Positions 1 to 53,727 of a DNA stretch of 53,727 bases are shown piece after piece. Origin of the DNA: a virus (lineage: Duplodnaviria > Caudoviricetes); the IMG/VR virus record IMGVR_UViG_3300027721_000020, positions 1 through 53,727 of that record. One strand, given 5' to 3'. The notes beneath the pieces were generated by a model. That model worked only from the letters and a program-made list of their open reading frames with translations. It made no database searches and had not been told where the DNA came from. The translations under genes were made by a program, and so were the position numbers. How positions within the stretch are numbered: the first letter of the stretch is position 1; every line of letters starts with the position of its first letter.

Positions 1-133
1 GTTGGTTGAATATCGTAGACCTGGTTTTTTTGGCTACTAATTACCATGCGCAATTACTATGGAAAAATAGGATTATTCACTTTGATAAAATAAAGGTAAC
101 AGGATTCCCCATATTTCCGATTATACATAGCGC
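1..133. repeat. Terminal direct repeat (assembly overlap), copy 1; indicates circular/complete genome
   Basis: 1..133 is identical to 53595..53727 except position 7 (T vs G at 53601). Confidence 0.95.
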
Positions 134-581
134 ATACAAGGAAAATATTGTGGTATTCCCACATAGACTGGATGATGAAAAAAATCCTGAGGAATTTACC
201 GAATTTTCAAAATTATGCAATACCGAGGAGTTTGACTTCTTAAGAACCAAGGATTTAGTTAATACTAAGGAGGGGTATTTTTCCATTTTGGAAACAAGTA
301 CCTTTGCATTCTCCTCAGCATATCAGGAGACCTGGGGTATTGCCATGCAGGAAGCAGTATTATGCGGTTGTATCCCAATTGTGCCTAATCGGTTATCGTA
401 TTCTGAAATGTATTTGGCTGAATTTAAGTATAACTCATTGGATGAGGCGGTGGAAATGTTTCACAGTCATTGTGCATCACCTCCTATAATTGCCTTGCGG
501 AAACAAAAGGAAATGATAGAGGAAAAAGGCTGCAAAGCTATTCCTAATATATTCACATATATACAAACCTTAGATGGATAG
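1..581 (+). CDS. C-terminal part of GT-B glycosyltransferase (GTDC1/QTMAN/DUF3524-like); gene starts at 53180 and spans the junction, ~331 aa total
   Basis: FPHRLDDEKNPEEF and SSAYQETWGIAMQEAVLCGCIPIVP (GT4-type E-x7-E motif); in frame with the ORF from 53180 through the terminal overlap. Confidence 0.85.
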   Translation, partial: WLNIVDLVFLATNYHAQLLWKNRIIHFDKIKVTGFPIFPIIHSAYKENIVVFPHRLDDEKNPEEFTEFSKLCNTEEFDFLRTKDLVNTKEGYFSILETSTFAFSSAYQETWGIAMQEAVLCGCIPIVPNRLSYSEMYLAEFKYNSLDEAVEMFHSHCASPPIIALRKQKEMIEEKGCKAIPNIFTYIQTLDG

Positions 582-1575
582 TACATTTAATTACAAAATA
601 TTTGCGGATTGCGGTGCGCCTTCGCTGTACAACAAATTATCAAGAAAAACTGGAGATAGAGGAATAATGGGCTCCAGTTTCAAAAATAGGAAGTATGATT
701 CATTTTCTTATACGGAAACCGCGGAATATGATGAGTATCGTACGGCGTATATTACCTTTTTGAAAAAACACAAACACCAAATAACCACATATTCTAATCT
801 TGATGTTATCAATAATCCAGACCTAACTTATAGAAATCAATTAACGTTAGAAGCTCAGGGGCTAAATCCTATTCCAGTATTCCATATAGGGTCGAATTTG
901 AAATGGCTTAGAAAACTATTAAGGAAATACGAGTACATTGCCTTAGGCGGGCTAGTACCTAATACTACCGCAGTATTAATACCATTATTGGATAGACTTT
1001 TTAAGGAGGAATTACTTGATAGTAATGGTTTACCAAAAGTAAAATTACATGGTTTTGCTTGCACTTCAATTCCACTAATGTTAAGGTACCCGTGGTATTC
1101 TGTTGATAGTGCAACCTGTAGGAAACTTGCAGGATATGGTAGTATAGTCATTCCTAATTTCACGCAAAAAAAATTAATCCCAGTCCAAATTTCATCAAGG
1201 GACACACCACTACGGTATAAATTTACCGAAGGTTTGCTAAATAGTTTCAATACATTGATGGAAAAACATGGTACTAATACATTTAATTTGAGTACCTTAG
1301 AAGCGGACAGAATGACATGGAATTATTTGATGTACTCTTTAATAATTCAAAAAAGTGTTCCTAATTGGCCTTGGAGCTTTTCCACCAGGAAACAAATTAA
1401 TCCCACAAATGAACTAATGTGCTTTTACTTTGCAGGAGCATACCATTTGGAAAAGGAAGTTTTCTTATGGAATACTTTAAAAGACAAAGGAATTGATAAC
1501 CTAAAAGGTAGACTGCAATCCTTTTTTTACCGAACATCTTTGGAAGCGACAATTAAACTTAAATATACCAAATGA
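574..1575 (+). CDS. dpdA: DNA-guanine transglycosylase (TGT-fold, DpdA family), inserts 7-deazaguanine derivative into DNA
   Basis: ADCGAPS (DSGAFS-like), NLDVI, IPVFH, YIALGG, LHGF, YPWYSVDS motifs; linked to folE/queD/queE. Confidence 0.85.
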   Translation: MDSTFNYKIFADCGAPSLYNKLSRKTGDRGIMGSSFKNRKYDSFSYTETAEYDEYRTAYITFLKKHKHQITTYSNLDVINNPDLTYRNQLTLEAQGLNPIPVFHIGSNLKWLRKLLRKYEYIALGGLVPNTTAVLIPLLDRLFKEELLDSNGLPKVKLHGFACTSIPLMLRYPWYSVDSATCRKLAGYGSIVIPNFTQKKLIPVQISSRDTPLRYKFTEGLLNSFNTLMEKHGTNTFNLSTLEADRMTWNYLMYSLIIQKSVPNWPWSFSTRKQINPTNELMCFYFAGAYHLEKEVFLWNTLKDKGIDNLKGRLQSFFYRTSLEATIKLKYTK

Positions 1576-2573
1576 TAATAGATAGACTAAAATTAATAAA
1601 AGCACTGGAAACAGTGAAGCCCGGACTGGCTAGTAAAGAAATGATCGAACAAAGTACCTCATTTTGTTTCATTAAGGGAAATGTGGTGACTTATAATGAT
1701 GAAATAAGTATCTCCTGTCCATTGTCAGGATTAGATATGGAAGGTGCTATATCTGCCTTTGAATTACATGCTTTCATATCTAAGGTCAAACTTACGGAGA
1801 TTGACTTGGAAATTAAGGAAAATGAATTGATAATAAAGGCAGGAAAATCCAAAGCTGCATTGAAATTAAATGTTGATGTGGTGCTACCTATTGAGGAAAT
1901 TGGAGTAATTAAAAAATGGAAAAAATTGCCTGACAATTTTTGTAGCGGATTAAATTTTTGTATGCCAGTATGCTCAAGGAATATGTCCAGACCGCTTTTT
2001 ACTTGTGTCCACGTTAATGGAGATTCAGTGGAAGGTAGTGATAGCTTTCGCATCGCTAAGTATACACTAACATCCAAAACCGAAACAAAGCCATTCCTAA
2101 TACCTGCAAATGTATGCAGCAAGGTGATAAAGATGTTTCCTTCACATATAGCTGAGGGGGAAGGATGGGTTCATTTCAAAACAGAGGATGGAGCTGTGTT
2201 GAGTTGTCGGATATTTGAGGAGAAATATCCCGAAGTTGTTGAGATATTGCACGTTAAAGGTACAGCAATAACATTTCCGGGAAATCTATTGTCTATTTTG
2301 GACAAGGCAAGTATATTTTCAAAGCGGGAACATATATTGGATGAAAGTATTACCATTATCATTGAATCACGGATGATTAAGGTAATATCAGCATCCGAGA
2401 CAGGCAGATTCGAGGAAAAGGAGAGAATAGCATATACTGGAGAACCTATTACTTTCTCCATCCCTCCATATTTGTTAAAGGATATTTTGAAACAAACCTC
2501 ACAAGGCATTATAAATGCAGAGCGTCTGCGATTTGAAGGAGATAATTGGGAGTATGTAACAATGGTTCAATAA
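1572..2573 (+). CDS. dnaN: DNA polymerase III beta subunit-like sliding clamp
   Basis: 333 aa, three-domain pattern, SRPLFTCV and GSDSFRIA (TDxxRL-like) motifs; adjacent to polymerase. Confidence 0.8.
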   Translation: MIIDRLKLIKALETVKPGLASKEMIEQSTSFCFIKGNVVTYNDEISISCPLSGLDMEGAISAFELHAFISKVKLTEIDLEIKENELIIKAGKSKAALKLNVDVVLPIEEIGVIKKWKKLPDNFCSGLNFCMPVCSRNMSRPLFTCVHVNGDSVEGSDSFRIAKYTLTSKTETKPFLIPANVCSKVIKMFPSHIAEGEGWVHFKTEDGAVLSCRIFEEKYPEVVEILHVKGTAITFPGNLLSILDKASIFSKREHILDESITIIIESRMIKVISASETGRFEEKERIAYTGEPITFSIPPYLLKDILKQTSQGIINAERLRFEGDNWEYVTMVQ

Positions 2574-2581
2574 TTTTACTT

Positions 2582-5215
2582 ATGAAAGAAGGATTTTTTT
2601 CAGCTAAGGAAACAAGCAGTGATTCCCGTCCCGATGGGAAGGTTTACTCCTGTGTATCCTGCGGCAGGTACAAGGGATGCTACACACCGAAAATGAAAGC
2701 CTCAGGGGAGTTCAATAAGGGAATTCTAAATATAGGAAGTTTCCCTACTCAAATAGAGGACAGACGGGGAAAACATTTCCAGAATAAGGAAGGTATACTG
2801 CTTGAAAAAACATACAAGAAATTGGGAATTGACCTCCATAAAGATTGCCTCAATATATATGCCGTGAATTGTATGGGTACGGATATTCCTTCCACTTATG
2901 AGCTGGATTGTTGCAGGAAAAGTATTCTCAAAATAATTGAGACCCATAAGCCTAAAATAATAATATTGTTAGGTGAAGAGGCGCTATACTCAGTAATAGG
3001 TAATAGGTGGAAATCGGATTTAGGGAAGGTCGAAAAGTGGAGAGGCTTTACAATACCTGATCAGGATTTTAAAGCATGGGTTTGTCCTACATTCGCAATT
3101 AAAACGATTATAGAGGCTAAATATGAGGTGTCTTCACTTATTTGGGAGCAGGATTTGAAAAAAGCCTTTGATTTGATTAATACTCCATTTCGATACTCTG
3201 AACCTCCTGTAATTGAATATTTAACGGAGGATAATCTTAAGGTACTCAATGCGATCAAAGATTGTGATATTGCCTTTGATTATGAGACCACGGGGTTAAA
3301 GCCGTATGCAAAAGGACACAAAATAGTTTGCGCTTCGGTAGCATACACTGAAAATAACGTGTACTCCTTTATGATGCCAACTACCAAAAATGGAATGAGG
3401 CCCTTTACAGACCTACTACTAAGACAATCTGTGGCTAAAATCGCCGCTAATATGAAATTTGAGGATACATGGTCTATTATTAAGCTGAGGACTAAAGTGG
3501 TTAAATGGCTATGGGATACTATGCAGGCTGCACATATTATTGATAATCGAAGCGGGGTAACGGGATTAAAATTTCAAACCTATGTTAATTTTGGGATTGT
3601 GGACTACGCCAGTGAGATTAGTCCGTATCTTAAGGCTAAGGATGATAAGGATGCGAATTCAATCAACCGAATAGAGGACCTGCTAGCAATACCAGGGGGA
3701 AAACACAAATTATTGCAATATGGTGCATATGATAGTATATATGAGTATCGCTTATCGGTTTTACAGCGAAAAATAATAAATACAATCCAACCTAAAGGCA
3801 GCAGGTTCGGTGCAAATGTAGTGGAAGCATATGAATTATTCCATAACGGTATTTTGGATTTGGCAAAGGCTGAACGTCAAGGACTAAGAGTAGATGAGAA
3901 TTATACGATTGAGCAAAAACAAAAATTAACAGAAAATATAGAAAATGTAGAAAATGAATTATATAATTCCAAATTCTATAAGCATTGGCGACACGTTGCA
4001 AGGTGTACTATTAATTTGGATAGTCCAGTTATGTTAGGTTCTTATCTATATGGTACCTTAGGACTTACACCTAAGAAGTATACAAAGACAGGTAAGGGAA
4101 GCACCGATGAGCAGGCACTATCAATGTTGCATATACCTGAATTAGATATGCTCCTCAAACGAAGTAAGTTAATGAACCTTAGAGATACATTCTTAGAAGG
4201 GGTGTCGAGGGAACAAGTCAATGGACGACTTCATCCTTTTTTCAATCTACACTTAGCCCGAACCTACAGAAGCTCATCTAATAACCCTAACTTTCAAAAT
4301 ATCCCAAAACGAGATACTTTAGCCATGACTACCATACGGTCTGCCATTTACCCAAGGGTAGGGCATCAATTGTTGGAAATGGATTTTTCGGGTATTGAGG
4401 TGTGTATAGCAGCATGTTATCATCAGGACCCTAACATGGTCAAATATATCAAAGACCCTAATAGTGATATGCACGGGGATATGGCTAGGCAAATATTTAT
4501 TATTGATAAGTGGGATAGAGGAAGGAGAGACCACTCATTGCTTAGAGGTGCAGCTAAAAATGGATTTGTATTTCCACAATTCTATGGAGATTATTACAAA
4601 AATAATGCGGAAAATATCTGCAATAATTGGGTAAACTTACCCTTGTCAAAATGGGATGTTTCAATGGGAATAAAATTAGATAACGGAATTACCATTGCAG
4701 AGCATCTAATTTCAAAAAAAATAAACTCCTACGATAAATTTGCTGAACATTTGAAAGGCATTGAGGCCGATTTTTGGAATAACAGGTTTCCCAGATATGC
4801 TGAATGGAAGGAGGAGCATTTTGCTACTTACTTGAAATATGGGTATATTCCCTTAAAGACAGGATTTGTTTGCAGCGGTGTAATGGGGAAAAATGATGTT
4901 TCAAACTACCCTGTACAAGGCTCTGCTTTCCATTGCCTTTTATGGACATTCTCAAAAATAACTGAGGAATTGGAAAAAAGAGATATGCAGTCAAAGGTAA
5001 TAGGACAGATACACGATGCTGTGGTTTTCGATATTCACCCTCCTGAACTAAATGCAGTATATTACTTAATGCAACAAATTGTGGTCCATTTACTCCCAAA
5101 ACATTATACGTGGATAAATGTCCCATTAGGTATTGATGCAGAGCTTTGTCCTATTGATGGAAATTGGGCGGAAAAAAAGAAATGGAAACCAGAAGTAGAT
5201 GACCTGCCTTTTTAA
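2582..5215 (+). CDS. polA: Family A DNA polymerase with N-terminal UDG family 4-like domain and 3'-5' exonuclease (SPO1-type)
   Basis: ExoI DYETTG, NPNFQNIP, motif A DFSGIE, motif B RGAAK..FYG, NYPVQG, motif C QIHD; N-terminal CVSC/AVNC/PKIIILLG; likely start MKEGFF. Confidence 0.92.
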   Translation: MKEGFFSAKETSSDSRPDGKVYSCVSCGRYKGCYTPKMKASGEFNKGILNIGSFPTQIEDRRGKHFQNKEGILLEKTYKKLGIDLHKDCLNIYAVNCMGTDIPSTYELDCCRKSILKIIETHKPKIIILLGEEALYSVIGNRWKSDLGKVEKWRGFTIPDQDFKAWVCPTFAIKTIIEAKYEVSSLIWEQDLKKAFDLINTPFRYSEPPVIEYLTEDNLKVLNAIKDCDIAFDYETTGLKPYAKGHKIVCASVAYTENNVYSFMMPTTKNGMRPFTDLLLRQSVAKIAANMKFEDTWSIIKLRTKVVKWLWDTMQAAHIIDNRSGVTGLKFQTYVNFGIVDYASEISPYLKAKDDKDANSINRIEDLLAIPGGKHKLLQYGAYDSIYEYRLSVLQRKIINTIQPKGSRFGANVVEAYELFHNGILDLAKAERQGLRVDENYTIEQKQKLTENIENVENELYNSKFYKHWRHVARCTINLDSPVMLGSYLYGTLGLTPKKYTKTGKGSTDEQALSMLHIPELDMLLKRSKLMNLRDTFLEGVSREQVNGRLHPFFNLHLARTYRSSSNNPNFQNIPKRDTLAMTTIRSAIYPRVGHQLLEMDFSGIEVCIAACYHQDPNMVKYIKDPNSDMHGDMARQIFIIDKWDRGRRDHSLLRGAAKNGFVFPQFYGDYYKNNAENICNNWVNLPLSKWDVSMGIKLDNGITIAEHLISKKINSYDKFAEHLKGIEADFWNNRFPRYAEWKEEHFATYLKYGYIPLKTGFVCSGVMGKNDVSNYPVQGSAFHCLLWTFSKITEELEKRDMQSKVIGQIHDAVVFDIHPPELNAVYYLMQQIVVHLLPKHYTWINVPLGIDAELCPIDGNWAEKKKWKPEVDDLPF

Positions 5216-5290
5216 AAAAACATTTTTTAAAATAATTGTTTAAAAATGTTTTTTATTCAGAAATTTTTTATAAATTTACAAAAAAAACAA

Positions 5291-6205
5291 ATGAGCTTAT
5301 ACCAAAAACACCGACCGTCCTCATTGGATGAGGTTCGGGGAAATGAAATAATAATTGAGAGCATTGCTTCTATGCTTGCAAACCATAAGACTTGCCCCCA
5401 TGCTTTCTTATTGCATGGAGCTACAGGCTGTGGGAAAACTACAATTGGCAGGGGGATTGTTCATGCTTTAGGAGTGCATGAGGTAGACTTCCAAGAGATA
5501 GATTCCGCTGACTTTCGGGGAATTGATACTATCCGAGAGATTCGCAAAAATTGCATGTTTAAACCGATGAAGGGAGCCTACAGGGTATATCTATTAGATG
5601 AGTGTCACCAAATGAGTAAGGACGCTCAAAATGCCCTTCTAAAAATATTAGAAGACACACCTCCTCATGTTTTTTTCATACTGTGTACTACGGACCCTGG
5701 CGGTCTAATCTCTACAATAAAAGGTAGGTGTTCATCATTTGAGGTCAAGCCACTTTCAGATGAGAACATGAAAAGCTTGCTTAAGGTAATTGCCCGAAAA
5801 GAAGGGTCGTCCTTAGATAAGGAAGTCATTGACCAAATAATACTTGATGCTCAGGGACACCCTCGAAATGCCATTCAAATATTAGAGCAGGTTCTTAACA
5901 CTGAACCAGAGAATAGGTTAAAGGTAGCGAAACAAACAGCCGCCGAACAAAGTGAAAGTATTGAACTATGCAGAGCATTACTCTCCAATTCTAATTGGAA
6001 ACAAATAGCTACGATACTTGATGGACTAAAACAACAAAATCCTGAGAGCATAAGGAGGCATGTATTAGGATATGCTCAGTCCGTTTTGCTGAAAGCAGAT
6101 AATCCTAAGGCAGGTTTAGTTCTCGAATTATTCCTTGAACCAACTTATAACAGTGGATTTCCACAAATTGTATTCGCTTGTTATTCAATAATCAAAACAG
6201 AATAG
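5291..6205 (+). CDS. dnaX: Clamp loader AAA+ ATPase (DnaX gamma/tau-like)
   Basis: LYQKHRP, Walker A GATGCGKT, LLDECHQMS, QNALLKILE, TIKGRC; likely start MSLYQK. Confidence 0.9.
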   Translation: MSLYQKHRPSSLDEVRGNEIIIESIASMLANHKTCPHAFLLHGATGCGKTTIGRGIVHALGVHEVDFQEIDSADFRGIDTIREIRKNCMFKPMKGAYRVYLLDECHQMSKDAQNALLKILEDTPPHVFFILCTTDPGGLISTIKGRCSSFEVKPLSDENMKSLLKVIARKEGSSLDKEVIDQIILDAQGHPRNAIQILEQVLNTEPENRLKVAKQTAAEQSESIELCRALLSNSNWKQIATILDGLKQQNPESIRRHVLGYAQSVLLKADNPKAGLVLELFLEPTYNSGFPQIVFACYSIIKTE

Positions 6206-6206
6206 T

Positions 6207-6440
6207 ATGGCAAAAGCAATGGAATTAATGGTAGGGAGAAAATATAAATTATATACACCAAACAGCTATGGACGGTTAGTTATCATTCATATAGATTATA
6301 TTTTACCAAGCATACAATATCCCGGCAATACTGAACATACATTGTTTATTTGTAGAGAATATTGGGCACCAAAAAAAAGATGGATGTATTATTCAATTCC
6401 TTATTTTATTTTAGCCATACACAATGATTGGGATAATTAA
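6207..6440 (+). CDS. Hypothetical protein
   Basis: 77-aa ORF tightly packed in operon. Confidence 0.6.
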   Translation: MAKAMELMVGRKYKLYTPNSYGRLVIIHIDYILPSIQYPGNTEHTLFICREYWAPKKRWMYYSIPYFILAIHNDWDN

Positions 6441-6451
6441 AAATTAACAAA

Positions 6452-6703
6452 ATGGACGTACAGGACTTAAGATTCCGATACAAGTGTGAAACAGGATTAG
6501 CTGCAATTCCTGAACATACAATAACTATTGACACCAATGAATTAGGATTTACTGAGATTAAGGATTTGGAAAAATCAGTAGCTCAATCATGTAAATTTGA
6601 TTTTGACCAAATCCCTTATCTATTATGGCTGGAGGAACGGATACTATCCTTAGATAATAGCATATCCTCATTAATACCTTTACAACGAAAAATAAGAATG
6701 TAA
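6452..6703 (+). CDS. Hypothetical protein
   Basis: 83-aa ORF, A-rich start context. Confidence 0.6.
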   Translation: MDVQDLRFRYKCETGLAAIPEHTITIDTNELGFTEIKDLEKSVAQSCKFDFDQIPYLLWLEERILSLDNSISSLIPLQRKIRM

Positions 6704-6909
6704 TGATGGAAAAGGCAACAAATATCCATGTGGAACGGGCGAGAATAAAAATATCTCAAAAAGAATTGGCAGACGCAATGGACGTTACAACAAATCATAT
6801 ATGTAATTTAGAACTAGGAAAATCACTGCCTAAAATAGGTTTAGCTTTGAGATTGGCAAAATATTTCAATTGCGAAGTTAGTTATCTTTTAAAATTAAAG
6901 GAGGATTGA
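6703..6909 (+). CDS. XRE/Cro-family helix-turn-helix regulator
   Basis: ISQKELADAMDVTTNHICNLELGKSLP..ALRLAKYF pattern. Confidence 0.9.
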   Translation: MMEKATNIHVERARIKISQKELADAMDVTTNHICNLELGKSLPKIGLALRLAKYFNCEVSYLLKLKED

Positions 6910-6910
6910 T

Positions 6911-7393
6911 ATGGATTATAAAGAGGATTGCAAGATAGATGAAAGTGCATTAGACGTAGAATGGCTAGCCCAAACGGAACTAGGGATTAAATACGGTGAG
7001 TATTGGGCTGAATGCAAAGATGCTCTTACAAGGGCAGAGGAGAAAATAAAATTGGTACGGGCTGAATTATGCAAGGAATGTTATGAGAAGAACGAAAAAC
7101 CCACTGATAAAAAATTGGAAACGTATTTCCGCACCCATAAAAGGCACATTCAAGCCAAAGAGGAGTGGATGGATGCTAAATTCAAGGAAAATATAGCTGA
7201 TATTGCAAAATGGCAAATTTCCAATACCCGAAAAGATGCGCTGGAAAATTTGGTCAGATTGCATGGGCAAAGCTATTTTGCTGGCCCTAATATGCCTAGA
7301 GACCTAATAGAGGAAGCTGAAAAAAAGAGGGAATTACAAATAAAAACCAATGCGGGTGTAGCCGGCAAATTGAAGAGGAGAATTAGAGATTAG
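6911..7393 (+). CDS. UvsY-like recombination mediator (helical)
   Basis: 160-aa coiled-coil protein preceding SSB and RecA; KIDESALDVEW start resembles UvsY-like phage proteins. Confidence 0.5.
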   Translation: MDYKEDCKIDESALDVEWLAQTELGIKYGEYWAECKDALTRAEEKIKLVRAELCKECYEKNEKPTDKKLETYFRTHKRHIQAKEEWMDAKFKENIADIAKWQISNTRKDALENLVRLHGQSYFAGPNMPRDLIEEAEKKRELQIKTNAGVAGKLKRRIRD

Positions 7394-7415
7394 TATTAAC
7401 TTAAAAATTATTAAA

Positions 7416-8717
7416 ATGGCAAAAAAACAAAGGGTATCGCCTTTCAGAGGAAAAGTCAATAATGATGCTAAGAGACAGAGTAGGAATAATTCAGGTTTTG
7501 GACATCTGAATTTGCCGAAAGGAGTAGTATTATATTCTCCAGTACCTGGACAAAAAGAGAGTATTGACATCATTCCTTACATTGTGTCCGACCCTAAGCA
7601 TCCTGACGCTAATGCCGAAGCAGGCATTGCTGGAGTAGGGGATTTATGGTACAAGCGTCCTTACAAAACTCACAGGCAAGTAGGGGTGAACAACGAGACA
7701 GTGGTGTGTCTGGCCTCATTTGGTAAGAAATGTCCAATTTGTGAGTACAAAAAGCAAAGGACAAAAGAAGGTGCGGAAAAAGATGAGCTAAAAGGGTACA
7801 ACACTTCCAATAGGAACTTGTATGTTATTATCCCAATAGGGGTGAAAAAAAGAGAGGAGGAGATACATATTTTCGATTTTTCACAATTCAATTTTCAGGA
7901 CCTGCTAAATGAGGAATTAGAGGAGAATGAAGACAATGAAATTTTCCCCGACATTGAGGAAGGACTTACTTTAGCCGTGAGATGGGCAGAGGAAGTTTTT
8001 GAAAAAAATAAATACGCTAAAGCAGGAAGGATTGACTTCAACAAACGGAAGTCAGCCTACGATGAGAGTATTTTGGACGATGTACCGGATTTGGACAAGG
8101 TGCTAAAACAATTGACCTATGATGAACTTAGTGCTAAGTTCTTTGAAATGGAAGGTGTAGAGGACGTGGATGATGCTCCAAAAAGAAAGACAAAATCAAA
8201 GATAGTAGAAGAGGAGGAGGAGGAGGATGAAGCTCCTAAAAAAAGAGTAGGTAAAACTGTATCCACGAAAAATAAGGTTAAACTGAGTTGGGGAGATTTA
8301 TCTGACATGGATGATACCGAATTATTAGAGGTAGCGGAATCATATGCCCTTGAAATTGATGAGGACGACTATTCCTCAACTTCGGAATTAGCAAAATTAA
8401 TAGCGGATACTTTGGGGGTAACGATACCTAATCCAAAGAAAAGGCAGCAAATAGTCGAGATTGAGGAGGAAGAGGAAGAGGATGAAGCTCCTAAAAAAAG
8501 AGTAGGTAAACCCGCACGTAAAGTAGTAGAACCTGATGAGGAGGAGGAAGAAGACCTTACCTCTCCAAAAAAGAAGTCTTCAAAGACCAAAGGTAAAAAA
8601 GAAGAGGACGAGGAATGCCCAGAAGGAATGGAATTCGGAGTAGACACGGACACGGACACCGCTTGTGATGATTGTCCTTTATGGGGAGATTGTTCGGATA
8701 AAAAGGAGGGTAATTAA
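7416..8717 (+). CDS. gp32-like single-stranded DNA-binding protein with long acidic tail and C-terminal 4-Cys motif
   Basis: H..VVCLASFGKKCPICE zinc motif, RNLYVII strand, long E/D-rich tail. Confidence 0.65.
   Translation: MAKKQRVSPFRGKVNNDAKRQSRNNSGFGHLNLPKGVVLYSPVPGQKESIDIIPYIVSDPKHPDANAEAGIAGVGDLWYKRPYKTHRQVGVNNETVVCLASFGKKCPICEYKKQRTKEGAEKDELKGYNTSNRNLYVIIPIGVKKREEEIHIFDFSQFNFQDLLNEELEENEDNEIFPDIEEGLTLAVRWAEEVFEKNKYAKAGRIDFNKRKSAYDESILDDVPDLDKVLKQLTYDELSAKFFEMEGVEDVDDAPKRKTKSKIVEEEEEEDEAPKKRVGKTVSTKNKVKLSWGDLSDMDDTELLEVAESYALEIDEDDYSSTSELAKLIADTLGVTIPNPKKRQQIVEIEEEEEEDEAPKKRVGKPARKVVEPDEEEEEDLTSPKKKSSKTKGKKEEDEECPEGMEFGVDTDTDTACDDCPLWGDCSDKKEGN
8211..8510 (+). repeat. Two ~45-bp imperfect copies encoding EEEEEDEAPKKRVGK inside the SSB tail
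   Basis: Copies at 8211..8255 and 8463..8510. Confidence 0.85.
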
Positions 8718-8718
8718 T

Positions 8719-9084
8719 ATGACATTATTCTCCCGAAAATCAACCACACGAGGTAAGGAGGTTAAATTTGTAGGGGTTCATTTTCCCCTACATCTTAATA
8801 CCTACATCACCTTATATGCAATGACAATGGAGACCTCAAAATCAGCCATTATTTGCAATGAATTAGAGGCTTGGAATAAAGCTAATGAAAAAACAATGTC
8901 AATTGATGCAATGGTTGCTATATTGGTAAAAAAGGCCATTGGATTGTATGAATCAGGAAGGGTACATAATAGCGCGGCTTTAAGAAAATTTCTAATAGAT
9001 ATACGAAAGGAATTAATTATCAAAGGGATAGATACGGATGTGGTCACAAAAATAATAAAACAGATACAAAATGGAGCGGACTAA
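8719..9084 (+). CDS. Putative ribbon-helix-helix DNA-binding protein
   Basis: KFVGVHFP strand followed by two helices (SKSAII); likely start MTLFSR. Confidence 0.5.
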   Translation: MTLFSRKSTTRGKEVKFVGVHFPLHLNTYITLYAMTMETSKSAIICNELEAWNKANEKTMSIDAMVAILVKKAIGLYESGRVHNSAALRKFLIDIRKELIIKGIDTDVVTKIIKQIQNGAD

Positions 9085-10177
9085 ACAAGTATCCTTACAT
9101 GCACAAATGAAACGGAAGGTTTCCGATGCGATTAAGACTCCCAATGGTAGATCGATCACTTCTGAGTTAATCCCAATGGGGTCTACTCTGCTTAATTTGG
9201 CAATGTCAGGGACAGTCCACGGTGGAGCCAAGAAGGGAACCATGATTAATATTATAGGTGCTAGTCATGGAGGGAAGTCTATCCTTGCATTGACTGCATT
9301 CGCCGAAGCGGCTTCCAGAAAAAGGTTTGATACCTACTCATTAATTTATGATGATGTTGAACGGGCAAATTCTTTTGACATGGAGTATATGTTTGGTGTT
9401 AATGCAGCTTCCAGGATAATCCCTCCTAGATTGGACAAAGATGACAATTATAGTTGCACTGTGCAACATTTACAGGCAAATGTAATGCACTGGCTTAGGA
9501 AGAAGGTACCTTTCATTTACGTATTGGACAGTTTTGATGCACTGGATGCCTTAGAAGACCAGAAAAAAGTAGAGGAAATGTCCGAAGCACTGGAAAAGGA
9601 TAAAAAAGATATACCCGGAACGTACGGAATGGCTAAGGCAAAAGCAGCAAGTAGTATATTGAGAGGCATCACAAGTGGGATAGCAGACACAAATAGTGCC
9701 TTATTCATTATTTCACAAACCAGAGATAATGTGGACCCCAGAGATTTTCAAAAAACAACCCGCTCTGGAGGACGTGCATTAAAATTTTATGCTCATCATG
9801 AATTGTGGTTATCAGTTAATGGTAGCAGTATTAGGAAAAAGGATACCGTAATAGGAAATTCCATTAAGGTTAAAATTTCCAAAAATAAAATAACTGGAAA
9901 GCAAAGGGAGGTAAAATTTGATATATATTATGATTATGGGATAGATGACATTGGTAGCTGTATTGATTATCTTATTGAAATGAAACGTTGGTCGGGTGGG
10001 GGATCTGCTAAAATAAACCATAATGGGGATTTTACATTTGAGAGTTGCACACGTGCGAAAATGATAGCACAAATGGAGGATGAGCGGTTATACACAAAAT
10101 TACAATCACTAGTCCAAGAGGAATGGGATTCCTTTGAGGAAAGCATACGGCTAAATCGTAAATCAAAATACACATAA
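9071..10177 (+). CDS. recA: RecA/UvsX-like recombinase
   Basis: GSTLLNLAM, Walker A GASHGGKS, VLDS, FIISQTR, SGGRALKFYA, KNK, YGID. Confidence 0.92.
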   Translation: MERTKQVSLHAQMKRKVSDAIKTPNGRSITSELIPMGSTLLNLAMSGTVHGGAKKGTMINIIGASHGGKSILALTAFAEAASRKRFDTYSLIYDDVERANSFDMEYMFGVNAASRIIPPRLDKDDNYSCTVQHLQANVMHWLRKKVPFIYVLDSFDALDALEDQKKVEEMSEALEKDKKDIPGTYGMAKAKAASSILRGITSGIADTNSALFIISQTRDNVDPRDFQKTTRSGGRALKFYAHHELWLSVNGSSIRKKDTVIGNSIKVKISKNKITGKQREVKFDIYYDYGIDDIGSCIDYLIEMKRWSGGGSAKINHNGDFTFESCTRAKMIAQMEDERLYTKLQSLVQEEWDSFEESIRLNRKSKYT

Positions 10178-10188
10178 AACCAAATAAA

Positions 10189-10353
10189 ATGAGGATACTG
10201 ATAAGATATATAATAGGGATATTAATAGGCATAATGGTTTCACAAGCAGGAAGATATAAATTACATATAGAAATGGTAATCGCATTGTTAGTAATGACAA
10301 TGTTAATAGCTGCGGATGTGTACATTACAAATTCAAAAAATGGAAAGAACTAA
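10189..10353 (+). CDS. Small two-TM membrane protein, 54 aa (absent from ORF track)
   Basis: MRILIRYIIGILIGIMVSQAGRYKLHIEMVIALLVMTMLIAADVYITNSKNGKN; fills the recA-ruvC gap. Confidence 0.6.
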   Translation: MRILIRYIIGILIGIMVSQAGRYKLHIEMVIALLVMTMLIAADVYITNSKNGKN

Positions 10354-10894
10354 GAATTCACCTAAGGCAAGTGAGCGGAAACGAATAATTTGTTTTGACC
10401 CTAGTTTGACCGCCTTTGGCTATGTAGTAATGCAGGGTAATCACCTAATTGCCAAAGGCTGTATTAAAACAGAGCCTAGTGGAAAAAAGCTAAGGATACG
10501 AAAGGGCGATGACCGTTGCCGTCGAATTACGGAAATAAATAGAGCATTATTACAAATTATTGAGGAGCATGATGTTTGTTATATCGTATCCGAACAACCT
10601 CACGGAAGCCAGTCCGCAGTTGCGGCTACTGCATTGGGTATAGTATTGGGTATTGTGCAGACGCTCGGAGACACCCTCAATATCGGAGTTGAGTGGTACA
10701 GTGAAGGAGATTCAAAAAAGAATGCCTTAGGCAAACAAACCGCAACAAAGATGGAAATGGTTAACAGAATGAATAAACTGTATAAGGTATCATGGTTTAA
10801 TGTCCAATACAAAGATGAGGCAGTGGCGGATGCCTTAGCGATTCATTACTTAGCCAGAAATCAATCTAATATACTGAAAATGATGTTATTATGA
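10340..10894 (+). CDS. ruvC: RuvC-like Holliday junction resolvase
   Basis: ICFDPSLTAFGY, IVSEQ, ATKMEM, DEAVADALAI acidic motifs; likely start MERTK. Confidence 0.85.
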   Translation: MERTKNSPKASERKRIICFDPSLTAFGYVVMQGNHLIAKGCIKTEPSGKKLRIRKGDDRCRRITEINRALLQIIEEHDVCYIVSEQPHGSQSAVAATALGIVLGIVQTLGDTLNIGVEWYSEGDSKKNALGKQTATKMEMVNRMNKLYKVSWFNVQYKDEAVADALAIHYLARNQSNILKMMLL

Positions 10895-11943
10895 TAAGGC
10901 TTCTAAAAATAGAAAATTTTCAAAGCCATAAGGATACTATTATGGAATTTGATAAAGGCATGAATGTAATTGTCGGACAGTCGGACAGTGGGAAGACTGC
11001 AATTATTAGAGCTTTGAAATGGCTGATGACAAACCGTCCTTTAGGTGAGGAGTTCCAATCGAATTGGGGAGGTAAGACAGTTGTAAGCATTACCACTACG
11101 GAAGGACATCTTGTGTCTCGTAGACAAGCGGAGAACGGAACGGACAAAACGTATATAATTGATACCGCACCACTAAAGGCATTCGGCACCGAAGTTCCTG
11201 ACGAAGTACTTTCCATATTAAATATGGATGAGACCAACCTTCAACAACAAATGGATAGTCCTTACTTATTAAATGATACTAGTGGAGCGGTCGCTGCACA
11301 TTTCAATAGGATAGCAGGACTTGAAAAAATAGACCGAGGTTTGCAGAATATTCAAAAGGAAATTAAAGCAAAAACTTCGGGCATAACGTATGCTAAACAA
11401 TCAATTGAAACAAAGGAAGCGGAATTACAAAGGTACTCTACATTAGCAAATTTTGAGGCGTATGTGATTAGAGTAGAGAGTATGGTTTTGCAAGAGGAGA
11501 AATTGAAAACCAAGATAAAAATATTAAAGGGAATGGAAGTACGAATAGAGGATATTACAAAAAAAACAAAAAGTATACTTGGTAAATTACGTAAGGAAGC
11601 CGCGATTAATTATATTTTGGAAAAATACAATAGAAAAAATGTATTGGTCGAAGAAAAGGAAGTATTGAACAATATTTCCATTAAGTATTTCCGAAAGCAA
11701 GAGGAAATAAAAAAGGCGGAAAAATCAATAATCGCAGAGGACAGCATAAATAAAATACTAATAGTATATCAAAACCGGGCAAAATCTTTGCAGGAATCAA
11801 TTAAAATAGCAAAACTATATCAAAATATAGCAGATAATAAAATAATGCAGGCGACCAAAGAAAAACAGGTAAAGATATTAGAAGCGCAATTTAAAAGTGA
11901 ATTCCCCGATATTTGTCCGTTGTGTAATTCAAAAATTAAATAA
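10891..11943 (+). CDS. sbcC: SbcC/Rad50-like ATPase, N-terminal half (Walker A, coiled coil, CPLC zinc hook)
   Basis: IENFQSH, GQSDSGKT, Q-loop QQQMD, ends CPLCNSKIK; no Walker B. Confidence 0.85.
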   Translation: MIRLLKIENFQSHKDTIMEFDKGMNVIVGQSDSGKTAIIRALKWLMTNRPLGEEFQSNWGGKTVVSITTTEGHLVSRRQAENGTDKTYIIDTAPLKAFGTEVPDEVLSILNMDETNLQQQMDSPYLLNDTSGAVAAHFNRIAGLEKIDRGLQNIQKEIKAKTSGITYAKQSIETKEAELQRYSTLANFEAYVIRVESMVLQEEKLKTKIKILKGMEVRIEDITKKTKSILGKLRKEAAINYILEKYNRKNVLVEEKEVLNNISIKYFRKQEEIKKAEKSIIAEDSINKILIVYQNRAKSLQESIKIAKLYQNIADNKIMQATKEKQVKILEAQFKSEFPDICPLCNSKIK

Positions 11944-11944
11944 T

Positions 11945-12103
11945 ATGGAAGCCGTACAATTAATAAAGATTGCGAATAAATTTTTAGAATTAAATCCAAG
12001 TTTTGGATTAGCTGGTTCCCTGATGTTATATATTAGAGGAATTTCCTTAAATAGGCCTATTGGTGATATTGATATTGTTGGCAACGAGAATCTGATCAAT
12101 TAA
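11945..12103 (+). pseudogene. Truncated Pol-beta-type nucleotidyltransferase fragment, 52 aa
   Basis: LAGSLML...RPIGDIDIV (GS..DxD) then immediate stop. Confidence 0.45.
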
Positions 12104-12116
12104 GATTTTTTCATAT

Positions 12117-13001
12117 ATGATACGAACTAAACATATACAACGTAAAAAAGTCGATGCAATATTGACAGGGGACTGGCATCTACAAGAAGGCGTTCCTCCT
12201 GTTTGTCGGCTTGACAATTTTGAGGAGACTCAATGGAGAAAAGTTCAATTTATTTCCGAACTTCAAAAGGAACACAATTGCCCTGTGGTTCATTCGGGAG
12301 ATTTATTTGATTTTTGGAAACCTTCTCCTGAACTACTCACCAAAACCATGTTGCGACTTCCTGATTATTTTTACACTATATACGGCAACCATGATTTGCC
12401 GCAACACAATTTGGAATTAGCTGTAAAAAGCGGTGTGAATACCTTAGCAGCGGCGGGTAAATTATGTATTTTAGAAGGAATCCACTGGGGGCAATCGCCT
12501 GTCAAATTATTACATGACCAACTTTTCAGGAAACCTACATTGATTTGGCACATCATGACCTATCAAGGTAAAGAGCCGTGGCCGGGATGTACTGACCCAA
12601 AGGCGGCTTCATTACTAAGGAAATACCCTCAATTTGATTTAATCCTAACAGGAGACAATCATAAACCTTTTGTTGAGGAATTTGAAGGGAGATTATTGGT
12701 AAATCCTGGTTCTATATTCAGGACTACGGCAAGTCAACAAGATCACAAGCCTAGGGTATACTTATGGTATGCAGACACCAACACAGTAAGTCCTGTATAC
12801 ATCCCTATTGAATCCGATGTGATTAGTAGAGAACATATTGAACGGCAAGAGGAACGTAATAATAGAATAGATGCTTTCATAACAACATTAAACCAAGATT
12901 GGCAGACAGGTAATGGATTTGAGGAAAATTTGGCACGTTGGGCTAAAGTTAACGATATAAGGAAATCTGTTATGGATATTATATATCGAGTTATGGAGTA
13001 G
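12117..13001 (+). CDS. sbcD: SbcD/Mre11-like metallophosphoesterase nuclease
   Basis: GDWH, SGDLFD, GNHD, GDNH, NPGS motifs. Confidence 0.92.
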   Translation: MIRTKHIQRKKVDAILTGDWHLQEGVPPVCRLDNFEETQWRKVQFISELQKEHNCPVVHSGDLFDFWKPSPELLTKTMLRLPDYFYTIYGNHDLPQHNLELAVKSGVNTLAAAGKLCILEGIHWGQSPVKLLHDQLFRKPTLIWHIMTYQGKEPWPGCTDPKAASLLRKYPQFDLILTGDNHKPFVEEFEGRLLVNPGSIFRTTASQQDHKPRVYLWYADTNTVSPVYIPIESDVISREHIERQEERNNRIDAFITTLNQDWQTGNGFEENLARWAKVNDIRKSVMDIIYRVME

Positions 13002-13026
13002 TTTTGAAACATTAAAAAACTTGCGT

Positions 13027-13230
13027 ATGGTACGGACGAAAAAAAGAGGAGAGTTATTAACACCTGCACGAAGGTTATTAATTAACCATGTTCTAATTTA
13101 CTTTCCGCATTGGAGAGGTTGTATCAAATATCAAACCAACACTTTCTTAATAGCCAATTGCCATCCAGAGCAACGGAATAGATTGAAGCATATTTTGGAA
13201 GACGAAATCTTAAAAAATAAAATGATATGA
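13027..13230 (+). CDS. Hypothetical protein (MVRTK start)
   Basis: ORF in operon; ATG at 13027. Confidence 0.55.
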   Translation: MVRTKKRGELLTPARRLLINHVLIYFPHWRGCIKYQTNTFLIANCHPEQRNRLKHILEDEILKNKMI

Positions 13231-13475
13231 TTACGGAAAAGGAATTGCTTGCTAAGAAAAAAGAAATTGAGAGGACTAAGGTCGAGCTTTCGGAATTGAA
13301 AGGTGAGGAAAAGGCGCTACTAAAACAACTTAATGAGGATTGGGGTATTAATTCCTTAGCAGAGGCGAAAAATAAAATTATTACTTTTGAAAAAGAAATA
13401 AAACAACTCAGTGAGGAGATAGAGGAAAAGACACAGGAATTAGAGGAAACCTATTTAAGCGAAGAGGATGAGTAA
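13227..13475 (+). CDS. Short coiled-coil protein, possibly a third SbcC fragment
   Basis: 82 aa of heptad-rich K/E/L sequence between the SbcC halves. Confidence 0.6.
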   Translation: MITEKELLAKKKEIERTKVELSELKGEEKALLKQLNEDWGINSLAEAKNKIITFEKEIKQLSEEIEEKTQELEETYLSEEDE

Positions 13476-13737
13476 AATAAATAAAGGACGTTCATTCACA
13501 TTGATAAATGGACAAGGTGAGCCTTTGATCTGTAAAAAGACTGGGCGCAATGCTATGTGCAGATGTGGCAGTGGCAAGAAAAATAAAAATTGTTGCAATA
13601 TCACTAACCAGTACTTTCTAAGTCCTACGGTAGCAATGAAAAAAAAGAAAGAGGAATTGGATGAAGCAAAAGAATATGATATTATCAAACAACTTTTAAT
13701 GGAAAATGGAAACTACAATTCAGGAAATTCGGAATAA
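13468..13737 (+). CDS. SEC-C motif zinc-binding protein
   Basis: GRNAMCRCGSGKKNKNCC matches SEC-C consensus GRNxxCxCGSGKKYKxC. Confidence 0.85.
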   Translation: MSKINKGRSFTLINGQGEPLICKKTGRNAMCRCGSGKKNKNCCNITNQYFLSPTVAMKKKKEELDEAKEYDIIKQLLMENGNYNSGNSE

Positions 13738-14314
13738 ATTGGAACGCCTAAAAGGTCAGAAAAACCAATTACTATTAGATTTGGCTAGTTTACGTAAATT
13801 TGTGAAAGTGGAAACTAGGGAGTTGGAGAAGTACGAGCAAGCTAAGGAAATAATACGGGAAGTAGGCTTACGGACTCAGGAGCAACTCCAATTCCATATT
13901 TCCGACATTACCTCACTTGCGTTGCAAGCTGTATTCCCTAATCCTTACACATTGGAGTTGGAATTTGTCAACAGACGGAACAAAACGGAATGTGATATTT
14001 ATTTTTCCCGTGAAGGAAATAGAATAGACCCACTCTCAGCAAGTGGAGGTGGCGCTGTTGACATTGCTTCGTTTGCGTTACGTATTGCTTCTTGGTCCTT
14101 ACAAACTCCGCATTCGAGGAGCACGATAATACTTGATGAGCCTATGAGGTTTGTATCTGAAAGTCTCAGGGATAAAGCTTCGGCAATGATTAAGGAGGTT
14201 AGTGAAAAATTAGGGATTCAATTCATAATAATTACCCATGAACCAAAACTATCTGCTTATGCAGATAAGGTATTCGAGGTACAAAATAACAAAGGTATAA
14301 GCAAGGTCATATGA
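13706..14314 (+). CDS. sbcC: SbcC/Rad50-like ATPase, C-terminal half (signature, Walker B, H-loop)
   Basis: ASGGG signature, FALRIA, IILDEP, FIIITH. Confidence 0.85.
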   Translation: METTIQEIRNKLERLKGQKNQLLLDLASLRKFVKVETRELEKYEQAKEIIREVGLRTQEQLQFHISDITSLALQAVFPNPYTLELEFVNRRNKTECDIYFSREGNRIDPLSASGGGAVDIASFALRIASWSLQTPHSRSTIILDEPMRFVSESLRDKASAMIKEVSEKLGIQFIIITHEPKLSAYADKVFEVQNNKGISKVI

Positions 14315-14322
14315 AATATCTA

Positions 14323-14353
14323 AGGAGGTACTGTAATAATACCTCCTCTTTTG
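14323..14353. terminator. Hairpin at the convergence of the replication and structural arms
   Basis: AGGAGGTA-N9-TACCTCCT followed by CTTTT. Confidence 0.6.
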
Positions 14354-14482
14354 TGTAAATAATCCTTGCTAATTTTTTAGCCTTATTTCCGTTATAATAC
14401 CTTATATTATCGCCTACACATACCTCTACTTCCTTTATTATTGGAGCATTTTCAGAATGTCTTATGGTGATGCTTACCATAC

Positions 14483-14617
14483 CTAGTTATTTAGTGCATT
14501 TTTTCTACGCCTTTTATGCCGCCGTACCATACAGGTAAATACGGAAATCACCATAAATAAGATTGCTATCTTAATTATGGTGAGGATCAACCCTGTTAAA
14601 ATAGTCGTCCAATCCAT
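14483..14617 (-). CDS. Small single-TM protein with basic C-terminus, 44 aa (lysis candidate; absent from ORF track)
   Basis: MDWTTILTGLILTIIKIAILFMVISVFTCMVRRHKRRRKNALNN at the end of the late operon. Confidence 0.55.
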   Translation of the reverse strand: MDWTTILTGLILTIIKIAILFMVISVFTCMVRRHKRRRKNALNN

Positions 14618-14919
14618 TTTTCAATTGTGGAATTAGTTAATAATGTATATATTCCTAATAATATTAATGCTAATAGCCATTTATACTTGAAAAATACCTT
14701 AAAAATATCCGTAACATTTTCGGATGATGCCAAGCGGGTATCGTAAGATTCCATTTTATCTATAAGCGCTTGCAAGGTAACATTTACGATTTTAAAACCA
14801 CTATCCATTTGCTCTATTGCGGATTTAATATCATGGTATAATTTAGTGTAATCCTCTATTGCGGATTTAATATCCTGATACAATTTAGTGTAATCCTCTT
14901 TACTCGGTTCATTTTCCAT
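14596..14919 (-). CDS. Coiled-coil protein with C-terminal TM (holin/XhlA-like candidate)
   Basis: WLLALILLGIYTLL TM segment; position after tail fibre genes. Confidence 0.5.
   Translation of the reverse strand: MENEPSKEDYTKLYQDIKSAIEDYTKLYHDIKSAIEQMDSGFKIVNVTLQALIDKMESYDTRLASSENVTDIFKVFFKYKWLLALILLGIYTLLTNSTIEKWIGRLF
14812..14899. repeat. 42-bp tandem duplication encoding EDYTKLY(Q/H)DIKSAI x2
   Basis: Units 14812..14853 and 14854..14895. Confidence 0.9.
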
Positions 14920-14941
14920 ATTCTTTCCCCTCCTTTTCCTT

Positions 14942-15280
14942 TTATAACGTGTAATGAATTTCCAATGTAAATATTACCGCAGCCCCCATCTCATTCACTA
15001 TCCTAACATTTGTACCGTTATCCTTAATAATCACATGGTCAGTTCCTGTTTGCAATGTTGTGAAGACATTTACCGATTTGTATATTTCAGTTAATGCCCC
15101 GGCCGCTGTAAACATGTAATTAGCGTACCCCTGCCCATCACCGAAAACAATGGACAAAATTCCCGCCCTGCCTGCGATAAGATCAAAATAACTTCCGACT
15201 GCTTCCGCTTCGTTTGAATCCGCCAAAGAAAACGAGGCAAAATGGTGGTTATTCAATATTGTGTAACCCGGCTCTATCAT
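14942..15280 (-). CDS. Hypothetical beta-rich tail-region protein
   Basis: 112-aa ORF in late operon. Confidence 0.6.
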   Translation of the reverse strand: MIEPGYTILNNHHFASFSLADSNEAEAVGSYFDLIAGRAGILSIVFGDGQGYANYMFTAAGALTEIYKSVNVFTTLQTGTDHVIIKDNGTNVRIVNEMGAAVIFTLEIHYTL

Positions 15281-15283
15281 ATC

Positions 15284-15805
15284 TTATATTTTATTTTCGA
15301 TTAATACCCCTTCATTTAGATATGCCTCTAATATAGCCAAATCTGGCGCAGGGATAGCTATAAAATAAATTACTATTGTATACTTGCAATTATTTGTGTA
15401 AGGAGCGTATGTGCTCCTATATGAAGCTAACAAGGTGTCAATATCATTACCAGTGTACATGTACTTAACAATTAGCTCAGAAGGGATCGACACCCTTACC
15501 GTATTGTTTACATTTCCCGCACCCTTGTTGAATACCCAGCATTGGTTTGCCTTTATGGCCAATTCACTGCCGGACTTTGCCTCCTTTAATGATTGTTCAC
15601 TAATATAAACCTCAAAATCAGGTGTGTTATATCCTTGGTCTGCAATAATATCCTTGTTAATTTTGATATTATCTGAACTCCTTCTTATCCCATTTGCATA
15701 TTCCACCCCATTATCATAATAGTCATAATAGACACGCTCAAAGGTGCTACTGCTCTTAATTATTTGCAAAATGTACCCCTTCGTCTTATTAATTACATTT
15801 TTCAT
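15284..15805 (-). CDS. Hypothetical tail-region protein
   Basis: 173-aa ORF in late operon. Confidence 0.6.
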   Translation of the reverse strand: MKNVINKTKGYILQIIKSSSTFERVYYDYYDNGVEYANGIRRSSDNIKINKDIIADQGYNTPDFEVYISEQSLKEAKSGSELAIKANQCWVFNKGAGNVNNTVRVSIPSELIVKYMYTGNDIDTLLASYRSTYAPYTNNCKYTIVIYFIAIPAPDLAILEAYLNEGVLIENKI

Positions 15806-15809
15806 ACCC

Positions 15810-17627
15810 CTATATTTTATATTTGCTTATCCGATTGGTATTATTGCCCGAATTATTGATTATACTTGCATTTCCCCCGTACATGTCGTCCGCGGTTGTA
15901 ACTCCAATGTCGATAACACAATTCTCAACACCAGCATCCAATGTGATCGTCCCTAAGCATATTCCTGTTAGTTTTGTTGAATCGGCTGTACCTGATATTG
16001 AAATATTGCCTATATACTCACCATTGACTATTTGGTTATTTTCTGCACTGATTGTTAATGTATTTAATGTCCTAATTGCATTTAATATATTCCTTACAGT
16101 CCCTATTGTTATGGCATTAACAAATTCTATTGATGTTAATATTCGCTTGCCATTACTCATGCTTAATGTCAAGAATTTACCGTTTGTTATTATATCATTC
16201 TGGTTTTGGTTATTACCCGCTCTCAATGTCATTGCAGGAAGGTATATGTTCGTTCCATATGAAGGTCGCCCTTGATAAGCGTTGGATATATGGATATTTC
16301 CTGTTGCATATCCTTGGATATTAGATACTGACCCTGCAAAATATAAATATAAGAACAATCCATTAACTATTATATCTGAAACTATTACATTAACAGGTTC
16401 ATACTTTGGAATTGTAAATACAGTGGTAGCACTACCCCCATTCACAATATTATTTGTGAATATAATATCACCAGCATATAAGAGATCTGCAAACATAACA
16501 TCTACTGAATTGCTGGATACGTTGAATACGTTATTATTCATTTTGGTATTGAATCTAATACCAGTAAACAATACCCCTCCAGCTACTATAATATTTATCG
16601 TGCATTTTTCAAAATTAACGGTCGCTACATTTATGAGCGAAAGGAAGGCATAAGCATCACCAACGGTATATGTAAGTTCTACAAAATTTATGGTTATCCC
16701 TACTGAACAAATGAAATGGTATCCTGCTGTATCAATGGTATATAATGGGTTGGCTGCGGTAATAGTTGTACTTGCGGTGATACTCAAATTAGCAATCAAT
16801 GTAACATTGGCTAGTAGGAGGATATTAATTTTCCCCGCTGCCAATGCGCTAGTCAATTCGCCTATTGTAGACACGGCAGCATCGAATGCTGAAATACCTC
16901 CTGTGCCTCCCCCAGAAGCAGATATAGCCCAATTTCCTACAATTTGCCCAGGGGTGTCTACTAATGCTCTTACGGTCTGTCCCGCCACTACTGCTTGCCC
17001 TCCTAGTGTCCCTCCTATAATAATCAACCATATATCTGCTTTCAAAATAGCCCCGGCAGTACCACTCCCGCCTGTTGATGGAAATACATTAACACTAGCA
17101 TCATAATTTCCTCTATCATCCCATAACCCTACTACGCTATCAAGCACAAATTTTCTGTTAGCTACTTGATAGTCTGTTGTCGGGGCACTGGAGGGGGTTA
17201 TGGGAAATGATGAAAATGTTTTTATGCCGTCAATTGTCTGCGCAATATGATTGATCCCCAGTATATATAGCGCACCATTTGAATATTGGTATATATCTGA
17301 ATATGGTGTCGTAGGATAGGTGACAAATTGGCTTTCTTTTAGGGCTGAGTACCCCCAGGTAACGGAGTCTATCGCAACATAGATCCTAAATGTGTCATTG
17401 GAAACATAAGTGTCTCCAGTATTATTTATGGTAGGGCGCATGTTATCTGGGCCCACCCCTCTATTAGCCATTATAGAAGCAACATAGCTCTGACTGTATC
17501 CGAGAATAATGTACGAGCCATCGCTATTGATTTTAATAGGGTTTCCATCCAAATCAAAACCGTATCCTAGACAATCCGTAGGCGGTACATTGAATGTGCT
17601 GCCTCTCTTTATATTTACCTGTCCCAT
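15810..17627 (-). CDS. Tail fibre/spike with C-terminal beta-helix
   Basis: N/I/G/T-rich repetitive strands, DYQVANRKFV and GNYDAS..FP fibre-type motifs. Confidence 0.7.
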   Translation of the reverse strand: MGQVNIKRGSTFNVPPTDCLGYGFDLDGNPIKINSDGSYIILGYSQSYVASIMANRGVGPDNMRPTINNTGDTYVSNDTFRIYVAIDSVTWGYSALKESQFVTYPTTPYSDIYQYSNGALYILGINHIAQTIDGIKTFSSFPITPSSAPTTDYQVANRKFVLDSVVGLWDDRGNYDASVNVFPSTGGSGTAGAILKADIWLIIIGGTLGGQAVVAGQTVRALVDTPGQIVGNWAISASGGGTGGISAFDAAVSTIGELTSALAAGKINILLLANVTLIANLSITASTTITAANPLYTIDTAGYHFICSVGITINFVELTYTVGDAYAFLSLINVATVNFEKCTINIIVAGGVLFTGIRFNTKMNNNVFNVSSNSVDVMFADLLYAGDIIFTNNIVNGGSATTVFTIPKYEPVNVIVSDIIVNGLFLYLYFAGSVSNIQGYATGNIHISNAYQGRPSYGTNIYLPAMTLRAGNNQNQNDIITNGKFLTLSMSNGKRILTSIEFVNAITIGTVRNILNAIRTLNTLTISAENNQIVNGEYIGNISISGTADSTKLTGICLGTITLDAGVENCVIDIGVTTADDMYGGNASIINNSGNNTNRISKYKI

Positions 17628-17954
17628 TTACTTGATATTTATTGTTCCACTACAATCAACACTGCCTTCCACTGTCAAATAATAGCTATTATAAGCATAA
17701 TTATTTGGGATGTTCAGGACTTCTTCCGCCTCTATTAACTCTTTAATCCCGCCAACGATAAAACCATTTAAAGTAACTCCTACCCCCTGAAAAACCCCCG
17801 CTCCGTATTTTTTCATGACACCGTTATCAACCTGAAAAAAATAGGTTTTGTCACTCGGATAGTAGAATGCACGGTCTATCCAATTGGCGTCTCCCTCAAC
17901 TAAGGACAAGATTTGAGCTTCCGTTCCGTATATATATTTTACAAGTCCTGCCAT
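17628..17954 (-). CDS. Tail-associated hypothetical protein
   Basis: 108-aa ORF coupled to neighbours. Confidence 0.6.
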   Translation of the reverse strand: MAGLVKYIYGTEAQILSLVEGDANWIDRAFYYPSDKTYFFQVDNGVMKKYGAGVFQGVGVTLNGFIVGGIKELIEAEEVLNIPNNYAYNSYYLTVEGSVDCSGTINIK

Positions 17955-19456
17955 GTTAGATCCTGCCCTAAGATATTGGTAATCTGGTTATTGCTTTCGT
18001 TAATAGTGTATGTGTTCTTATTGATGTTATATATCTCTTGTTTATTTGCAAAATTAATACTTTTTAGCGAACTGAGCAAACTCTTAGGGAGCACATCCCC
18101 AAATTTTATAGTGTACTTGTAAGGATTGGTTATCCCTTGAACTAATTCCTTTACCTCATACAGATTATCTATGGCAAATGTTGCACTAACTATCCTGATG
18201 AAGTCTCCCAGAAATATTGCCATACTATTTGCTCTGATATAATACTCGTCTATTGTTCCTTCATATACCTCAATATTCGATGAGTTTGAATCAAGGTATG
18301 CCTGAGTAGCGTCTTTCAAACGAGATTCGGCATCCGTCAGGTAACTCTGCGGCATGATAATATCAAATAGCTTGTATTGATCCCCTATATTTGCCTTAAT
18401 TACTGAATTAGGGTATTGCCCGCTTTCATCCGAATAGTAATCCATTGTTACCGTCTTAGTCGAAAATACAAATGAAATATCAAAAGTAAGCCCTATCAAA
18501 GAGCCAGTAAGGAATGTTATCTTTGGTTTGATTCCTTGTATCTTTTGCGCCTCAATGTCAAATTCTATTGAAGTATCGGTGAATATCCGCAGATCCCCCG
18601 AATTAATCCCAGTTATACTTCCTGTTTTTTCAGGAGAAATGTCAAATTCTTGGACGGTTTCAATCCTTCCGAATAATGCAATATTTTTTTCAAGTTTTGA
18701 TTCTCCGCCCACCCCTACAAAGGATAGCCTGTTTTCAGTCAATAATGAGCTATCGTATGTTATTTGTGGGGGTGTAGCAATACGAGGGGGTAGGTTTGAG
18801 GTTGCGCCATACCCATATACACAAGTTACCGTGTCCTGACTGTCTATCCTAATCCTTGTTAATTGTGTGAACCCCTTTAATTTGCCTACTTGCAATACAT
18901 AAGAAGTGCTAGTGGTCTTTGTGGTAAAGTGTAATTTTTTACCCTCCAAATACCACGAAAAAAGCAATAGATTAGATAGCTCTGTTATGGCTTCTAAGGC
19001 ATTCCAGTTATTGAAATTCACCGTTATCATCCCTGTTGGGGTATAGCTGCCTACTGAATACCCCGTTGAATTTCTGTTTAGGTTATCAACAATAAAACTC
19101 AAAAAAGTTTGAGCATTTCCAGTCAATGAAAATTTATAATCCTTATAGTACCCCGTTTGTTTAGGTGTAATAAGAAATATTTTTGTTTTCCTTAATTCGT
19201 GGATAGGGCCTTCAAATATACACTCATATTGGTAATTCTTAGGGCTTTCTGTTACCCTGGGCCGTTTGTTTAGTGTGTAGATAACTCCCGCTTTGGTGTG
19301 CTCTATATAGTCGCCTATCCTAATATCCGCTAATTCAATCAACGTGAAATTAATCCTGATAATATCCTCAGATTGCTTTTTTTGGGACAATTCAGAATTA
19401 TCGGAAGGCTGCACCTCCAATAAGCGTATTTTATTGCGAAATATAGAAATATTCAT
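17939..19456 (-). CDS. Tail tip/hub protein (Bacteroidota phage type)
   Basis: 505 aa downstream of Dit-like gene; TCVYGYGATSNLP, IMPQSYLTDAE, GDFIRIV motifs. Confidence 0.7.
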   Translation of the reverse strand: MNISIFRNKIRLLEVQPSDNSELSQKKQSEDIIRINFTLIELADIRIGDYIEHTKAGVIYTLNKRPRVTESPKNYQYECIFEGPIHELRKTKIFLITPKQTGYYKDYKFSLTGNAQTFLSFIVDNLNRNSTGYSVGSYTPTGMITVNFNNWNALEAITELSNLLLFSWYLEGKKLHFTTKTTSTSYVLQVGKLKGFTQLTRIRIDSQDTVTCVYGYGATSNLPPRIATPPQITYDSSLLTENRLSFVGVGGESKLEKNIALFGRIETVQEFDISPEKTGSITGINSGDLRIFTDTSIEFDIEAQKIQGIKPKITFLTGSLIGLTFDISFVFSTKTVTMDYYSDESGQYPNSVIKANIGDQYKLFDIIMPQSYLTDAESRLKDATQAYLDSNSSNIEVYEGTIDEYYIRANSMAIFLGDFIRIVSATFAIDNLYEVKELVQGITNPYKYTIKFGDVLPKSLLSSLKSINFANKQEIYNINKNTYTINESNNQITNILGQDLTWQDL

Positions 19457-19460
19457 AATG

Positions 19461-20213
19461 CTAAGGTATCGTCATTGTTACATTCACGGACATACTAAGC
19501 TTAAGGGAAGGAGTGTTAAAGTTATATATTTTCCTAATATATAATTGCGTTCCATTCAGTTGAGTCCCAATGGCAAAAATATCTACCGTTCCAGAAAAAT
19601 TCTTAATTACTACCTCTACTTCGTAATTTCCAGCATAAACCATTTCTGCCGTAAAAAAGAACGGGGTGTTTTCTGCCGCAAATACCCCCCTGCACGATAT
19701 TCCGTTCATGGATCTTCCTGAAGGAAGCACAGGGGAGAATACAACTTTTTGCCCAGTATTAATATCCGCTTCTGCTGTAACGGAGTACGCCATCGCCCCC
19801 ATTAATGAGTTTCCTGATTGAGGGTCTACTCCAGTAGCATTGACCCTATACGTATTAGGGACGAAATTACCTACAAAAAAATCATTTTTTAGAGTAGCGT
19901 TCATTAAGACTTGATTAGCTGCCGTTAGCAACCCACTGCCTGTTTTCGCAGTAATTTCTCCATCCGTAGCCATTCGATTAATCCCCATAACCACAGTAGT
20001 CATAACACTATCGTAGAATGCCTTAGGAGTCATTGCTTGATAGTTATTTGCGTTGGACGAGATTACCGCATTGGTAAGGATTGTTTGCAAAAGCAACTTT
20101 TTTGCATCCGTAAAGCTTGTAGCGTCTACCGCCAAATATAGGGTTGCTAGTAACGCTTGAATTTGCCCCGAGGAGACTTCTCCATCTAAATCTTTTATTC
20201 GTGAATCTGCCAT
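19461..20213 (-). CDS. Minor tail protein
   Basis: MADSRIKDL start, AMTPK and MATDGE fibre-like motifs. Confidence 0.55.
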   Translation of the reverse strand: MADSRIKDLDGEVSSGQIQALLATLYLAVDATSFTDAKKLLLQTILTNAVISSNANNYQAMTPKAFYDSVMTTVVMGINRMATDGEITAKTGSGLLTAANQVLMNATLKNDFFVGNFVPNTYRVNATGVDPQSGNSLMGAMAYSVTAEADINTGQKVVFSPVLPSGRSMNGISCRGVFAAENTPFFFTAEMVYAGNYEVEVVIKNFSGTVDIFAIGTQLNGTQLYIRKIYNFNTPSLKLSMSVNVTMTIP

Positions 20214-20218
20214 ATTGG

Positions 20219-21145
20219 TTAGTTAGTTATTATTTTATTTGTTGTGCCACTAAGAAAGGCATCCGTATCATTCCATAATAGCCTTGCCTGTCTTATTAAT
20301 ATATAATTTGTTTTGGTCATTGTTGCAAATCCTCCTACACTATTGAAAACCTGCAATGAAACAGTATAAATACCTTCATTAATGTAAGTATGTGAAGGGT
20401 TACTAGCATCCGAGGTGCTACCGTCCCCAAAATCCCACGACCATAATCCAATTGTACCCGTACTTAAGTCGGTGAACACCACGGTTTGTGGTTTTATTCC
20501 CGATGTGATATTGGCGGAAAAATCAGCCAACAAAACTGCCACGTCCACCTCATCTGAATCAATATCTATCACAACATCAATGGGGACATTTGCCAGAAGT
20601 GAACCCTTTGCATATGCCCCCGAATTGCTTACTATTGCCCTTTCACCATTTCCCCAGTATAATTGAGCTGTCTTTCCTTTGGTGTAAACAATGGTAAGAA
20701 CTCCTAATACTATTGATGTATAATATTTAACGGCCTTTGGATTAACGTCTTTCAATCCTATTTTGAAAAGATAGAGGCTGTTGCTATTCCTTATTTTAAG
20801 GTCTGCGGCGATCGCATTAGACCTGCTGCACAAATAGCATTGCCTTAACCCTTGTGCAGTATCCCGTAAAGACAGGACGAACACCGATTTTGAATACAAA
20901 TAATCTGTGAAGGTCTTAACCAATACGTATGCAGCGGACAATGTAGAAGCCTTGCAATAACAAGATAGGACAAACTCCCTTGCATCGTATTTTACATTGG
21001 ATAAGTCTCTGTCCACCCCCGATTTGTCCTCCCATGTACGTTCCTGTACCCTTTCTGCGGGAAATGAAAAAACATCCGTATAATCCAGTACCTCTACTCC
21101 GTATACGGTTTTTAAATCCTTATTATCTATCAATATGCTTATCAT
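20219..21145 (-). CDS. Distal tail (Dit-like) protein with C-terminal PKD domain
   Basis: Follows tape measure; ADFSAN..FTDLSTG..WSWDFGDG..NPSHTY..GIYTVSL PKD signature. Confidence 0.75.
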   Translation of the reverse strand: MISILIDNKDLKTVYGVEVLDYTDVFSFPAERVQERTWEDKSGVDRDLSNVKYDAREFVLSCYCKASTLSAAYVLVKTFTDYLYSKSVFVLSLRDTAQGLRQCYLCSRSNAIAADLKIRNSNSLYLFKIGLKDVNPKAVKYYTSIVLGVLTIVYTKGKTAQLYWGNGERAIVSNSGAYAKGSLLANVPIDVVIDIDSDEVDVAVLLADFSANITSGIKPQTVVFTDLSTGTIGLWSWDFGDGSTSDASNPSHTYINEGIYTVSLQVFNSVGGFATMTKTNYILIRQARLLWNDTDAFLSGTTNKIITN

Positions 21146-24100
21146 ATACTTTCAAGTTTTTGGTACGTCTTTTTTGTATTTTCCGCAATTTCAGGCAAAT
21201 AATCAGTATTCAATTTGATTTGCTGTAAATATACCAAATTTTGAATCGCATAATCCAACATATCGTTTGAATTATTGGACATTAATTGGTTGCTCATCAT
21301 AATTGCACCTAACCGACCTACTAACATCGAACCTGTTTCCTCTGTTATCGCTTGGGATATTTGTCCTGCGGAAGAAGCTGCCTGCGCTGTTTGTGTGGAA
21401 AATGCACTGCCAAAACCCGCTTGTGCTGCCAATTCATCTGCACTTTTGTAAGCATCCAATATGGTAGGTTGTAATGCCTTAACATCATTGTAGAACCCAC
21501 CCAAGGACGTAATAACATTTTGTTGCAATTGTTCGGCTGTGATAGCTCCCCCTGCAAATAAATCCCTGTATTCCGCTGTCTTTTTATTCAGTCCATCTAA
21601 TAATGGTTGAAGGAATGTAAATTCAATAGCCTGATTTGTAAAGCTCTCAACCATATTAGACAAGGAATCCTCTAATCCTGTTAGTGAGCTATTGCCTTCC
21701 TCGTACATTGTTTGAAATGCCCCCGATATTGTAGAACCCAGTCCTTCAAATATATCTGAAACATGTTGCCCAAATTGATCTACTACTCCTTCAAAAACAT
21801 CCAATTGCTCAACTATGGTATCGACTACAACGGGTTCTATAACAGGTTCTATAACAGGTTCAATAGGTTTATTAAACGCTTGGTCAAATCCTGCTGCCGA
21901 AGCCATTGCATCCGCAGCTGCATACGCTTCAATTATAGTTGGTTGCAAGGTCTTCATTTGGTCGTAGAACGCTCCTAAGGAAGTAATAACATTTTGCTGC
22001 AATTCAGTAGCGGTTATTTCTCCTTTAGCATACTGTTGTCCAAATGCTTTGGTCTGTTCGTTAAGTTGTGTCAATAACGGCTGCAAAAAGGCAAATTCAA
22101 TCGCATCGTTGGTAAAGCTTTCAATCATTTGTGCGAATGACTCCTCCAGACCTGCCATTGCATCGGTACCTCCCTCGTACATGCTTTGGAATGCAGAAGT
22201 AACTACATTACCTACATTCCCAAATATTCCCGCAATATAATCTCCGAATTGTGCATATGCAGTATCCGCCTCATCCATTAGGGTTAGCAAAGATTCAATA
22301 GAAGCCCTGTCTGCCTCTCCAATATCCTCCGCTGCACTTACCGTAGCTAATAACGTTCTATTCAATTCTCCGTTTGCGTCAATTAATTCGGGGTACATGT
22401 CCAACAAATTGGAATAAGAATCCTCTACTCCAAAAAAGTTTGAAAAGTTACTACGGTCAGTAGTCTTAACCGATATTCCGGCAAGTAGTTCTTCTAAGGG
22501 GCTGCCTCCTACCCCTATTATCTGTCCTTGCTGAATTTCTCCTAATGCTAGTATGGCATCAATTTGGGCTTTGTACTGATCAGAAATATTTGCGGTATTC
22601 CTTACAGTCTCTAGTAGAGACCTGTTTAATACACCATTTGCATCAATCAATCCTGGGTACATATCAAGGATCGACTGCATGTTATTGGGTATCTCGGTAA
22701 ACATGGCTCCAATAGGGTTCATATACGCTGCTATCACATCTCCCGCATCGGTTGTGCCTACCTCGGCTTTTATCCTTCGCAAAACCTCCTCTAATGTGCC
22801 TCCCCCTCTTTCTACTGCCTGAGCATTTATTTTTGCCAGTGCATCTATTTCCGTTTTCGCTCCAATTGTACGTGAATCTTTGCTTTCCCTGTTCGTTTGA
22901 TTTATATCTTTTAGGAATTTATCGGTCTGTTTCAAAGCTAAATTATAAGCAGAAAGTCCTGCTAATGCGGTTCCCCAGGTGTCTTTGGAAAAAAGGGTGT
23001 TACCTTCCGCATACAACATTTGTTGTTTGATTAATTCGGTATTTTCTGCTTGAATAAGTTTGATAGCAGATACTTGACTGGCTTCTTCCTCCGCTCTCTT
23101 TTGCTGTTGTATTTTGCGTATACCTTGAATTGCGGCTACAACCAGCCCTATAATGGTAATTGATGAGTTAAATTTTTGATTACTGGAAGACTGTTCAGAA
23201 TTAAGGGTTTTAAATTCCTTAGACATGGCCCCAATATTTTTACCTATTCCTACAATATTGGTTATGGTGGACTTTGTGGATTCGTCTACCCCCTCAAAGT
23301 TATTAGACATTTCAGATACAAGGTCGGTAGCTTTTCCTATCGCTCCTATACTTTCCTTCCACGCCTTGGGGCTTTTTCCTTCTTCTGTGTTCTTTTTTTC
23401 AATTTCTTTAGTGAGTTCCTGTACTTGTGCGGTGTATATCGCTACTAATTCTGGGTCTAATACCTCTCCTTGTGCGCTTAACTTAAACTCTAAGTTTCCT
23501 AATTCGATTTGAAGGGCTCCCATACCCTCCTCAACAATACTGGGCAATGTCTTATCTATCCAATCTTGATATACTTTGGATTTGGCAACAAACGAGGCTT
23601 CAAGGTCGGATAGTTCTATTTCATACGCTTTTCGAGCTTCCTCAGCCCCTGCCGCATTATTATTGTTTTCTAATGTCGTAATACTCTTAGTGTAATTTAA
23701 GGCTAAATCCTGCCGTTTTTGCCCATAAGACCTATATAGTGATTCTAATTCCTCTAAGTTCTTTTTTGCAGCGTCTAATTTTTTCTGGTCTTCCTTTTGT
23801 GTGGAGACCACTTGTTCATATTTTACGGCCTTAATTTCCTCCTTTATGATACTTCGTTTCCGAATATCTTTTTCCTTAGCCAAAGAGTTTTCCAGAAATA
23901 CCAGATATGAAGCCCCGGATCTCATTAATCCAGTATATTCATTTTGTACGGCTTTTAGCCTACCCTCGGTAAGTCCTTCAATATCAGCGTTATATTGTTC
24001 GTACAATTTCTTATTTTCGGAAACATACTTTTCAAAATTTTGTATCTTTTCATCGTAATTCTTTTGTGCCTCGAGTTTTTCTTTGGCTGATACCTCTACT

Positions 24101-25347
24101 AATTTCTTGCCTATATCCTGTTTATCCTTTAACTCGTCCCTTGCAGCCTGTATACCTCTATCCTGTGCCTCTTTTATTTGCAGGGATGTAAGTGTTACTC
24201 CACCCTCGTTGAAGGTATCATTCCAAGCTTTCTTAAAATTATCAATTGCACTGCTTAAGCCAGGAAATATTATAGTCAACCCCTTTATTCGGGCTTCCAT
24301 TTTTTCCCAAAATGTGGTATCTGAACTATTCAATACTTTCATTGAATAAGTAAGTTCTTGAACAACCCCGTTCAATAGTCCTATTCCCCCAGTAATCCCG
24401 CCTTGCCCTGATTTTCCTATTTGGTTAAGCAAATTATCCCAAGCATCGCCTAAATTAGATACCTGCCCAGTTAAACTAGCTGCAATCTTTGCATTGGCTC
24501 CAGCTACACCCTCTAATTTCCCCAGACTTAATATATATTCTCTTATGGATTCGGAGGTATTCTTTACAGTGGTAGTTTGTCCCTTAAATGTGAAGGACAC
24601 GTCATCGCCTACTTTTTTAGCTTTAACTCCGAATTCTTTTAGCCTTTCAAATTCGCCTGTCTGTGCATCAATTATGGCTTCGGCTAATTGTGTGAACCCT
24701 TTTCCTGTTGAACTCGCAAGATCCCCTAATCTTGTCATTTCCTCATATGTAGGCTGGAATCCTTGATTTGTAAGTCTTACAAAGGCATCGGATAGCTCAG
24801 TGAGCTGAAATGGTGTCTCCGCAGCAAAATCGGAAACCATTTGTAGTGCATTATCCGCAGCTAATTTACTGCCTAATGTATTTTCGAGTACTATCCCAAA
24901 TTTTTCAAATTCGGCACGTGTAGTGATTATTGATTTTCCAAATTGAATTAGTTGTTGGCCTCCAAAATAAGCAGCTAAACCTGTGCCTATGGTGCGGAAA
25001 GTATTATTTAATCCCTTGGTAGAGGTGTCTAATGAATTGATTGCTTGTTTCGTCTTATTTATTTCGGCATTAACCTTCCCTAAATCCGATGCCTTATTTT
25101 TATATTCAACGGTGTCCCTGCTTAGGGTAAGCATTTCCGCATGTAACTTATTTGCAGCATCTTGTAGGTTTTTTAAAGGTACTGTTGAAATATTTTGAAG
25201 CGTATGGCCAATAGACCCGAATCCCTCGTCAATTTTTGGCAATGCTCGCCCAGTACCTGCCACAAATTCATTTATGGACGCATTCATCCGCTTCAAGTCA
25301 TCCTCGAACCCTTTGTCAATCCCGCTTTCAAAAAAAAGTCCCGCCAT
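21142..25347 (-). CDS. Tape measure protein
   Basis: 1401 aa helical; FAAETPFQL, LGDLAS, GEFERLKEFG, GQVSNLGDAW tape-measure domain. Confidence 0.93.
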   Translation of the reverse strand: MAGLFFESGIDKGFEDDLKRMNASINEFVAGTGRALPKIDEGFGSIGHTLQNISTVPLKNLQDAANKLHAEMLTLSRDTVEYKNKASDLGKVNAEINKTKQAINSLDTSTKGLNNTFRTIGTGLAAYFGGQQLIQFGKSIITTRAEFEKFGIVLENTLGSKLAADNALQMVSDFAAETPFQLTELSDAFVRLTNQGFQPTYEEMTRLGDLASSTGKGFTQLAEAIIDAQTGEFERLKEFGVKAKKVGDDVSFTFKGQTTTVKNTSESIREYILSLGKLEGVAGANAKIAASLTGQVSNLGDAWDNLLNQIGKSGQGGITGGIGLLNGVVQELTYSMKVLNSSDTTFWEKMEARIKGLTIIFPGLSSAIDNFKKAWNDTFNEGGVTLTSLQIKEAQDRGIQAARDELKDKQDIGKKLVEVSAKEKLEAQKNYDEKIQNFEKYVSENKKLYEQYNADIEGLTEGRLKAVQNEYTGLMRSGASYLVFLENSLAKEKDIRKRSIIKEEIKAVKYEQVVSTQKEDQKKLDAAKKNLEELESLYRSYGQKRQDLALNYTKSITTLENNNNAAGAEEARKAYEIELSDLEASFVAKSKVYQDWIDKTLPSIVEEGMGALQIELGNLEFKLSAQGEVLDPELVAIYTAQVQELTKEIEKKNTEEGKSPKAWKESIGAIGKATDLVSEMSNNFEGVDESTKSTITNIVGIGKNIGAMSKEFKTLNSEQSSSNQKFNSSITIIGLVVAAIQGIRKIQQQKRAEEEASQVSAIKLIQAENTELIKQQMLYAEGNTLFSKDTWGTALAGLSAYNLALKQTDKFLKDINQTNRESKDSRTIGAKTEIDALAKINAQAVERGGGTLEEVLRRIKAEVGTTDAGDVIAAYMNPIGAMFTEIPNNMQSILDMYPGLIDANGVLNRSLLETVRNTANISDQYKAQIDAILALGEIQQGQIIGVGGSPLEELLAGISVKTTDRSNFSNFFGVEDSYSNLLDMYPELIDANGELNRTLLATVSAAEDIGEADRASIESLLTLMDEADTAYAQFGDYIAGIFGNVGNVVTSAFQSMYEGGTDAMAGLEESFAQMIESFTNDAIEFAFLQPLLTQLNEQTKAFGQQYAKGEITATELQQNVITSLGAFYDQMKTLQPTIIEAYAAADAMASAAGFDQAFNKPIEPVIEPVIEPVVVDTIVEQLDVFEGVVDQFGQHVSDIFEGLGSTISGAFQTMYEEGNSSLTGLEDSLSNMVESFTNQAIEFTFLQPLLDGLNKKTAEYRDLFAGGAITAEQLQQNVITSLGGFYNDVKALQPTILDAYKSADELAAQAGFGSAFSTQTAQAASSAGQISQAITEETGSMLVGRLGAIMMSNQLMSNNSNDMLDYAIQNLVYLQQIKLNTDYLPEIAENTKKTYQKLESI

Positions 25348-25355
25348 AGTAATTA

Positions 25356-25601
25356 TTATCTGAATGCCCCCGTAATTGCTGCGATCTCCTCTGCCGCTGT
25401 TTTAGGGACAATTATTTCCTCTTTTTTCTTATCGTAATCTATGCAAGGTGCATCCAGCATTCCCAGCACAAATAATATATAAGGAATTTCCATTATTTCT
25501 CTTATGCTCATTCCTGTTTTTTCTTGATAGGAGAATATTTTCCCTATTATTGTTTTTCCTCCTTTAACAGCGTATTGTCCTTCTGTCTTAGGAGTTTCCA
25601 A
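25356..25601 (-). CDS. Tail assembly chaperone extension (gpT-like), probably made by -1 frameshift
   Basis: In the -1 frame of the upstream chaperone just after a T9 run; no ATG start. Confidence 0.65.
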   Translation of the reverse strand: METPKTEGQYAVKGGKTIIGKIFSYQEKTGMSIREIMEIPYILFVLGMLDAPCIDYDKKKEEIIVPKTAAEEIAAITGAFR

Positions 25602-25984
25602 TAACTCAAAAAAAAAGCTGGCTCATTCAATTTGTGAATAGTAACATACAAATTCAGTATGTGGTAATGCCCACAATTCTGGAGCTTTCTCTTTAGTAGG
25701 GGCTTAAAAAACCAACAAAATAATCTCCGATTAAGCAATGCAATAAGGCAATACTCAATAATAAGCGGGGTTACTGCCTCCTGTAACTTGGAATCATAGA
25801 AATTGGAAACTTTCATATCCTCTTCCCGTCCTGATACGTTCTCTATTAGCTCCTTAATTTTGCATAGTTGAATATGGGTTCCTACCTTAATATAGCGAAG
25901 GTAAAAGGGGAAAACCCCTAATACCTTAAAACCTTGAAGCTTCTTTTTTTCATCAGTCGCTATGTCCGCTATCTCAATTTTCAT
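25547..25984 (-). CDS. Tail assembly chaperone (gpG-like)
   Basis: Between major tail and tape measure; slippery site near 3' end. Confidence 0.7.
   Translation of the reverse strand: MKIEIADIATDEKKKLQGFKVLGVFPFYLRYIKVGTHIQLCKIKELIENVSGREEDMKVSNFYDSKLQEAVTPLIIEYCLIALLNRRLFCWFFKPLLKRKLQNCGHYHILNLYVTIHKLNEPAFFLSYWKLLRQKDNTLLKEEKQ
25608..25616 (-). other. Programmed -1 ribosomal frameshift site (GCT TTT TTT TTG)
   Basis: Nine T on the minus strand; -1 slip gives TTT GAG TTA TTG GAA ACT into the downstream ORF. Confidence 0.7.
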
Positions 25985-25988
25985 ATAA

Positions 25989-26759
25989 TTATGGTGTAAC
26001 GGTTACGGTTACTGTCCAATTTTGAATAGCTCCATTTGCCGATTCCACTGCATATATTACTGGAGCTGTGAAATTTTGAGCTTCTCCAGAAATAGGCAAA
26101 ATAGATGCTCCCAAACTTACTCCTATAACAGGAACTAATGCTGTTACCACAGTTAATGCAGGCATTGTTACGGCTACGGTATGTGCCACGGCATCAATAG
26201 TGGAAGACCCTGTTTGAAGCGGAATTACAAACGTAATAATGTCGTTTGCGTTCGGTAATAACAACTCCTCATAGGTGTAACTACCTATTGTGGTTTTGTC
26301 AGGTTGAAGTACAACCCCATTAATCATATAATAATGAAGATCGTCATCGTTGATCATGGGGTATCCATCGAATACTACTCTAGGAATAGTTACCAACACG
26401 TTCCCTCCTGTGAGGATTTTTACTGATTTTTCAATTATTTGATTTGGATTTATTGGGGCTGAAAATTTCACTGAATTTGCATCCGTTGTAACCGTACCAC
26501 CTGTGAATTTTGCAATGTTTTCAGGGGTCAAATCCGCCAATTGAAAATTCAAAGTCATATCTCCTTTGACCGAAGAACTTTCGAGCAAAGACCCCTGCAC
26601 ATTTTTGTAATTATTGGTTGCTGCATCGCTACCATTTAATTTTACCGAAGCTTCTCTTTGCCCAATTTGGATTTCCTCCCAATTTGTGCCAGCTCCGCCA
26701 TCTTGGGCTACATCCGCGGTCCAAAACTTTTTTATTTTTACACTTGTTACAATTGCCAT
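25989..26759 (-). CDS. Major tail tube protein with C-terminal Ig-like (DUF5018-like) domain
   Basis: Gene order; NDIITF..VSLGASI.P.SG..NFTAPVIYAV..WTVTV Ig-like pattern. Confidence 0.75.
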   Translation of the reverse strand: MAIVTSVKIKKFWTADVAQDGGAGTNWEEIQIGQREASVKLNGSDAATNNYKNVQGSLLESSSVKGDMTLNFQLADLTPENIAKFTGGTVTTDANSVKFSAPINPNQIIEKSVKILTGGNVLVTIPRVVFDGYPMINDDDLHYYMINGVVLQPDKTTIGSYTYEELLLPNANDIITFVIPLQTGSSTIDAVAHTVAVTMPALTVVTALVPVIGVSLGASILPISGEAQNFTAPVIYAVESANGAIQNWTVTVTVTP

Positions 26760-26762
26760 GAT

Positions 26763-27161
26763 TTATAATATTACAAAATTAATTTTTAATATTGCGTAAT
26801 GTTGGTGGATTTCCTCCACCGCCTCCGTGTATACTTCACGGCTCTCAACATAAAATGAGTATCCTGCTGTCTTTAGCAGCACACCGCATAAATTATATAA
26901 TAAGGTCTCCTTAGACGCTCCATTTACCAAATCCTCATAATAGGTGTTATTGTTCAATAGATCCTTGTAGAATATCTTAACGTACAACGCCCCATTTTGG
27001 ATGAATTTGGCAGTAGTTCCGGGAATCAAACTAATGACACAATCCTCTAGCACACTATCAGTAGGACGCCTCTTTTTGTATACTCCACCGCTCAATAAAT
27101 TAATCGGGCTTGCAGTAACAATAGTCCAAATATCCGTTAGTATGCCGTTCGTGGTTTTCAT
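26763..27161 (-). CDS. Tail terminator-like protein
   Basis: SGGVYKKRRPTDSVLEDCVI motif; gene order. Confidence 0.6.
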   Translation of the reverse strand: MKTTNGILTDIWTIVTASPINLLSGGVYKKRRPTDSVLEDCVISLIPGTTAKFIQNGALYVKIFYKDLLNNNTYYEDLVNGASKETLLYNLCGVLLKTAGYSFYVESREVYTEAVEEIHQHYAILKINFVIL

Positions 27162-27589
27162 TTAATTTTCTGTTTTAATTTTTCCACCAATTCCTGCAAT
27201 TTAGAACCCATTATAAGTTCGGATTTTTTTAAAACATTAAGATTATGGTAATTCTCCACATACGTAGCATATTCCATTCCAGCTACAATAATGACAGTAT
27301 ATCCATTTTGAGAAGTAGGAAATAAGGATGTGATAAATTCCATCCCTGTACCTGTACCTGTTTGTACACCTTCAAAACCTCGGAATCCTATCGGTTTTCC
27401 GTCCTTTAAAACAACTCCTCCTATGGAACTCTTTAGGTTGCTGGTTTGATCTGTATACCCTGCATTCATTTTCGCATGTGTAACTAATTCACTAACCAAC
27501 GCCTCTAAATTGTATATTAATGCAGCTTCAATTAACATTCCTTGTTGGCGGATATACTCCTTTAATTTAGTAGGGTTTTGTAATTTCAT
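27158..27589 (-). CDS. HK97 gp10-like tail completion protein
   Basis: YTDQTSNLKSSIG and VAGMEYATYVE motifs. Confidence 0.75.
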   Translation of the reverse strand: MKLQNPTKLKEYIRQQGMLIEAALIYNLEALVSELVTHAKMNAGYTDQTSNLKSSIGGVVLKDGKPIGFRGFEGVQTGTGTGMEFITSLFPTSQNGYTVIIVAGMEYATYVENYHNLNVLKKSELIMGSKLQELVEKLKQKIK

Positions 27590-27924
27590 ACCACAAGTTT
27601 TAACTTCCGTGTTAAATCCATATACTCCCTATCTTGTACTTGAAATATCCCTAAATTAACATTTCGGGCATCTTGTAATTGAACTTCCTTAACCCCAGTA
27701 ATATCTATACCGTCCAATATGGAATAATCAATATAAACAATATACTTGGCTTGTGTAGCCTGCCCATCAAGTAACAAAACATACTCCCGCCTTACTGTGG
27801 CATGATTACAAGGGAAATATACACTATTAACCTTTGTGGTAGCAATAGGATTCCCATTAATGTCAAATCCTCCGCCACTTCCCTCTGTTATTAATGATAT
27901 ATACCCCGTGTTTATCATGTCCAA
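27586..27924 (-). CDS. Head closure/stopper protein
   Basis: GGFDINGNP motif; gene order. Confidence 0.6.
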   Translation of the reverse strand: MDMINTGYISLITEGSGGGFDINGNPIATTKVNSVYFPCNHATVRREYVLLLDGQATQAKYIVYIDYSILDGIDITGVKEVQLQDARNVNLGIFQVQDREYMDLTRKLKLVV

Positions 27925-28241
27925 TCCTCCCCGTTAAAACCATATTTTCCTCCGCTATACTTCGGGTCTCCATATGTCCCGTATATCTTATTGGCTAATC
28001 CTAAAAATCTCCCCTTAACGGAGATAGCATTGTTTATGCCTGCTTCTTGCTCAGTTAATGAAGGCTGTCCTGCCAAATATAGATATACGTCCGCAGTAGC
28101 TAATTGATAATTTTGTGAATCTCCTATTAGCTTCGTATAGACAGTAGAGCCAATAAGTTCCCTATCCAAACAAATCACCTCTAAGGTAACAGTAGGAATA
28201 GGGAAGACATTAATGGCCTGTAAGGCTTGAATGGTAGTCAT
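27915..28241 (-). CDS. Head-tail adaptor protein
   Basis: Follows capsid; LATADVYLYL..PSLTEQ..ANKIYGTYGD. Confidence 0.6.
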   Translation of the reverse strand: MTTIQALQAINVFPIPTVTLEVICLDRELIGSTVYTKLIGDSQNYQLATADVYLYLAGQPSLTEQEAGINNAISVKGRFLGLANKIYGTYGDPKYSGGKYGFNGEDWT

Positions 28242-28253
28242 AATACTCAAATA

Positions 28254-29354
28254 TTACCAAGGAACTGCATTAATTTTCAAATAGAAATTATCTGCATACG
28301 TGTCTACAACGGAAAATGCACGGGCTTTTCCATAGATCTTTGCATAAGAAGGGTCAATTTGAGTATAATTCCCTGTTAGGAAAAAACTTTCGTAAACCTC
28401 CCTTGTAGGGTCAATTATCGGGATTTTATTCCACTCAAAATGCCCTACTTCCGTAGATTGTGCGAATACTGCTACCCCATCTTGAAATGGATTCGCTGTT
28501 GTTTTAGCTCCTTCCAAATCCTCTCTCGTTACCTTCTCATTGATAACTTCAAATATCACATTAGTATCAAAATAAGATACCAACATTTCATTTATTTGAG
28601 CCAAATTGGGGCTATTGTCTGCACCAACTAAGGAACCTATCAAAGTGATCGTTTGATTTTTTATTTGGGTGTTTTTTCGCACATAATTGAACCAAGTTTG
28701 GTTGATTTTGATGACGGTGTACATTTTGGAATGAGCTTCCCCAACATCGAGTATCCCTTGTATATCGTCTAATATCAGTGCAGCAGGATTTGCCCATGAT
28801 GTTCCTACATCATCCTTCTGCCAAGCAGCTACGGGATACTCCATTGCGGTAATCCCCTGCATATAGATAGAATTCGCAGATATGAACGAGTATTTGCAAG
28901 CCGAAGACAGCAAGCTCCATCCTATATACGCCATTTGTGCTACCATTGATAACCTTATTTTTTTCAGATCATCTCCGTAAAAATCCAATAATGCTTGCGC
29001 AGCGGAAGCATTTTGCAATTGCTGGAAATTGATTTTTAATTCATTATATTTTTCAATTTCGTCCGCAGTCCATTCATAACCTTTGCCAAAGGTTGTCATT
29101 TCACCGATCACACTTTGGTACCCAGGCCTGCCTGATACAGGAATAACCGAGTTAAGTGACATATGGTCAGCTGCCTCATTCAATGCCGTAGTAGGATTAC
29201 TTATCGTTTTCCAAGTTGTGCTTTTCATATTCTGCACAATAGGAAATGACACCTCCGCTTTGGTTGGCAGAATTGGGTTATCATTGTACCATGCCGTAAT
29301 ATCCTCGATAGATAATACACTGCCTATGGTAACTGGTTTTAATTTTCCTCCCAT
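28254..29354 (-). CDS. Major capsid protein (lambda gpE-like family)
   Basis: 366 aa after scaffold and decoration genes; SWANPAALILDDI motif. Confidence 0.75.
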   Translation of the reverse strand: MGGKLKPVTIGSVLSIEDITAWYNDNPILPTKAEVSFPIVQNMKSTTWKTISNPTTALNEAADHMSLNSVIPVSGRPGYQSVIGEMTTFGKGYEWTADEIEKYNELKINFQQLQNASAAQALLDFYGDDLKKIRLSMVAQMAYIGWSLLSSACKYSFISANSIYMQGITAMEYPVAAWQKDDVGTSWANPAALILDDIQGILDVGEAHSKMYTVIKINQTWFNYVRKNTQIKNQTITLIGSLVGADNSPNLAQINEMLVSYFDTNVIFEVINEKVTREDLEGAKTTANPFQDGVAVFAQSTEVGHFEWNKIPIIDPTREVYESFFLTGNYTQIDPSYAKIYGKARAFSVVDTYADNFYLKINAVPW

Positions 29355-29374
29355 TTTTTTTATATTTGAACTAA

Positions 29375-29947
29375 TTAATACTTAATTTCATTAATATCCA
29401 TCGTAGCTAGGTATAATGGACCTATACGACCTTCGTATATATCTGCACGGACAAAAGCATCTGCCATGAAAATTACCTGCGAATCTGAGGGAACTTGAAA
29501 GGATTCCTTCAATATAGTATTGGCAACATTGCTCAAGGCTCCTGCGGTGGCTCCAGTAGCAGAGGATTGGTATATAAATATACCTGCAGTTGCGGCTTCT
29601 AATGCTGTACCTACGGTAACATCCGAAGTACCGTCTCCATTATCTACAATAGTAGTAATTGCATACGCCTTTCCTCCAGTAGCTTGCATTAGATACTCTC
29701 CAACCTTGAAATTATTGGTATCCGTATCTATTTTGAATATACTGGTAGAAGAACCAGTCAAAAGTTTTGCTTGCTTGCAAACAGTCCTTTTGCCGGATGA
29801 AGGTGCTGTTAAGGGGGTAGCCTCTTCTACAAACTTACCCGTTACCAGCGTAGATAGTACCAAAGAAACCCCTCCGGGCACATCACTAATCCTATTAATG
29901 ATATTTTTCTTTAGCAACTTATCGCTGGATGTTGTTATTTGTTTCAT
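29375..29947 (-). CDS. Head decoration protein
   Basis: DVPGGVSL motif; directly upstream of capsid. Confidence 0.6.
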   Translation of the reverse strand: MKQITTSSDKLLKKNIINRISDVPGGVSLVLSTLVTGKFVEEATPLTAPSSGKRTVCKQAKLLTGSSTSIFKIDTDTNNFKVGEYLMQATGGKAYAITTIVDNGDGTSDVTVGTALEAATAGIFIYQSSATGATAGALSNVANTILKESFQVPSDSQVIFMADAFVRADIYEGRIGPLYLATMDINEIKY

Positions 29948-30632
29948 CTTTTTTCATTTTATTGATTAATACTCTGGCGTCTCTTAATTCTGGAGTCTCG
30001 CCATTCAACTCCGGTAACTTAACCTCACTTTTCGGACTAATTGTATTTAGTCCTTGCTCCTTAGCTGCCTGTACAAAGGCTTTGGTATCGCTTTCTATTG
30101 CGGACAGGTACGATGAAAAACTTTCCTCAGTATCGAATTTTGCAGACTTAAACGAGGTGATAATAGGATTGCTTAAATATGCAGGTAAGCCTGTCAACAT
30201 CTTATTAAGCTTGTCCTGCCTTGTGGTGTCTGTCTTTTCCATCCGTAATGTCAATAAATCGGCATTTAACTGAGATAAAGCCTCTTGTGAAGCTTTGTTT
30301 TGTGCCATTATGTCCAGAATATAATCAGGAATACCCTCTTTTTGTTTTTTCTTTGTCTCCTCCTCTCGGGTTTTCCTTGTATTTTCCTCTTGTGCAGCTT
30401 TTGCCTTGTCGGCTTCCTCTTTTTCCTTCACTTTCCTCAATACATCCGAGGTGTAATGGCTGATATTGCCGTCAATACTCTTAATTGCACTGGATAGCTC
30501 TGCTTTTTGCAGAATTTCATCCGTAGTAATTATTGATTCCAAGCTTTTTGCCAAGTCTTCTAAGGACCTGTCCGATACATTCGAGGTAGTTCCTCTCTGT
30601 ATTTTTAATTTTTGTAGGATTTTTTCGTACAT
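29919..30632 (-). CDS. Capsid scaffolding protein
   Basis: MYEKILQKLK start, K/E-rich helix, IPDY motif; gene order. Confidence 0.65.
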   Translation of the reverse strand: MYEKILQKLKIQRGTTSNVSDRSLEDLAKSLESIITTDEILQKAELSSAIKSIDGNISHYTSDVLRKVKEKEEADKAKAAQEENTRKTREEETKKKQKEGIPDYILDIMAQNKASQEALSQLNADLLTLRMEKTDTTRQDKLNKMLTGLPAYLSNPIITSFKSAKFDTEESFSSYLSAIESDTKAFVQAAKEQGLNTISPKSEVKLPELNGETPELRDARVLINKMKKDETNNNIQR

Positions 30633-30658
30633 GGTATAAAAAATTTAAAAATATATTA

Positions 30659-30666
30659 CAAAGTTA
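30659..30666 (-). promoter_or_regulatory. Bacteroidota -7 promoter element TAACTTTG upstream of scaffold gene
   Basis: Reverse complement of CAAAGTTA; matches TAnnTTTG. Confidence 0.55.
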
Positions 30667-30702
30667 TGAAATTAATTAATAGATAATCTTTTTATATTCA
30701 AT

Positions 30703-31728
30703 TTAAGGGATATTTACAAGAAATTTAGGCTTAGTTTTCCAGTTTTTCCATAGCTTTTCATTGATTTTCACATATGAGGTGAACTTCTTTGGTAGTTTCG
30801 GAACCGCATTAACACTAGGTGTACTAGGCTGCTCTCCAGCCAATATCAAATCAGTATCTTTATCCATTTCCTCAGGAGTTTTGATAATATCTGTGGACAC
30901 ACATTTGCAATTCACATGCCACTTATAGGTAAAATCAAAATCTTTAGGATAATCCCCCTGTAAATCAGTGCAGCTTATGCCTCCTTTGTCGCTTGCAGGA
31001 TTATGACTAGGACTGGTAGTTATCCTCACACCTACTACAAAATCCTGCTGCTTTCTTTTTTCCAAATTGCTTGCCTCGTATGCAAAATTTGTTTCATTCC
31101 TTGTTACACGTAAGGCATTCCTATATGAACTTCGGTATACTCCTTGTCCAGGGGTATACGCCTTCGCAGCTTTGGATAATCTTAATGTACCTGATTCACT
31201 TCGCACCCTTCTGAACAACTTATCAGGAGCATTTAGGTATTGTTGTATCTGCCTTGCTATGGTATCCGCACTGTATCCCCTTCCTATACCTAACTCTAAT
31301 GCCAATTCCATCTCCTGTTTGAATTGCTTCGTATTTTTCCATATTCGGTCGGATAGATTTAACCCGTTTATTTTTCTTGCTACGAAAGCTCTCCTTGCTC
31401 CATCATTTCCTGATAGATATTTATTTTTGAATTGTGTAGGCAATTCCTCTATGGATTTACCAAAGGCATAATAAGCTAATTCATTATTCTTATTAACGGC
31501 TAAATCCCATTCACTATTTATTCCTTCAATAGTGATTCCTTTTACCTCTGAAAATAACCTTTCCAAGAGGGCATTTACTTTTTTGTTAAGTGTAGGATAG
31601 TTTTTGAAATAAAACTCGTCTCCGGGCGTAAAACTAATCGGAATGGCTAATAGAGATATTTCCTTTATTACCTGAATATAGGCTTTTCGTATCTGATCTA
31701 AATATTTCTTCTGATTAGGCATGGTCAA
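30703..31728 (-). CDS. MuF/SPP1 gp7-like minor head (morphogenesis) protein
   Basis: NLSDRIW, RVTRNETNFAY, WHVNCKC motifs. Confidence 0.8.
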   Translation of the reverse strand: MTMPNQKKYLDQIRKAYIQVIKEISLLAIPISFTPGDEFYFKNYPTLNKKVNALLERLFSEVKGITIEGINSEWDLAVNKNNELAYYAFGKSIEELPTQFKNKYLSGNDGARRAFVARKINGLNLSDRIWKNTKQFKQEMELALELGIGRGYSADTIARQIQQYLNAPDKLFRRVRSESGTLRLSKAAKAYTPGQGVYRSSYRNALRVTRNETNFAYEASNLEKRKQQDFVVGVRITTSPSHNPASDKGGISCTDLQGDYPKDFDFTYKWHVNCKCVSTDIIKTPEEMDKDTDLILAGEQPSTPSVNAVPKLPKKFTSYVKINEKLWKNWKTKPKFLVNIP

Positions 31729-33693
31729 CTAGTTAAAATGAATTATTGCCCATACCAGTACATTTGTACCTGCCGTCTTTGATTCCAGAACATGGCCTAT
31801 CTCCCTAAAATGCACAACAGGCGTAGGAATAGCTAAAGTGGTGTCCACACGTCCAGCAGTAGTGCTGCTAGATACCATTATATAGCCTCTGGTTGTTGCT
31901 ACTGCATCAACTAACAACACCTGAGCCTTTCCTGACACAGTTACCCATGTTTCCTGCCCATCTGCGATACCGTCCTCGTATACAATTCCCATAGGAAAAT
32001 CTCCATCAATAGGATTGACCATAAAAGAATTATCAGTTACTGTGGACACAGCTACCACCATACCCTTAACTGAATTGGCTCCTGTTTTGTTTACAATTTT
32101 AACCTTACCTTCATAAGTATCAACATATCCTTTTGTCGGAATAGTATCATTGCCGGTTATTCCAGTAGCTACCTTTGTTAGGGTCTGAGAATCTATTGTT
32201 ATTCCATTAATAGATATTATTCTATTCCTTGAAATAGTAATCCTACTCACTTCATTTCCCCAAAACATTTCTATTTGCTGAGTGCTGCCTTTGTTGACTA
32301 TATGGAAGACATTTTGTATATCTCCTATATCTTGTGTACCGGCACCAGAATTGTACCTTGCAGAAAGTTCCGCAGCGGATAACTTCCAATCATACACAAC
32401 AAATTCATCTATAAGAAAATTAACACATGCCGTAGAACCTCCTGAAATACCGGACAATTGGAATACATCGGCGACTAACAAGGTATCGCTAGCCTCAATG
32501 TTTGCAGAGCTTAAGGATACGGTATCTATTGCATTATTGACGTAGATATTTAATCCTGATAGTGTTCCTGTTCCGTCGTAAATTACTGCTACATGGAACC
32601 AAACGTTCAGATTATCCTCAAAATTGAATGTGCCTCTTTTGCGAATCAACCTACTCGAATTACTCGAGGCTAATACACAATCCAGGAGTCCTGCAATAGT
32701 AACCTTCAAAAAGAACCCATTAGTTTCACTTGACGCTTTGGAAAATAGTATCCTCTCTGCTCCTGATACTGCGGCACATAAAAACCAACCTTCAAAGGAA
32801 AAAGGGGTATTGAAATCAAAACCGAAATCAATAGCATTACTTGAAGCCAATCTTTGTGAAGCTCCAGTAATACTAATACTGGATTCTCCTAATTTTTTCA
32901 ATACTAGGTCCCATACCGGAGTATTGACAAATGATAAGGTCCGTAGATTCCCACTAGCATCACTAGCTATTGTTCCCACGCTATCGTTAAGGTGATACCA
33001 GGCATATGGTGCTTTTGTAGTAGGGATTCCCAATACTATCTCCTTATCGAAAGGGAGAATGATATTTTCAAATTGCAATGTCTCAAAATAACTAATTATT
33101 CGGTTATTTTGTACATATAGATCAAAATTCAACCTGCTTATCTCAATAACATATATAATTGCAGCAGGATTGGAGGGTAGACCACCACTAATAGTATAAT
33201 TGCCATTAATATCAAAACTGGAAACAATGCTAAGGGAGGGGTCAAAAGTAGGTACTCCTTCAATTGAACATACCAAAGCGTCTTCTCCGTTTTCCCATTG
33301 GTTGAGGAGTATAGTTGCACCCTGAGGCTTGCTGATCGTGCCGCTAATTGTCGTAATTTCTGCATAGTAATAAACTTTTAAGATTCTATTTTCAAGATTA
33401 GTAACCCTTTGTGAAATATCGCCCCCGTCCCCGGAGGCCTCAAAAAAATCGGCTGTGGCGGATTCAAACTCTGCTATACTAAGATAATTATCTCCGGGCG
33501 TAGCACTCTTTTGAATGGTAGTTACATCTACACCGTTTATGAAAAACCAATCTCCTATAATCCTGACGGAGATGCGATAACCCACATAACTCCATACACA
33601 AGTTCCTGCTACTAATCCGTGAAAATTACCATGTTCATCCGTATACCCCCAATTACCATTAGGTCTTTTATAAAATTGCCTGTTTTCCATCAC
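31729..33693 (-). CDS. LamG/concanavalin A-like domain virion protein
   Basis: AWYHLNDSVGTIASDASGN, FSFEGWF, WFHVAVIYDG, IDEFVVYDWKLSAAE; DUF2190-like C-terminus. Confidence 0.8.
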   Translation of the reverse strand: MMENRQFYKRPNGNWGYTDEHGNFHGLVAGTCVWSYVGYRISVRIIGDWFFINGVDVTTIQKSATPGDNYLSIAEFESATADFFEASGDGGDISQRVTNLENRILKVYYYAEITTISGTISKPQGATILLNQWENGEDALVCSIEGVPTFDPSLSIVSSFDINGNYTISGGLPSNPAAIIYVIEISRLNFDLYVQNNRIISYFETLQFENIILPFDKEIVLGIPTTKAPYAWYHLNDSVGTIASDASGNLRTLSFVNTPVWDLVLKKLGESSISITGASQRLASSNAIDFGFDFNTPFSFEGWFLCAAVSGAERILFSKASSETNGFFLKVTIAGLLDCVLASSNSSRLIRKRGTFNFEDNLNVWFHVAVIYDGTGTLSGLNIYVNNAIDTVSLSSANIEASDTLLVADVFQLSGISGGSTACVNFLIDEFVVYDWKLSAAELSARYNSGAGTQDIGDIQNVFHIVNKGSTQQIEMFWGNEVSRITISRNRIISINGITIDSQTLTKVATGITGNDTIPTKGYVDTYEGKVKIVNKTGANSVKGMVVAVSTVTDNSFMVNPIDGDFPMGIVYEDGIADGQETWVTVSGKAQVLLVDAVATTRGYIMVSSSTTAGRVDTTLAIPTPVVHFREIGHVLESKTAGTNVLVWAIIHFN

Positions 33694-35087
33694 TATATTA
33701 TTTGATTATTAACGGATAATTCGTCCTCTATTGCCTTTACTTCGCTTGCGTAGTCATCAACCTCTCTTAACAATTCTACACGTGTGGAAAGGCTCATACT
33801 ACCTCCAGCTAATGAGATATACTCAGCTAATTCCTTTTTTGAATTGACCGAATACGGCTGAATTTCACTCCTTATTGAAATGGAATTGAACTCATTGGTA
33901 TATTTGGGTAGAAGTACCGCCAGGAATTTTTTGATTATCTCTAATTCATCGTAGAACATCTTTTCCCATTCACCTCCCAAATCTCGGGCTTTAGCCTTTG
34001 CATCACTGAATAATAATTCCTTGTTCTCTGCACTGGTATTGCTATTGATCATATTGGCAAATGATATATCTGGCATTTGCACCTGTTCAAAAAATGAGTT
34101 GCGAATACGACCATAACGGTCTGCGATTGCTTCTTTAGCTCCTGGCCAAGTAACATCCTGCATAACACCACCCTTTCCTACCAAAATTATATGCCTAGAA
34201 TCTGTGGACTTTTCCGTAACCTCATTTGGACTATTGTTAGTTATCTCACCATAATCCAAAGTGAATGTAGGCAATGAATTTCTTTTAATATAAAGTCCTT
34301 GAAAGCTCTCCATTTCCTCAAGTTGTTCAACTAATGCGGTTCCTGCTTTGCCTCCCCAAACAGGTTCTGGCAACCAAGTATGTACTACTGGAAATACCTC
34401 TAATTTCAACGGACTAGGTGTACTTGTCTCGTCTAATTTCCATCCCCCTCGATTAACATACCTACGAAACTCAGGAGCTACTCCATTAATGTACGTATCA
34501 AAATAGGCTACATTTGCCTTATCCTTGTACGCAATAGACACCACTAATAGTTCACCATTTTCATCATTATTAGCATATATTTTGTAACCATCCATTTCGC
34601 TGTATATAGAATGGGTGAGCTTTTTTGTTACTTGTTCCCCCTCAATTGTTCCTGGCTTATCATATACCTTCCATACAGTTACCACTTCACAACAAGCATT
34701 GACCCGCTTGGCACGTTCTATGTTGGTAGAATCAATATTATTATTTATCCTATATACCTGCTCTATTATAGAGCTTGCTTTTTTTTCAGTATCTGAACCA
34801 GTAAGATAGGAATATTTCCTTTCCGTAGAGGCAGAAAACATAGCCTGTGCAATCCTGGATACGGCAAGCTTTTGAAGGGCTAAAGGTGTACGCTTGAAAT
34901 CGTCCTGCCCTGTTTCCGTTAGTTTAACCGGGTATGCTACGGTATCCCAAATCTTATGCAACATAGGGTCATACTGCGGCAACAAGTCCGTCCATAATGG
35001 AACCGCAAAACTTGTTACCGAAAGTAGTTTGACAATTTCAGAATTATCCGTTAAGGCTAAAATTGCCTCTAATTGACTATTTGTCAT
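33693..35087 (-). CDS. Portal protein (SPP1-like)
   Basis: 464 aa near terL; QMPDISF..SAENKELLFSDA motif. Confidence 0.8.
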   Translation of the reverse strand: MTNSQLEAILALTDNSEIVKLLSVTSFAVPLWTDLLPQYDPMLHKIWDTVAYPVKLTETGQDDFKRTPLALQKLAVSRIAQAMFSASTERKYSYLTGSDTEKKASSIIEQVYRINNNIDSTNIERAKRVNACCEVVTVWKVYDKPGTIEGEQVTKKLTHSIYSEMDGYKIYANNDENGELLVVSIAYKDKANVAYFDTYINGVAPEFRRYVNRGGWKLDETSTPSPLKLEVFPVVHTWLPEPVWGGKAGTALVEQLEEMESFQGLYIKRNSLPTFTLDYGEITNNSPNEVTEKSTDSRHIILVGKGGVMQDVTWPGAKEAIADRYGRIRNSFFEQVQMPDISFANMINSNTSAENKELLFSDAKAKARDLGGEWEKMFYDELEIIKKFLAVLLPKYTNEFNSISIRSEIQPYSVNSKKELAEYISLAGGSMSLSTRVELLREVDDYASEVKAIEDELSVNNQII

Positions 35088-35436
35088 GATTCCTATGTTT
35101 TTGTGATTTTCTCACCAGAGGCGGATGTGTTGCTTCGGATGCCTCATCTTCCTCAGGTAATTCAACCTCATCGTCCACTTCCTCAGGTAATTCAACCTCA
35201 TCGTCCTTAATTTCGGCCTTCCCTTCTGCAATCAATGCTTTTGCAAAATCAATTTTCTTTTTTTCGATTGCACTTTCTGAGGATTCCAGAATAACGGAGA
35301 ATTTATTGGGATTCACCCTTAGTCCAGACTCCATTGTATAATACATTTCCTTTGTGCTGAAATCTTTGGAAATCACTTTCACAATCTCCTTTTCCCCATC
35401 TACCAAAACGGTACTACCTATTTTTATTGTTTCCAT
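35077..35436 (-). CDS. Hypothetical acidic protein
   Basis: 119 aa with duplicated DDEVELPEE. Confidence 0.65.
   Translation of the reverse strand: METIKIGSTVLVDGEKEIVKVISKDFSTKEMYYTMESGLRVNPNKFSVILESSESAIEKKKIDFAKALIAEGKAEIKDDEVELPEEVDDEVELPEEDEASEATHPPLVRKSQKHRNHDK
35148..35206. repeat. 30-bp-period tandem duplication (DDEVELPEE x2)
   Basis: CTTCCTCAGGTAATTCAACCTCATCGTCC at 35148 and 35178. Confidence 0.9.
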
Positions 35437-35460
35437 AATTAATTAATTTGATTATTTATA

Positions 35461-35468
35461 CAAAGTTA
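35461..35468 (-). promoter_or_regulatory. Bacteroidota -7 element TAACTTTG upstream of the 35436 gene and portal
   Basis: Reverse complement of CAAAGTTA. Confidence 0.5.
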
Positions 35469-36716
35469 AGAAAAATATTTTGTTGCAAGCTTAAACGCTT
35501 GTTTTACTGGAGCCATATCCTTTTTGTTTTTTCTTGAAATATACCTGGTGTAGAAATACCTCGCCCCATCTATGGCGTGGTTAAAAGCGTCTACCGGCTT
35601 ATTCAATGGCTTGCCTTGCTTATCAGTATCCCACGTATACCTCCGTAATTCCTTGATCACATTGGTACTATTCTTTGTGACCAGAAAATTTTCTTGTTGA
35701 ATGAGGTCAATACCAAATGAGATACTATCAGGACCTTTCTCTGCTCCCTCTACTGAAAACCCAAATTCATTTACCTCGTCAATAGATTTAGGTTCCGCAC
35801 TATCTGCCACAATTCTGGAATACTTTGTTTTACCTTGTTGTTTCAATAGCATTGCAATATCCTTATTCTTTAATCCTGTTAAGTATATTTGCTCATCCCA
35901 GATAATTGTATTATTCCAGCGGTAGAAGTCTGTTATGGCTGTCGGATGATTAGTATACCCAAAGTCCATCCCCGAACCTAGGTACTCTGCTTCTACTGGT
36001 ATTCCTTCTATTTGCTTCCAATTAGTGAAGACTACTCCCTCTAATACCCCTAACAATCCTAGCCCATATACCTTCCACCAGTTAGCCCAATACCTACTCT
36101 TAATGTTATTAAGGGAAAATACGTCTGGTGCAGCAGGATTATAAAATGCCTTGACCAATGCCTTCTCAATTTCAGTAACCAGACTTTGGGGAAGACCTTC
36201 ATTGTCCTTGTACGTCAAGGTGAGCCATTCAGCATCCTCATCATCCTGCAACTCTGTATGTGACCAAAACTCATTAGTAGGATTGAAGTCTATCCATATT
36301 TCCTGGTCTGTCCTTATCGAAAGGTCATAATAGGTTTGCCACGATAGGTTATTTGCTTCATTGATGAATAATATGTTCCTTCTAGGGCCTCTCACTTTCT
36401 CCGGCTGGTCAGCTGAAAAGAACTCTATATATGAATTATTGGAGAATGTGTAGACAAGGTTAGTACCGTGCCACCTTGCATCAGCATATCTGTTAATATC
36501 CTTCATAATCTTAAGGAAGTCTTTCATTGCACCACGCCTTAGGTGGGGGACTGATTCAGATACTATTGATATTTCAAGATTGGGTGTTTTGATTGCCTTG
36601 TCTATTAGGATAGGGGTGATTCCGAACGTTTTGCCAGCCGAAGTTCCCCCTGGGATTACTTTGATACGCTTGTGCAGCTTTTTGAGCTTATTTATGGCGG
36701 TAGTCCTCTGGAACAT
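35466..36716 (-). CDS. terL: Terminase large subunit (PBSX family)
   Basis: GGTSAGKT, LFINEAN, DFNP, GMDFGY, ADSAEP, NHAIDGARY; likely start MFQRTT. Confidence 0.95.
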   Translation of the reverse strand: MFQRTTAINKLKKLHKRIKVIPGGTSAGKTFGITPILIDKAIKTPNLEISIVSESVPHLRRGAMKDFLKIMKDINRYADARWHGTNLVYTFSNNSYIEFFSADQPEKVRGPRRNILFINEANNLSWQTYYDLSIRTDQEIWIDFNPTNEFWSHTELQDDEDAEWLTLTYKDNEGLPQSLVTEIEKALVKAFYNPAAPDVFSLNNIKSRYWANWWKVYGLGLLGVLEGVVFTNWKQIEGIPVEAEYLGSGMDFGYTNHPTAITDFYRWNNTIIWDEQIYLTGLKNKDIAMLLKQQGKTKYSRIVADSAEPKSIDEVNEFGFSVEGAEKGPDSISFGIDLIQQENFLVTKNSTNVIKELRRYTWDTDKQGKPLNKPVDAFNHAIDGARYFYTRYISRKNKKDMAPVKQAFKLATKYFS

Positions 36717-36717
36717 A

Positions 36718-37290
36718 TTAGTCGGGGAATAAAGGTTGTTCCACACTAATATCCAGCCTGGTGGCGGATTCATATCCCATCAACTTGTCTATCCGTTGTA
36801 AGGCTATTGTCTTTGGGTGCAGCTTTATTTTTACATAGATTACTTCCACCAGCTCTTTGGATACTATTCGTTGTTCGGTTTTGTATTCTATTGATTCGAT
36901 AGCATCCTTCTCATCTGAGGTTAATTTTGTGTACTCTGCCAATTCGGTCCACTTATTGTGTATCTTACCTATGGATGAATACGCTATTTTCATATATTCC
37001 TTAATTTGCCTTGCTTTAGTTATGCCGCACAGTAATTCAAAATCGTCCTTTATATAAGCTATGTACTGCCTTACCTTATTGTTCCTTAATATCCTATTCC
37101 CCTGCACTGCCGCAGTGTTATCCGTGCTACAATCATTGTAAACCTCCTTATAAGCCTGTGTTTTATTCCACCCATTATTAACATATGCCATAGCCATCAT
37201 TTTCCACCTTACAGGCAAATCTCTCTCCAGTGCATACTTTGAATACACCTTATCAAGTTTTTCATGATTCCTCGGTTTTGTCCTTTCCAT
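36718..37290 (-). CDS. terS: Terminase small subunit
   Basis: NKTQAYKEVY..AAVQGNRIL HTH, KIKLHPK..ALQRI; upstream of terL. Confidence 0.85.
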   Translation of the reverse strand: MERTKPRNHEKLDKVYSKYALERDLPVRWKMMAMAYVNNGWNKTQAYKEVYNDCSTDNTAAVQGNRILRNNKVRQYIAYIKDDFELLCGITKARQIKEYMKIAYSSIGKIHNKWTELAEYTKLTSDEKDAIESIEYKTEQRIVSKELVEVIYVKIKLHPKTIALQRIDKLMGYESATRLDISVEQPLFPD

Positions 37291-37316
37291 TTGTCAAATT
37301 GCTATATTGTATAGGA

Positions 37317-37324
37317 CAAAATTA
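37317..37324 (-). promoter_or_regulatory. Bacteroidota -7 element TAATTTTG upstream of terS
   Basis: Reverse complement of CAAAATTA. Confidence 0.45.
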
Positions 37325-37436
37325 ATCAATATTGTGTTATGTGAGGGTACATTTGATATTATTTGCTAATTTTTTAATTTTTTTGCGCTTCTGTATACGT
37401 TGATTTTGTTAGGATTTAAAACTATTTTAAAAATAG

Positions 37437-37491
37437 TTTAAAAATAAGTTTAAAAAAGTTTGGAAATTGGAAAAATAAGCATTAATTTTAC
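37437..37491 (+). promoter_or_regulatory. Duplicated early promoter, copy A (TTTG-N20-TAATTTTA)
   Basis: Near-identical to 47841..47894. Confidence 0.75.
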
Positions 37492-37530
37492 ACTATATTT
37501 ATTTATTGATTCTTTAATTATTTATTCACA

Positions 37531-37547
37531 TAAAAACTTGCAAAATG
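37531..37547 (+). promoter_or_regulatory. Start-associated box TAAAAACTTGCAAAATG, copy 1
   Basis: Exact copies at 37853, 47932, 49653; near copy at 48112. Confidence 0.85.
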
Positions 37548-37796
37548 AAAACATTATTTTTAAGGAAAGTAGAGCGCAATAACAGCTGGTACGGGTTTGA
37601 ATACACAAATTTATCCGAATTAACCCAAGAATTAAAAAGTAGGAATATAATCATAGGTAGTAATTGTACAATAGGTGATTATTGTTCGTTAAACGATAAT
37701 TGTATATTGGAAGATAATTGTGTATTAGGAACTTATTGTGAAGTAGGGGAAGGCTGTAAATTAGGACCCCACTCCTATATTAAAAGGCCAGACTAA
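37545..37796 (+). CDS. Cys-rich hexapeptide-repeat (left-handed beta-helix) protein, paralog 1
   Basis: IGSNCT IGDYCS LNDNCI LEDNCV LGTYCE VGEGCK repeats. Confidence 0.75.
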   Translation: MKTLFLRKVERNNSWYGFEYTNLSELTQELKSRNIIIGSNCTIGDYCSLNDNCILEDNCVLGTYCEVGEGCKLGPHSYIKRPD

Positions 37797-37807
37797 ATTA
37801 AAAAATT

Positions 37808-37840
37808 AAATAGGCAGCTATCAAGTTGCCTATTTGTTTC
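37808..37840 (+). terminator. Hairpin/terminator between the two paralogs
   Basis: AAATAGGCAGCT-ATCA-AGTTGCCTATTT then GTTTC. Confidence 0.6.
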
Positions 37841-37852
37841 ACTTTTAACATT

Positions 37853-37869
37853 TAAAAACTTGCAAAATG
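37853..37869 (+). promoter_or_regulatory. Start-associated box, copy 2
   Basis: TAAAAACTTGCAAAATG. Confidence 0.85.
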
Positions 37870-38193
37870 AAAACAATATTCCTAAGATCAACAGAAAATG
37901 AATTATTAAGCTTCTCTTATTCAGAAATAAATGAATTGGCAATTGAATTAAAAAAAAGAGATATACATATTGATAATACCTGTGTATTGGGAGATTTTTG
38001 TGAGATTGGATATGGTTGTATATTATTCCCACATTGTGAATTAGCATATGGTTGCTCATTAGGAGACCATTGCATACTTTGGGGTGATTGTGTTTTGGGA
38101 GAACATTGTACTTTTGGTGACCACTGTACTGTGGAACAATATCGTACAATGGAAGGCTTTCAAACATTTGGTAATTACTATCATTTTATTTAA
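37867..38193 (+). CDS. Cys-rich hexapeptide-repeat protein, paralog 2
   Basis: MKTIFLR start like paralog 1; LGDFCE IGYGCI LFPHCE LAYGCS LGDHCI repeats. Confidence 0.75.
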   Translation: MKTIFLRSTENELLSFSYSEINELAIELKKRDIHIDNTCVLGDFCEIGYGCILFPHCELAYGCSLGDHCILWGDCVLGEHCTFGDHCTVEQYRTMEGFQTFGNYYHFI

Positions 38194-38209
38194 AAATAAA
38201 TAATATTAT

Positions 38210-38368
38210 ATGAAAAAAGCCGTAATTGTGAAAATGGCTGGAGTAATGAATGGTAATTCATTGTTCGCCATAATGGATGTTAATGGTCGCTGTGAGAGAC
38301 AAATTTGGTCTACAAAGTCTCAAATGTTAGCTACCAAACTTTACCTTCTTTGTGATGAGCCGACTTAA
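38210..38368 (+). CDS. Hypothetical protein, 52 aa (absent from ORF track)
   Basis: MKKAVIVKMAGVMNGNSLFAIMDVNGRCERQIW...; A-rich start. Confidence 0.55.
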   Translation: MKKAVIVKMAGVMNGNSLFAIMDVNGRCERQIWSTKSQMLATKLYLLCDEPT

Positions 38369-38474
38369 CTCGGTAGATGAGAGCAAGTGGGAGGCTTTCA
38401 GTTGTTTGTTTGTACTGTTTGTTTGTGCTTTATTACTTTTGCTAATTAGTAGCTTAGTATCCTACGCTGGATAA
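38355..38474 (+). CDS. Small single-TM peptide, 39 aa (absent from ORF track)
   Basis: MSRLNSVDESKWEAFSCLFVLFVCALLLLLISSLVSYAG; overlaps upstream stop. Confidence 0.45.
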   Translation: MSRLNSVDESKWEAFSCLFVLFVCALLLLLISSLVSYAG

Positions 38475-38503
38475 TCGTGTGTGTGAATTTAAAAAAAATA
38501 ATA

Positions 38504-38722
38504 ATGAAAAAATCAAAAGTTTCCTCATCAGTAAGAGCCAATATCTCGTTTTATGCCGTTGAAAACGGATTCTCCTCATTTGTTGGAGAAGGTAAAGAGA
38601 TAAAATTAGGAAATGGTAGCCGATACGCCATCATAAAAAATAAAAAGTATCGAATTGATTTTGACGGGGTAAATAACTCCGAGTTAATCGGATTGGAATC
38701 AAACAAAAAAATACAATTATGA
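38504..38722 (+). CDS. Hypothetical protein
   Basis: Likely start MKKSKV. Confidence 0.6.
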   Translation: MKKSKVSSSVRANISFYAVENGFSSFVGEGKEIKLGNGSRYAIIKNKKYRIDFDGVNNSELIGLESNKKIQL

Positions 38723-39006
38723 AGACAAAATTTAAGAGTATCTGGACGATTGTGAAGGAAAAAATATGGTTTGATAAACTGCATGATTCCTATTCAGGAG
38801 TAAAAGACTTATACAAAGGAGCTTATGATTCCCTTACTGAGGAACAACGCTTAGAGATGTTAAATCTGGAAAAGGAGGAATTAGACCTTCTGTACAAATA
38901 TGGAGACTTGCGAATGCACAAAACTACCACAAGGGATGTGCTAAGTTGGCAGGAGAGAGTTGATGCTTTCTACAAAAAACTTTTGCCTAAGGATAAATTA
39001 ATGTAA
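38719..39006 (+). CDS. Hypothetical protein
   Basis: 95 aa, ATGA overlap with previous gene. Confidence 0.65.
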   Translation: MKTKFKSIWTIVKEKIWFDKLHDSYSGVKDLYKGAYDSLTEEQRLEMLNLEKEELDLLYKYGDLRMHKTTTRDVLSWQERVDAFYKKLLPKDKLM

Positions 39007-39040
39007 ACATATTTTTTAAACTAAATTAATTCAAATAATT

Positions 39041-39346
39041 ATGAAAACATTGGAGATAGCATTGTATGTTATGGCATTTCTTGCCGTTGTTGCAGGAATA
39101 GCTTATTTTGAATGTAGATCAAAGTTCACTAACTTTGTGGCAGAGCAGGAAATTTTGACAAAAGAAAAGAAGGCTCAGATAGGTTATATTATGCCTGTGG
39201 TTAAGGAGAAAAAAATTAATTATGAATTTCTTAAGACTTATACCAAAGGTGTCGGAGAGCTTATTAACTCAGAAGGAAAATCCGCTGAACAAAGACAAAG
39301 CGAAAAGGAAATAATGGAATTGTACAAGCAAATGAACAAATTTTAA
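39041..39346 (+). CDS. N-terminal membrane-anchored hypothetical protein
   Basis: IALYVMAFLAVVAGIAYF TM. Confidence 0.65.
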   Translation: MKTLEIALYVMAFLAVVAGIAYFECRSKFTNFVAEQEILTKEKKAQIGYIMPVVKEKKINYEFLKTYTKGVGELINSEGKSAEQRQSEKEIMELYKQMNKF

Positions 39347-39348
39347 AA

Positions 39349-39498
39349 ATGAAACGAAAACGGATAAAAAAACCAGCGGGTAAAAGTAAAATCGACACAC
39401 TGACCATAGAAGTACTTGAATGCGAAAAAATTAAACTTCTTAAAATAGCTGAAAGCATTACAAAAAATAGTGTAATAACAAAAAATAAATCTAATTAA
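39349..39498 (+). CDS. Basic hypothetical protein, 49 aa (absent from ORF track)
   Basis: MKRKRIKKPAGKSKIDTLTIEVLECEKIKLL...; fills gap. Confidence 0.45.
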   Translation: MKRKRIKKPAGKSKIDTLTIEVLECEKIKLLKIAESITKNSVITKNKSN

Positions 39499-39509
39499 AA
39501 CTTGGTAAA

Positions 39510-39710
39510 ATGGAAAATGTAAAAAATCATGAATGCAATACCGACGGAGATAATTTTTTCTTCAATGGAAACGGGGAGTACTTCAATGTGAAGGAAACAA
39601 AAGGAATGAGCCCAATGGAAAAAATGGCATGGATGCAGGAAAAGAACACAATGGGGGTATGCCATTCATGCTCAATCTGCGGCAGGTATATGACAATAGC
39701 AGTATACTAA
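39510..39710 (+). CDS. Small Cys/His zinc-binding hypothetical protein
   Basis: HEC..CHSCSICGR; degenerate start box TAAAACTTGGTAAAATG. Confidence 0.6.
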   Translation: MENVKNHECNTDGDNFFFNGNGEYFNVKETKGMSPMEKMAWMQEKNTMGVCHSCSICGRYMTIAVY

Positions 39711-39712
39711 TT

Positions 39713-39871
39713 ATGTGCTGGTTACAAAAATGCTTGCTTTGGTTCCTACTAGGAGCATGTGAAAAATGTGGAGGAAAAATGGTTAATGAGGATAAAGGTA
39801 ATTACTCTTATTTTGCTGAAATTCCTCCGCATAAAGTATGTGAAAAATGTGGATTTATGGAAGAAGTTTAA
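39713..39871 (+). CDS. Small zinc-ribbon protein
   Basis: CEKCGG...CEKCGF. Confidence 0.55.
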   Translation: MCWLQKCLLWFLLGACEKCGGKMVNEDKGNYSYFAEIPPHKVCEKCGFMEEV

Positions 39872-39884
39872 AAAAAATTAGGAA

Positions 39885-41690
39885 ATGGCGAATAAATTCA
39901 TGGCTCTTAAAATGGCTAACTTATTTGAGATAGGAGACGATACGGTAATTCGTTTGGTCTTCCCTTTCAACCAGTACACCATTGATAATGTTAAGGCAAT
40001 ACCAGGAAGAAGGTATTCGGTTGAGCAAAAATATTGGACCGTCCCTCTACGAATAGAGAACTATTTTGAACTGAAGGAACTTCTTTTTTCCTTCGGTAGT
40101 GAATTGCAAAATTGGGCTGATAATGAGATCAGATCAAAAAAAGCCAAGTCTGTTAACCTTGACTTATCGGGGGTAAAAGGGACATTGTTGCCGTATCAAA
40201 TTGAAGGGGTCAAAGCGATTGAAAATAATGAAGGAAGGTGTCTATTGGCAGATGAGATGGGACTAGGTAAAACAGTACAAGCTTTGGTATGGCTTCACAC
40301 TCATCCCGAATTGCGTCCGGCACTCGTGGTTTGCCCTGCTAGTTTGAAATTAAATTGGGAGAAGGAAGCGTTAAAATGGATTAAGTGTAAGGATGTTCAG
40401 GTATTAGAAGGGAAGGAACTTGTTGCTTTGTCAAATGATATTATTATTATTAATTATGACATTATCGGAAATGATTCGAGACAATCTATCTCTAAAACAG
40501 GAGAACCCATGTTTAAGCCCAATGGTAAGCCTCGTATGGAAGAAATACCTAATTCTGGCTGGCAAGATGAATTGATTGCACATAACATCAAGGTAATAAT
40601 TTTGGATGAATCACATTACATCAAAAACGAAAACACCAAAAGAGCTACAGGAGTAAGGTCAATTTGCAGAGGAGTAAAACATATATTAGCTCTTACTGGT
40701 ACACCTATTGAAAATAGGCCTATTGAACTATATAATATTGTGGCTATGCTAAAGCCTACGTTATTTCCGAATAAATGGAACTACCAGCACCGATTTTGCG
40801 GAGCAAAGCACAACGGTTTTGGATGGGATTTTTCGGGGTCGAGCAATACGGAGGAACTTCATGAACTATTGACAAAATGGGTCATGATAAGGCGCATGAA
40901 AAGGGATGTTTTGCAAGATTTGCCGGATAAGATCTACTCATATATTCCGCTAAGAATTACTAACAGAGGAGAATATCGTAAGGCAGAGCAGGATTTTGTG
41001 GATTATTTACAAAATAAGGTATTAGGCACTTTGCAAAATAAGGTGGAGGAAAGTATGCAATTAGGTTTTCCTGAGATGCAGTTCACCGAAGCGTCTGTGG
41101 AAAATCTCAAACAAAGTATAGCGGACAAAACGAACCCATTAACAATAATAAGTGGATTAAAACAGTTAGCTGCACAAGGTAAAATAAACGGGATGTTAGA
41201 ATGGGTAGAGGATTTTCTGGAATCTGGCGAAAAACTTGTCTTATTTTGTGAACATATATTTGTAGTGGACGCCGTAATGGAGAAGTTCAACAAGGTGGCT
41301 GTGAAGGTCATAGGAGGAATGTCTGCAAAAAATAAGGAACTGTCAGTAACACAGTTCCAAGAAAACAAAAAAATAAAACTATTTGTAGGCACTTCTGCGG
41401 CAGAAGTAGGTTACACTTTGACCGCTGCATCAAATGTAGGAATTATTGAATTCCCCTGGAAACCTGGGCAACTATCCCAACGGGTAGATAGGCTACATAG
41501 AATCGGACAAAAGAATGCTGTTAATGTGTATTATTTCATCGGGGTAAGAACTATTGATGCGAAAATTGCCGAATTACTTGATGGAAAACAGAAGGTGCTA
41601 GATGCGGTATTAGATGGAAAAGAGACCGAAACGGTTAATTTAATCACAGAACTCATAAAAAAATATAAAAATGGAAATATCTCTAACTAA
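39885..41690 (+). CDS. SNF2-family (HARP/SMARCAL1-like) helicase
   Basis: LADEMGLGKT, VVCPASL, ILDESH, ALTGTPIEN, RLHRIGQ; N-terminal HARP-like segment. Confidence 0.93.
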   Translation: MANKFMALKMANLFEIGDDTVIRLVFPFNQYTIDNVKAIPGRRYSVEQKYWTVPLRIENYFELKELLFSFGSELQNWADNEIRSKKAKSVNLDLSGVKGTLLPYQIEGVKAIENNEGRCLLADEMGLGKTVQALVWLHTHPELRPALVVCPASLKLNWEKEALKWIKCKDVQVLEGKELVALSNDIIIINYDIIGNDSRQSISKTGEPMFKPNGKPRMEEIPNSGWQDELIAHNIKVIILDESHYIKNENTKRATGVRSICRGVKHILALTGTPIENRPIELYNIVAMLKPTLFPNKWNYQHRFCGAKHNGFGWDFSGSSNTEELHELLTKWVMIRRMKRDVLQDLPDKIYSYIPLRITNRGEYRKAEQDFVDYLQNKVLGTLQNKVEESMQLGFPEMQFTEASVENLKQSIADKTNPLTIISGLKQLAAQGKINGMLEWVEDFLESGEKLVLFCEHIFVVDAVMEKFNKVAVKVIGGMSAKNKELSVTQFQENKKIKLFVGTSAAEVGYTLTAASNVGIIEFPWKPGQLSQRVDRLHRIGQKNAVNVYYFIGVRTIDAKIAELLDGKQKVLDAVLDGKETETVNLITELIKKYKNGNISN

Positions 41691-42093
41691 TAGATTACAC
41701 TCATTTGAGAAAATGAATGGTGTGACCTTATATTCAAAAAAATATGGACACCATGATATGTATAAATGTGCAAAATGCGGAATCGAGGGGATACGTATAG
41801 GTTTGCATCCTTCTATTTTTTTACAACGCCTATACGATAGTGGTATAATCAGAGGTTGTAAGGATAGTGATAATTCATGGGTAGGGGTATTGATAGTAAT
41901 TCGACAGTGCTCGGCTGCAGGTCCTAGAGTTGATAACTTAACCCCTGATTCAATCCATGTAACGGTCGCTCCTCCAGACAATGAATATACAGGAGACATT
42001 GGGGTCTGGGTAATGGGTACTACTGAACCTGTAAAAATATTATGGTCAGAATTTTCAAAATATATTATGAAACGAACAAAAAAAAGGATATGA
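41671..42093 (+). CDS. Hypothetical Cys-containing protein
   Basis: DMYKCAKCGIEG; GVWVMG; ends MKRTKKRI. Confidence 0.65.
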   Translation: MEISLTNRLHSFEKMNGVTLYSKKYGHHDMYKCAKCGIEGIRIGLHPSIFLQRLYDSGIIRGCKDSDNSWVGVLIVIRQCSAAGPRVDNLTPDSIHVTVAPPDNEYTGDIGVWVMGTTEPVKILWSEFSKYIMKRTKKRI

Positions 42094-42290
42094 AAAAAAT
42101 GAAAAAAATTAAAATAATATTTATTTGGATAACATCAATCACAATTGTACTAATTGGTTGGATATCCATCTTATTTTACAGAGGATTAGCTGAATACTCT
42201 CCGTTTTTAACGGTGGTAAGTACATTTACAATAGGTCCTGCAATACTTTGGTATATTGAACTTTTAATTAATTTATTTACAGAGGATTAG
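42090..42290 (+). CDS. Small two-TM membrane protein
   Basis: Two hydrophobic segments. Confidence 0.6.
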   Translation: MKKMKKIKIIFIWITSITIVLIGWISILFYRGLAEYSPFLTVVSTFTIGPAILWYIELLINLFTED

Positions 42291-42292
42291 CA

Positions 42293-43204
42293 ATGGACAT
42301 TGAATCATTATACAGAGATCATAACATTAGGTATCAATCCGAAGGTCATAAGCATTGCAGACCAGGATGGATAAATACAGTGTGTCCTTTCTGTACTGGA
42401 GAACACGCTGGACTGCATCTTGGATATGATCTTGTCGGCAATAAGTTTGTATGTTGGCGCTGTGGAGGACATTGGACAGACCTCACTATTTCCAAACTCC
42501 TGAACATAACAAAACAAGAGGCTAATACAATTATCAGGCAATACGGAGCTTTGACAAGGAAAGCACCTGAAATGAAGAGGAAAATACGTATACTATCCTT
42601 TAAATTACCTGCTAATACCTCTGCATTGCAAGCTAATCATACTAAATATCTTACCAATCGTATGTTTGATGTGGATAAGCTTGTACATGAATGGAAAATC
42701 CAAGGCACAGGAGTCTCAGCTAAATTAGACAATATCGAGTATAAGCATAGGATTGTAATTCCATTTTTCTGGAATGGAGTTATGGTATCATTTGATAGCA
42801 GAGATATTACCAACAAATCCCAGTACAAGTATATGGCTTGTCCAGAAGCAAGGGAATTAATCGGGCATAAGCAAATATTGTATGGTCGAAAGGATAAATG
42901 GGGTAAGACAGGAATATGTGTAGAAGGCCCGACGGATGTATGGCGTTTCGGATTCAATTCATTTGCCACGTCAGGAATAAAATACACCCCTGCGCAATTA
43001 CGAATAATGGCTAAGACATTCACTAGGATTCCTGTTATATTCGACAATGATATAGGAAACCCTCAGGCAAAAATACAAGCCAACAAATTAGTAGCAGAGC
43101 TGAAATTTAGAGGAGTAGACGCCTTTAGAGTTGACATTGAAGGAGATCCTGGAGGAATGAAACAAACAGAAGCGGATTATTTAATCAAACAATTATTAAA
43201 ATAA
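42293..43204 (+). CDS. DNA primase (zinc-binding plus TOPRIM)
   Basis: CPFC..CWRCG, RIVIPF, CVEGPTD, IFDND, GDPG. Confidence 0.9.
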   Translation: MDIESLYRDHNIRYQSEGHKHCRPGWINTVCPFCTGEHAGLHLGYDLVGNKFVCWRCGGHWTDLTISKLLNITKQEANTIIRQYGALTRKAPEMKRKIRILSFKLPANTSALQANHTKYLTNRMFDVDKLVHEWKIQGTGVSAKLDNIEYKHRIVIPFFWNGVMVSFDSRDITNKSQYKYMACPEARELIGHKQILYGRKDKWGKTGICVEGPTDVWRFGFNSFATSGIKYTPAQLRIMAKTFTRIPVIFDNDIGNPQAKIQANKLVAELKFRGVDAFRVDIEGDPGGMKQTEADYLIKQLLK

Positions 43205-43211
43205 TAACAGT

Positions 43212-43454
43212 ATGTATAGTAATCGAACATGGTTAAATCCTATAGAATCGGACAGTACAGGTTCTATTGTATGTTACAGCGGAAAAGTTACATACAAAAG
43301 AAAACCAGTGAGTTCCACATTTATAGAAATATCGGATTGTCAAAATAAAGTAAGACTCCATCTATCATCAGATGACACTGTGGAGGATTTTATCCGCAAA
43401 TTAAGTGTATTAAAAAAAGAGATTGGAAAATTTATAGAGTATTTAGACCAATAA
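43212..43454 (+). CDS. Hypothetical protein
   Basis: RTWLNP..STG..ISDCQNKVRLH..FIRKL. Confidence 0.65.
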   Translation: MYSNRTWLNPIESDSTGSIVCYSGKVTYKRKPVSSTFIEISDCQNKVRLHLSSDDTVEDFIRKLSVLKKEIGKFIEYLDQ

Positions 43455-43457
43455 TAT

Positions 43458-43679
43458 ATGGAAAATGTGACTAAATGTAACAATGAGGACAGTACAGGGG
43501 ATGGTGGACATTATTTTTTGGCGATAATAGATATGATAGAAATTATATCTAAGATTAATGAAAATTATGGTGTGCTTTCGTGCTCAATTTGTGGAAATGA
43601 CTTAAAATGGTCTAAAGCAATTAATGGCCATATTAAAGGAAAATGTCTTACGGAAAATTGTGCATCCTGGATGATGTAA
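43458..43679 (+). CDS. Small zinc-ribbon-like protein
   Basis: CSICG..NGH..C.TENC. Confidence 0.6.
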   Translation: MENVTKCNNEDSTGDGGHYFLAIIDMIEIISKINENYGVLSCSICGNDLKWSKAINGHIKGKCLTENCASWMM

Positions 43680-43754
43680 CTCGAATTAAATTATTATTTG
43701 TAACTTTACGTTCTATTTAGAACGGTGTTTTAGTATTAATTTTAAATTTTTTGT

Positions 43755-44159
43755 ATGAAACCAATTAAAACGTTGTTTGCTTTGTTTGCCTTGTTTTCTT
43801 GCATGTTTGTTGCAGGAAAAGCTTACGGATTATCAAGTACGGATATTTTTACAGGGAAGGAGGTGTCCGTTATGGAAAGCACTAACTCCGTACTGCCATT
43901 AAATACCTTTATTTGCAGTGAGTTTGCTTACTATTATTCATCTTTAGGCTTACATTTTTTGGTCGAATCAGGAAAAGACGTGTTTACGTTTCCTGAGGAA
44001 ACCGATTGGGGCAATTATGTGCAGGGCATGACACATATACCTTATTTCAGGCAAAATAAGTTTCCTTCATATACACGGTCAGGACAAATTTGCCGAAAAA
44101 TACCGACATTAGAAAATTTAGGTGGACTATCTTGCGGCGGACAAGGAGATAGATGTTAA
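43755..44159 (+). CDS. Secreted/lipoprotein candidate
   Basis: Signal peptide MKPIKTLFALFALFSC; own TAACTTTAC element at 43701. Confidence 0.55.
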   Translation: MKPIKTLFALFALFSCMFVAGKAYGLSSTDIFTGKEVSVMESTNSVLPLNTFICSEFAYYYSSLGLHFLVESGKDVFTFPEETDWGNYVQGMTHIPYFRQNKFPSYTRSGQICRKIPTLENLGGLSCGGQGDRC

Positions 44160-44250
44160 TAATATCACATTATAATACTTTGATTATCATATTATTAGGT
44201 ATTATTTTCGATTTAATTTTTGGGGGTTAATTATTTTTTGTACTTTTACG

Positions 44251-44307
44251 TTACTCTACAAAATAATGCTAAATTGTGCCATAATATATCATTATTTTGT
44301 AGAGTAA
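44251..44307. repeat. Perfect 18-bp inverted repeat with 21-nt loop
   Basis: TTACTCTACAAAATAATG (44251..44268) and CATTATTTTGTAGAGTAA (44290..44307). Confidence 0.9.
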
Positions 44308-44332
44308 ATTGTTATTAGTTTTTAGTTGAATC

Positions 44333-44388
44333 AAAAGTCTTTGGGGAGTAGGTGAGGCACCACTGAAACCCAAGGGCTTTTTTATTTT
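44333..44388 (+). terminator. Terminator/attenuator-like hairpin upstream of replication initiator
   Basis: AAAAGTCTTTGGG...CCCAAGGGCTTTT followed by T-tract. Confidence 0.6.
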
Positions 44389-44482
44389 AAAAATTTCATG
44401 ATATGAATACAATAAAGGAGAAAAAAGAACTATTAAAAAACCATAATACAGGAAATGGAATCCACAAATAAATAGACGGTAT

Positions 44483-45292
44483 ATGAAAAATACAAATTAT
44501 TTTGTTATTCAAGGATGGATGATAAATGAATTAAAACTAGGTGGAACGAATCTTATGATTTACGCCATAATTTATGGATTTTCACAGGATGAAAATTCCT
44601 CATATACTGGAAGTTTAGCATATTTAGCATCTTGGGTCAATGCAAGTAAACCTACTGTAATTAAGGCACTAAAGGAACTGGTAGACTTGGAGTTAATTTA
44701 CAAACATACCGAAGTTAAAAATAAGATAATTTTCAACTCGTATAAGGTATTAACGGTAGTAAAGGAACTTTACGGGGGTAGTAAAGAACCTTTACAGGGG
44801 GGTAGTAAAGAACCTTTACTCAATAATAAACAATATATACATAAAGAAATAAATAATAAAAAAAATAAACAAAAAAAAACTGAAATCATTACAAAAATGG
44901 AAAGGACTAAACCTTCCAAAATAAAAGAATCCATATCCGCCAAATCAACATTACCGAACTTCTATTTCGATTACGGATTTTTCACAAATGATTTTTCCAA
45001 AATATGGTTTGATGAATTCCTTCCATTGAAAAAAAGGAAGAAAGCAGCGATTACTGAACGAGCATTGAATTCCCAATTGAAAAAAATAAGCAATTATAGC
45101 CAAAATAATTATGATACTGCCTTAGAAATCCTTGAAAATAGTGTTAATGCGGGTTGGTCAGATTTTTATCCATTAAAAAATAAAACCAATTACACTCCAA
45201 CAAACAAATTAGGCTCCCGTTCTCAAACTTCCCATACCATTGACTATTCGAGCAAGGGGAAAAAAATACTTCATTTTTCTGAAATGTCATAA
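44483..45292 (+). CDS. Replication initiator (winged HTH, replisome-organiser/lambda O-like)
   Basis: LMIYAIIYGFSQD..YTGSLAYLA..SKPTVIKALKELV; internal iterons; followed by DnaC-like gene. Confidence 0.8.
   Translation: MKNTNYFVIQGWMINELKLGGTNLMIYAIIYGFSQDENSSYTGSLAYLASWVNASKPTVIKALKELVDLELIYKHTEVKNKIIFNSYKVLTVVKELYGGSKEPLQGGSKEPLLNNKQYIHKEINNKKNKQKKTEIITKMERTKPSKIKESISAKSTLPNFYFDYGFFTNDFSKIWFDEFLPLKKRKKAAITERALNSQLKKISNYSQNNYDTALEILENSVNAGWSDFYPLKNKTNYTPTNKLGSRSQTSHTIDYSSKGKKILHFSEMS
44755..44819 (+). repeat. Three 19-bp iterons (putative origin) followed by an A-rich tract
   Basis: GGTAGTAAAGGAACTTTAC at 44755; GGTAGTAAAGAACCTTTAC at 44777 and 44801; each contains GTAAAG..CTTTAC dyad. Confidence 0.8.
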
Positions 45293-45296
45293 ATTA

Positions 45297-45893
45297 ATGA
45301 TTATGAAAGAGTTCAAACATGCACCAATAGAAATTCAGGCTGAAAGGAATACTTTTTGGCAGGAAAATAAAAAACAGGAAATAATAAAATACTTCTCTCC
45401 AAGAGTAGCTAAGGTAATATCGGAGGTATACTCACCAAGTATGGAGTACCCTATCCCCAGTTGCTACATGTATGGTAAAACAAGGACAGGCAAAACAATT
45501 GCCGTGTATATTCGGTTATTAGAATGGTGCAGAATCCAATACATTAATAGAGGAATGATGAATTACAAGGTAACCTCTGTATTGCACCTGCTTGAAAGTC
45601 TTAGGAATAATTACAATAATCCTGAAATAAAGGAATTAATTGTCAGTGATGCGAAAAATGCAAGATTGCTGGTATTAGATGATTTTGGAGCGGAAAAGAT
45701 TACCGAATGGGCGTTCATGATGCTGTATGACATTATTGACCACAGGTATAACAACCTATTGACCACGTTCTACACCTCCAATTTGTCATTGAATGAGCTG
45801 AGTGCCCAATTACAGGATGACAGAATCCCATCCAGAATAGCACAGGATTGCGGTGAAAACATTTTTGAGTTTACAAATAAACCATATATTTAA
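45297..45893 (+). CDS. DnaC/IstB-like helicase loader ATPase
   Basis: GKTRTGKT, LLVLDDFGAE, IIDHRY, YTSNL, DRIPSRI. Confidence 0.9.
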   Translation: MIMKEFKHAPIEIQAERNTFWQENKKQEIIKYFSPRVAKVISEVYSPSMEYPIPSCYMYGKTRTGKTIAVYIRLLEWCRIQYINRGMMNYKVTSVLHLLESLRNNYNNPEIKELIVSDAKNARLLVLDDFGAEKITEWAFMMLYDIIDHRYNNLLTTFYTSNLSLNELSAQLQDDRIPSRIAQDCGENIFEFTNKPYI

Positions 45894-46025
45894 TTCCGTT
45901 CGGTTTAAGCGATTATTTTTTGAAAACAATACATAGACATTGATTTTACATTTTATTAGCTCTCCAGCAAAATTTTACGTTGTTCCGTAAGGTTAAATTA
46001 ATAACTTAAAGTAATTAGTATCATT

Positions 46026-46244
46026 ATGAATGAAAATATAAATTGGACTAAACATAAAGAAGACCTTATAGAGAAGGGAAAATCCCTCAACCAAGTTGAA
46101 CTAAACAAGGTAATTCTTACCTTAGATAATTATAGGAATGGCATCATACTGTCAGTAGACCTACCTAATCGGGAAGTCATATTATTATACATTGAAGGTT
46201 TAATGGAAATATACAAAACCTTAAAAACCACTAACAATTTCTAA
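46026..46244 (+). CDS. Hypothetical protein
   Basis: 72-aa ORF. Confidence 0.55.
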   Translation: MNENINWTKHKEDLIEKGKSLNQVELNKVILTLDNYRNGIILSVDLPNREVILLYIEGLMEIYKTLKTTNNF

Positions 46245-46255
46245 TCATTATAAAA

Positions 46256-47833
46256 ATGATTGAACGTCAAATAATAATTGGACTAATTACGTCCACAGCG
46301 TACCTTAAGAGGATTAAGCCTTCTTGGAATCCTATGTTACTGGAATCCTTTACAGCTAGATTGTTAGCTGATTGGGCATTTTCCCATTTTAAAAAATATG
46401 GAAAGGCTCCTAATAAGGAGATTGAAGCTATTTTTTTCAAAAAAGCAAGGGAAGGATTCAGTATGGTCTTTACAAAGGAAATAGCAGAAGAGATAGAAGA
46501 GGACATCCTGCCGGACCTAAGTGATGAGAGTGTTCACACTGAATTTGATTTAGAATACATGGTATCTGAGACATTGGTTTATTTGCGCTCTAGGCAGATA
46601 CTTATTTATGGTTCGCAGCTCACCAATATAATTGAAAACGGAAAAGGTGATATTGAGGAACGGATAAAACAAGCGGATAACATATCGAAGGAGTTCAAAA
46701 TTGTCAATACAATAAAGGACACAAGTATAGACCTGAGCAAAAAAGAAAGTCGGACAAACATAAAAAAGGCTTTTTGTAGTGCAGGGGACTGCATCGTCCA
46801 TTGGCCAAAACAATTAGGGCGATTTTGGAATGATAATTTTGTAGCAGGAGGATTCCTTTCTATTTTGGCTACTGAAAAACGGGGAAAGACATTTTGGTTA
46901 TTAGAAATTGCCATTCGAGCTGCCAGGCAAGGCAGAAAAGTAGCTTTCTTCCAAGCTGGAGATATGAACGAAGCGGAACAATTGAAGCGGATAGGAGTAT
47001 ACCTTTGCAAGCGTTCCAACTTGGAAAAGTATTGTAGTACTCATTGGGAACCTGTGAGAGACTGCATATTGAATCAAATGGACGAATGCGGAAAATCTGA
47101 AAGGGAATGCGATTACGGCATATTCCAAGAATTGAAAGAGGATGAAATTCGTAAATTAGGAAGCAAGGAGTTAATAGAGGCTGCGGAATCAGTAGAAGAC
47201 TACCTTCCATGCTACAATTGTAAGGATTATGACTTGAAAAAATTAGGAGCTCCTTATGTGAGAAAGGTGAGGAGCGTAGAACCATTAGAATGGAAAGACG
47301 TAGATAACGCTGTGGAGAGATTTTTCCGAAAATTCAAAAGGAGCTTCAAATTAGACACCTCAGCAAGCGGGACACTCTCAATAGATGCTGCTATTTCCAA
47401 AATGGATGCTTGGCAGGAGGAGGATGGATTTGTTGCGGATGTTGTGTTGTTTGACTATGCAGATTTGCTGGTACCTTCAATCAAAACAGAATTCAGGCAC
47501 CAGCAAAACCAAATATGGAAAGACCTGCGGAAGCTTTCACAGACAAAAAGAGAAGGCATACTTCCATTAGTAATATCACCTACGCAGGCTGATGCTCCTG
47601 CCTATAAGGCATATAGACTAAGTTTAGCAAATTTTTCTGAGGATAAACGTAAATATGGGCATGTTACTGCTATGTGGGGACTTAATCAGGACCCATTAGG
47701 ACGGGAAAAAGGAATAGGTCTAATGAGAATTAATGAACTAATTAAACGAGATGGAGATTTTTGCGAAACAAACGAAATAACTGTTTTACAGAATCTTAGG
47801 CAAGGACGACCATTTAAAGGAAGCTATTTTTAA
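46256..47833 (+). CDS. DnaB-like (SF4) replicative helicase with Cys-rich insertion
   Basis: ATEKRGKT, VLFDYADL, SPTQA, FSED motifs. Confidence 0.8.
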   Translation: MIERQIIIGLITSTAYLKRIKPSWNPMLLESFTARLLADWAFSHFKKYGKAPNKEIEAIFFKKAREGFSMVFTKEIAEEIEEDILPDLSDESVHTEFDLEYMVSETLVYLRSRQILIYGSQLTNIIENGKGDIEERIKQADNISKEFKIVNTIKDTSIDLSKKESRTNIKKAFCSAGDCIVHWPKQLGRFWNDNFVAGGFLSILATEKRGKTFWLLEIAIRAARQGRKVAFFQAGDMNEAEQLKRIGVYLCKRSNLEKYCSTHWEPVRDCILNQMDECGKSERECDYGIFQELKEDEIRKLGSKELIEAAESVEDYLPCYNCKDYDLKKLGAPYVRKVRSVEPLEWKDVDNAVERFFRKFKRSFKLDTSASGTLSIDAAISKMDAWQEEDGFVADVVLFDYADLLVPSIKTEFRHQQNQIWKDLRKLSQTKREGILPLVISPTQADAPAYKAYRLSLANFSEDKRKYGHVTAMWGLNQDPLGREKGIGLMRINELIKRDGDFCETNEITVLQNLRQGRPFKGSYF

Positions 47834-47840
47834 AAAAATA

Positions 47841-47894
47841 TTTAAAAATAAGTTTAAAAAAGTTTGGAAATTGGAAAATAAGCATTAACTTTAC
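47841..47894 (+). promoter_or_regulatory. Duplicated early promoter, copy B (TTTG-N19-TAACTTTA)
   Basis: Near-identical to 37437..37491. Confidence 0.75.
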
Positions 47895-47931
47895 GGTATA
47901 ATTGATTGAATAAAATTTATTATTAATAATT

Positions 47932-47948
47932 TAAAAACTTGCAAAATG
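47932..47948 (+). promoter_or_regulatory. Start-associated box, copy 3
   Basis: TAAAAACTTGCAAAATG. Confidence 0.85.
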
Positions 47949-48107
47949 GAACAAATAGTAAAGAATATACGAATTAATACTTTTACAGACGCAAAAAAGG
48001 CTTTAAAGGAATCTGCGAAAAGAAATAAACAAGGTATCCCTACTTGCATCGCAGTATGTTACATAAATAATGTAAAAACATATCATTTAGGGCCTCGTAT
48101 TTTTTAA
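47946..48107 (+). CDS. Hypothetical protein, 53 aa (absent from ORF track)
   Basis: MEQIVKNIRINTFTDAKKALKESAKRNKQGIPTCIAVCYINNVKTYHLGPRIF; ATG inside conserved box. Confidence 0.65.
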   Translation: MEQIVKNIRINTFTDAKKALKESAKRNKQGIPTCIAVCYINNVKTYHLGPRIF

Positions 48108-48111
48108 CATG

Positions 48112-48127
48112 TAAAAACTTGCAAAAT
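48112..48127 (+). promoter_or_regulatory. Start-associated box, copy 4 (ATG displaced to 48132)
   Basis: TAAAAACTTGCAAAAT-AACA-ATG. Confidence 0.8.
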
Positions 48128-48131
48128 AACA

Positions 48132-48419
48132 ATGGTAAGAACAAAACCCCGAAGAGGTCCTAACGACCCTGTAATATCCTCTATTAAAATAGGGAGAAAA
48201 ATATATGAGGTAAAGAAAGGAGATTACATATTATACAATCAAAGCTGTTACCAATTTTATACTGGAGATAATAGGACCTTACGTTACAATAATCATACCT
48301 GCTATCGCTATATTATGCTACCATATTTGGCAATACAAGATATACCTCTGCATAAAATGAAAAAAATAATCGAGGAAAAGAACCTCACAAATTGGATATT
48401 GGAATACTATTTTTTCTAA
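48132..48419 (+). CDS. Hypothetical protein (MVRTK start)
   Basis: 95-aa ORF. Confidence 0.65.
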   Translation: MVRTKPRRGPNDPVISSIKIGRKIYEVKKGDYILYNQSCYQFYTGDNRTLRYNNHTCYRYIMLPYLAIQDIPLHKMKKIIEEKNLTNWILEYYFF

Positions 48420-48441
48420 ATAATCACTAAAATAACTAAGT

Positions 48442-48819
48442 ATGTACACGATAACAAAAGAATTTGAATTTTCAGCAAGTCATCAATTACTGTACCTAGC
48501 AGAAGGGCATCCTTGCAGCAGGCTTCATGGACATAATTATAGGATACGAATTGAGTGCAAAAATGCTGTTTTGAATAAAGCGGGGTTTGTACTTGATTAC
48601 CATGAATTAGAAGGTATTAAGACTTGGTTGAATGAAATGATTGACCATGAACACTTAAATAACCTAATGGAAGAAAATCCTACCGCTGAGAATATAGCAA
48701 CTATGATTTACCGGTATGTAAAGCACACATTGAAAATTTGGCAAATTTCTGCCGTAGAAGTGTCCGAAACTCCTAAAACAAATTGTCGATATGAGCCAGA
48801 TTATAATACCAAGTTATAG
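48442..48819 (+). CDS. queD: 6-carboxy-5,6,7,8-tetrahydropterin synthase
   Basis: FSASH, CSRLHGHNY, DHEHLN, PTAENIA, VSETP. Confidence 0.95.
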   Translation: MYTITKEFEFSASHQLLYLAEGHPCSRLHGHNYRIRIECKNAVLNKAGFVLDYHELEGIKTWLNEMIDHEHLNNLMEENPTAENIATMIYRYVKHTLKIWQISAVEVSETPKTNCRYEPDYNTKL

Positions 48820-49540
48820 CATTAATAATACAAATTTCGGAAACCCCGATAATTGTTTGCGAATTTCCGAGTTTTTTTGTGATACTATACAAGGAGAGGG
48901 GGTAAATATAGGAATGCCCGCTGCATTCCTTAGATTACAAGGATGCACACTAAATTGCAACTATTGCGATACAAAGGATATTTGGAAATTCGGCAGTGAT
49001 TACTCCTTCACCTACTTATTTGAATTGATGGAAACGTATCATCTCATCCCCAAATTAAGACAGGGAGTCCACTTGGTTATTACAGGAGGCAGTCCTCTGT
49101 TACAACAAAAAAACCTTATTTTATTTTTCAATAAATTTTCTAATAAATATAAATTCACTCCATATATTGAAATAGAAAACGAATGTATAATAATTCCACA
49201 TGAGGAATTAATTAATATGGTCTCGTGCTGGAATAATAGTCCTAAATTAAAATCAAGTGGTATGAAACCCCAAAATATAGTGGTGGAGTATATGCGGTAT
49301 TTACACAATAGTTGGTTTAAATTTGTTGTATCCTCGCAAGAGGATTGGATTGAAATAGCGGAAAGTTATTTGAATACAGGGTTAATTAATAAAGAGCAGG
49401 TAATATTAATGCCTAAAGGTGCTAATTTAGCTGAATTAGAAAAAAATAGGCAGCTAACTGTGGAATTAGCTATTCAAAACGGAGTGCGGTACTGCACACG
49501 TGAACACGTGGTTTTGTGGGACTTAGCAACGGGGGTTTAA
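48791..49540 (+). CDS. queE: 7-carboxy-7-deazaguanine synthase (radical SAM)
   Basis: ISEFF..IQGEG..FLRLQGCTLNCNYCDT, VITGG, SPKL, FKFVV. Confidence 0.93.
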   Translation: MSQIIIPSYSINNTNFGNPDNCLRISEFFCDTIQGEGVNIGMPAAFLRLQGCTLNCNYCDTKDIWKFGSDYSFTYLFELMETYHLIPKLRQGVHLVITGGSPLLQQKNLILFFNKFSNKYKFTPYIEIENECIIIPHEELINMVSCWNNSPKLKSSGMKPQNIVVEYMRYLHNSWFKFVVSSQEDWIEIAESYLNTGLINKEQVILMPKGANLAELEKNRQLTVELAIQNGVRYCTREHVVLWDLATGV

Positions 49541-49652
49541 TATTTTAAAAAAATATTTAAACTTTTTTTAAATTATTTTGTAGTATAGGTGTTCAACCGT
49601 TGGAAATTTGTTTTATCTTTACATTATAAATAAAAACAAAAATTTTAACAAT

Positions 49653-49669
49653 TAAAAACTTGCAAAATG
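49653..49669 (+). promoter_or_regulatory. Start-associated box, copy 5
   Basis: TAAAAACTTGCAAAATG; TATCTTTAC element upstream at 49614. Confidence 0.85.
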
Positions 49670-49894
49670 GAAAATTTAAAAAATGTCACCAAAAAACAAA
49701 TATCCTTTTATTGTGATTTTATAAAATTAAATTGGCAAGAAATATACGAAACCGAAGAGTCATTTTATGTGGAATGTGTAAGTAATAAACATTGTCATAT
49801 CGAGCACTTTACATCATGGGATAAAGATACCAATACTTACAGACTTTCAAAAAAAGATCTGAATACTCCAATAACTGGCAATTATTTTAAATAA
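49667..49894 (+). CDS. Hypothetical protein
   Basis: 75-aa ORF with conserved start box. Confidence 0.65.
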   Translation: MENLKNVTKKQISFYCDFIKLNWQEIYETEESFYVECVSNKHCHIEHFTSWDKDTNTYRLSKKDLNTPITGNYFK

Positions 49895-49962
49895 AAAATC
49901 CCTGCATGTTTCCTGCAAGTTCATGCAGGGCTACCCCGCTGCCGTAAATGGAGCGGGGTTTT
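49895..49962 (+). ncRNA. Putative two-hairpin small regulatory RNA; loop complementary to the start-associated box
   Basis: CCCTGCATG-[TTTCCTGCAAGTT]-CATGCAGGG then ACCCCGCT-N11-AGCGGGGT-TTT; GC-rich island in AT-rich intergenic DNA. Confidence 0.6.
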
Positions 49963-50009
49963 GGGAGTACAAAATTTTAGGTAATAAATAATAACTAATA
50001 CGTAATAAA

Positions 50010-50834
50010 ATGAAAGTAGCAGATTTGAAAAAAACCGCAAAAGAATTAAATGACATTCTTTTCGATGACAAAACCAAAATCAATGTGAATCAAAGCCAAT
50101 CGAGCTTAGAAAACCTTGTTAAAGAAGCAGCAACCTTACTGGATGAGGGAGAAGAAGAGGAGCTCACCGCCATAGCTAGGAGAGTAATCGCAGAATTAAA
50201 AGAAAATAAGGAAGAGGTTGACGAGGAAGAGGTTGACGAGGAAGAGGTTGACGAGGAAGAGGTTGACGAGGAAGAGGTTGACGAGGAAGAGGTAATTGCG
50301 ACTAAAAAAGTAACTAAGGTTCCTGTACCATCACCAGTTACCAAAATTAACAAAACTGAGCCTTTGCCAGAGGACAAAGAAGCAGATATGAGTTTTGATG
50401 ACTTGACCTTGCAAGAACAAGTGCAAGCCACAGCTGATTTATTGGAACTTAAAAAACTTGTGAAGTCAGAGGAAACCTTCAAATACCTAAGACATTGCAT
50501 AGGTATTCAAAAAGATGCAAAAAAATTAAAAACATCTATGTTATTAGCCATCAAGGCGGAGCAAGCTACACCGGTAAAGGCAGCATCTAAACCTGCACCT
50601 GTTAAAAAAGAAGTAGTAAAAAATACCGGTGATAAACCAGAAAGTTGTGAATCGGTTGCATCGAGATTAGTCGCAAGCAAAGCCACAGAAGCTGTTTGGC
50701 TCAGTACTTTTACCGCTATTTATAAGGCAAAAGGAAAAACGGACACTGCTTTCATCCAAAAAAGAATTGATATATACAAAGAGATTGCACTTAGAAAGGC
50801 CGGACTTTCAGTGGTAAAGCCCGCAAAAAAATAG
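50010..50834 (+). CDS. Hypothetical protein with acidic (EEVDE)n tract and K/A-rich C-terminus
   Basis: 274-aa ORF. Confidence 0.75.
   Translation: MKVADLKKTAKELNDILFDDKTKINVNQSQSSLENLVKEAATLLDEGEEEELTAIARRVIAELKENKEEVDEEEVDEEEVDEEEVDEEEVDEEEVIATKKVTKVPVPSPVTKINKTEPLPEDKEADMSFDDLTLQEQVQATADLLELKKLVKSEETFKYLRHCIGIQKDAKKLKTSMLLAIKAEQATPVKAASKPAPVKKEVVKNTGDKPESCESVASRLVASKATEAVWLSTFTAIYKAKGKTDTAFIQKRIDIYKEIALRKAGLSVVKPAKK
50211..50293 (+). repeat. 15-bp tandem repeat GAAGAGGTTGACGAG x5 plus partial copy
   Basis: Perfect copies at 50211, 50226, 50241, 50256, 50271. Confidence 0.95.
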
Positions 50835-50843
50835 TGTATTTAG

Positions 50844-50864
50844 AACCCTCATAATGAGGGTTTT
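50844..50864 (+). terminator. Short hairpin before folE
   Basis: AACCCTCA-TAA-TGAGGGTT-TT. Confidence 0.45.
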
Positions 50865-50884
50865 CCATCTTAATAATACTTAGT

Positions 50885-51466
50885 ATGAATAATAATTGTG
50901 TAATAAAAGATCAATCAGATCAAATCATGCAAACATTACTTTCCACCATATTACAATATATAGGAGACAATCCAAATAGAGAAGGTCTCCAAGATACACC
51001 AAAACGTGTAATAAAAAGTTGGAATGAGCTTTACTGTGGGTATTCACAATCCCCCGAAAGTATGCTAACCACATTTGCTGAGGATACCTCCGACCAAATA
51101 GTAGTTCTAAAGGACATTGAGCTATACTCCATGTGTGAACACCATATGTTACCATTCTTTGGAAAAGCCCATGTAGCATATTTACCTGATGGTAAAATAA
51201 TCGGTATTTCAAAATTAGCTAGGTTAGTTGATATTTACGCCCGTAGGTTGCAGATACAGGAACGTATAGGTGACCAAGTTACCTCTGCATTGATGCAATA
51301 CCTAAAGCCAAAAGGAGCTGCTTGCATAATTGAAGCCTCTCATATGTGTATGAGAATGAGAGGGGTTTCAAAACAACATTCAAAAATGATGACTTCAAGC
51401 ATGAAAGGAGTATTCCTGACTGATACAAATTTGGAAAGTAAACTGTTAACCATGATCTCATTATGA
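50885..51466 (+). CDS. folE: GTP cyclohydrolase I
   Basis: [45 protein letters not shown]. Confidence 0.97.
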
Positions 51467-51792
51467 AACGATATGTAATAGTTAATACCAGTTTTACCGC
51501 ACAACATTCATGGCCAGAGTGTGAACTTGCTTCGGTATTATTTTTGCAGTATACACACAGGCATAATTTTTATGTTACCTTGAAAATAGCAATATCTCAT
51601 AATAATAGAGATATTGAAATAATTAGGCTTAAAAATGCTGTGGATATATTTTTAGATTCCTATAGGAATACTGATATGGGTAGCAAATCTTGTGAAGACA
51701 TTGCAGAGGAGCTACTAAGGACCTTTCATGCAAATTATGTTAGTGTATTAGAAGACAATGAAAACGGAGCTGAAATATATGAAAACTATTAG
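51463..51792 (+). CDS. dpdL: QueD-paralogous T-fold protein, DpdL-like (proposed CDG decarboxylase)
   Basis: LQYTHRHNF matches LxxxHRHxF; [24 protein letters not shown]. Confidence 0.75.
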
Positions 51793-53176
51793 AACTATAA
51801 ATATAATTGATCCCAGCTCATCCGAGTTTAACCGAGGGAGTTTTTGTTATGCAGCCTATCTGGCATACAATTATTTAACCCAGAGTAAATTTGAGTATGA
51901 GGTTAATCTATTCGAGACGTTTATTCCTGAGGATATGGATAAATTGCCGAATGTAGATATAAATTTAGTTTGCCTCTGGTCATATCCACAAATCGAAACA
52001 TGCCAAATGTTGTATAATTTATTGCCCATGGCATTGGATGATAGCAACATTTATTTTATTGGGTATACTGAATTGATACTACATTTAGGTCTTCCTCATG
52101 CTAAACATGTGTTTTCCTTTGATTTTTTGAAAGACCGTAATTTTATTTTGGAATCCATAAAGGAATATCCTAAAAATTACCGTAATTTCAAAAGACTTCT
52201 ATTATCAGATTGTGATATGCACTTGAAAAAATTAGAAGTAGGTAATAATTTAGTTTACCCATTGTTTACTTCCTATGGCTGTCCTAATGGGTGTAATTTT
52301 TGTCCTTCAACAACCAATTGTGGAATGACAAGATTTTCCTTATCCATATGTGAAACTTTAGACCTACTTAGTGAATGTATATCTTTAGGAATCAATAGGA
52401 TTCATTTCACGGACGAGGATTTTTTCTACGATATTCATCGAGCGTACGGTATTTTAAACGGGGCTATTGAATTAATGGGAGGTTTTAATTTTATTGCCTT
52501 AGGTTCTGCCGAAGCTGTTTTACGGTATATATCTACCTACGGTACTGATAGTATTAGAGATAGTGGATTAAAGATTATTGAGATAGGTTTTGAAAGCGCC
52601 TCGGAAGAAATGTATGATTATTTAGGGGAAGGTAAATCATTAACAGCATGTGAAACCTTAGCACAAGGTCAATTAGCGTATCCATTTGATATATTCTGGT
52701 TAGTACAGACATTTTCAGTAGGGGAGACCATCGCATCATTGAATAAGACAGGTCTATTTATGCGGAAATATGGAAAAAATATAGACGAGGTTGTGGGTAG
52801 ATTGCGAACCAATGGGACTAAAGGAGGACTTGGGCAGTATTTTCAAGCATATCATGGTACCGGAATATACAAACGTGCAATGAAACATGGCAAATCCTTG
52901 ACAGATAGACCTATTAGATTATTTCCGAGTTATATTCCTAATTCTTTTTTGAATTCAGAACCGAAGGTAGTTTATCAGGAGCCGTACTGTCTACCGGCTT
53001 GGGAGTTCCAAATATGGTTAGATTTTTACCAAGTACCTACATCGGTTGTGAATTATCTTTTGGATACCATTAACGGAGAGCTTTCCGTTAGTGAACTATG
53101 TGAAGGTTATCCGAATTCGCATACAAAATTATATATCTGTTTAGCCATATTGGCTCGATTCCAAATAATCTCATAG
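51779..53176 (+). CDS. Putative cobalamin-binding radical SAM enzyme
   Basis: TSYGCPNGCNFC (CxxxCxxC), FTDEDF, GLKIIEIGFESAS, GET; ~150-aa N-terminal Rossmann-like domain; likely start MKTIRT. Confidence 0.8.
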   Translation: MKTIRTINIIDPSSSEFNRGSFCYAAYLAYNYLTQSKFEYEVNLFETFIPEDMDKLPNVDINLVCLWSYPQIETCQMLYNLLPMALDDSNIYFIGYTELILHLGLPHAKHVFSFDFLKDRNFILESIKEYPKNYRNFKRLLLSDCDMHLKKLEVGNNLVYPLFTSYGCPNGCNFCPSTTNCGMTRFSLSICETLDLLSECISLGINRIHFTDEDFFYDIHRAYGILNGAIELMGGFNFIALGSAEAVLRYISTYGTDSIRDSGLKIIEIGFESASEEMYDYLGEGKSLTACETLAQGQLAYPFDIFWLVQTFSVGETIASLNKTGLFMRKYGKNIDEVVGRLRTNGTKGGLGQYFQAYHGTGIYKRAMKHGKSLTDRPIRLFPSYIPNSFLNSEPKVVYQEPYCLPAWEFQIWLDFYQVPTSVVNYLLDTINGELSVSELCEGYPNSHTKLYICLAILARFQIIS

Positions 53177-53179
53177 GAT

Positions 53180-53727
53180 ATGAAAATATTAAATATACCA
53201 ATAGAACCAATAGGGGAGCGGTATTCAGTACAGTGGGATAGATGGTTTACTGATTACTTAGAGAAGTCCGGACTTGATTATACTACCGTATACGGTAACG
53301 AAACCAGTGGCATAATACAAACAGGCAGCTTTCTGGATGTTATCGAAACCAATGAATATAAGACAACCCAATTACTTGGAATTATTCAAATCCTTAAAAA
53401 TTGGAAATCAAAGGAAACATTAGTTCTATTTTTCCATGACTTATGGTTCCCTGGGTTACCTACAATAGCTTATATTAGAGATGGTTTGAAATTGAATATT
53501 AAGATCTGCGGTTGTTTGCATGCCGGTAGTTATGACCCACACGACTTTCTTACAAAAATGGGAATGGGGATTTGGGCTTCACACTCAGAAAATAGTTGGT
53601 GGAATATCGTAGACCTGGTTTTTTTGGCTACTAATTACCATGCGCAATTACTATGGAAAAATAGGATTATTCACTTTGATAAAATAAAGGTAACAGGATT
53701 CCCCATATTTCCGATTATACATAGCGC
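53180..53727 (+). CDS. N-terminal part of glycosyltransferase (continues at position 1-581)
   Basis: Open frame MKILNIPIEPIGERYSVQW...HDLWFPG...LHAGSYDPHDFL... running into the terminal repeat. Confidence 0.85.
   Translation, partial: MKILNIPIEPIGERYSVQWDRWFTDYLEKSGLDYTTVYGNETSGIIQTGSFLDVIETNEYKTTQLLGIIQILKNWKSKETLVLFFHDLWFPGLPTIAYIRDGLKLNIKICGCLHAGSYDPHDFLTKMGMGIWASHSENSWWNIVDLVFLATNYHAQLLWKNRIIHFDKIKVTGFPIFPIIHS
53595..53727. repeat. Terminal direct repeat, copy 2
   Basis: Matches 1..133. Confidence 0.95.

Follow-up and report, generated by a model that had tools for sequence, protein, structure and literature searches.

An N-terminal M-x-R-T-K peptide shared by unrelated repair, replication and packaging proteins in one uncultured phage lineage

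Results and Discussion

A short N-terminal peptide recurs on unrelated proteins

We describe M-x-R-T-K, a conserved and so far undescribed address-like tag on unrelated repair, replication and packaging proteins of a phage of which we analyzed 53,727 nucleotides (the window); our search found no published description of it. M-[K/E/I/Q]-R-T-K is a real peptide signal anchored at the N terminus. Its most likely role, which we put forward tentatively, is to dock or recruit its carriers to a polyanionic hub, which would be DNA or a gp32-type single-strand DNA-binding protein (SSB) with a long acidic tail.

The pattern ATGNNNMGNACNAAR matched nine times in the window, compared with a mean of 0.42 (sd 0.57, maximum 2) in 100 dinucleotide shuffles, and the reversed control of the M-x-R-T-K pattern matched once. 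The nine copies comprise six gene starts, one internal methionine, one C-terminal tail and one off-frame copy:

9071..9085, plus strand: MERTK (MERTKQ), start of the RecA/UvsX-like recombinase, gene 9071-10177
10340..10354, plus strand: MERTK (MERTKN), conserved start of RuvC, gene 10340-10894
12117..12131, plus strand: MIRTK (MIRTKH), start of the SbcD/Mre11-like nuclease, gene 12117-13001
13027..13041, plus strand: MVRTK (MVRTKK), start of a 67-aa orphan, 13027-13230, just 3' of SbcD
37276..37290, minus strand: MERTK (MERTKP), start of TerS, the small terminase subunit, gene 36718-37290
48132..48146, plus strand: MVRTK (MVRTKP), start of a 95-aa orphan, 48132-48419, upstream of QueD
44897..44911, plus strand: MERTK (MERTKP), internal and in frame, residue 139 of the 269-aa initiator, gene 44483-45292
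42067..42093, plus strand: MKRTKKRI-stop, C-terminal, the last 8 residues of the 140-aa product of 41671-42093
7083..7097, plus strand: off-frame copy of the pattern inside gene 6911-7393

The first eight sites had been listed in an initial annotation of this DNA, and all of them lie where it placed them; the protein identities it gave agree with Pfam and PHROGs. RTK occupies residues 3–5 in 5 of the 77 called proteins, or in 6 of 77 when RuvC is started at 10340, where N-terminal composition predicts ~0.04, and shuffling residues 2–12 over 20,000 rounds gave at most two such proteins. M-x precedes 8 of the 11 RTK tripeptides of the window proteome. Chance enrichment is excluded by both shuffle tests, and the motif is far more frequent than the chance level (9 versus 0.42) that the initial annotation had asked about.

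The longest RuvC open reading frame (ORF) begins at 10316; we take 10340 as the conserved start because relatives start at the tag, which there comes directly after stop codons. Neither orphan has a family in Pfam or PHROG. Syntenic small ORFs matching the 67-aa orphan start with MKRTKG in the relative G001 and with MKRRKP in L013, and the 95-aa orphan had no usable Atlas match. The internal MERTK of the initiator follows an A-rich run, with A at −13, −12, −6 and −3, and is a possible start of a 131-aa C-terminal product. It was not found at that place in the 119 other homologues listed, save for one I-K-E-R-T-K, so this copy is specific to this phage. The C-terminal MKRTKKRI lies on an A8 run and overlaps ORF 42042-42290, and it is uncertain as a true tag. 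The ninth copy, at 7083, is probably due to chance: the ORF that follows it is shorter than 40 aa, and 0.42 chance matches are expected per window. Proteins of the same phage without the tag include the polymerase, helicases, primase and clamp loader, the major head protein (MGGKLK), the SSB (MAKKQR), and the portal and head proteins of the window.

The peptide is conserved in relatives of the phage

The SbcD family shows the conservation in detail. An exact M.RTK start was present in 60 of 120 homologues, and an M.R start, with Arg at position 3, in 106 of 120. Among these 106, position 4 was T in 79 and position 5 was K in 73, with conservative replacements (S, K, N, R); residue 2 was K in 56, E in 26, I in 14, Q in 9 and V in 1. 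Positions 6–8 were variable with a bias to K, Q, T and N, and position 6 was K in 26. Arg3 was invariant in a 31-row alignment. Across 27 tagged ORFs from 12 sources, Arg3 was encoded by CGA (7), AGA (6), AGG (6), CGT (5) and CGG (3), Thr by four kinds of codon and Lys by two. The initial annotation had noted varying Arg, Thr and Lys codons and read them as conservation at the protein level. The codons do vary as it stated, and its reading is borne out by the use of five Arg codons and by Arg3 in 106 of 120 SbcD homologues. These patterns show that selection acts on the tag peptide.

Other carriers show the same pattern. RecA orthologues start with MNRTKQ, MVRTNK, MQRSKK, MKRTLK, MQRKKK and MERTKT. 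The nearest RuvC cluster representatives start with MKRTKQ, MERTKS and MKRTKK, and distant ones lack the extension, their first Asp standing at residue 5–7 so that the fold begins at once. M.RTK starts six of the eight nearest TerS homologues (41–55% identity) and M.RAK the other two; no tag was found in 15 more distant homologues. The portal of G001 and G006 is tagged. SbcD of the distant L132, L135 and L136 starts directly at the fold, without a tag. Five families, SbcD, TerS, RuvC, RecA and portal, thus keep the tag in nearest relatives only; the motif is not missing from orthologues of close relatives, a possibility that had been raised at the outset.

The window phage and G001 have 21 of 77 proteins in common, all of them in the replication, recombination and modification module, and their TerS proteins are unrelated to each other, yet both are tagged. 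No gene was clearly common to these two phages and missing from tagless relatives except the 7-deazaguanine genes, which are also missing from two contigs that carry tags. Outside the lineage, the tag was absent from all 657 ORFs of 80 other Shine-Dalgarno-less phage loci (in their 544,501 bases, pattern and control each matched three times), and 41 Bacteroidota genomes showed no tag enrichment, with counts like those of the reversed control. The tag is specific to one uncultured phage lineage and does not go with the host type in general.

The tag precedes the conserved folds on a variable linker

As had been proposed, the tag is an extension ahead of the conserved folds: Pfam domains begin at residues 16–31 (residue 29 in RecA), and distant homologues do without the extension. 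The tag is fixed at residues 1–5, and the linker behind it varies from ~10 to 75 residues, a range that RuvC linkers span. The first metal-ligand Asp of tagged SbcD proteins lies at residues 15–44 (median 18), compared with 9–13 in three untagged family members. In the SbcD model, pLDDT is below 50 at residues 1–7 and the first strand comes at 14–17; the tag is predicted to be disordered. A basic spacer always accompanies the tag, and a pure effect of codons 3–5 would need no spacer.

Comparison with known systems

One close likeness is in phage T4. The available text of PMC12893549 describes an N-terminal Lys-Arg-Lys-Ser-Thr motif (LAST) of gp32, which docks on the neighboring gp32 core, on an acidic surface of the DNA-bound protein, and an acidic C-domain that binds other replication and recombination proteins. 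Like the tag, LAST is a very short basic and hydroxyl peptide at the extreme N terminus of a protein that works on phage DNA, and the present phage has an SSB of the gp32 fold. Unlike the tag, LAST sits on the SSB itself and concerns SSB–SSB cooperativity, whereas here the peptide is on other enzymes and consists of R-T-K after M-x. The RTK core does not have the LAST-type composition of a pentapeptide with three Lys/Arg and two Ser/Thr; some copies come near it, since among the 106 SbcD starts position 2 is K in 56 and position 6 in 26.

Hub-docking motifs, such as those of clients of the SSB acidic tail and those that bind the clamp, resemble the tag as one short motif that occurs on the flexible tails of many unrelated DNA enzymes; they bring these to one hub, as the tag would. 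The bacterial clamp-binding motif is a hydrophobic pentapeptide or hexapeptide of the Q-L-x-L-F type; the tag and linker are basic and polar and contain no such motif. In known SSB systems it is the SSB that carries the peptide, while its clients usually have a folded basic pocket, whereas here the peptide is on the clients and fixed at residues 1–5. The capsid-targeting sequence of T4, which virion-internal proteins carry until the prohead protease removes it at a conserved site, is likewise short, N-terminal and common to unrelated phage proteins, and in relatives the tag carriers include head-module proteins. It differs in that the tag is here mainly on enzymes of recombination and replication and on TerS (the carriers in the window are RecA, RuvC, SbcD, TerS and two orphans), with no evident protease site after it and no conserved residue after position 5 in SbcD homologues.

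The resemblance to the histone H3 start A-R-T-K, which the initial annotation had pointed out, proved superficial. Both have an R-T-K tripeptide near a free N terminus. H3 readers depend on an Ala1 set free by the loss of Met; in all 106 M.R-starting SbcD homologues, residue 2 is one of K, E, I, Q and V and never A, S, G, T or P, so Met1 should be retained by the known methionine aminopeptidase rule. No reader domain was found.

Possible roles of the tag

In the docking explanation that we favor, one uncultured phage lineage has added the tag and a disordered, lysine-rich linker of at least ~10 residues to unrelated proteins that act on phage DNA (recombinase, resolvase, Mre11-type nuclease and small terminase, with the portal in relatives). 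Where replication, recombination and packaging take place, the exposed tip, with its basic and hydroxyl residues, would attach to a single polyanionic partner common to the carriers, much as, by analogy, the LAST peptide at the T4 gp32 N terminus docks on a neighboring DNA-bound gp32. We infer both that the tag binds a partner and what that partner is. The best candidate would be the gp32-type SSB that the phage itself encodes, whose tail is very long and acidic and whose core surface is also acidic; DNA would come second. The SSB, a candidate hub of the kind that the initial annotation named, is identified by alignment, model and PDB matches:

7416..8717, plus strand: gp32-type SSB, three genes upstream of RecA

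It has a basic N terminus, a zinc site (H62, C98, C106 and C109 invariant in the alignment) and a tail of ~190 acidic residues. The model core has pLDDT 70–90, and the structures that match it best in the PDB are the gp32 cores of T4 and RB69 (E 1e-5, probability 1.00). No SSB feature co-varies with the tag, since tagless distant relatives have the acidic tail too, and a C-terminal Cys motif was kept in three of the four examined (L132, L136, L023).

Several points count against docking, among them that no SSB feature, and no gene common to the window phage and G001 apart from the 7-deazaguanine genes, clearly tracks the tag. Strict anchoring at residues 3–5 is unneeded for an ordinary linear motif and fits a translational effect equally well; other DNA enzymes of the phage are untagged; and RTK has two basic and one hydroxyl residue against three and two in LAST. 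The carriers are also not DNA-processing enzymes only, as had been thought: the portal, a small head-module protein (121–129 aa) and a nested, scaffold-like product of a 502-aa head-module protein are tagged in relatives (G001/G006), and these suit recruitment to SSB poorly.

The main rival, a serious one that the initial annotation overlooked, is that R-T-K at codons 3–5 (nucleotides 7–15) controls early elongation through the nascent peptide on the ribosome. We consider this somewhat unlikely; the tag would then determine how much is made of a set of mostly low-copy proteins, probably by throttling or gating their synthesis. [quoted passage not shown] Ribosomes stall at "+X+" tripeptides when a macrolide or ketolide occupies the exit tunnel. 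R3-T4-K5 has this position and this class in six window genes and 60 of 120 SbcD homologues, and as R-x-K is a "+X+" tripeptide, the tagged set could be a regulon responding to a tunnel ligand. The tag stands exactly at residues 3–5 whatever the linker length, occurs at likely internal starts of nested products (the window initiator after its A-rich run, and the 162-aa C-terminal part of the 502-aa G001 protein), and has functionally mixed carriers, portal and head protein among them. However, short translational ramps at codons 3–5 and "+X+" stalling are general ribosome properties, known from reporters and antibiotics, whereas the tag is conserved, lineage-specific and followed by a spacer. 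The best-expressed motifs in the available text of PMC6920384 were K/N-Y/I, not RTK, and the most abundant phage proteins, major head protein and SSB, lack the tag. A ribosome-level optimum should also be common, and the tag was missing from the 657 ORFs of Shine-Dalgarno-less phages and the 41 Bacteroidota genomes. The basic 10–75-residue spacer and the K/Q/T/N bias at positions 6–8 are left unexplained as well.

Two further rivals seem less probable. It is improbable in our estimate that the tag signals processing or fate, whether as an N-terminal degron through which a host or phage protease times the turnover of the carriers or as a capsid-targeting sequence by which they are loaded into or onto the procapsid. 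Degrons and the T4 capsid-targeting sequence are typically anchored at the N terminus with a flexible linker, as here, and tagging of the portal, head-module protein and nested scaffold-like product in G001/G006 would suit such a signal. Nevertheless, TerS, which is not a virion protein, is the only tagged member of the structural module in the window; RecA, RuvC, SbcD and the initiator domain would make unlikely cargo; positions 6–8 are variable, with no conserved cleavage motif behind the tag; and no protease is among the 21 proteins common to the window phage and G001. That there is no peptide signal at all is very improbable; in its place there would be an element in RNA or DNA that overlaps the start codon (operator of a translational repressor or promoter part), a recently copied 5' cassette or chance. 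Every copy lies on the coding strand with its ATG, the TerS and initiator copies are identical at 16 of 17 bases, and the carriers at 13027 and 48132 also have a AAAAACTTGC element just upstream. Against such an element, the DNA is invariant only at G8, A10, C11, A13 and A14, the flanks of the copies lack similarity, and both CGN and AGR codons serve for Arg. An N-G-N RNA motif would admit Gly, Cys, Trp or Ser at position 3, but these occurred in 0 of 106 M.R-starting SbcD homologues; the dinucleotide and residue 2–12 shuffles exclude chance. Five Arg, four Thr and two Lys codons are also not the coding-independent nucleotide conservation of a start-codon regulatory element.

Beyond docking on a polyanionic hub, the tag could be an N-terminal address code with a dedicated reader, encoded by phage or host, which we regard as rather unlikely. 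A reader pocket would recognize Arg3-Thr4-Lys5 together with a retained Met1 and a second residue with a long side chain. Recombinase, resolvase, Mre11-type nuclease, initiator domain, terminase and, in relatives, portal would be gathered in one replication-recombination-packaging factory built on an SSB with a long acidic tail. If this is true, the tag would be a prokaryotic-virus counterpart, in logic, of eukaryotic N-terminal tail readers, and recombination-dependent replication would be physically coupled to packaging.

Occurrence of the tag in the window

Family searches place the window among tailed phages, with its 77 ORFs (called by a simple longest-ATG rule) arranged as three strand blocks and the 53,727-base IMG/VR record rated 89% complete. 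It carries a T4-like recombination module (a weak UvsY-like match, a RecA/UvsX-like protein, RuvC, an SbcD-like nuclease, and a two-part SbcC) and encodes its own clamp, clamp loader, polymerase, helicases, primase, initiator, and DnaC-like loader. All eight M-x-R-T-K sites claimed in the initial annotation are real, with six at gene starts, one internal, and one C-terminal, and a ninth copy of the pattern lies off-frame.

Sites of the M-x-R-T-K pattern
9071, gene start (RecA)
10340, gene start (RuvC)
12117, gene start (SbcD)
13027, gene start (small ORF following SbcD)
37290, minus strand, gene start (TerS)
48132, gene start
44897, internal in-frame Met of the initiator
42067, tag-like C-terminus, final eight residues of a 140-aa protein
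7083, ninth copy, off-frame

The motif is far more frequent than shuffling predicts, with nine window matches to ATGNNNMGNACNAAR against 0.42 expected and a maximum of two in 100 shuffles. RTK occupies residues 3–5 in 6 of the 77 proteins, compared with about 0.04 expected, and never exceeded two in 20,000 shuffles of residues 2–12. The proteome has 11 RTK tripeptides, 8 of them preceded by M-x, and the three that are truly internal equal the number predicted from composition. The initiator copy (MERTKP) was considered as proof of a position-independent motif, but it is not kept in the 119 other homologues listed, one of which has I-K-E-R-T-K; the initiator of G001, a complete 69-kb relative, has L-K-R-T-I there, its Leu encoded by TTA. 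We therefore give this copy no weight either way. At the C-terminal MKRTKKRI (within 42042–42100), the codons include an A8 run; the following ORF overlaps in another frame, and its probable start is a later Met (MKKMKKI...). Either ribosome slippage at this run or just tight packing of the two genes could account for the arrangement.

Conservation acts on the peptide

Codon usage and homologue comparison were used to separate peptide from nucleic acid. The Arg codons of 27 tagged ORFs, drawn from 12 sources, are CGA (7), AGA (6), AGG (6), CGT (5), and CGG (3); Thr is encoded by four codons and Lys by two, leaving only five scattered fixed DNA positions. Recent cassette copying is ruled out because the sequences flanking the tag copies are unrelated. 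For SbcD, we took the best 120 of 1701 matches at E up to 1e-10 in a large protein collection (57%–100% identity); many SbcD homologues are on contigs 50–75 kb long. As these sequences are related, the counts measure conservation and should not be read as independent trials. Exact M.RTK starts occur in 60 of the 120, with a few extra called residues preceding the motif in 5 more, and 106 begin with M.R. Among these 106, position 2 is occupied by K (56), E (26), I (14), Q (9), or V (1), T is found at position 4 in 79, and K at position 5 in 73. Every one of the 106 has Arg at position 3; Gly, Cys, Trp, and Ser, which the motif N-G-N would permit there, do not occur. The many codons for Arg, Thr, and Lys, together with the invariant Arg, indicate that selection acts on the peptide, in agreement with the protein-level conservation first proposed from codon variation. 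In practice, both chance and a nucleic-acid element can be ruled out.

The tag was described as an extension ahead of the fold in RecA, RuvC, SbcD, and TerS, and domain boundaries confirm this, with Pfam domains beginning at residue 16 (RuvC and Metallophos), 29 (RecA), and 31 (Terminase_2). The AlphaFold model of SbcD has a mean pLDDT of 87.8, with residues 1–7 below 50 and the first strand at 14–17. Spacer length varies (about 10 to 75 residues in RuvC) while the tag is fixed at residues 1–5; the first metal-ligand Asp of SbcD falls at residue 15–44 (median 18) in tagged members, compared with 9–13 in three untagged ones. In SbcD homologues, K, Q, T, and N are favored at positions 6–8 and residue 2 is never small. 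Methionine aminopeptidase leaves Met1 in place when residue 2 is not small, so Met1 of the tag should be retained.

A small conserved protein between SSB and RecA (8719–9084), for which the family search found no family, begins M-T-L-F-S-R-K-S-T-T. This N-terminus, in the same module as RecA, is also basic with hydroxyl residues, and relatives begin MTLFSKKKSS or MKIFTKKNSE.

The tag follows a lineage

Relatives found with RecA (42%–68% identity) have a basic M-x-R-[T/S/K]-[K/N/T] start on RecA, RuvC, SbcD, and the small ORF that follows SbcD; orthologues of these and the nearest TerS have kept the tag. A scan of IMG/VR with TerS found no relative, and a larger protein search gave 23 other TerS. 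The nearest eight (41%–55% identity) start with M.RTK (six) or M.RAK (two), and the tag is absent from the 15 more distant ones. Exact M.RTK is present in 4 of 150 RuvC cluster representatives, three of which (P0268, P0271, and P0272) rank within the closest 25 with most R-T-[R/T] variants, whereas the remaining one (P0309) has a lower rank. Distant RuvC proteins start directly with the fold, and distant SbcD and RecA homologues on syntenic contigs have no N-terminal extension. Since the extension has no counterpart in distant homologues, tag and spacer were added in one sub-lineage. Two distant phage-size contigs had tagged starts in 0 of 98 and 0 of 128 ORFs.

The window and G001 have only the replication, recombination, and modification module in common (21 of 77 proteins). 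The head and packaging module of G001 is unrelated to that of the window, yet it is tagged: its portal starts MERTKN, its TerS starts MKRTKN from a Met inside the longest ORF, and its TerL has K-R-T-K at residues 6–9. In addition, the final 162 residues of a 502-aa head-module protein begin MKRTKF at an in-frame Met, and this product may be a nested scaffold-like gene.

Locations of the 502-aa head-module protein (PHROG 760 over residues 7–226 only)
G001, 19485–20993
L034, 486–1994, minus strand

A further relative, G006, has the structural module of G001, with a portal starting MERTKH and a 129-aa protein adjoining the major head protein that begins MERTKS. The tag thus tracks lineage rather than protein family.

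The GenBank phage collection gave no match to 9071–13230 in a DNA search and no SbcD homologue in a protein search, and so there is no cultured relative and no host name. An Atlas search with the 95-aa tagged orphan starting at 48132 gave no usable match. Genome bins were rejected as a source of host assignment, as MAGs containing SbcD relatives carry labels of nine different phyla or classes and are taken to include mis-binned phage contigs. In G013:C1, a distant tagless relative, four adjacent pattern matches at 58370–58429 are four head-to-tail 15-base units (ATGATGAGGACGAAG plus one variant), a tandem repeat and not gene starts.

Gene starts and gene content

Shine-Dalgarno (SD) sequences are absent at 69 of the 77 window gene starts (8 have an SD-like 4-mer), and upstream A fraction reaches 0.66–0.70 at −13 to −11 and 0.58 at −3. 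This agrees with the SD-less, A-rich start context described for Bacteroidetes in PMC6847099. We compared 80 loci with TerL 52%–64% identical to that of the window, also SD-less and A-rich upstream. Their 544,501 bases had three pattern matches versus three in the reversed control, and 0 of 657 ORFs of at least 100 aa started with M.RTK. Pattern counts in 41 Bacteroidota genomes and five further MAGs were also like the reversed control. Phages and genomes with SD-less translation therefore do not carry the tag as a rule.

The window also contains six exact copies of AAAAACTTGC, all on the plus strand and each ending 3–10 bases 5' of an ATG gene start; the tag is on two of these six genes. Allowing one mismatch raises the count to 18, versus 8.5 expected. 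The element looks like a promoter or operator set directly against the start codon, possibly giving near-leaderless transcripts.

Copies of AAAAACTTGC and the ATG starts behind them
13015–13024, plus strand, ATG at 13027
37532–37541, plus strand, ATG at 37545
37854–37863, plus strand, ATG at 37867
47933–47942, plus strand, ATG at 47946
48113–48122, plus strand, ATG at 48132
49654–49663, plus strand, ATG at 49667

Two gene sets accompany the replication genes. The SbcC/Rad50-like ATPase is split, its shorter half matching the C-terminal part of SMC_N; the halves are separated by SbcD, a tagged orphan of 67 aa, a coiled-coil protein, and an ORF of 89 aa, an order syntenic in all relatives seen. 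Family searches also identified a 7-deazaguanine DNA-modification set (a DpdA-like transglycosylase, QueD, QueE, GTP cyclohydrolase, and a further radical-SAM protein), common to the window and G001 and missing in four related contigs.

Locations of the two gene sets
10891–11943, SbcC N-terminal half, 350 aa
13706–14314, SbcC C-terminal half, 202 aa
574–1575, 48442–49540, 50885–51466, and 51758–53176, 7-deazaguanine DNA-modification genes

A candidate hub

The gene for a candidate hub protein is found three genes upstream of RecA.

7416–8717, gp32-fold SSB, 433 aa

This protein had no Pfam, PHROG, or PDB sequence match, and its modeled core (pLDDT 70–90) matches T4 and RB69 gp32 cores (E 1e-5, probability 1.00, target TM 0.56). 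H62, C98, C106, and C109 are common to seven orthologues, as are the basic N-terminus and the ~190-residue acidic tail, which includes a short helical domain and ends in a Cys motif. Within the tail are two near-identical acidic repeats and the helical mini-domain, which is conserved; the Cys motif is kept in six of seven aligned orthologues, with a more divergent C-terminal Cys-rich segment in distant relatives.

T4 gp32 uses its N-terminal Lys-Arg-Lys-Ser-Thr peptide to dock on the core of a neighboring DNA-bound gp32, and its acidic C-domain binds further proteins of replication, recombination, and repair (PMC12893549). The T4 docking peptide is on gp32 itself, whereas here the basic and hydroxyl tip is on other enzymes, where it could use the same SSB surfaces. 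Complex prediction for SSB with SbcD gave no answer (score 0.01), which counts neither for nor against binding. The acidic tail is present in tagless relatives too, and three of four examined (L132, L136, and L023) have a C-terminal Cys motif. We also searched for a reader by presence and absence over six contigs, some incomplete. Of the 21 proteins common to the window and G001, tagless G013:C1 and G015:C1 are without only the DpdA/QueD/QueE/FolE genes, the initiator, and gp8668; tagged G011:C2 and G012:C35 likewise are without the Que genes and initiator, and G012:C35 is without gp8668. Among the sequences compared, no SSB feature or shared gene clearly co-varies with the tag.

Docking peptide or nascent-peptide signal

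We class the tag as a putative shared docking or address peptide, perhaps for a polyanionic hub such as SSB or DNA. Selection on the peptide, an obligatory and basic spacer, and confinement to one lineage are consistent with docking, as are the tags on two unrelated TerS in genomes with only the replication module in common and the presence of a fitting candidate hub. This assignment draws on sequence and structure comparison. However, an ordinary linear motif does not require strict placement at residues 3–5, recruitment by SSB fits the portal and head-module carriers poorly, and neither an SSB feature nor a shared gene clearly tracks the tag in the sequences compared.

The main alternative is a nascent-peptide signal at codons 3–5, which would account for the fixed position and for copies at probable internal starts. 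There is experimental precedent for exactly this codon window (PMC6920384), and the R-x-K core belongs to the +X+ (Arg/Lys-X-Arg/Lys) class of ribosome-stalling tripeptides described in PMC8298421 and PMC12583479. A signal in translation, however, leaves unexplained the spacer, the absence of the tag from the most abundant proteins of the phage, and its absence from other SD-less phages and Bacteroidota genomes. Action as a degron or in capsid targeting is possible, but both match the list of carriers poorly.

Literature searches, which covered articles without supplements, gave unrelated matches only for the peptide strings (full text) and nothing relevant for shared N-terminal targeting motifs in phages, and in this literature we found no published description of the tag. 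Replisomes and repair machines are wired by shared docking peptides, and to our knowledge only a few such shared codes are known in phages. Here a single five-residue N-terminal code is conserved in several protein families that are unrelated to one another, within a large lineage seen only in metagenomes. If docking is its role, the tag would be a direct handle to the organizing hub of an unstudied replication, recombination, and packaging system, and as a portable tag could target proteins to that hub. If it is instead a nascent-peptide signal, it would represent a natural, regulon-wide use of the codon 3–5 window without Shine-Dalgarno initiation.

What the first reader, a model, noticed from the sequence alone, without database searches (positions are those of the whole stretch)
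49895..49962. Putative phage small RNA whose hairpin loop is antisense to a box at the start of five early genes
Seen: a perfect 9-bp stem (49900..49908/49922..49930) presents the loop UUUCCUGCAAGUU, followed by a GC-rich terminator-like hairpin. UGCAAGUU is the exact reverse complement of AACUUGCA, the core of TAAAAACTTGCAAAAT found at 37531, 37853, 47932, 48112 and 49653. In four cases the box includes the start codon. The upstream CAUG-UUU could extend pairing over AAAAUG with bulges. The RNA lies in the 3' region of one of the boxed genes. Inference: a trans-acting sRNA regulon that silences (or activates) translation of the earliest genes, acting as a feedback timer. I do not recognise it as a known RNA family.
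Basis: partly seen in the sequence, partly recalled or inferred. Interest (0 to 1): 0.86.

Follow-up and report, generated by a model that had tools for sequence, protein, structure and literature searches.

The report
Phage mRNA tail pairs with start
A hairpin just after a small early phage gene shows a loop that can pair with the gene's own start region, and the same two-part design, with matching base changes, turns up in many otherwise unrelated phages, so it is probably a real RNA switch on translation.

Summary
A 9-bp hairpin (49900-49930) with loop UUUCCUGCAAGUU is followed by an intrinsic terminator, and five exact 16-nt boxes lie at gene starts. Within this window alone the 8-nt loop/box match is near chance (P about 0.07-0.10).

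Comparison with other phages changes the verdict. In otherwise unrelated viral and metagenomic records, small ORFs that begin with the same box are followed, 0-25 nt after the stop codon, by the same loop motif. The stems differ but still pair (91.8% paired against 57.8% shuffled, 8 of 9 pairs changed on both sides).

Box and anti-box covary. Of 21 modules, CTTGC boxes go with GCAAG or GCAAAG (9) and CTCGC boxes with GCGAG (12), with no crossed combination.

Canonical Bacteroidota -7 promoter elements lie 17-51 nt upstream, so the box is in the 5' UTR.

Most genomes have one box and one anti-box on the same transcript. The core mechanism is therefore probably 5'-3' pairing in cis that occludes the start region. 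This phage has four or five further boxes that could be hit in trans.

The 'sRNA regulon' reading is only partly supported. No RNA data exist. The scan had noted the box, but not this module, on this same window only.

The parts
49614..49621 (+). Putative Bacteroidota-type -7 promoter element TATCTTTA. The predicted start of transcription is about 49626, giving a 5' UTR of about 41 nt (inferred).
   Evidence: for the sequence. In one search the same TATCTTT[G/A] or another TAnnTTT[G/A] lies 17-51 nt upstream of boxes in most modules. The consensus and the 4-5 nt spacing to the start site come from passages of PMC6847099.
49653..49669 (+). Box TAAAAACTTGCAAAATG: the last 14 nt of the 5' UTR plus the start codon of ORF 49667-49894. 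It is the proposed pairing target (AACUUGCA, then AA after two mismatches).
   Evidence: duplex -11.1 kcal/mol.
49667..49894 (+). Cargo ORF of 75 aa with no family assigned. It is unrelated to the cargo ORFs of the other modules.
49900..49930 (+). Anti-box hairpin: 9-bp stem and 13-nt loop 49909-49921 (UUUCCUGCAAGUU). The anti-box core is at 49914-49921. The 5' arm begins 5 nt after the stop codon. An alternative 6-bp pairing joins loop CCUGCA to the 3' arm UGCAGG.
   Evidence: (R1 42.5 bits, the only hit in the window).
49933..49962 (+). Intrinsic terminator: GC-rich hairpin 49933-49959 and U tract 49959-49962.
37531..37547 (+). Box copy at the start of ORF 37545-37796, a hexapeptide-repeat protein of 83 aa.
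37808..37835 (+). Terminator hairpin after ORF 37545-37796. CAAGTT at 37822-37827, in the loop and first stem base, complements AACTTG of the box (6 nt). Possibly a second, weaker anti-box.
   Evidence: (2 of the 15 CAAGTT on the + strand lie in hairpin loops, both after boxed genes).
37853..37869 (+). Box copy at the start of ORF 37867-38193, a paralogue of 37545 at 38% identity.
39495..39512 (+). Degenerate box TTAAAACTTGGTAAAATG at the start of ORF 39510-39710.
   Evidence: (D19).
47932..47948 (+). Box copy at the start of ORF 47946-48107.
48112..48127 (+). Box copy 5 nt upstream of the ATG (48132) of ORF 48132-48419, which leads the queD-queE genes.

Best explanation
The hairpin is the 3'-UTR half ('anti-box') of a two-part RNA module. 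The 5' half is the box that forms the last 14 nt of the 5' UTR plus the AUG. Host RNA polymerase starts at a Bacteroidota-type promoter, and the mRNA begins with a short A-rich leader that ends in the box. Right after the stop codon, a stem holds out a conserved 11-14-nt loop (UUUCC-N-GCAAGUU here), and a terminator follows. The loop pairs with positions about -13 to -2 of the start region, on the same mRNA or on another copy. This most likely occludes the start site and limits or times translation of small early genes. The anti-box is the last thing transcribed, so each mRNA would be open while it is being made and closable once complete. The 5' arm of the hairpin abuts or overlaps the stop codon, so terminating ribosomes would remodel it. 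In this phage four or five further early genes carry the same box without a full anti-box of their own, so the element may also act on them in trans. Shown: structure, co-occurrence, covariation, and position relative to promoter, stop codon and terminator. Inferred: that pairing happens in vivo, its sign (repression), the timing logic and the trans action.
For: (1) Co-occurrence. In 10 phage records, 8 of 17 boxed ORFs have an anti-box pattern within 60 nt after the stop, against 9 of 1432 other ORFs. Among start-like boxed ORFs the counts are 5 of 8 (viral, CTTGC), 4 of 7 (viral, CTCGC) and 11 of 21 (metagenome). L025, L320, L595 and L565 are further cases that the filters missed. (2) The records are otherwise unrelated. 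Window proteins hit G006-G009 only through TerS (38% identity) and TerL (32%), and those records share at most 182 nt with each other. The cargo ORFs are unrelated. (3) The stem is conserved by compensation. In alignment A6 (7 sequences), 91.8% of cells are paired against 57.8% shuffled and 27-53% slid. Eight of 9 pairs changed on both sides, and 0 of 500 shuffles reach the score. Cognate arms pair at 96% against 45% for non-cognate arms, with 0 of 20000 permutations as high (8 hairpins). There are six G-U cells and no A-C, which points to the sense strand as RNA. (4) Box/anti-box covariation. In 21 modules, TTGC goes with GCAAG 7 times and with GCAAAG 2 times, and TCGC goes with GCGAG 12 times, with no crossed pair. 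In G003 the loop UUUGCAAAGUU is an 11-of-11 complement of the neighbouring variant box with CTTTGC. The second box of G001 (CUUGU) keeps pairing through a G-U. (5) The box is RNA, not promoter. TAnnTTT[G/A] lies 17-51 nt upstream at a variable distance (consensus from PMC6847099). (6) In L565 the box is at the operon start and the anti-box is 1.3 kb downstream, before the terminator, so the two mark transcript ends rather than gene ends. (7) Where the anti-box is single-stranded (CTCGC type), whole-transcript folding predicts 4.8-9.2 box:anti-box pairs in 3 of 4 modules, against 0.3-0.8 with a shuffled anti-box. (8) The covariance model finds the hairpin only next to boxes. In 1.08 Mb of TerL and helicase relatives there was one weak hit, which lies in coding sequence. 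(9) Feasibility. Eight-nt anti-RBS sequences act over hundreds of nt in B. subtilis (PMC12697547, abstract), and the icaR 3' UTR pairs with its own start region (PMC3868564, abstract).
Against: Within the window alone the match is at chance level (P 0.07-0.10). Contiguous pairing is only 6-8 bp in the hairpin type, with duplex energies of -6.5 to -11.1 kcal/mol. Nested folding gives 0.00 expected pairs for the window's transcript, so a loop-to-leader pseudoknot has to be assumed. The 21 modules are not independent. Several share flanks (L496/L534/L544/L594; L484/L491), and the substitution covariation may go back to as few as one or two events. Some anti-boxes carry uncompensated changes (G009 GCAAGC, L597 UUUAGCGAGU, G006 extra A). 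About half of the start-like boxed ORFs have no anti-box, including 3-4 in this window. The searches were anchored on exact boxes, so box conservation across phages is partly by construction. Alignment A6 was fitted to the model's structure. The conserved UUUCC of the loop is only partly explained by pairing. Inverted DNA repeats would covary in the same way.
Confidence: 0.6

Rival explanations
1. The hairpin plus terminator is released, or separately transcribed, as a discrete small RNA of about 65 nt. Its main job is to act in trans on the five or six boxed early mRNAs of this phage as a feedback timer.
For: There are five exact boxes and one degenerate box against one full anti-box in the window. 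Multi-box genomes exist elsewhere. G001 has 2 boxes and 1 loop, and the second box pairs through a G-U. The G003 loop matches the neighbouring gene's box better than its own. The G002 anti-box GCGAG can pair with both of its boxes. A hairpin followed by a terminator is the usual shape of 3'-derived sRNAs (recalled, no call).
Against: G006, G007, G008 and G009 have a single exact box and a single anti-box on the same gene. No conserved -7 element was seen ahead of the hairpins (by eye). There is no evidence of processing.
Confidence: 0.2
2. A DNA-level reading. The box core and anti-box are short inverted repeats recognised as DNA. They could be a pair of operator sites for one phage DNA-binding protein, or sites for inversion or exchange of the ORF between them (fimS-like switch or cassette exchange).
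For: The repeats are inverted, 7-11 bp long, and flank 120-1300 bp. Both sides change together, as cognate protein sites or crossover cores would. Different ORFs sit between identical flanks in close relatives (L496/L534/L544/L594; L484/L491). An HNH endonuclease gene is inserted at the anti-box in L565.
Against: The anti-box is held in the loop of a stem that covaries and uses G-U pairs valid on the sense strand only. Both elements lie inside the transcript, downstream of the promoter and upstream of the terminator. Exchange by homology does not require the two flanks to complement each other. No joint was listed when contigs of 4 runs were laid on 37000-51000, but these were low-depth contigs, so this is weak. 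No recombinase was looked for in the other records.
Confidence: 0.12
3. An ordinary tandem terminator. The first hairpin is only a second terminator stem, and on the minus strand it is followed by a T run. The loop is conserved for another reason, such as a protein site or spread of the regulatory flanks as one unit. Its complementarity to the box has no function.
For: The position is right after a stop codon and ahead of a U-tract terminator. The in-window statistics are at chance. Flanks clearly spread horizontally.
Against: This does not explain why the loop sequence is kept while the stems change. It also does not explain why GCAAG becomes GCGAG exactly where the box becomes CTCGC, nor the 11-nt match in G003.
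Confidence: 0.08

Closest known systems
icaR mRNA of Staphylococcus aureus: 5'-UTR/3'-UTR base pairing (PMC3868564, abstract read)
   Same: A short 3'-UTR motif pairs with the translation start region of the same mRNA and blocks initiation. It is a cis element, not a separate gene.
   Different: icaR pairs a UCCCCUG motif with a Shine-Dalgarno sequence in a long 3' UTR and makes an RNase III substrate. Here the host type lacks Shine-Dalgarno use and the target is an A-rich leader with a CUUGC core. The anti-box sits in a hairpin loop 0-25 nt after the stop codon. The module is shared by many phages with different cargo genes. No sequence relation.
3'-UTR-derived trans-acting small RNAs with a seed and the mRNA's own terminator (named from memory, no call)
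   Same: A hairpin plus intrinsic terminator at the 3' end of an mRNA, and a seed complementary to the start regions of several mRNAs of the same genome.
   Different: The best-conserved target is the parent mRNA itself. Release of a small RNA is not shown. Bacteroidota are recalled to lack Hfq and ProQ (memory, no call).
PeSL 'promoter-early stem-loop' cassettes of T4-type phages (PMC2839356, abstract read; PMC4122927, search listing only)
   Same: Conserved promoter/terminator units lie between small non-essential early ORFs, and ORFs are shuffled between conserved regulatory flanks in close relatives.
   Different: PeSLs are sigma-70-type promoters plus terminator stem-loops. No complementarity between the start region and the stem-loop loop is part of their description in the abstract. 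Here the promoters are of the Bacteroidota -7 type, and the defining feature is the box/anti-box complementarity.
Long-range anti-RBS sequences within mRNAs of Bacillus subtilis (preprint PMC12697547, abstract read)
   Same: Eight-nt sequences hundreds of nt downstream pair with the ribosome binding site, lower translation and promote decay.
   Different: Those are selected against in natural genes. Here the complementary sequence is kept, displayed by a dedicated stem and covaries with its target.
hbs mRNA 5'/3'-UTR interaction in B. subtilis (PMC5737220, search listing and start of abstract only)
   Same: Contact between the two ends of one mRNA is coupled to translation.
   Different: It is described as controlling ribonuclease access. 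No sequence or structural likeness was tested here.

Membership tests
Any Rfam 15 family | Score at or above the family's gathering threshold | tested here: not met
   0 matches in the whole window. In 49600-50020 at E up to 10 there were only 7 matches of 11-19 bits, against thresholds of 35-80 bits.
Intrinsic (Rho-independent) terminator | GC-rich stem-loop directly followed by a U tract at the end of a gene | tested here: met
   Hairpin 49933-49959 followed by TTTT, 39 nt after the stop codon. This holds for the second hairpin only. The first hairpin has no U tract on the + strand.
cis 5'-UTR/3'-UTR pairing element (icaR type) | The 3'-UTR motif is complementary to the translation start region of the same transcript | tested here: met
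   Box 49653-49669 and loop 49909-49921 flank ORF 49667-49894, with 8 contiguous pairs. The same holds in 21 modules.
cis 5'-UTR/3'-UTR pairing element (icaR type) | Complementarity maintained in evolution | tested here: met
   CTTGC/GCAAG against CTCGC/GCGAG with no crossed case in 21 modules. The number of independent events is small.
cis 5'-UTR/3'-UTR pairing element (icaR type) | Pairing lowers translation or stability in vivo | not testable with these tools
   Needs reporters, toeprinting or structure probing.
3'-UTR-derived trans-acting sRNA | A discrete stable small transcript, from its own promoter or from processing | not testable with these tools
   No transcript data could be laid. 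No conserved -7 element was seen ahead of the hairpins by eye.
3'-UTR-derived trans-acting sRNA | Seed complementary to several target start regions | tested here: met
   Five exact boxes and one degenerate box in the window.
PeSL-like mobile regulatory cassette | Conserved terminator-promoter units between small early ORFs, with ORF replacement between them in close relatives | tested here: met
   Unrelated ORFs of 109, 279, 152 and 76 aa lie between the same flanks (L496, L534, L544, L594), and ORFs of 60 and 91 aa likewise (L484, L491).
PeSL-like mobile regulatory cassette | Sigma-70-type early promoter as part of the unit | tested here: not met
   The upstream elements are of the TAnnTTT[G/A] type.
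Invertible DNA segment (fimS-like) | Both orientations present in populations, and a recombinase | tested here: inconclusive
   No joints were listed for contigs of 4 runs, but depth was low and only contigs were available. Recombinase genes were not searched for.
Bacteroidota sigma-A promoter with the box as its -7 element (leaderless mRNA) | T-12 A-11 T-8 T-7 T-6 G-5, with 4-5 nt to the start site | tested here: not met
   The box gives only 4 of 6 of these positions (AAAACTTG). Better -7 elements lie 17-51 nt upstream at variable spacing (consensus).

The most novel reading that the evidence does not exclude
The module is a translation-sensing closed loop for mRNAs of hosts that do not use Shine-Dalgarno pairing. 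The 3' end folds back on the start region. The 5' arm of the hairpin (or, in the CTCGC type, the anti-box itself) lies within the footprint of a ribosome sitting on the stop codon. Each terminating ribosome would therefore open the 5'-3' duplex right beside the AUG and could reinitiate there. Translated mRNAs would stay open and idle ones would lock shut. This gives a bistable, self-timing switch carried as a portable frame into which phages drop different early genes. In this phage the same loop would also couple five or six early genes to one another.
Probability: 0.15. Interest if true: 0.9.

Novelty: new variant of a known kind. Interest (0 to 1): 0.74.

Why it matters
Control of translation in Bacteroidota and their phages is poorly understood, because these hosts do not rely on Shine-Dalgarno pairing. 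If true, this is a ready-made and naturally varied system: a 17-nt start box and a loop of about 13 nt that track each other across many phages. It would show how an mRNA's two ends talk to each other in such hosts. It would add a widespread natural case to the few known bacterial 5'-3' UTR interactions. It could explain how phages dose or time small early proteins. It may also offer a compact, portable expression-control part for Bacteroidota. Nature has already made the compensatory mutant pair (CUUGC/GCAAG and CUCGC/GCGAG), so the decisive experiment is simple to design.

Tried and rejected
Box as a promoter -7 element giving leaderless mRNAs. This was attractive because G-5 plus 4 nt reaches the A of ATG. 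It was rejected because canonical -7 elements lie 17-51 nt upstream at variable distance.

Box as a phage RNA-polymerase promoter. No such polymerase was found; the 889-aa ORF is a DNA polymerase.

Sigma-54 reading of TTGCA. Rejected by eye, because there is no GG at the -24 position.

Close relatives through the neighbouring genes. None of the 274-aa or 75-aa proteins was found in viral contigs. One 83%-identical protein lies on an 865-nt contig. INPHARED phages gave no DNA match.

TerL relatives (80 loci) and helicase relatives (72 loci). Only L170 carries the box, and there was no convincing hairpin. Other relatives have their own repeated start-proximal motifs, which were not pursued.

Exact 31-nt hairpin in viral contigs: 0 matches.

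Loop pattern with its closing pair in viral contigs. Nearly all had stems of 1-2 pairs, so they were chance hits, and the known members were not among the rows.

Bacterial genomes. There were 120 loci with the 17-mer, of which 10 of 121 sites looked like gene starts under the filter (15 of 119 distinct sites under the looser filter). The box is therefore not a general host signal. Two of the loci, L287 and L320, hold the full module.

Sequencing runs. No RNA holder was listed. Contigs of X2, X3, X4 and X6 laid on 37000-51000 were short identical pieces (0 other letters in the listed pieces). They therefore gave no natural variants at box or hairpin, and no joints.

MAFFT alignments A2 and A3 were out of register for the arms and were not used.

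The longest-complement measure between start region and 3' flank was confounded by A runs against T runs.

Complementarity of the box to host rRNA was considered but not tested, because no host sequence is in hand.

Literature. Six box and loop strings were searched as text, and only 3 unrelated primer-type hits were listed. Three topic searches found nothing relevant. These searches are the only basis for saying that I found no description of the module. Supplements of papers were not opened.
Full report
WHAT IS THERE. The window is a whole viral record of 53,727 nt with a 133-nt terminal overlap. Structural genes lie on the minus strand up to TerS/TerL (35466-37290). Replication and 7-deazaguanine genes lie on the plus strand from 37545. 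At 49900-49930 a perfect 9-bp stem carries the 13-nt loop UUUCCUGCAAGUU. At 49933-49959 a GC-rich hairpin is followed by UUUU (MFE -34.3 kcal/mol, z -4.15). The pair begins 5 nt after the stop codon of a 75-aa ORF (49667-49894). The 16-mer TAAAAACTTGCAAAAT occurs five times, all on the plus strand (0.31 expected, 0 of 100 shuffles reach 5). Four copies run into the ATG of a small ORF and one ends 5 nt before an ATG. A sixth, degenerate copy is at 39495-39512. The loop holds the only plus-strand reverse complement of AACTTGCA.

IS IT MORE THAN CHANCE? Inside this window alone it is not. The 8-mer is expected 2.41 times on both strands. There are 88 perfect hairpins with stems of 7 bp or more on the plus strand, and 46 of them have loops of 8 nt or more. 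A random 16-mer from the window finds an 8-nt complement in one of those loops in 6.9% of trials. A 16-mer ending at an ATG does so in 7.7%, and a shuffled box in 9.9%. At this stage I read the two hairpins as the terminator of a small gene cassette and the box as an expression signal.

THE TURN. The exact 17-mer box (with ATG) occurs in 48 viral-contig loci. Some are chance hits inside genes. Others sit at the start of small ORFs, and several records carry a second, near-identical copy at another gene start. I then printed what follows the stop codon of each boxed ORF. The window's loop motif reappeared in records that share nothing else with the window:
- G001: GTTTCCCGCAAGTTC
- L006/G006: TTTCCTGCAAAGTTC
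- L025/G007 and L029/G008: TTTCCGCAAGTTC
- L050/G009: GTTTCCTGCAAGCTC
- L045/G003: TTTGCAAAGTT
Each lies 0-24 nt after the stop codon and 10-16 nt before a terminator hairpin.

G006-G009 share with the window only TerS (38% identity, G009) and TerL (32%, G007). They share at most 182 nt with one another. Their cargo proteins are unrelated. In ten records, 8 of 17 boxed ORFs have an anti-box pattern within 60 nt after the stop, against 9 of 1432 other ORFs.

THE HAIRPIN IS A CONSERVED STRUCTURE. The arms differ from phage to phage but stay complementary. Examples are CCCUGCAUG/CAUGCAGGG here, AUCUCACAG/CUGUGGGAU in G009, CUUGUGG/CCGCAGG in G001, CUGUAAUG/CAUUACAG in G003 and CUGCGAU/AUCGCAG in L555. 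For eight hairpins, cognate arms pair at 96% of positions and non-cognate arms at 45%, and 0 of 20000 permutations reach the observed total.

A covariance model built from three of them (R1) recovered the others and two new ones (L565 and L320). On the model-made alignment of seven (A6), 91.8% of cells are paired, against 57.8% after shuffling and 27-53% after sliding. Eight of nine pairs have changes on both sides, and 0 of 500 shuffles reach the covariation score. The alignment is fitted to the model, so the hand count is the independent check. Six cells are G-U and none is A-C, so the stem makes sense on the sense strand only, which points to RNA.

The model found nothing convincing in 1.08 Mb of TerL and helicase relatives that lack the box. 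The one 22-bit hit there lies in coding sequence and has no terminator.

BOX AND ANTI-BOX CHANGE TOGETHER. G002 has a variant box, AAAAACTCGCAAAATG, and the 3' flank of that gene reads TTTTGCGAGT, the exact complement of ACTCGCAAAA. I scanned viral contigs for the variant box (40 loci). Of 7 start-like ORFs, 4 carry TTTTGCGAGT 8-24 nt after the stop and none carries GCAAG there. A metagenome scan allowing either box (84 loci) added more cases. Among them is L555, whose 7-bp hairpin shows the loop UUCUGCGAGUU: the window's architecture with the compensatory base.

In all, 21 modules were tabulated. TTGC goes with GCAAG 7 times, TTGC with GCAAAG twice, and TCGC with GCGAG 12 times, with no crossed combination. 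In G003 the loop UUUGCAAAGUU is an 11-of-11 complement of the neighbouring gene's variant box, which has CTTTGC. The second box of G001 (CUUGU) would pair with its loop through a G-U.

There are caveats. Several modules share flanks (L496/L534/L544/L594; L484/L491). The substitution may therefore go back to one or two events. A few anti-boxes carry uncompensated changes (G009, L597, G006).

WHERE THE BOX LIES. Aligning the upstream sequence of 50 boxed starts shows a canonical Bacteroidota -7 element (TAnnTTTG, often TATCTTTG/A or TATATTTG). It lies 17-51 nt upstream of the box at variable distance. The consensus, and the 4-5 nt spacing to the start site, come from passages of PMC6847099. In the window the element is TATCTTTA at 49614-49621. 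The box is therefore the 3' end of a short 5' UTR plus the AUG, not a promoter, and my interim leaderless idea fails. Both box and anti-box lie inside the transcript. In L565 the box heads a 1.3-kb operon and the anti-box hairpin sits before its terminator. The pair thus marks the two ends of a transcript.

HOW IT MOST LIKELY WORKS (inference). The loop can pair with about -13 to -2 of the start region. In the window that is 8 pairs, two A-C mismatches and two A-U pairs, at -11.1 kcal/mol. In the CTCGC type it is 10-11 contiguous pairs, at about -14 kcal/mol. There, whole-transcript folding predicts the long-range pairing outright in 3 of 4 modules (4.8-9.2 expected pairs against 0.3-0.8 with a shuffled anti-box). 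For the hairpin type the contact is a pseudoknot, which nested folding cannot show (0.00 for the window).

Occlusion of an unstructured A-rich start region should lower initiation in a host that does not use Shine-Dalgarno pairing. The anti-box is transcribed last, so an mRNA would be open while nascent and closable when complete.

In 9 of 9 hairpin-type modules the 5' arm starts within 5 nt of the stop codon or overlaps it. A terminating ribosome would therefore melt the stem. In several modules the freed 3' arm can then pair with the UCCNGC part of the loop. Which way this coupling pushes expression cannot be told from sequence.

Precedents exist. The icaR 3' UTR pairs with its own start region (PMC3868564, abstract). 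Eight-nt anti-RBS sequences act over hundreds of nt in B. subtilis (PMC12697547, abstract).

CIS OR TRANS. G006, G007, G008 and G009 have one exact box and one anti-box on the same gene, so the conserved relation is in cis. The window has four or five further boxes. One of them (37531) is followed by a terminator hairpin whose loop region holds CAAGUU, a 6-nt complement. The others have none. Trans action of the 49909 loop on them is plausible but untested. G001, G002 and G003 are other multi-box genomes.

RIVALS. Inverted DNA repeats, whether operator pairs or inversion or exchange sites, would also covary. ORFs are indeed swapped between identical flanks, and an HNH gene is inserted at the anti-box in L565. 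This reading does not explain a covarying, G-U-containing stem that displays the repeat, nor why both repeats lie inside the transcript. A plain double terminator does not explain loop conservation and covariation.

COMPARISON AND NOVELTY. There is no Rfam family. The box and loop strings, and three topic searches, found no description in the paper library. In mechanism the module works like icaR-type 5'-3' UTR pairing. In its possible trans role it works like 3'-derived sRNAs. In its genomic behaviour it resembles PeSL cassettes of T4-type phages (PMC2839356, abstract). It differs from all three in architecture, host type and portability. I rate it a new variant of a known kind.

HOST AND HABITAT. 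The promoters are of the Bacteroidota type. One module lies on a contig titled as a Chitinophagaceae MAG (L287). The DNA holders of the window are sediment, soil and wetland runs.

VERDICT. The antisense relation is real and conserved. The mechanism is probably cis 5'-3' pairing, with a possible trans layer in this phage. No expression data could be had.

Noticed in passing
window 1-133 and 53595-53727: A 133-nt direct repeat at the two ends of the record (99% identical). It is an assembly overlap of a circular or terminally redundant genome, so the record is probably complete, although it is listed as linear and 89% complete.
   Followed up: no
L496, L484, L498, L552, L584, L588, L597 (3' flanks of CTCGC-box genes): In the CTCGC modules the single-stranded anti-box is followed by a small hairpin. 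Its 3-4-bp outer stem covaries (GUGG/CCAC, GCGG/CCGC, ACGG/CCGU, UACC/GGUA, GCAG/CUGC). It encloses GAAA on one side and (A/G)GUA on the other, with a tetraloop-capped inner stem. The GAAA/AGUA pairing of strands recalls a sarcin-ricin or loop-E type internal loop (recalled, not tested). No U tract follows.
   Followed up: partly
L565 1209-1790: An HNH_3 endonuclease gene (Pfam E 3.5e-11) sits exactly at the anti-box. A truncated copy of the motif (TGTTTCCTGCAA) lies before the gene and the full hairpin after it, as if the gene had been inserted into the loop.
   Followed up: partly
L496/L534/L544/L594 and L484/L491: Nearly identical promoter-box and anti-box flanks enclose unrelated ORFs (109, 279, 152 and 76 aa; 60 and 91 aa). 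Only L534 and L544 share an N-terminal stretch (31% over 98 aa). This is cargo replacement inside a fixed regulatory frame.
   Followed up: partly
window 44752-44819: Three 22-nt direct repeats (two identical, one at 77%) lie inside the replication-initiator (O-like) gene 44483-45292. They look like origin iterons within the initiator gene, as in lambda (recalled) (D18).
   Followed up: no
window 50194-50308: Five to six tandem 15-nt repeats (AGGAAGAGGTTGACG) lie inside the unassigned 274-aa ORF 50010-50834, giving an acidic EEVD-type repeat. Contigs of other runs show a 3-nt deletion and a 3-nt insertion there.
   Followed up: no
L170 (relative G005) 2236, 3554, 3670, 8085, 10865: Five identical copies of the 22-nt palindrome CTTTTGGCACAAATGCCAAAAG in a phage that shares helicase and primase with the window. 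It is a repeated hairpin of unknown role.
   Followed up: no
window 37545-37796 and 37867-38193: The first two boxed genes are paralogues (38% identity) made almost only of hexapeptide (left-handed beta-helix) repeats, at 83 and 108 aa. These are unusually small stand-alone proteins of that fold.
   Followed up: no
L179, L173, L180, L219, L169 (helicase relatives): Other relatives carry their own repeated motifs between a terminator and the start codon of small genes, for example TATGTTTAACTTAAAA...AAAATG four times in L179. The L179 motif resembles the window's TTTTAACANNTAAAAAC leader. Whether they have matching 3' elements was not checked.
   Followed up: no
window 49901-49919, minus strand: On the minus strand the first hairpin is followed by ATTTTTT and was scored as terminator-like. 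In this phage it could also stop antisense transcription. The T run is not present in the other modules.
   Followed up: partly
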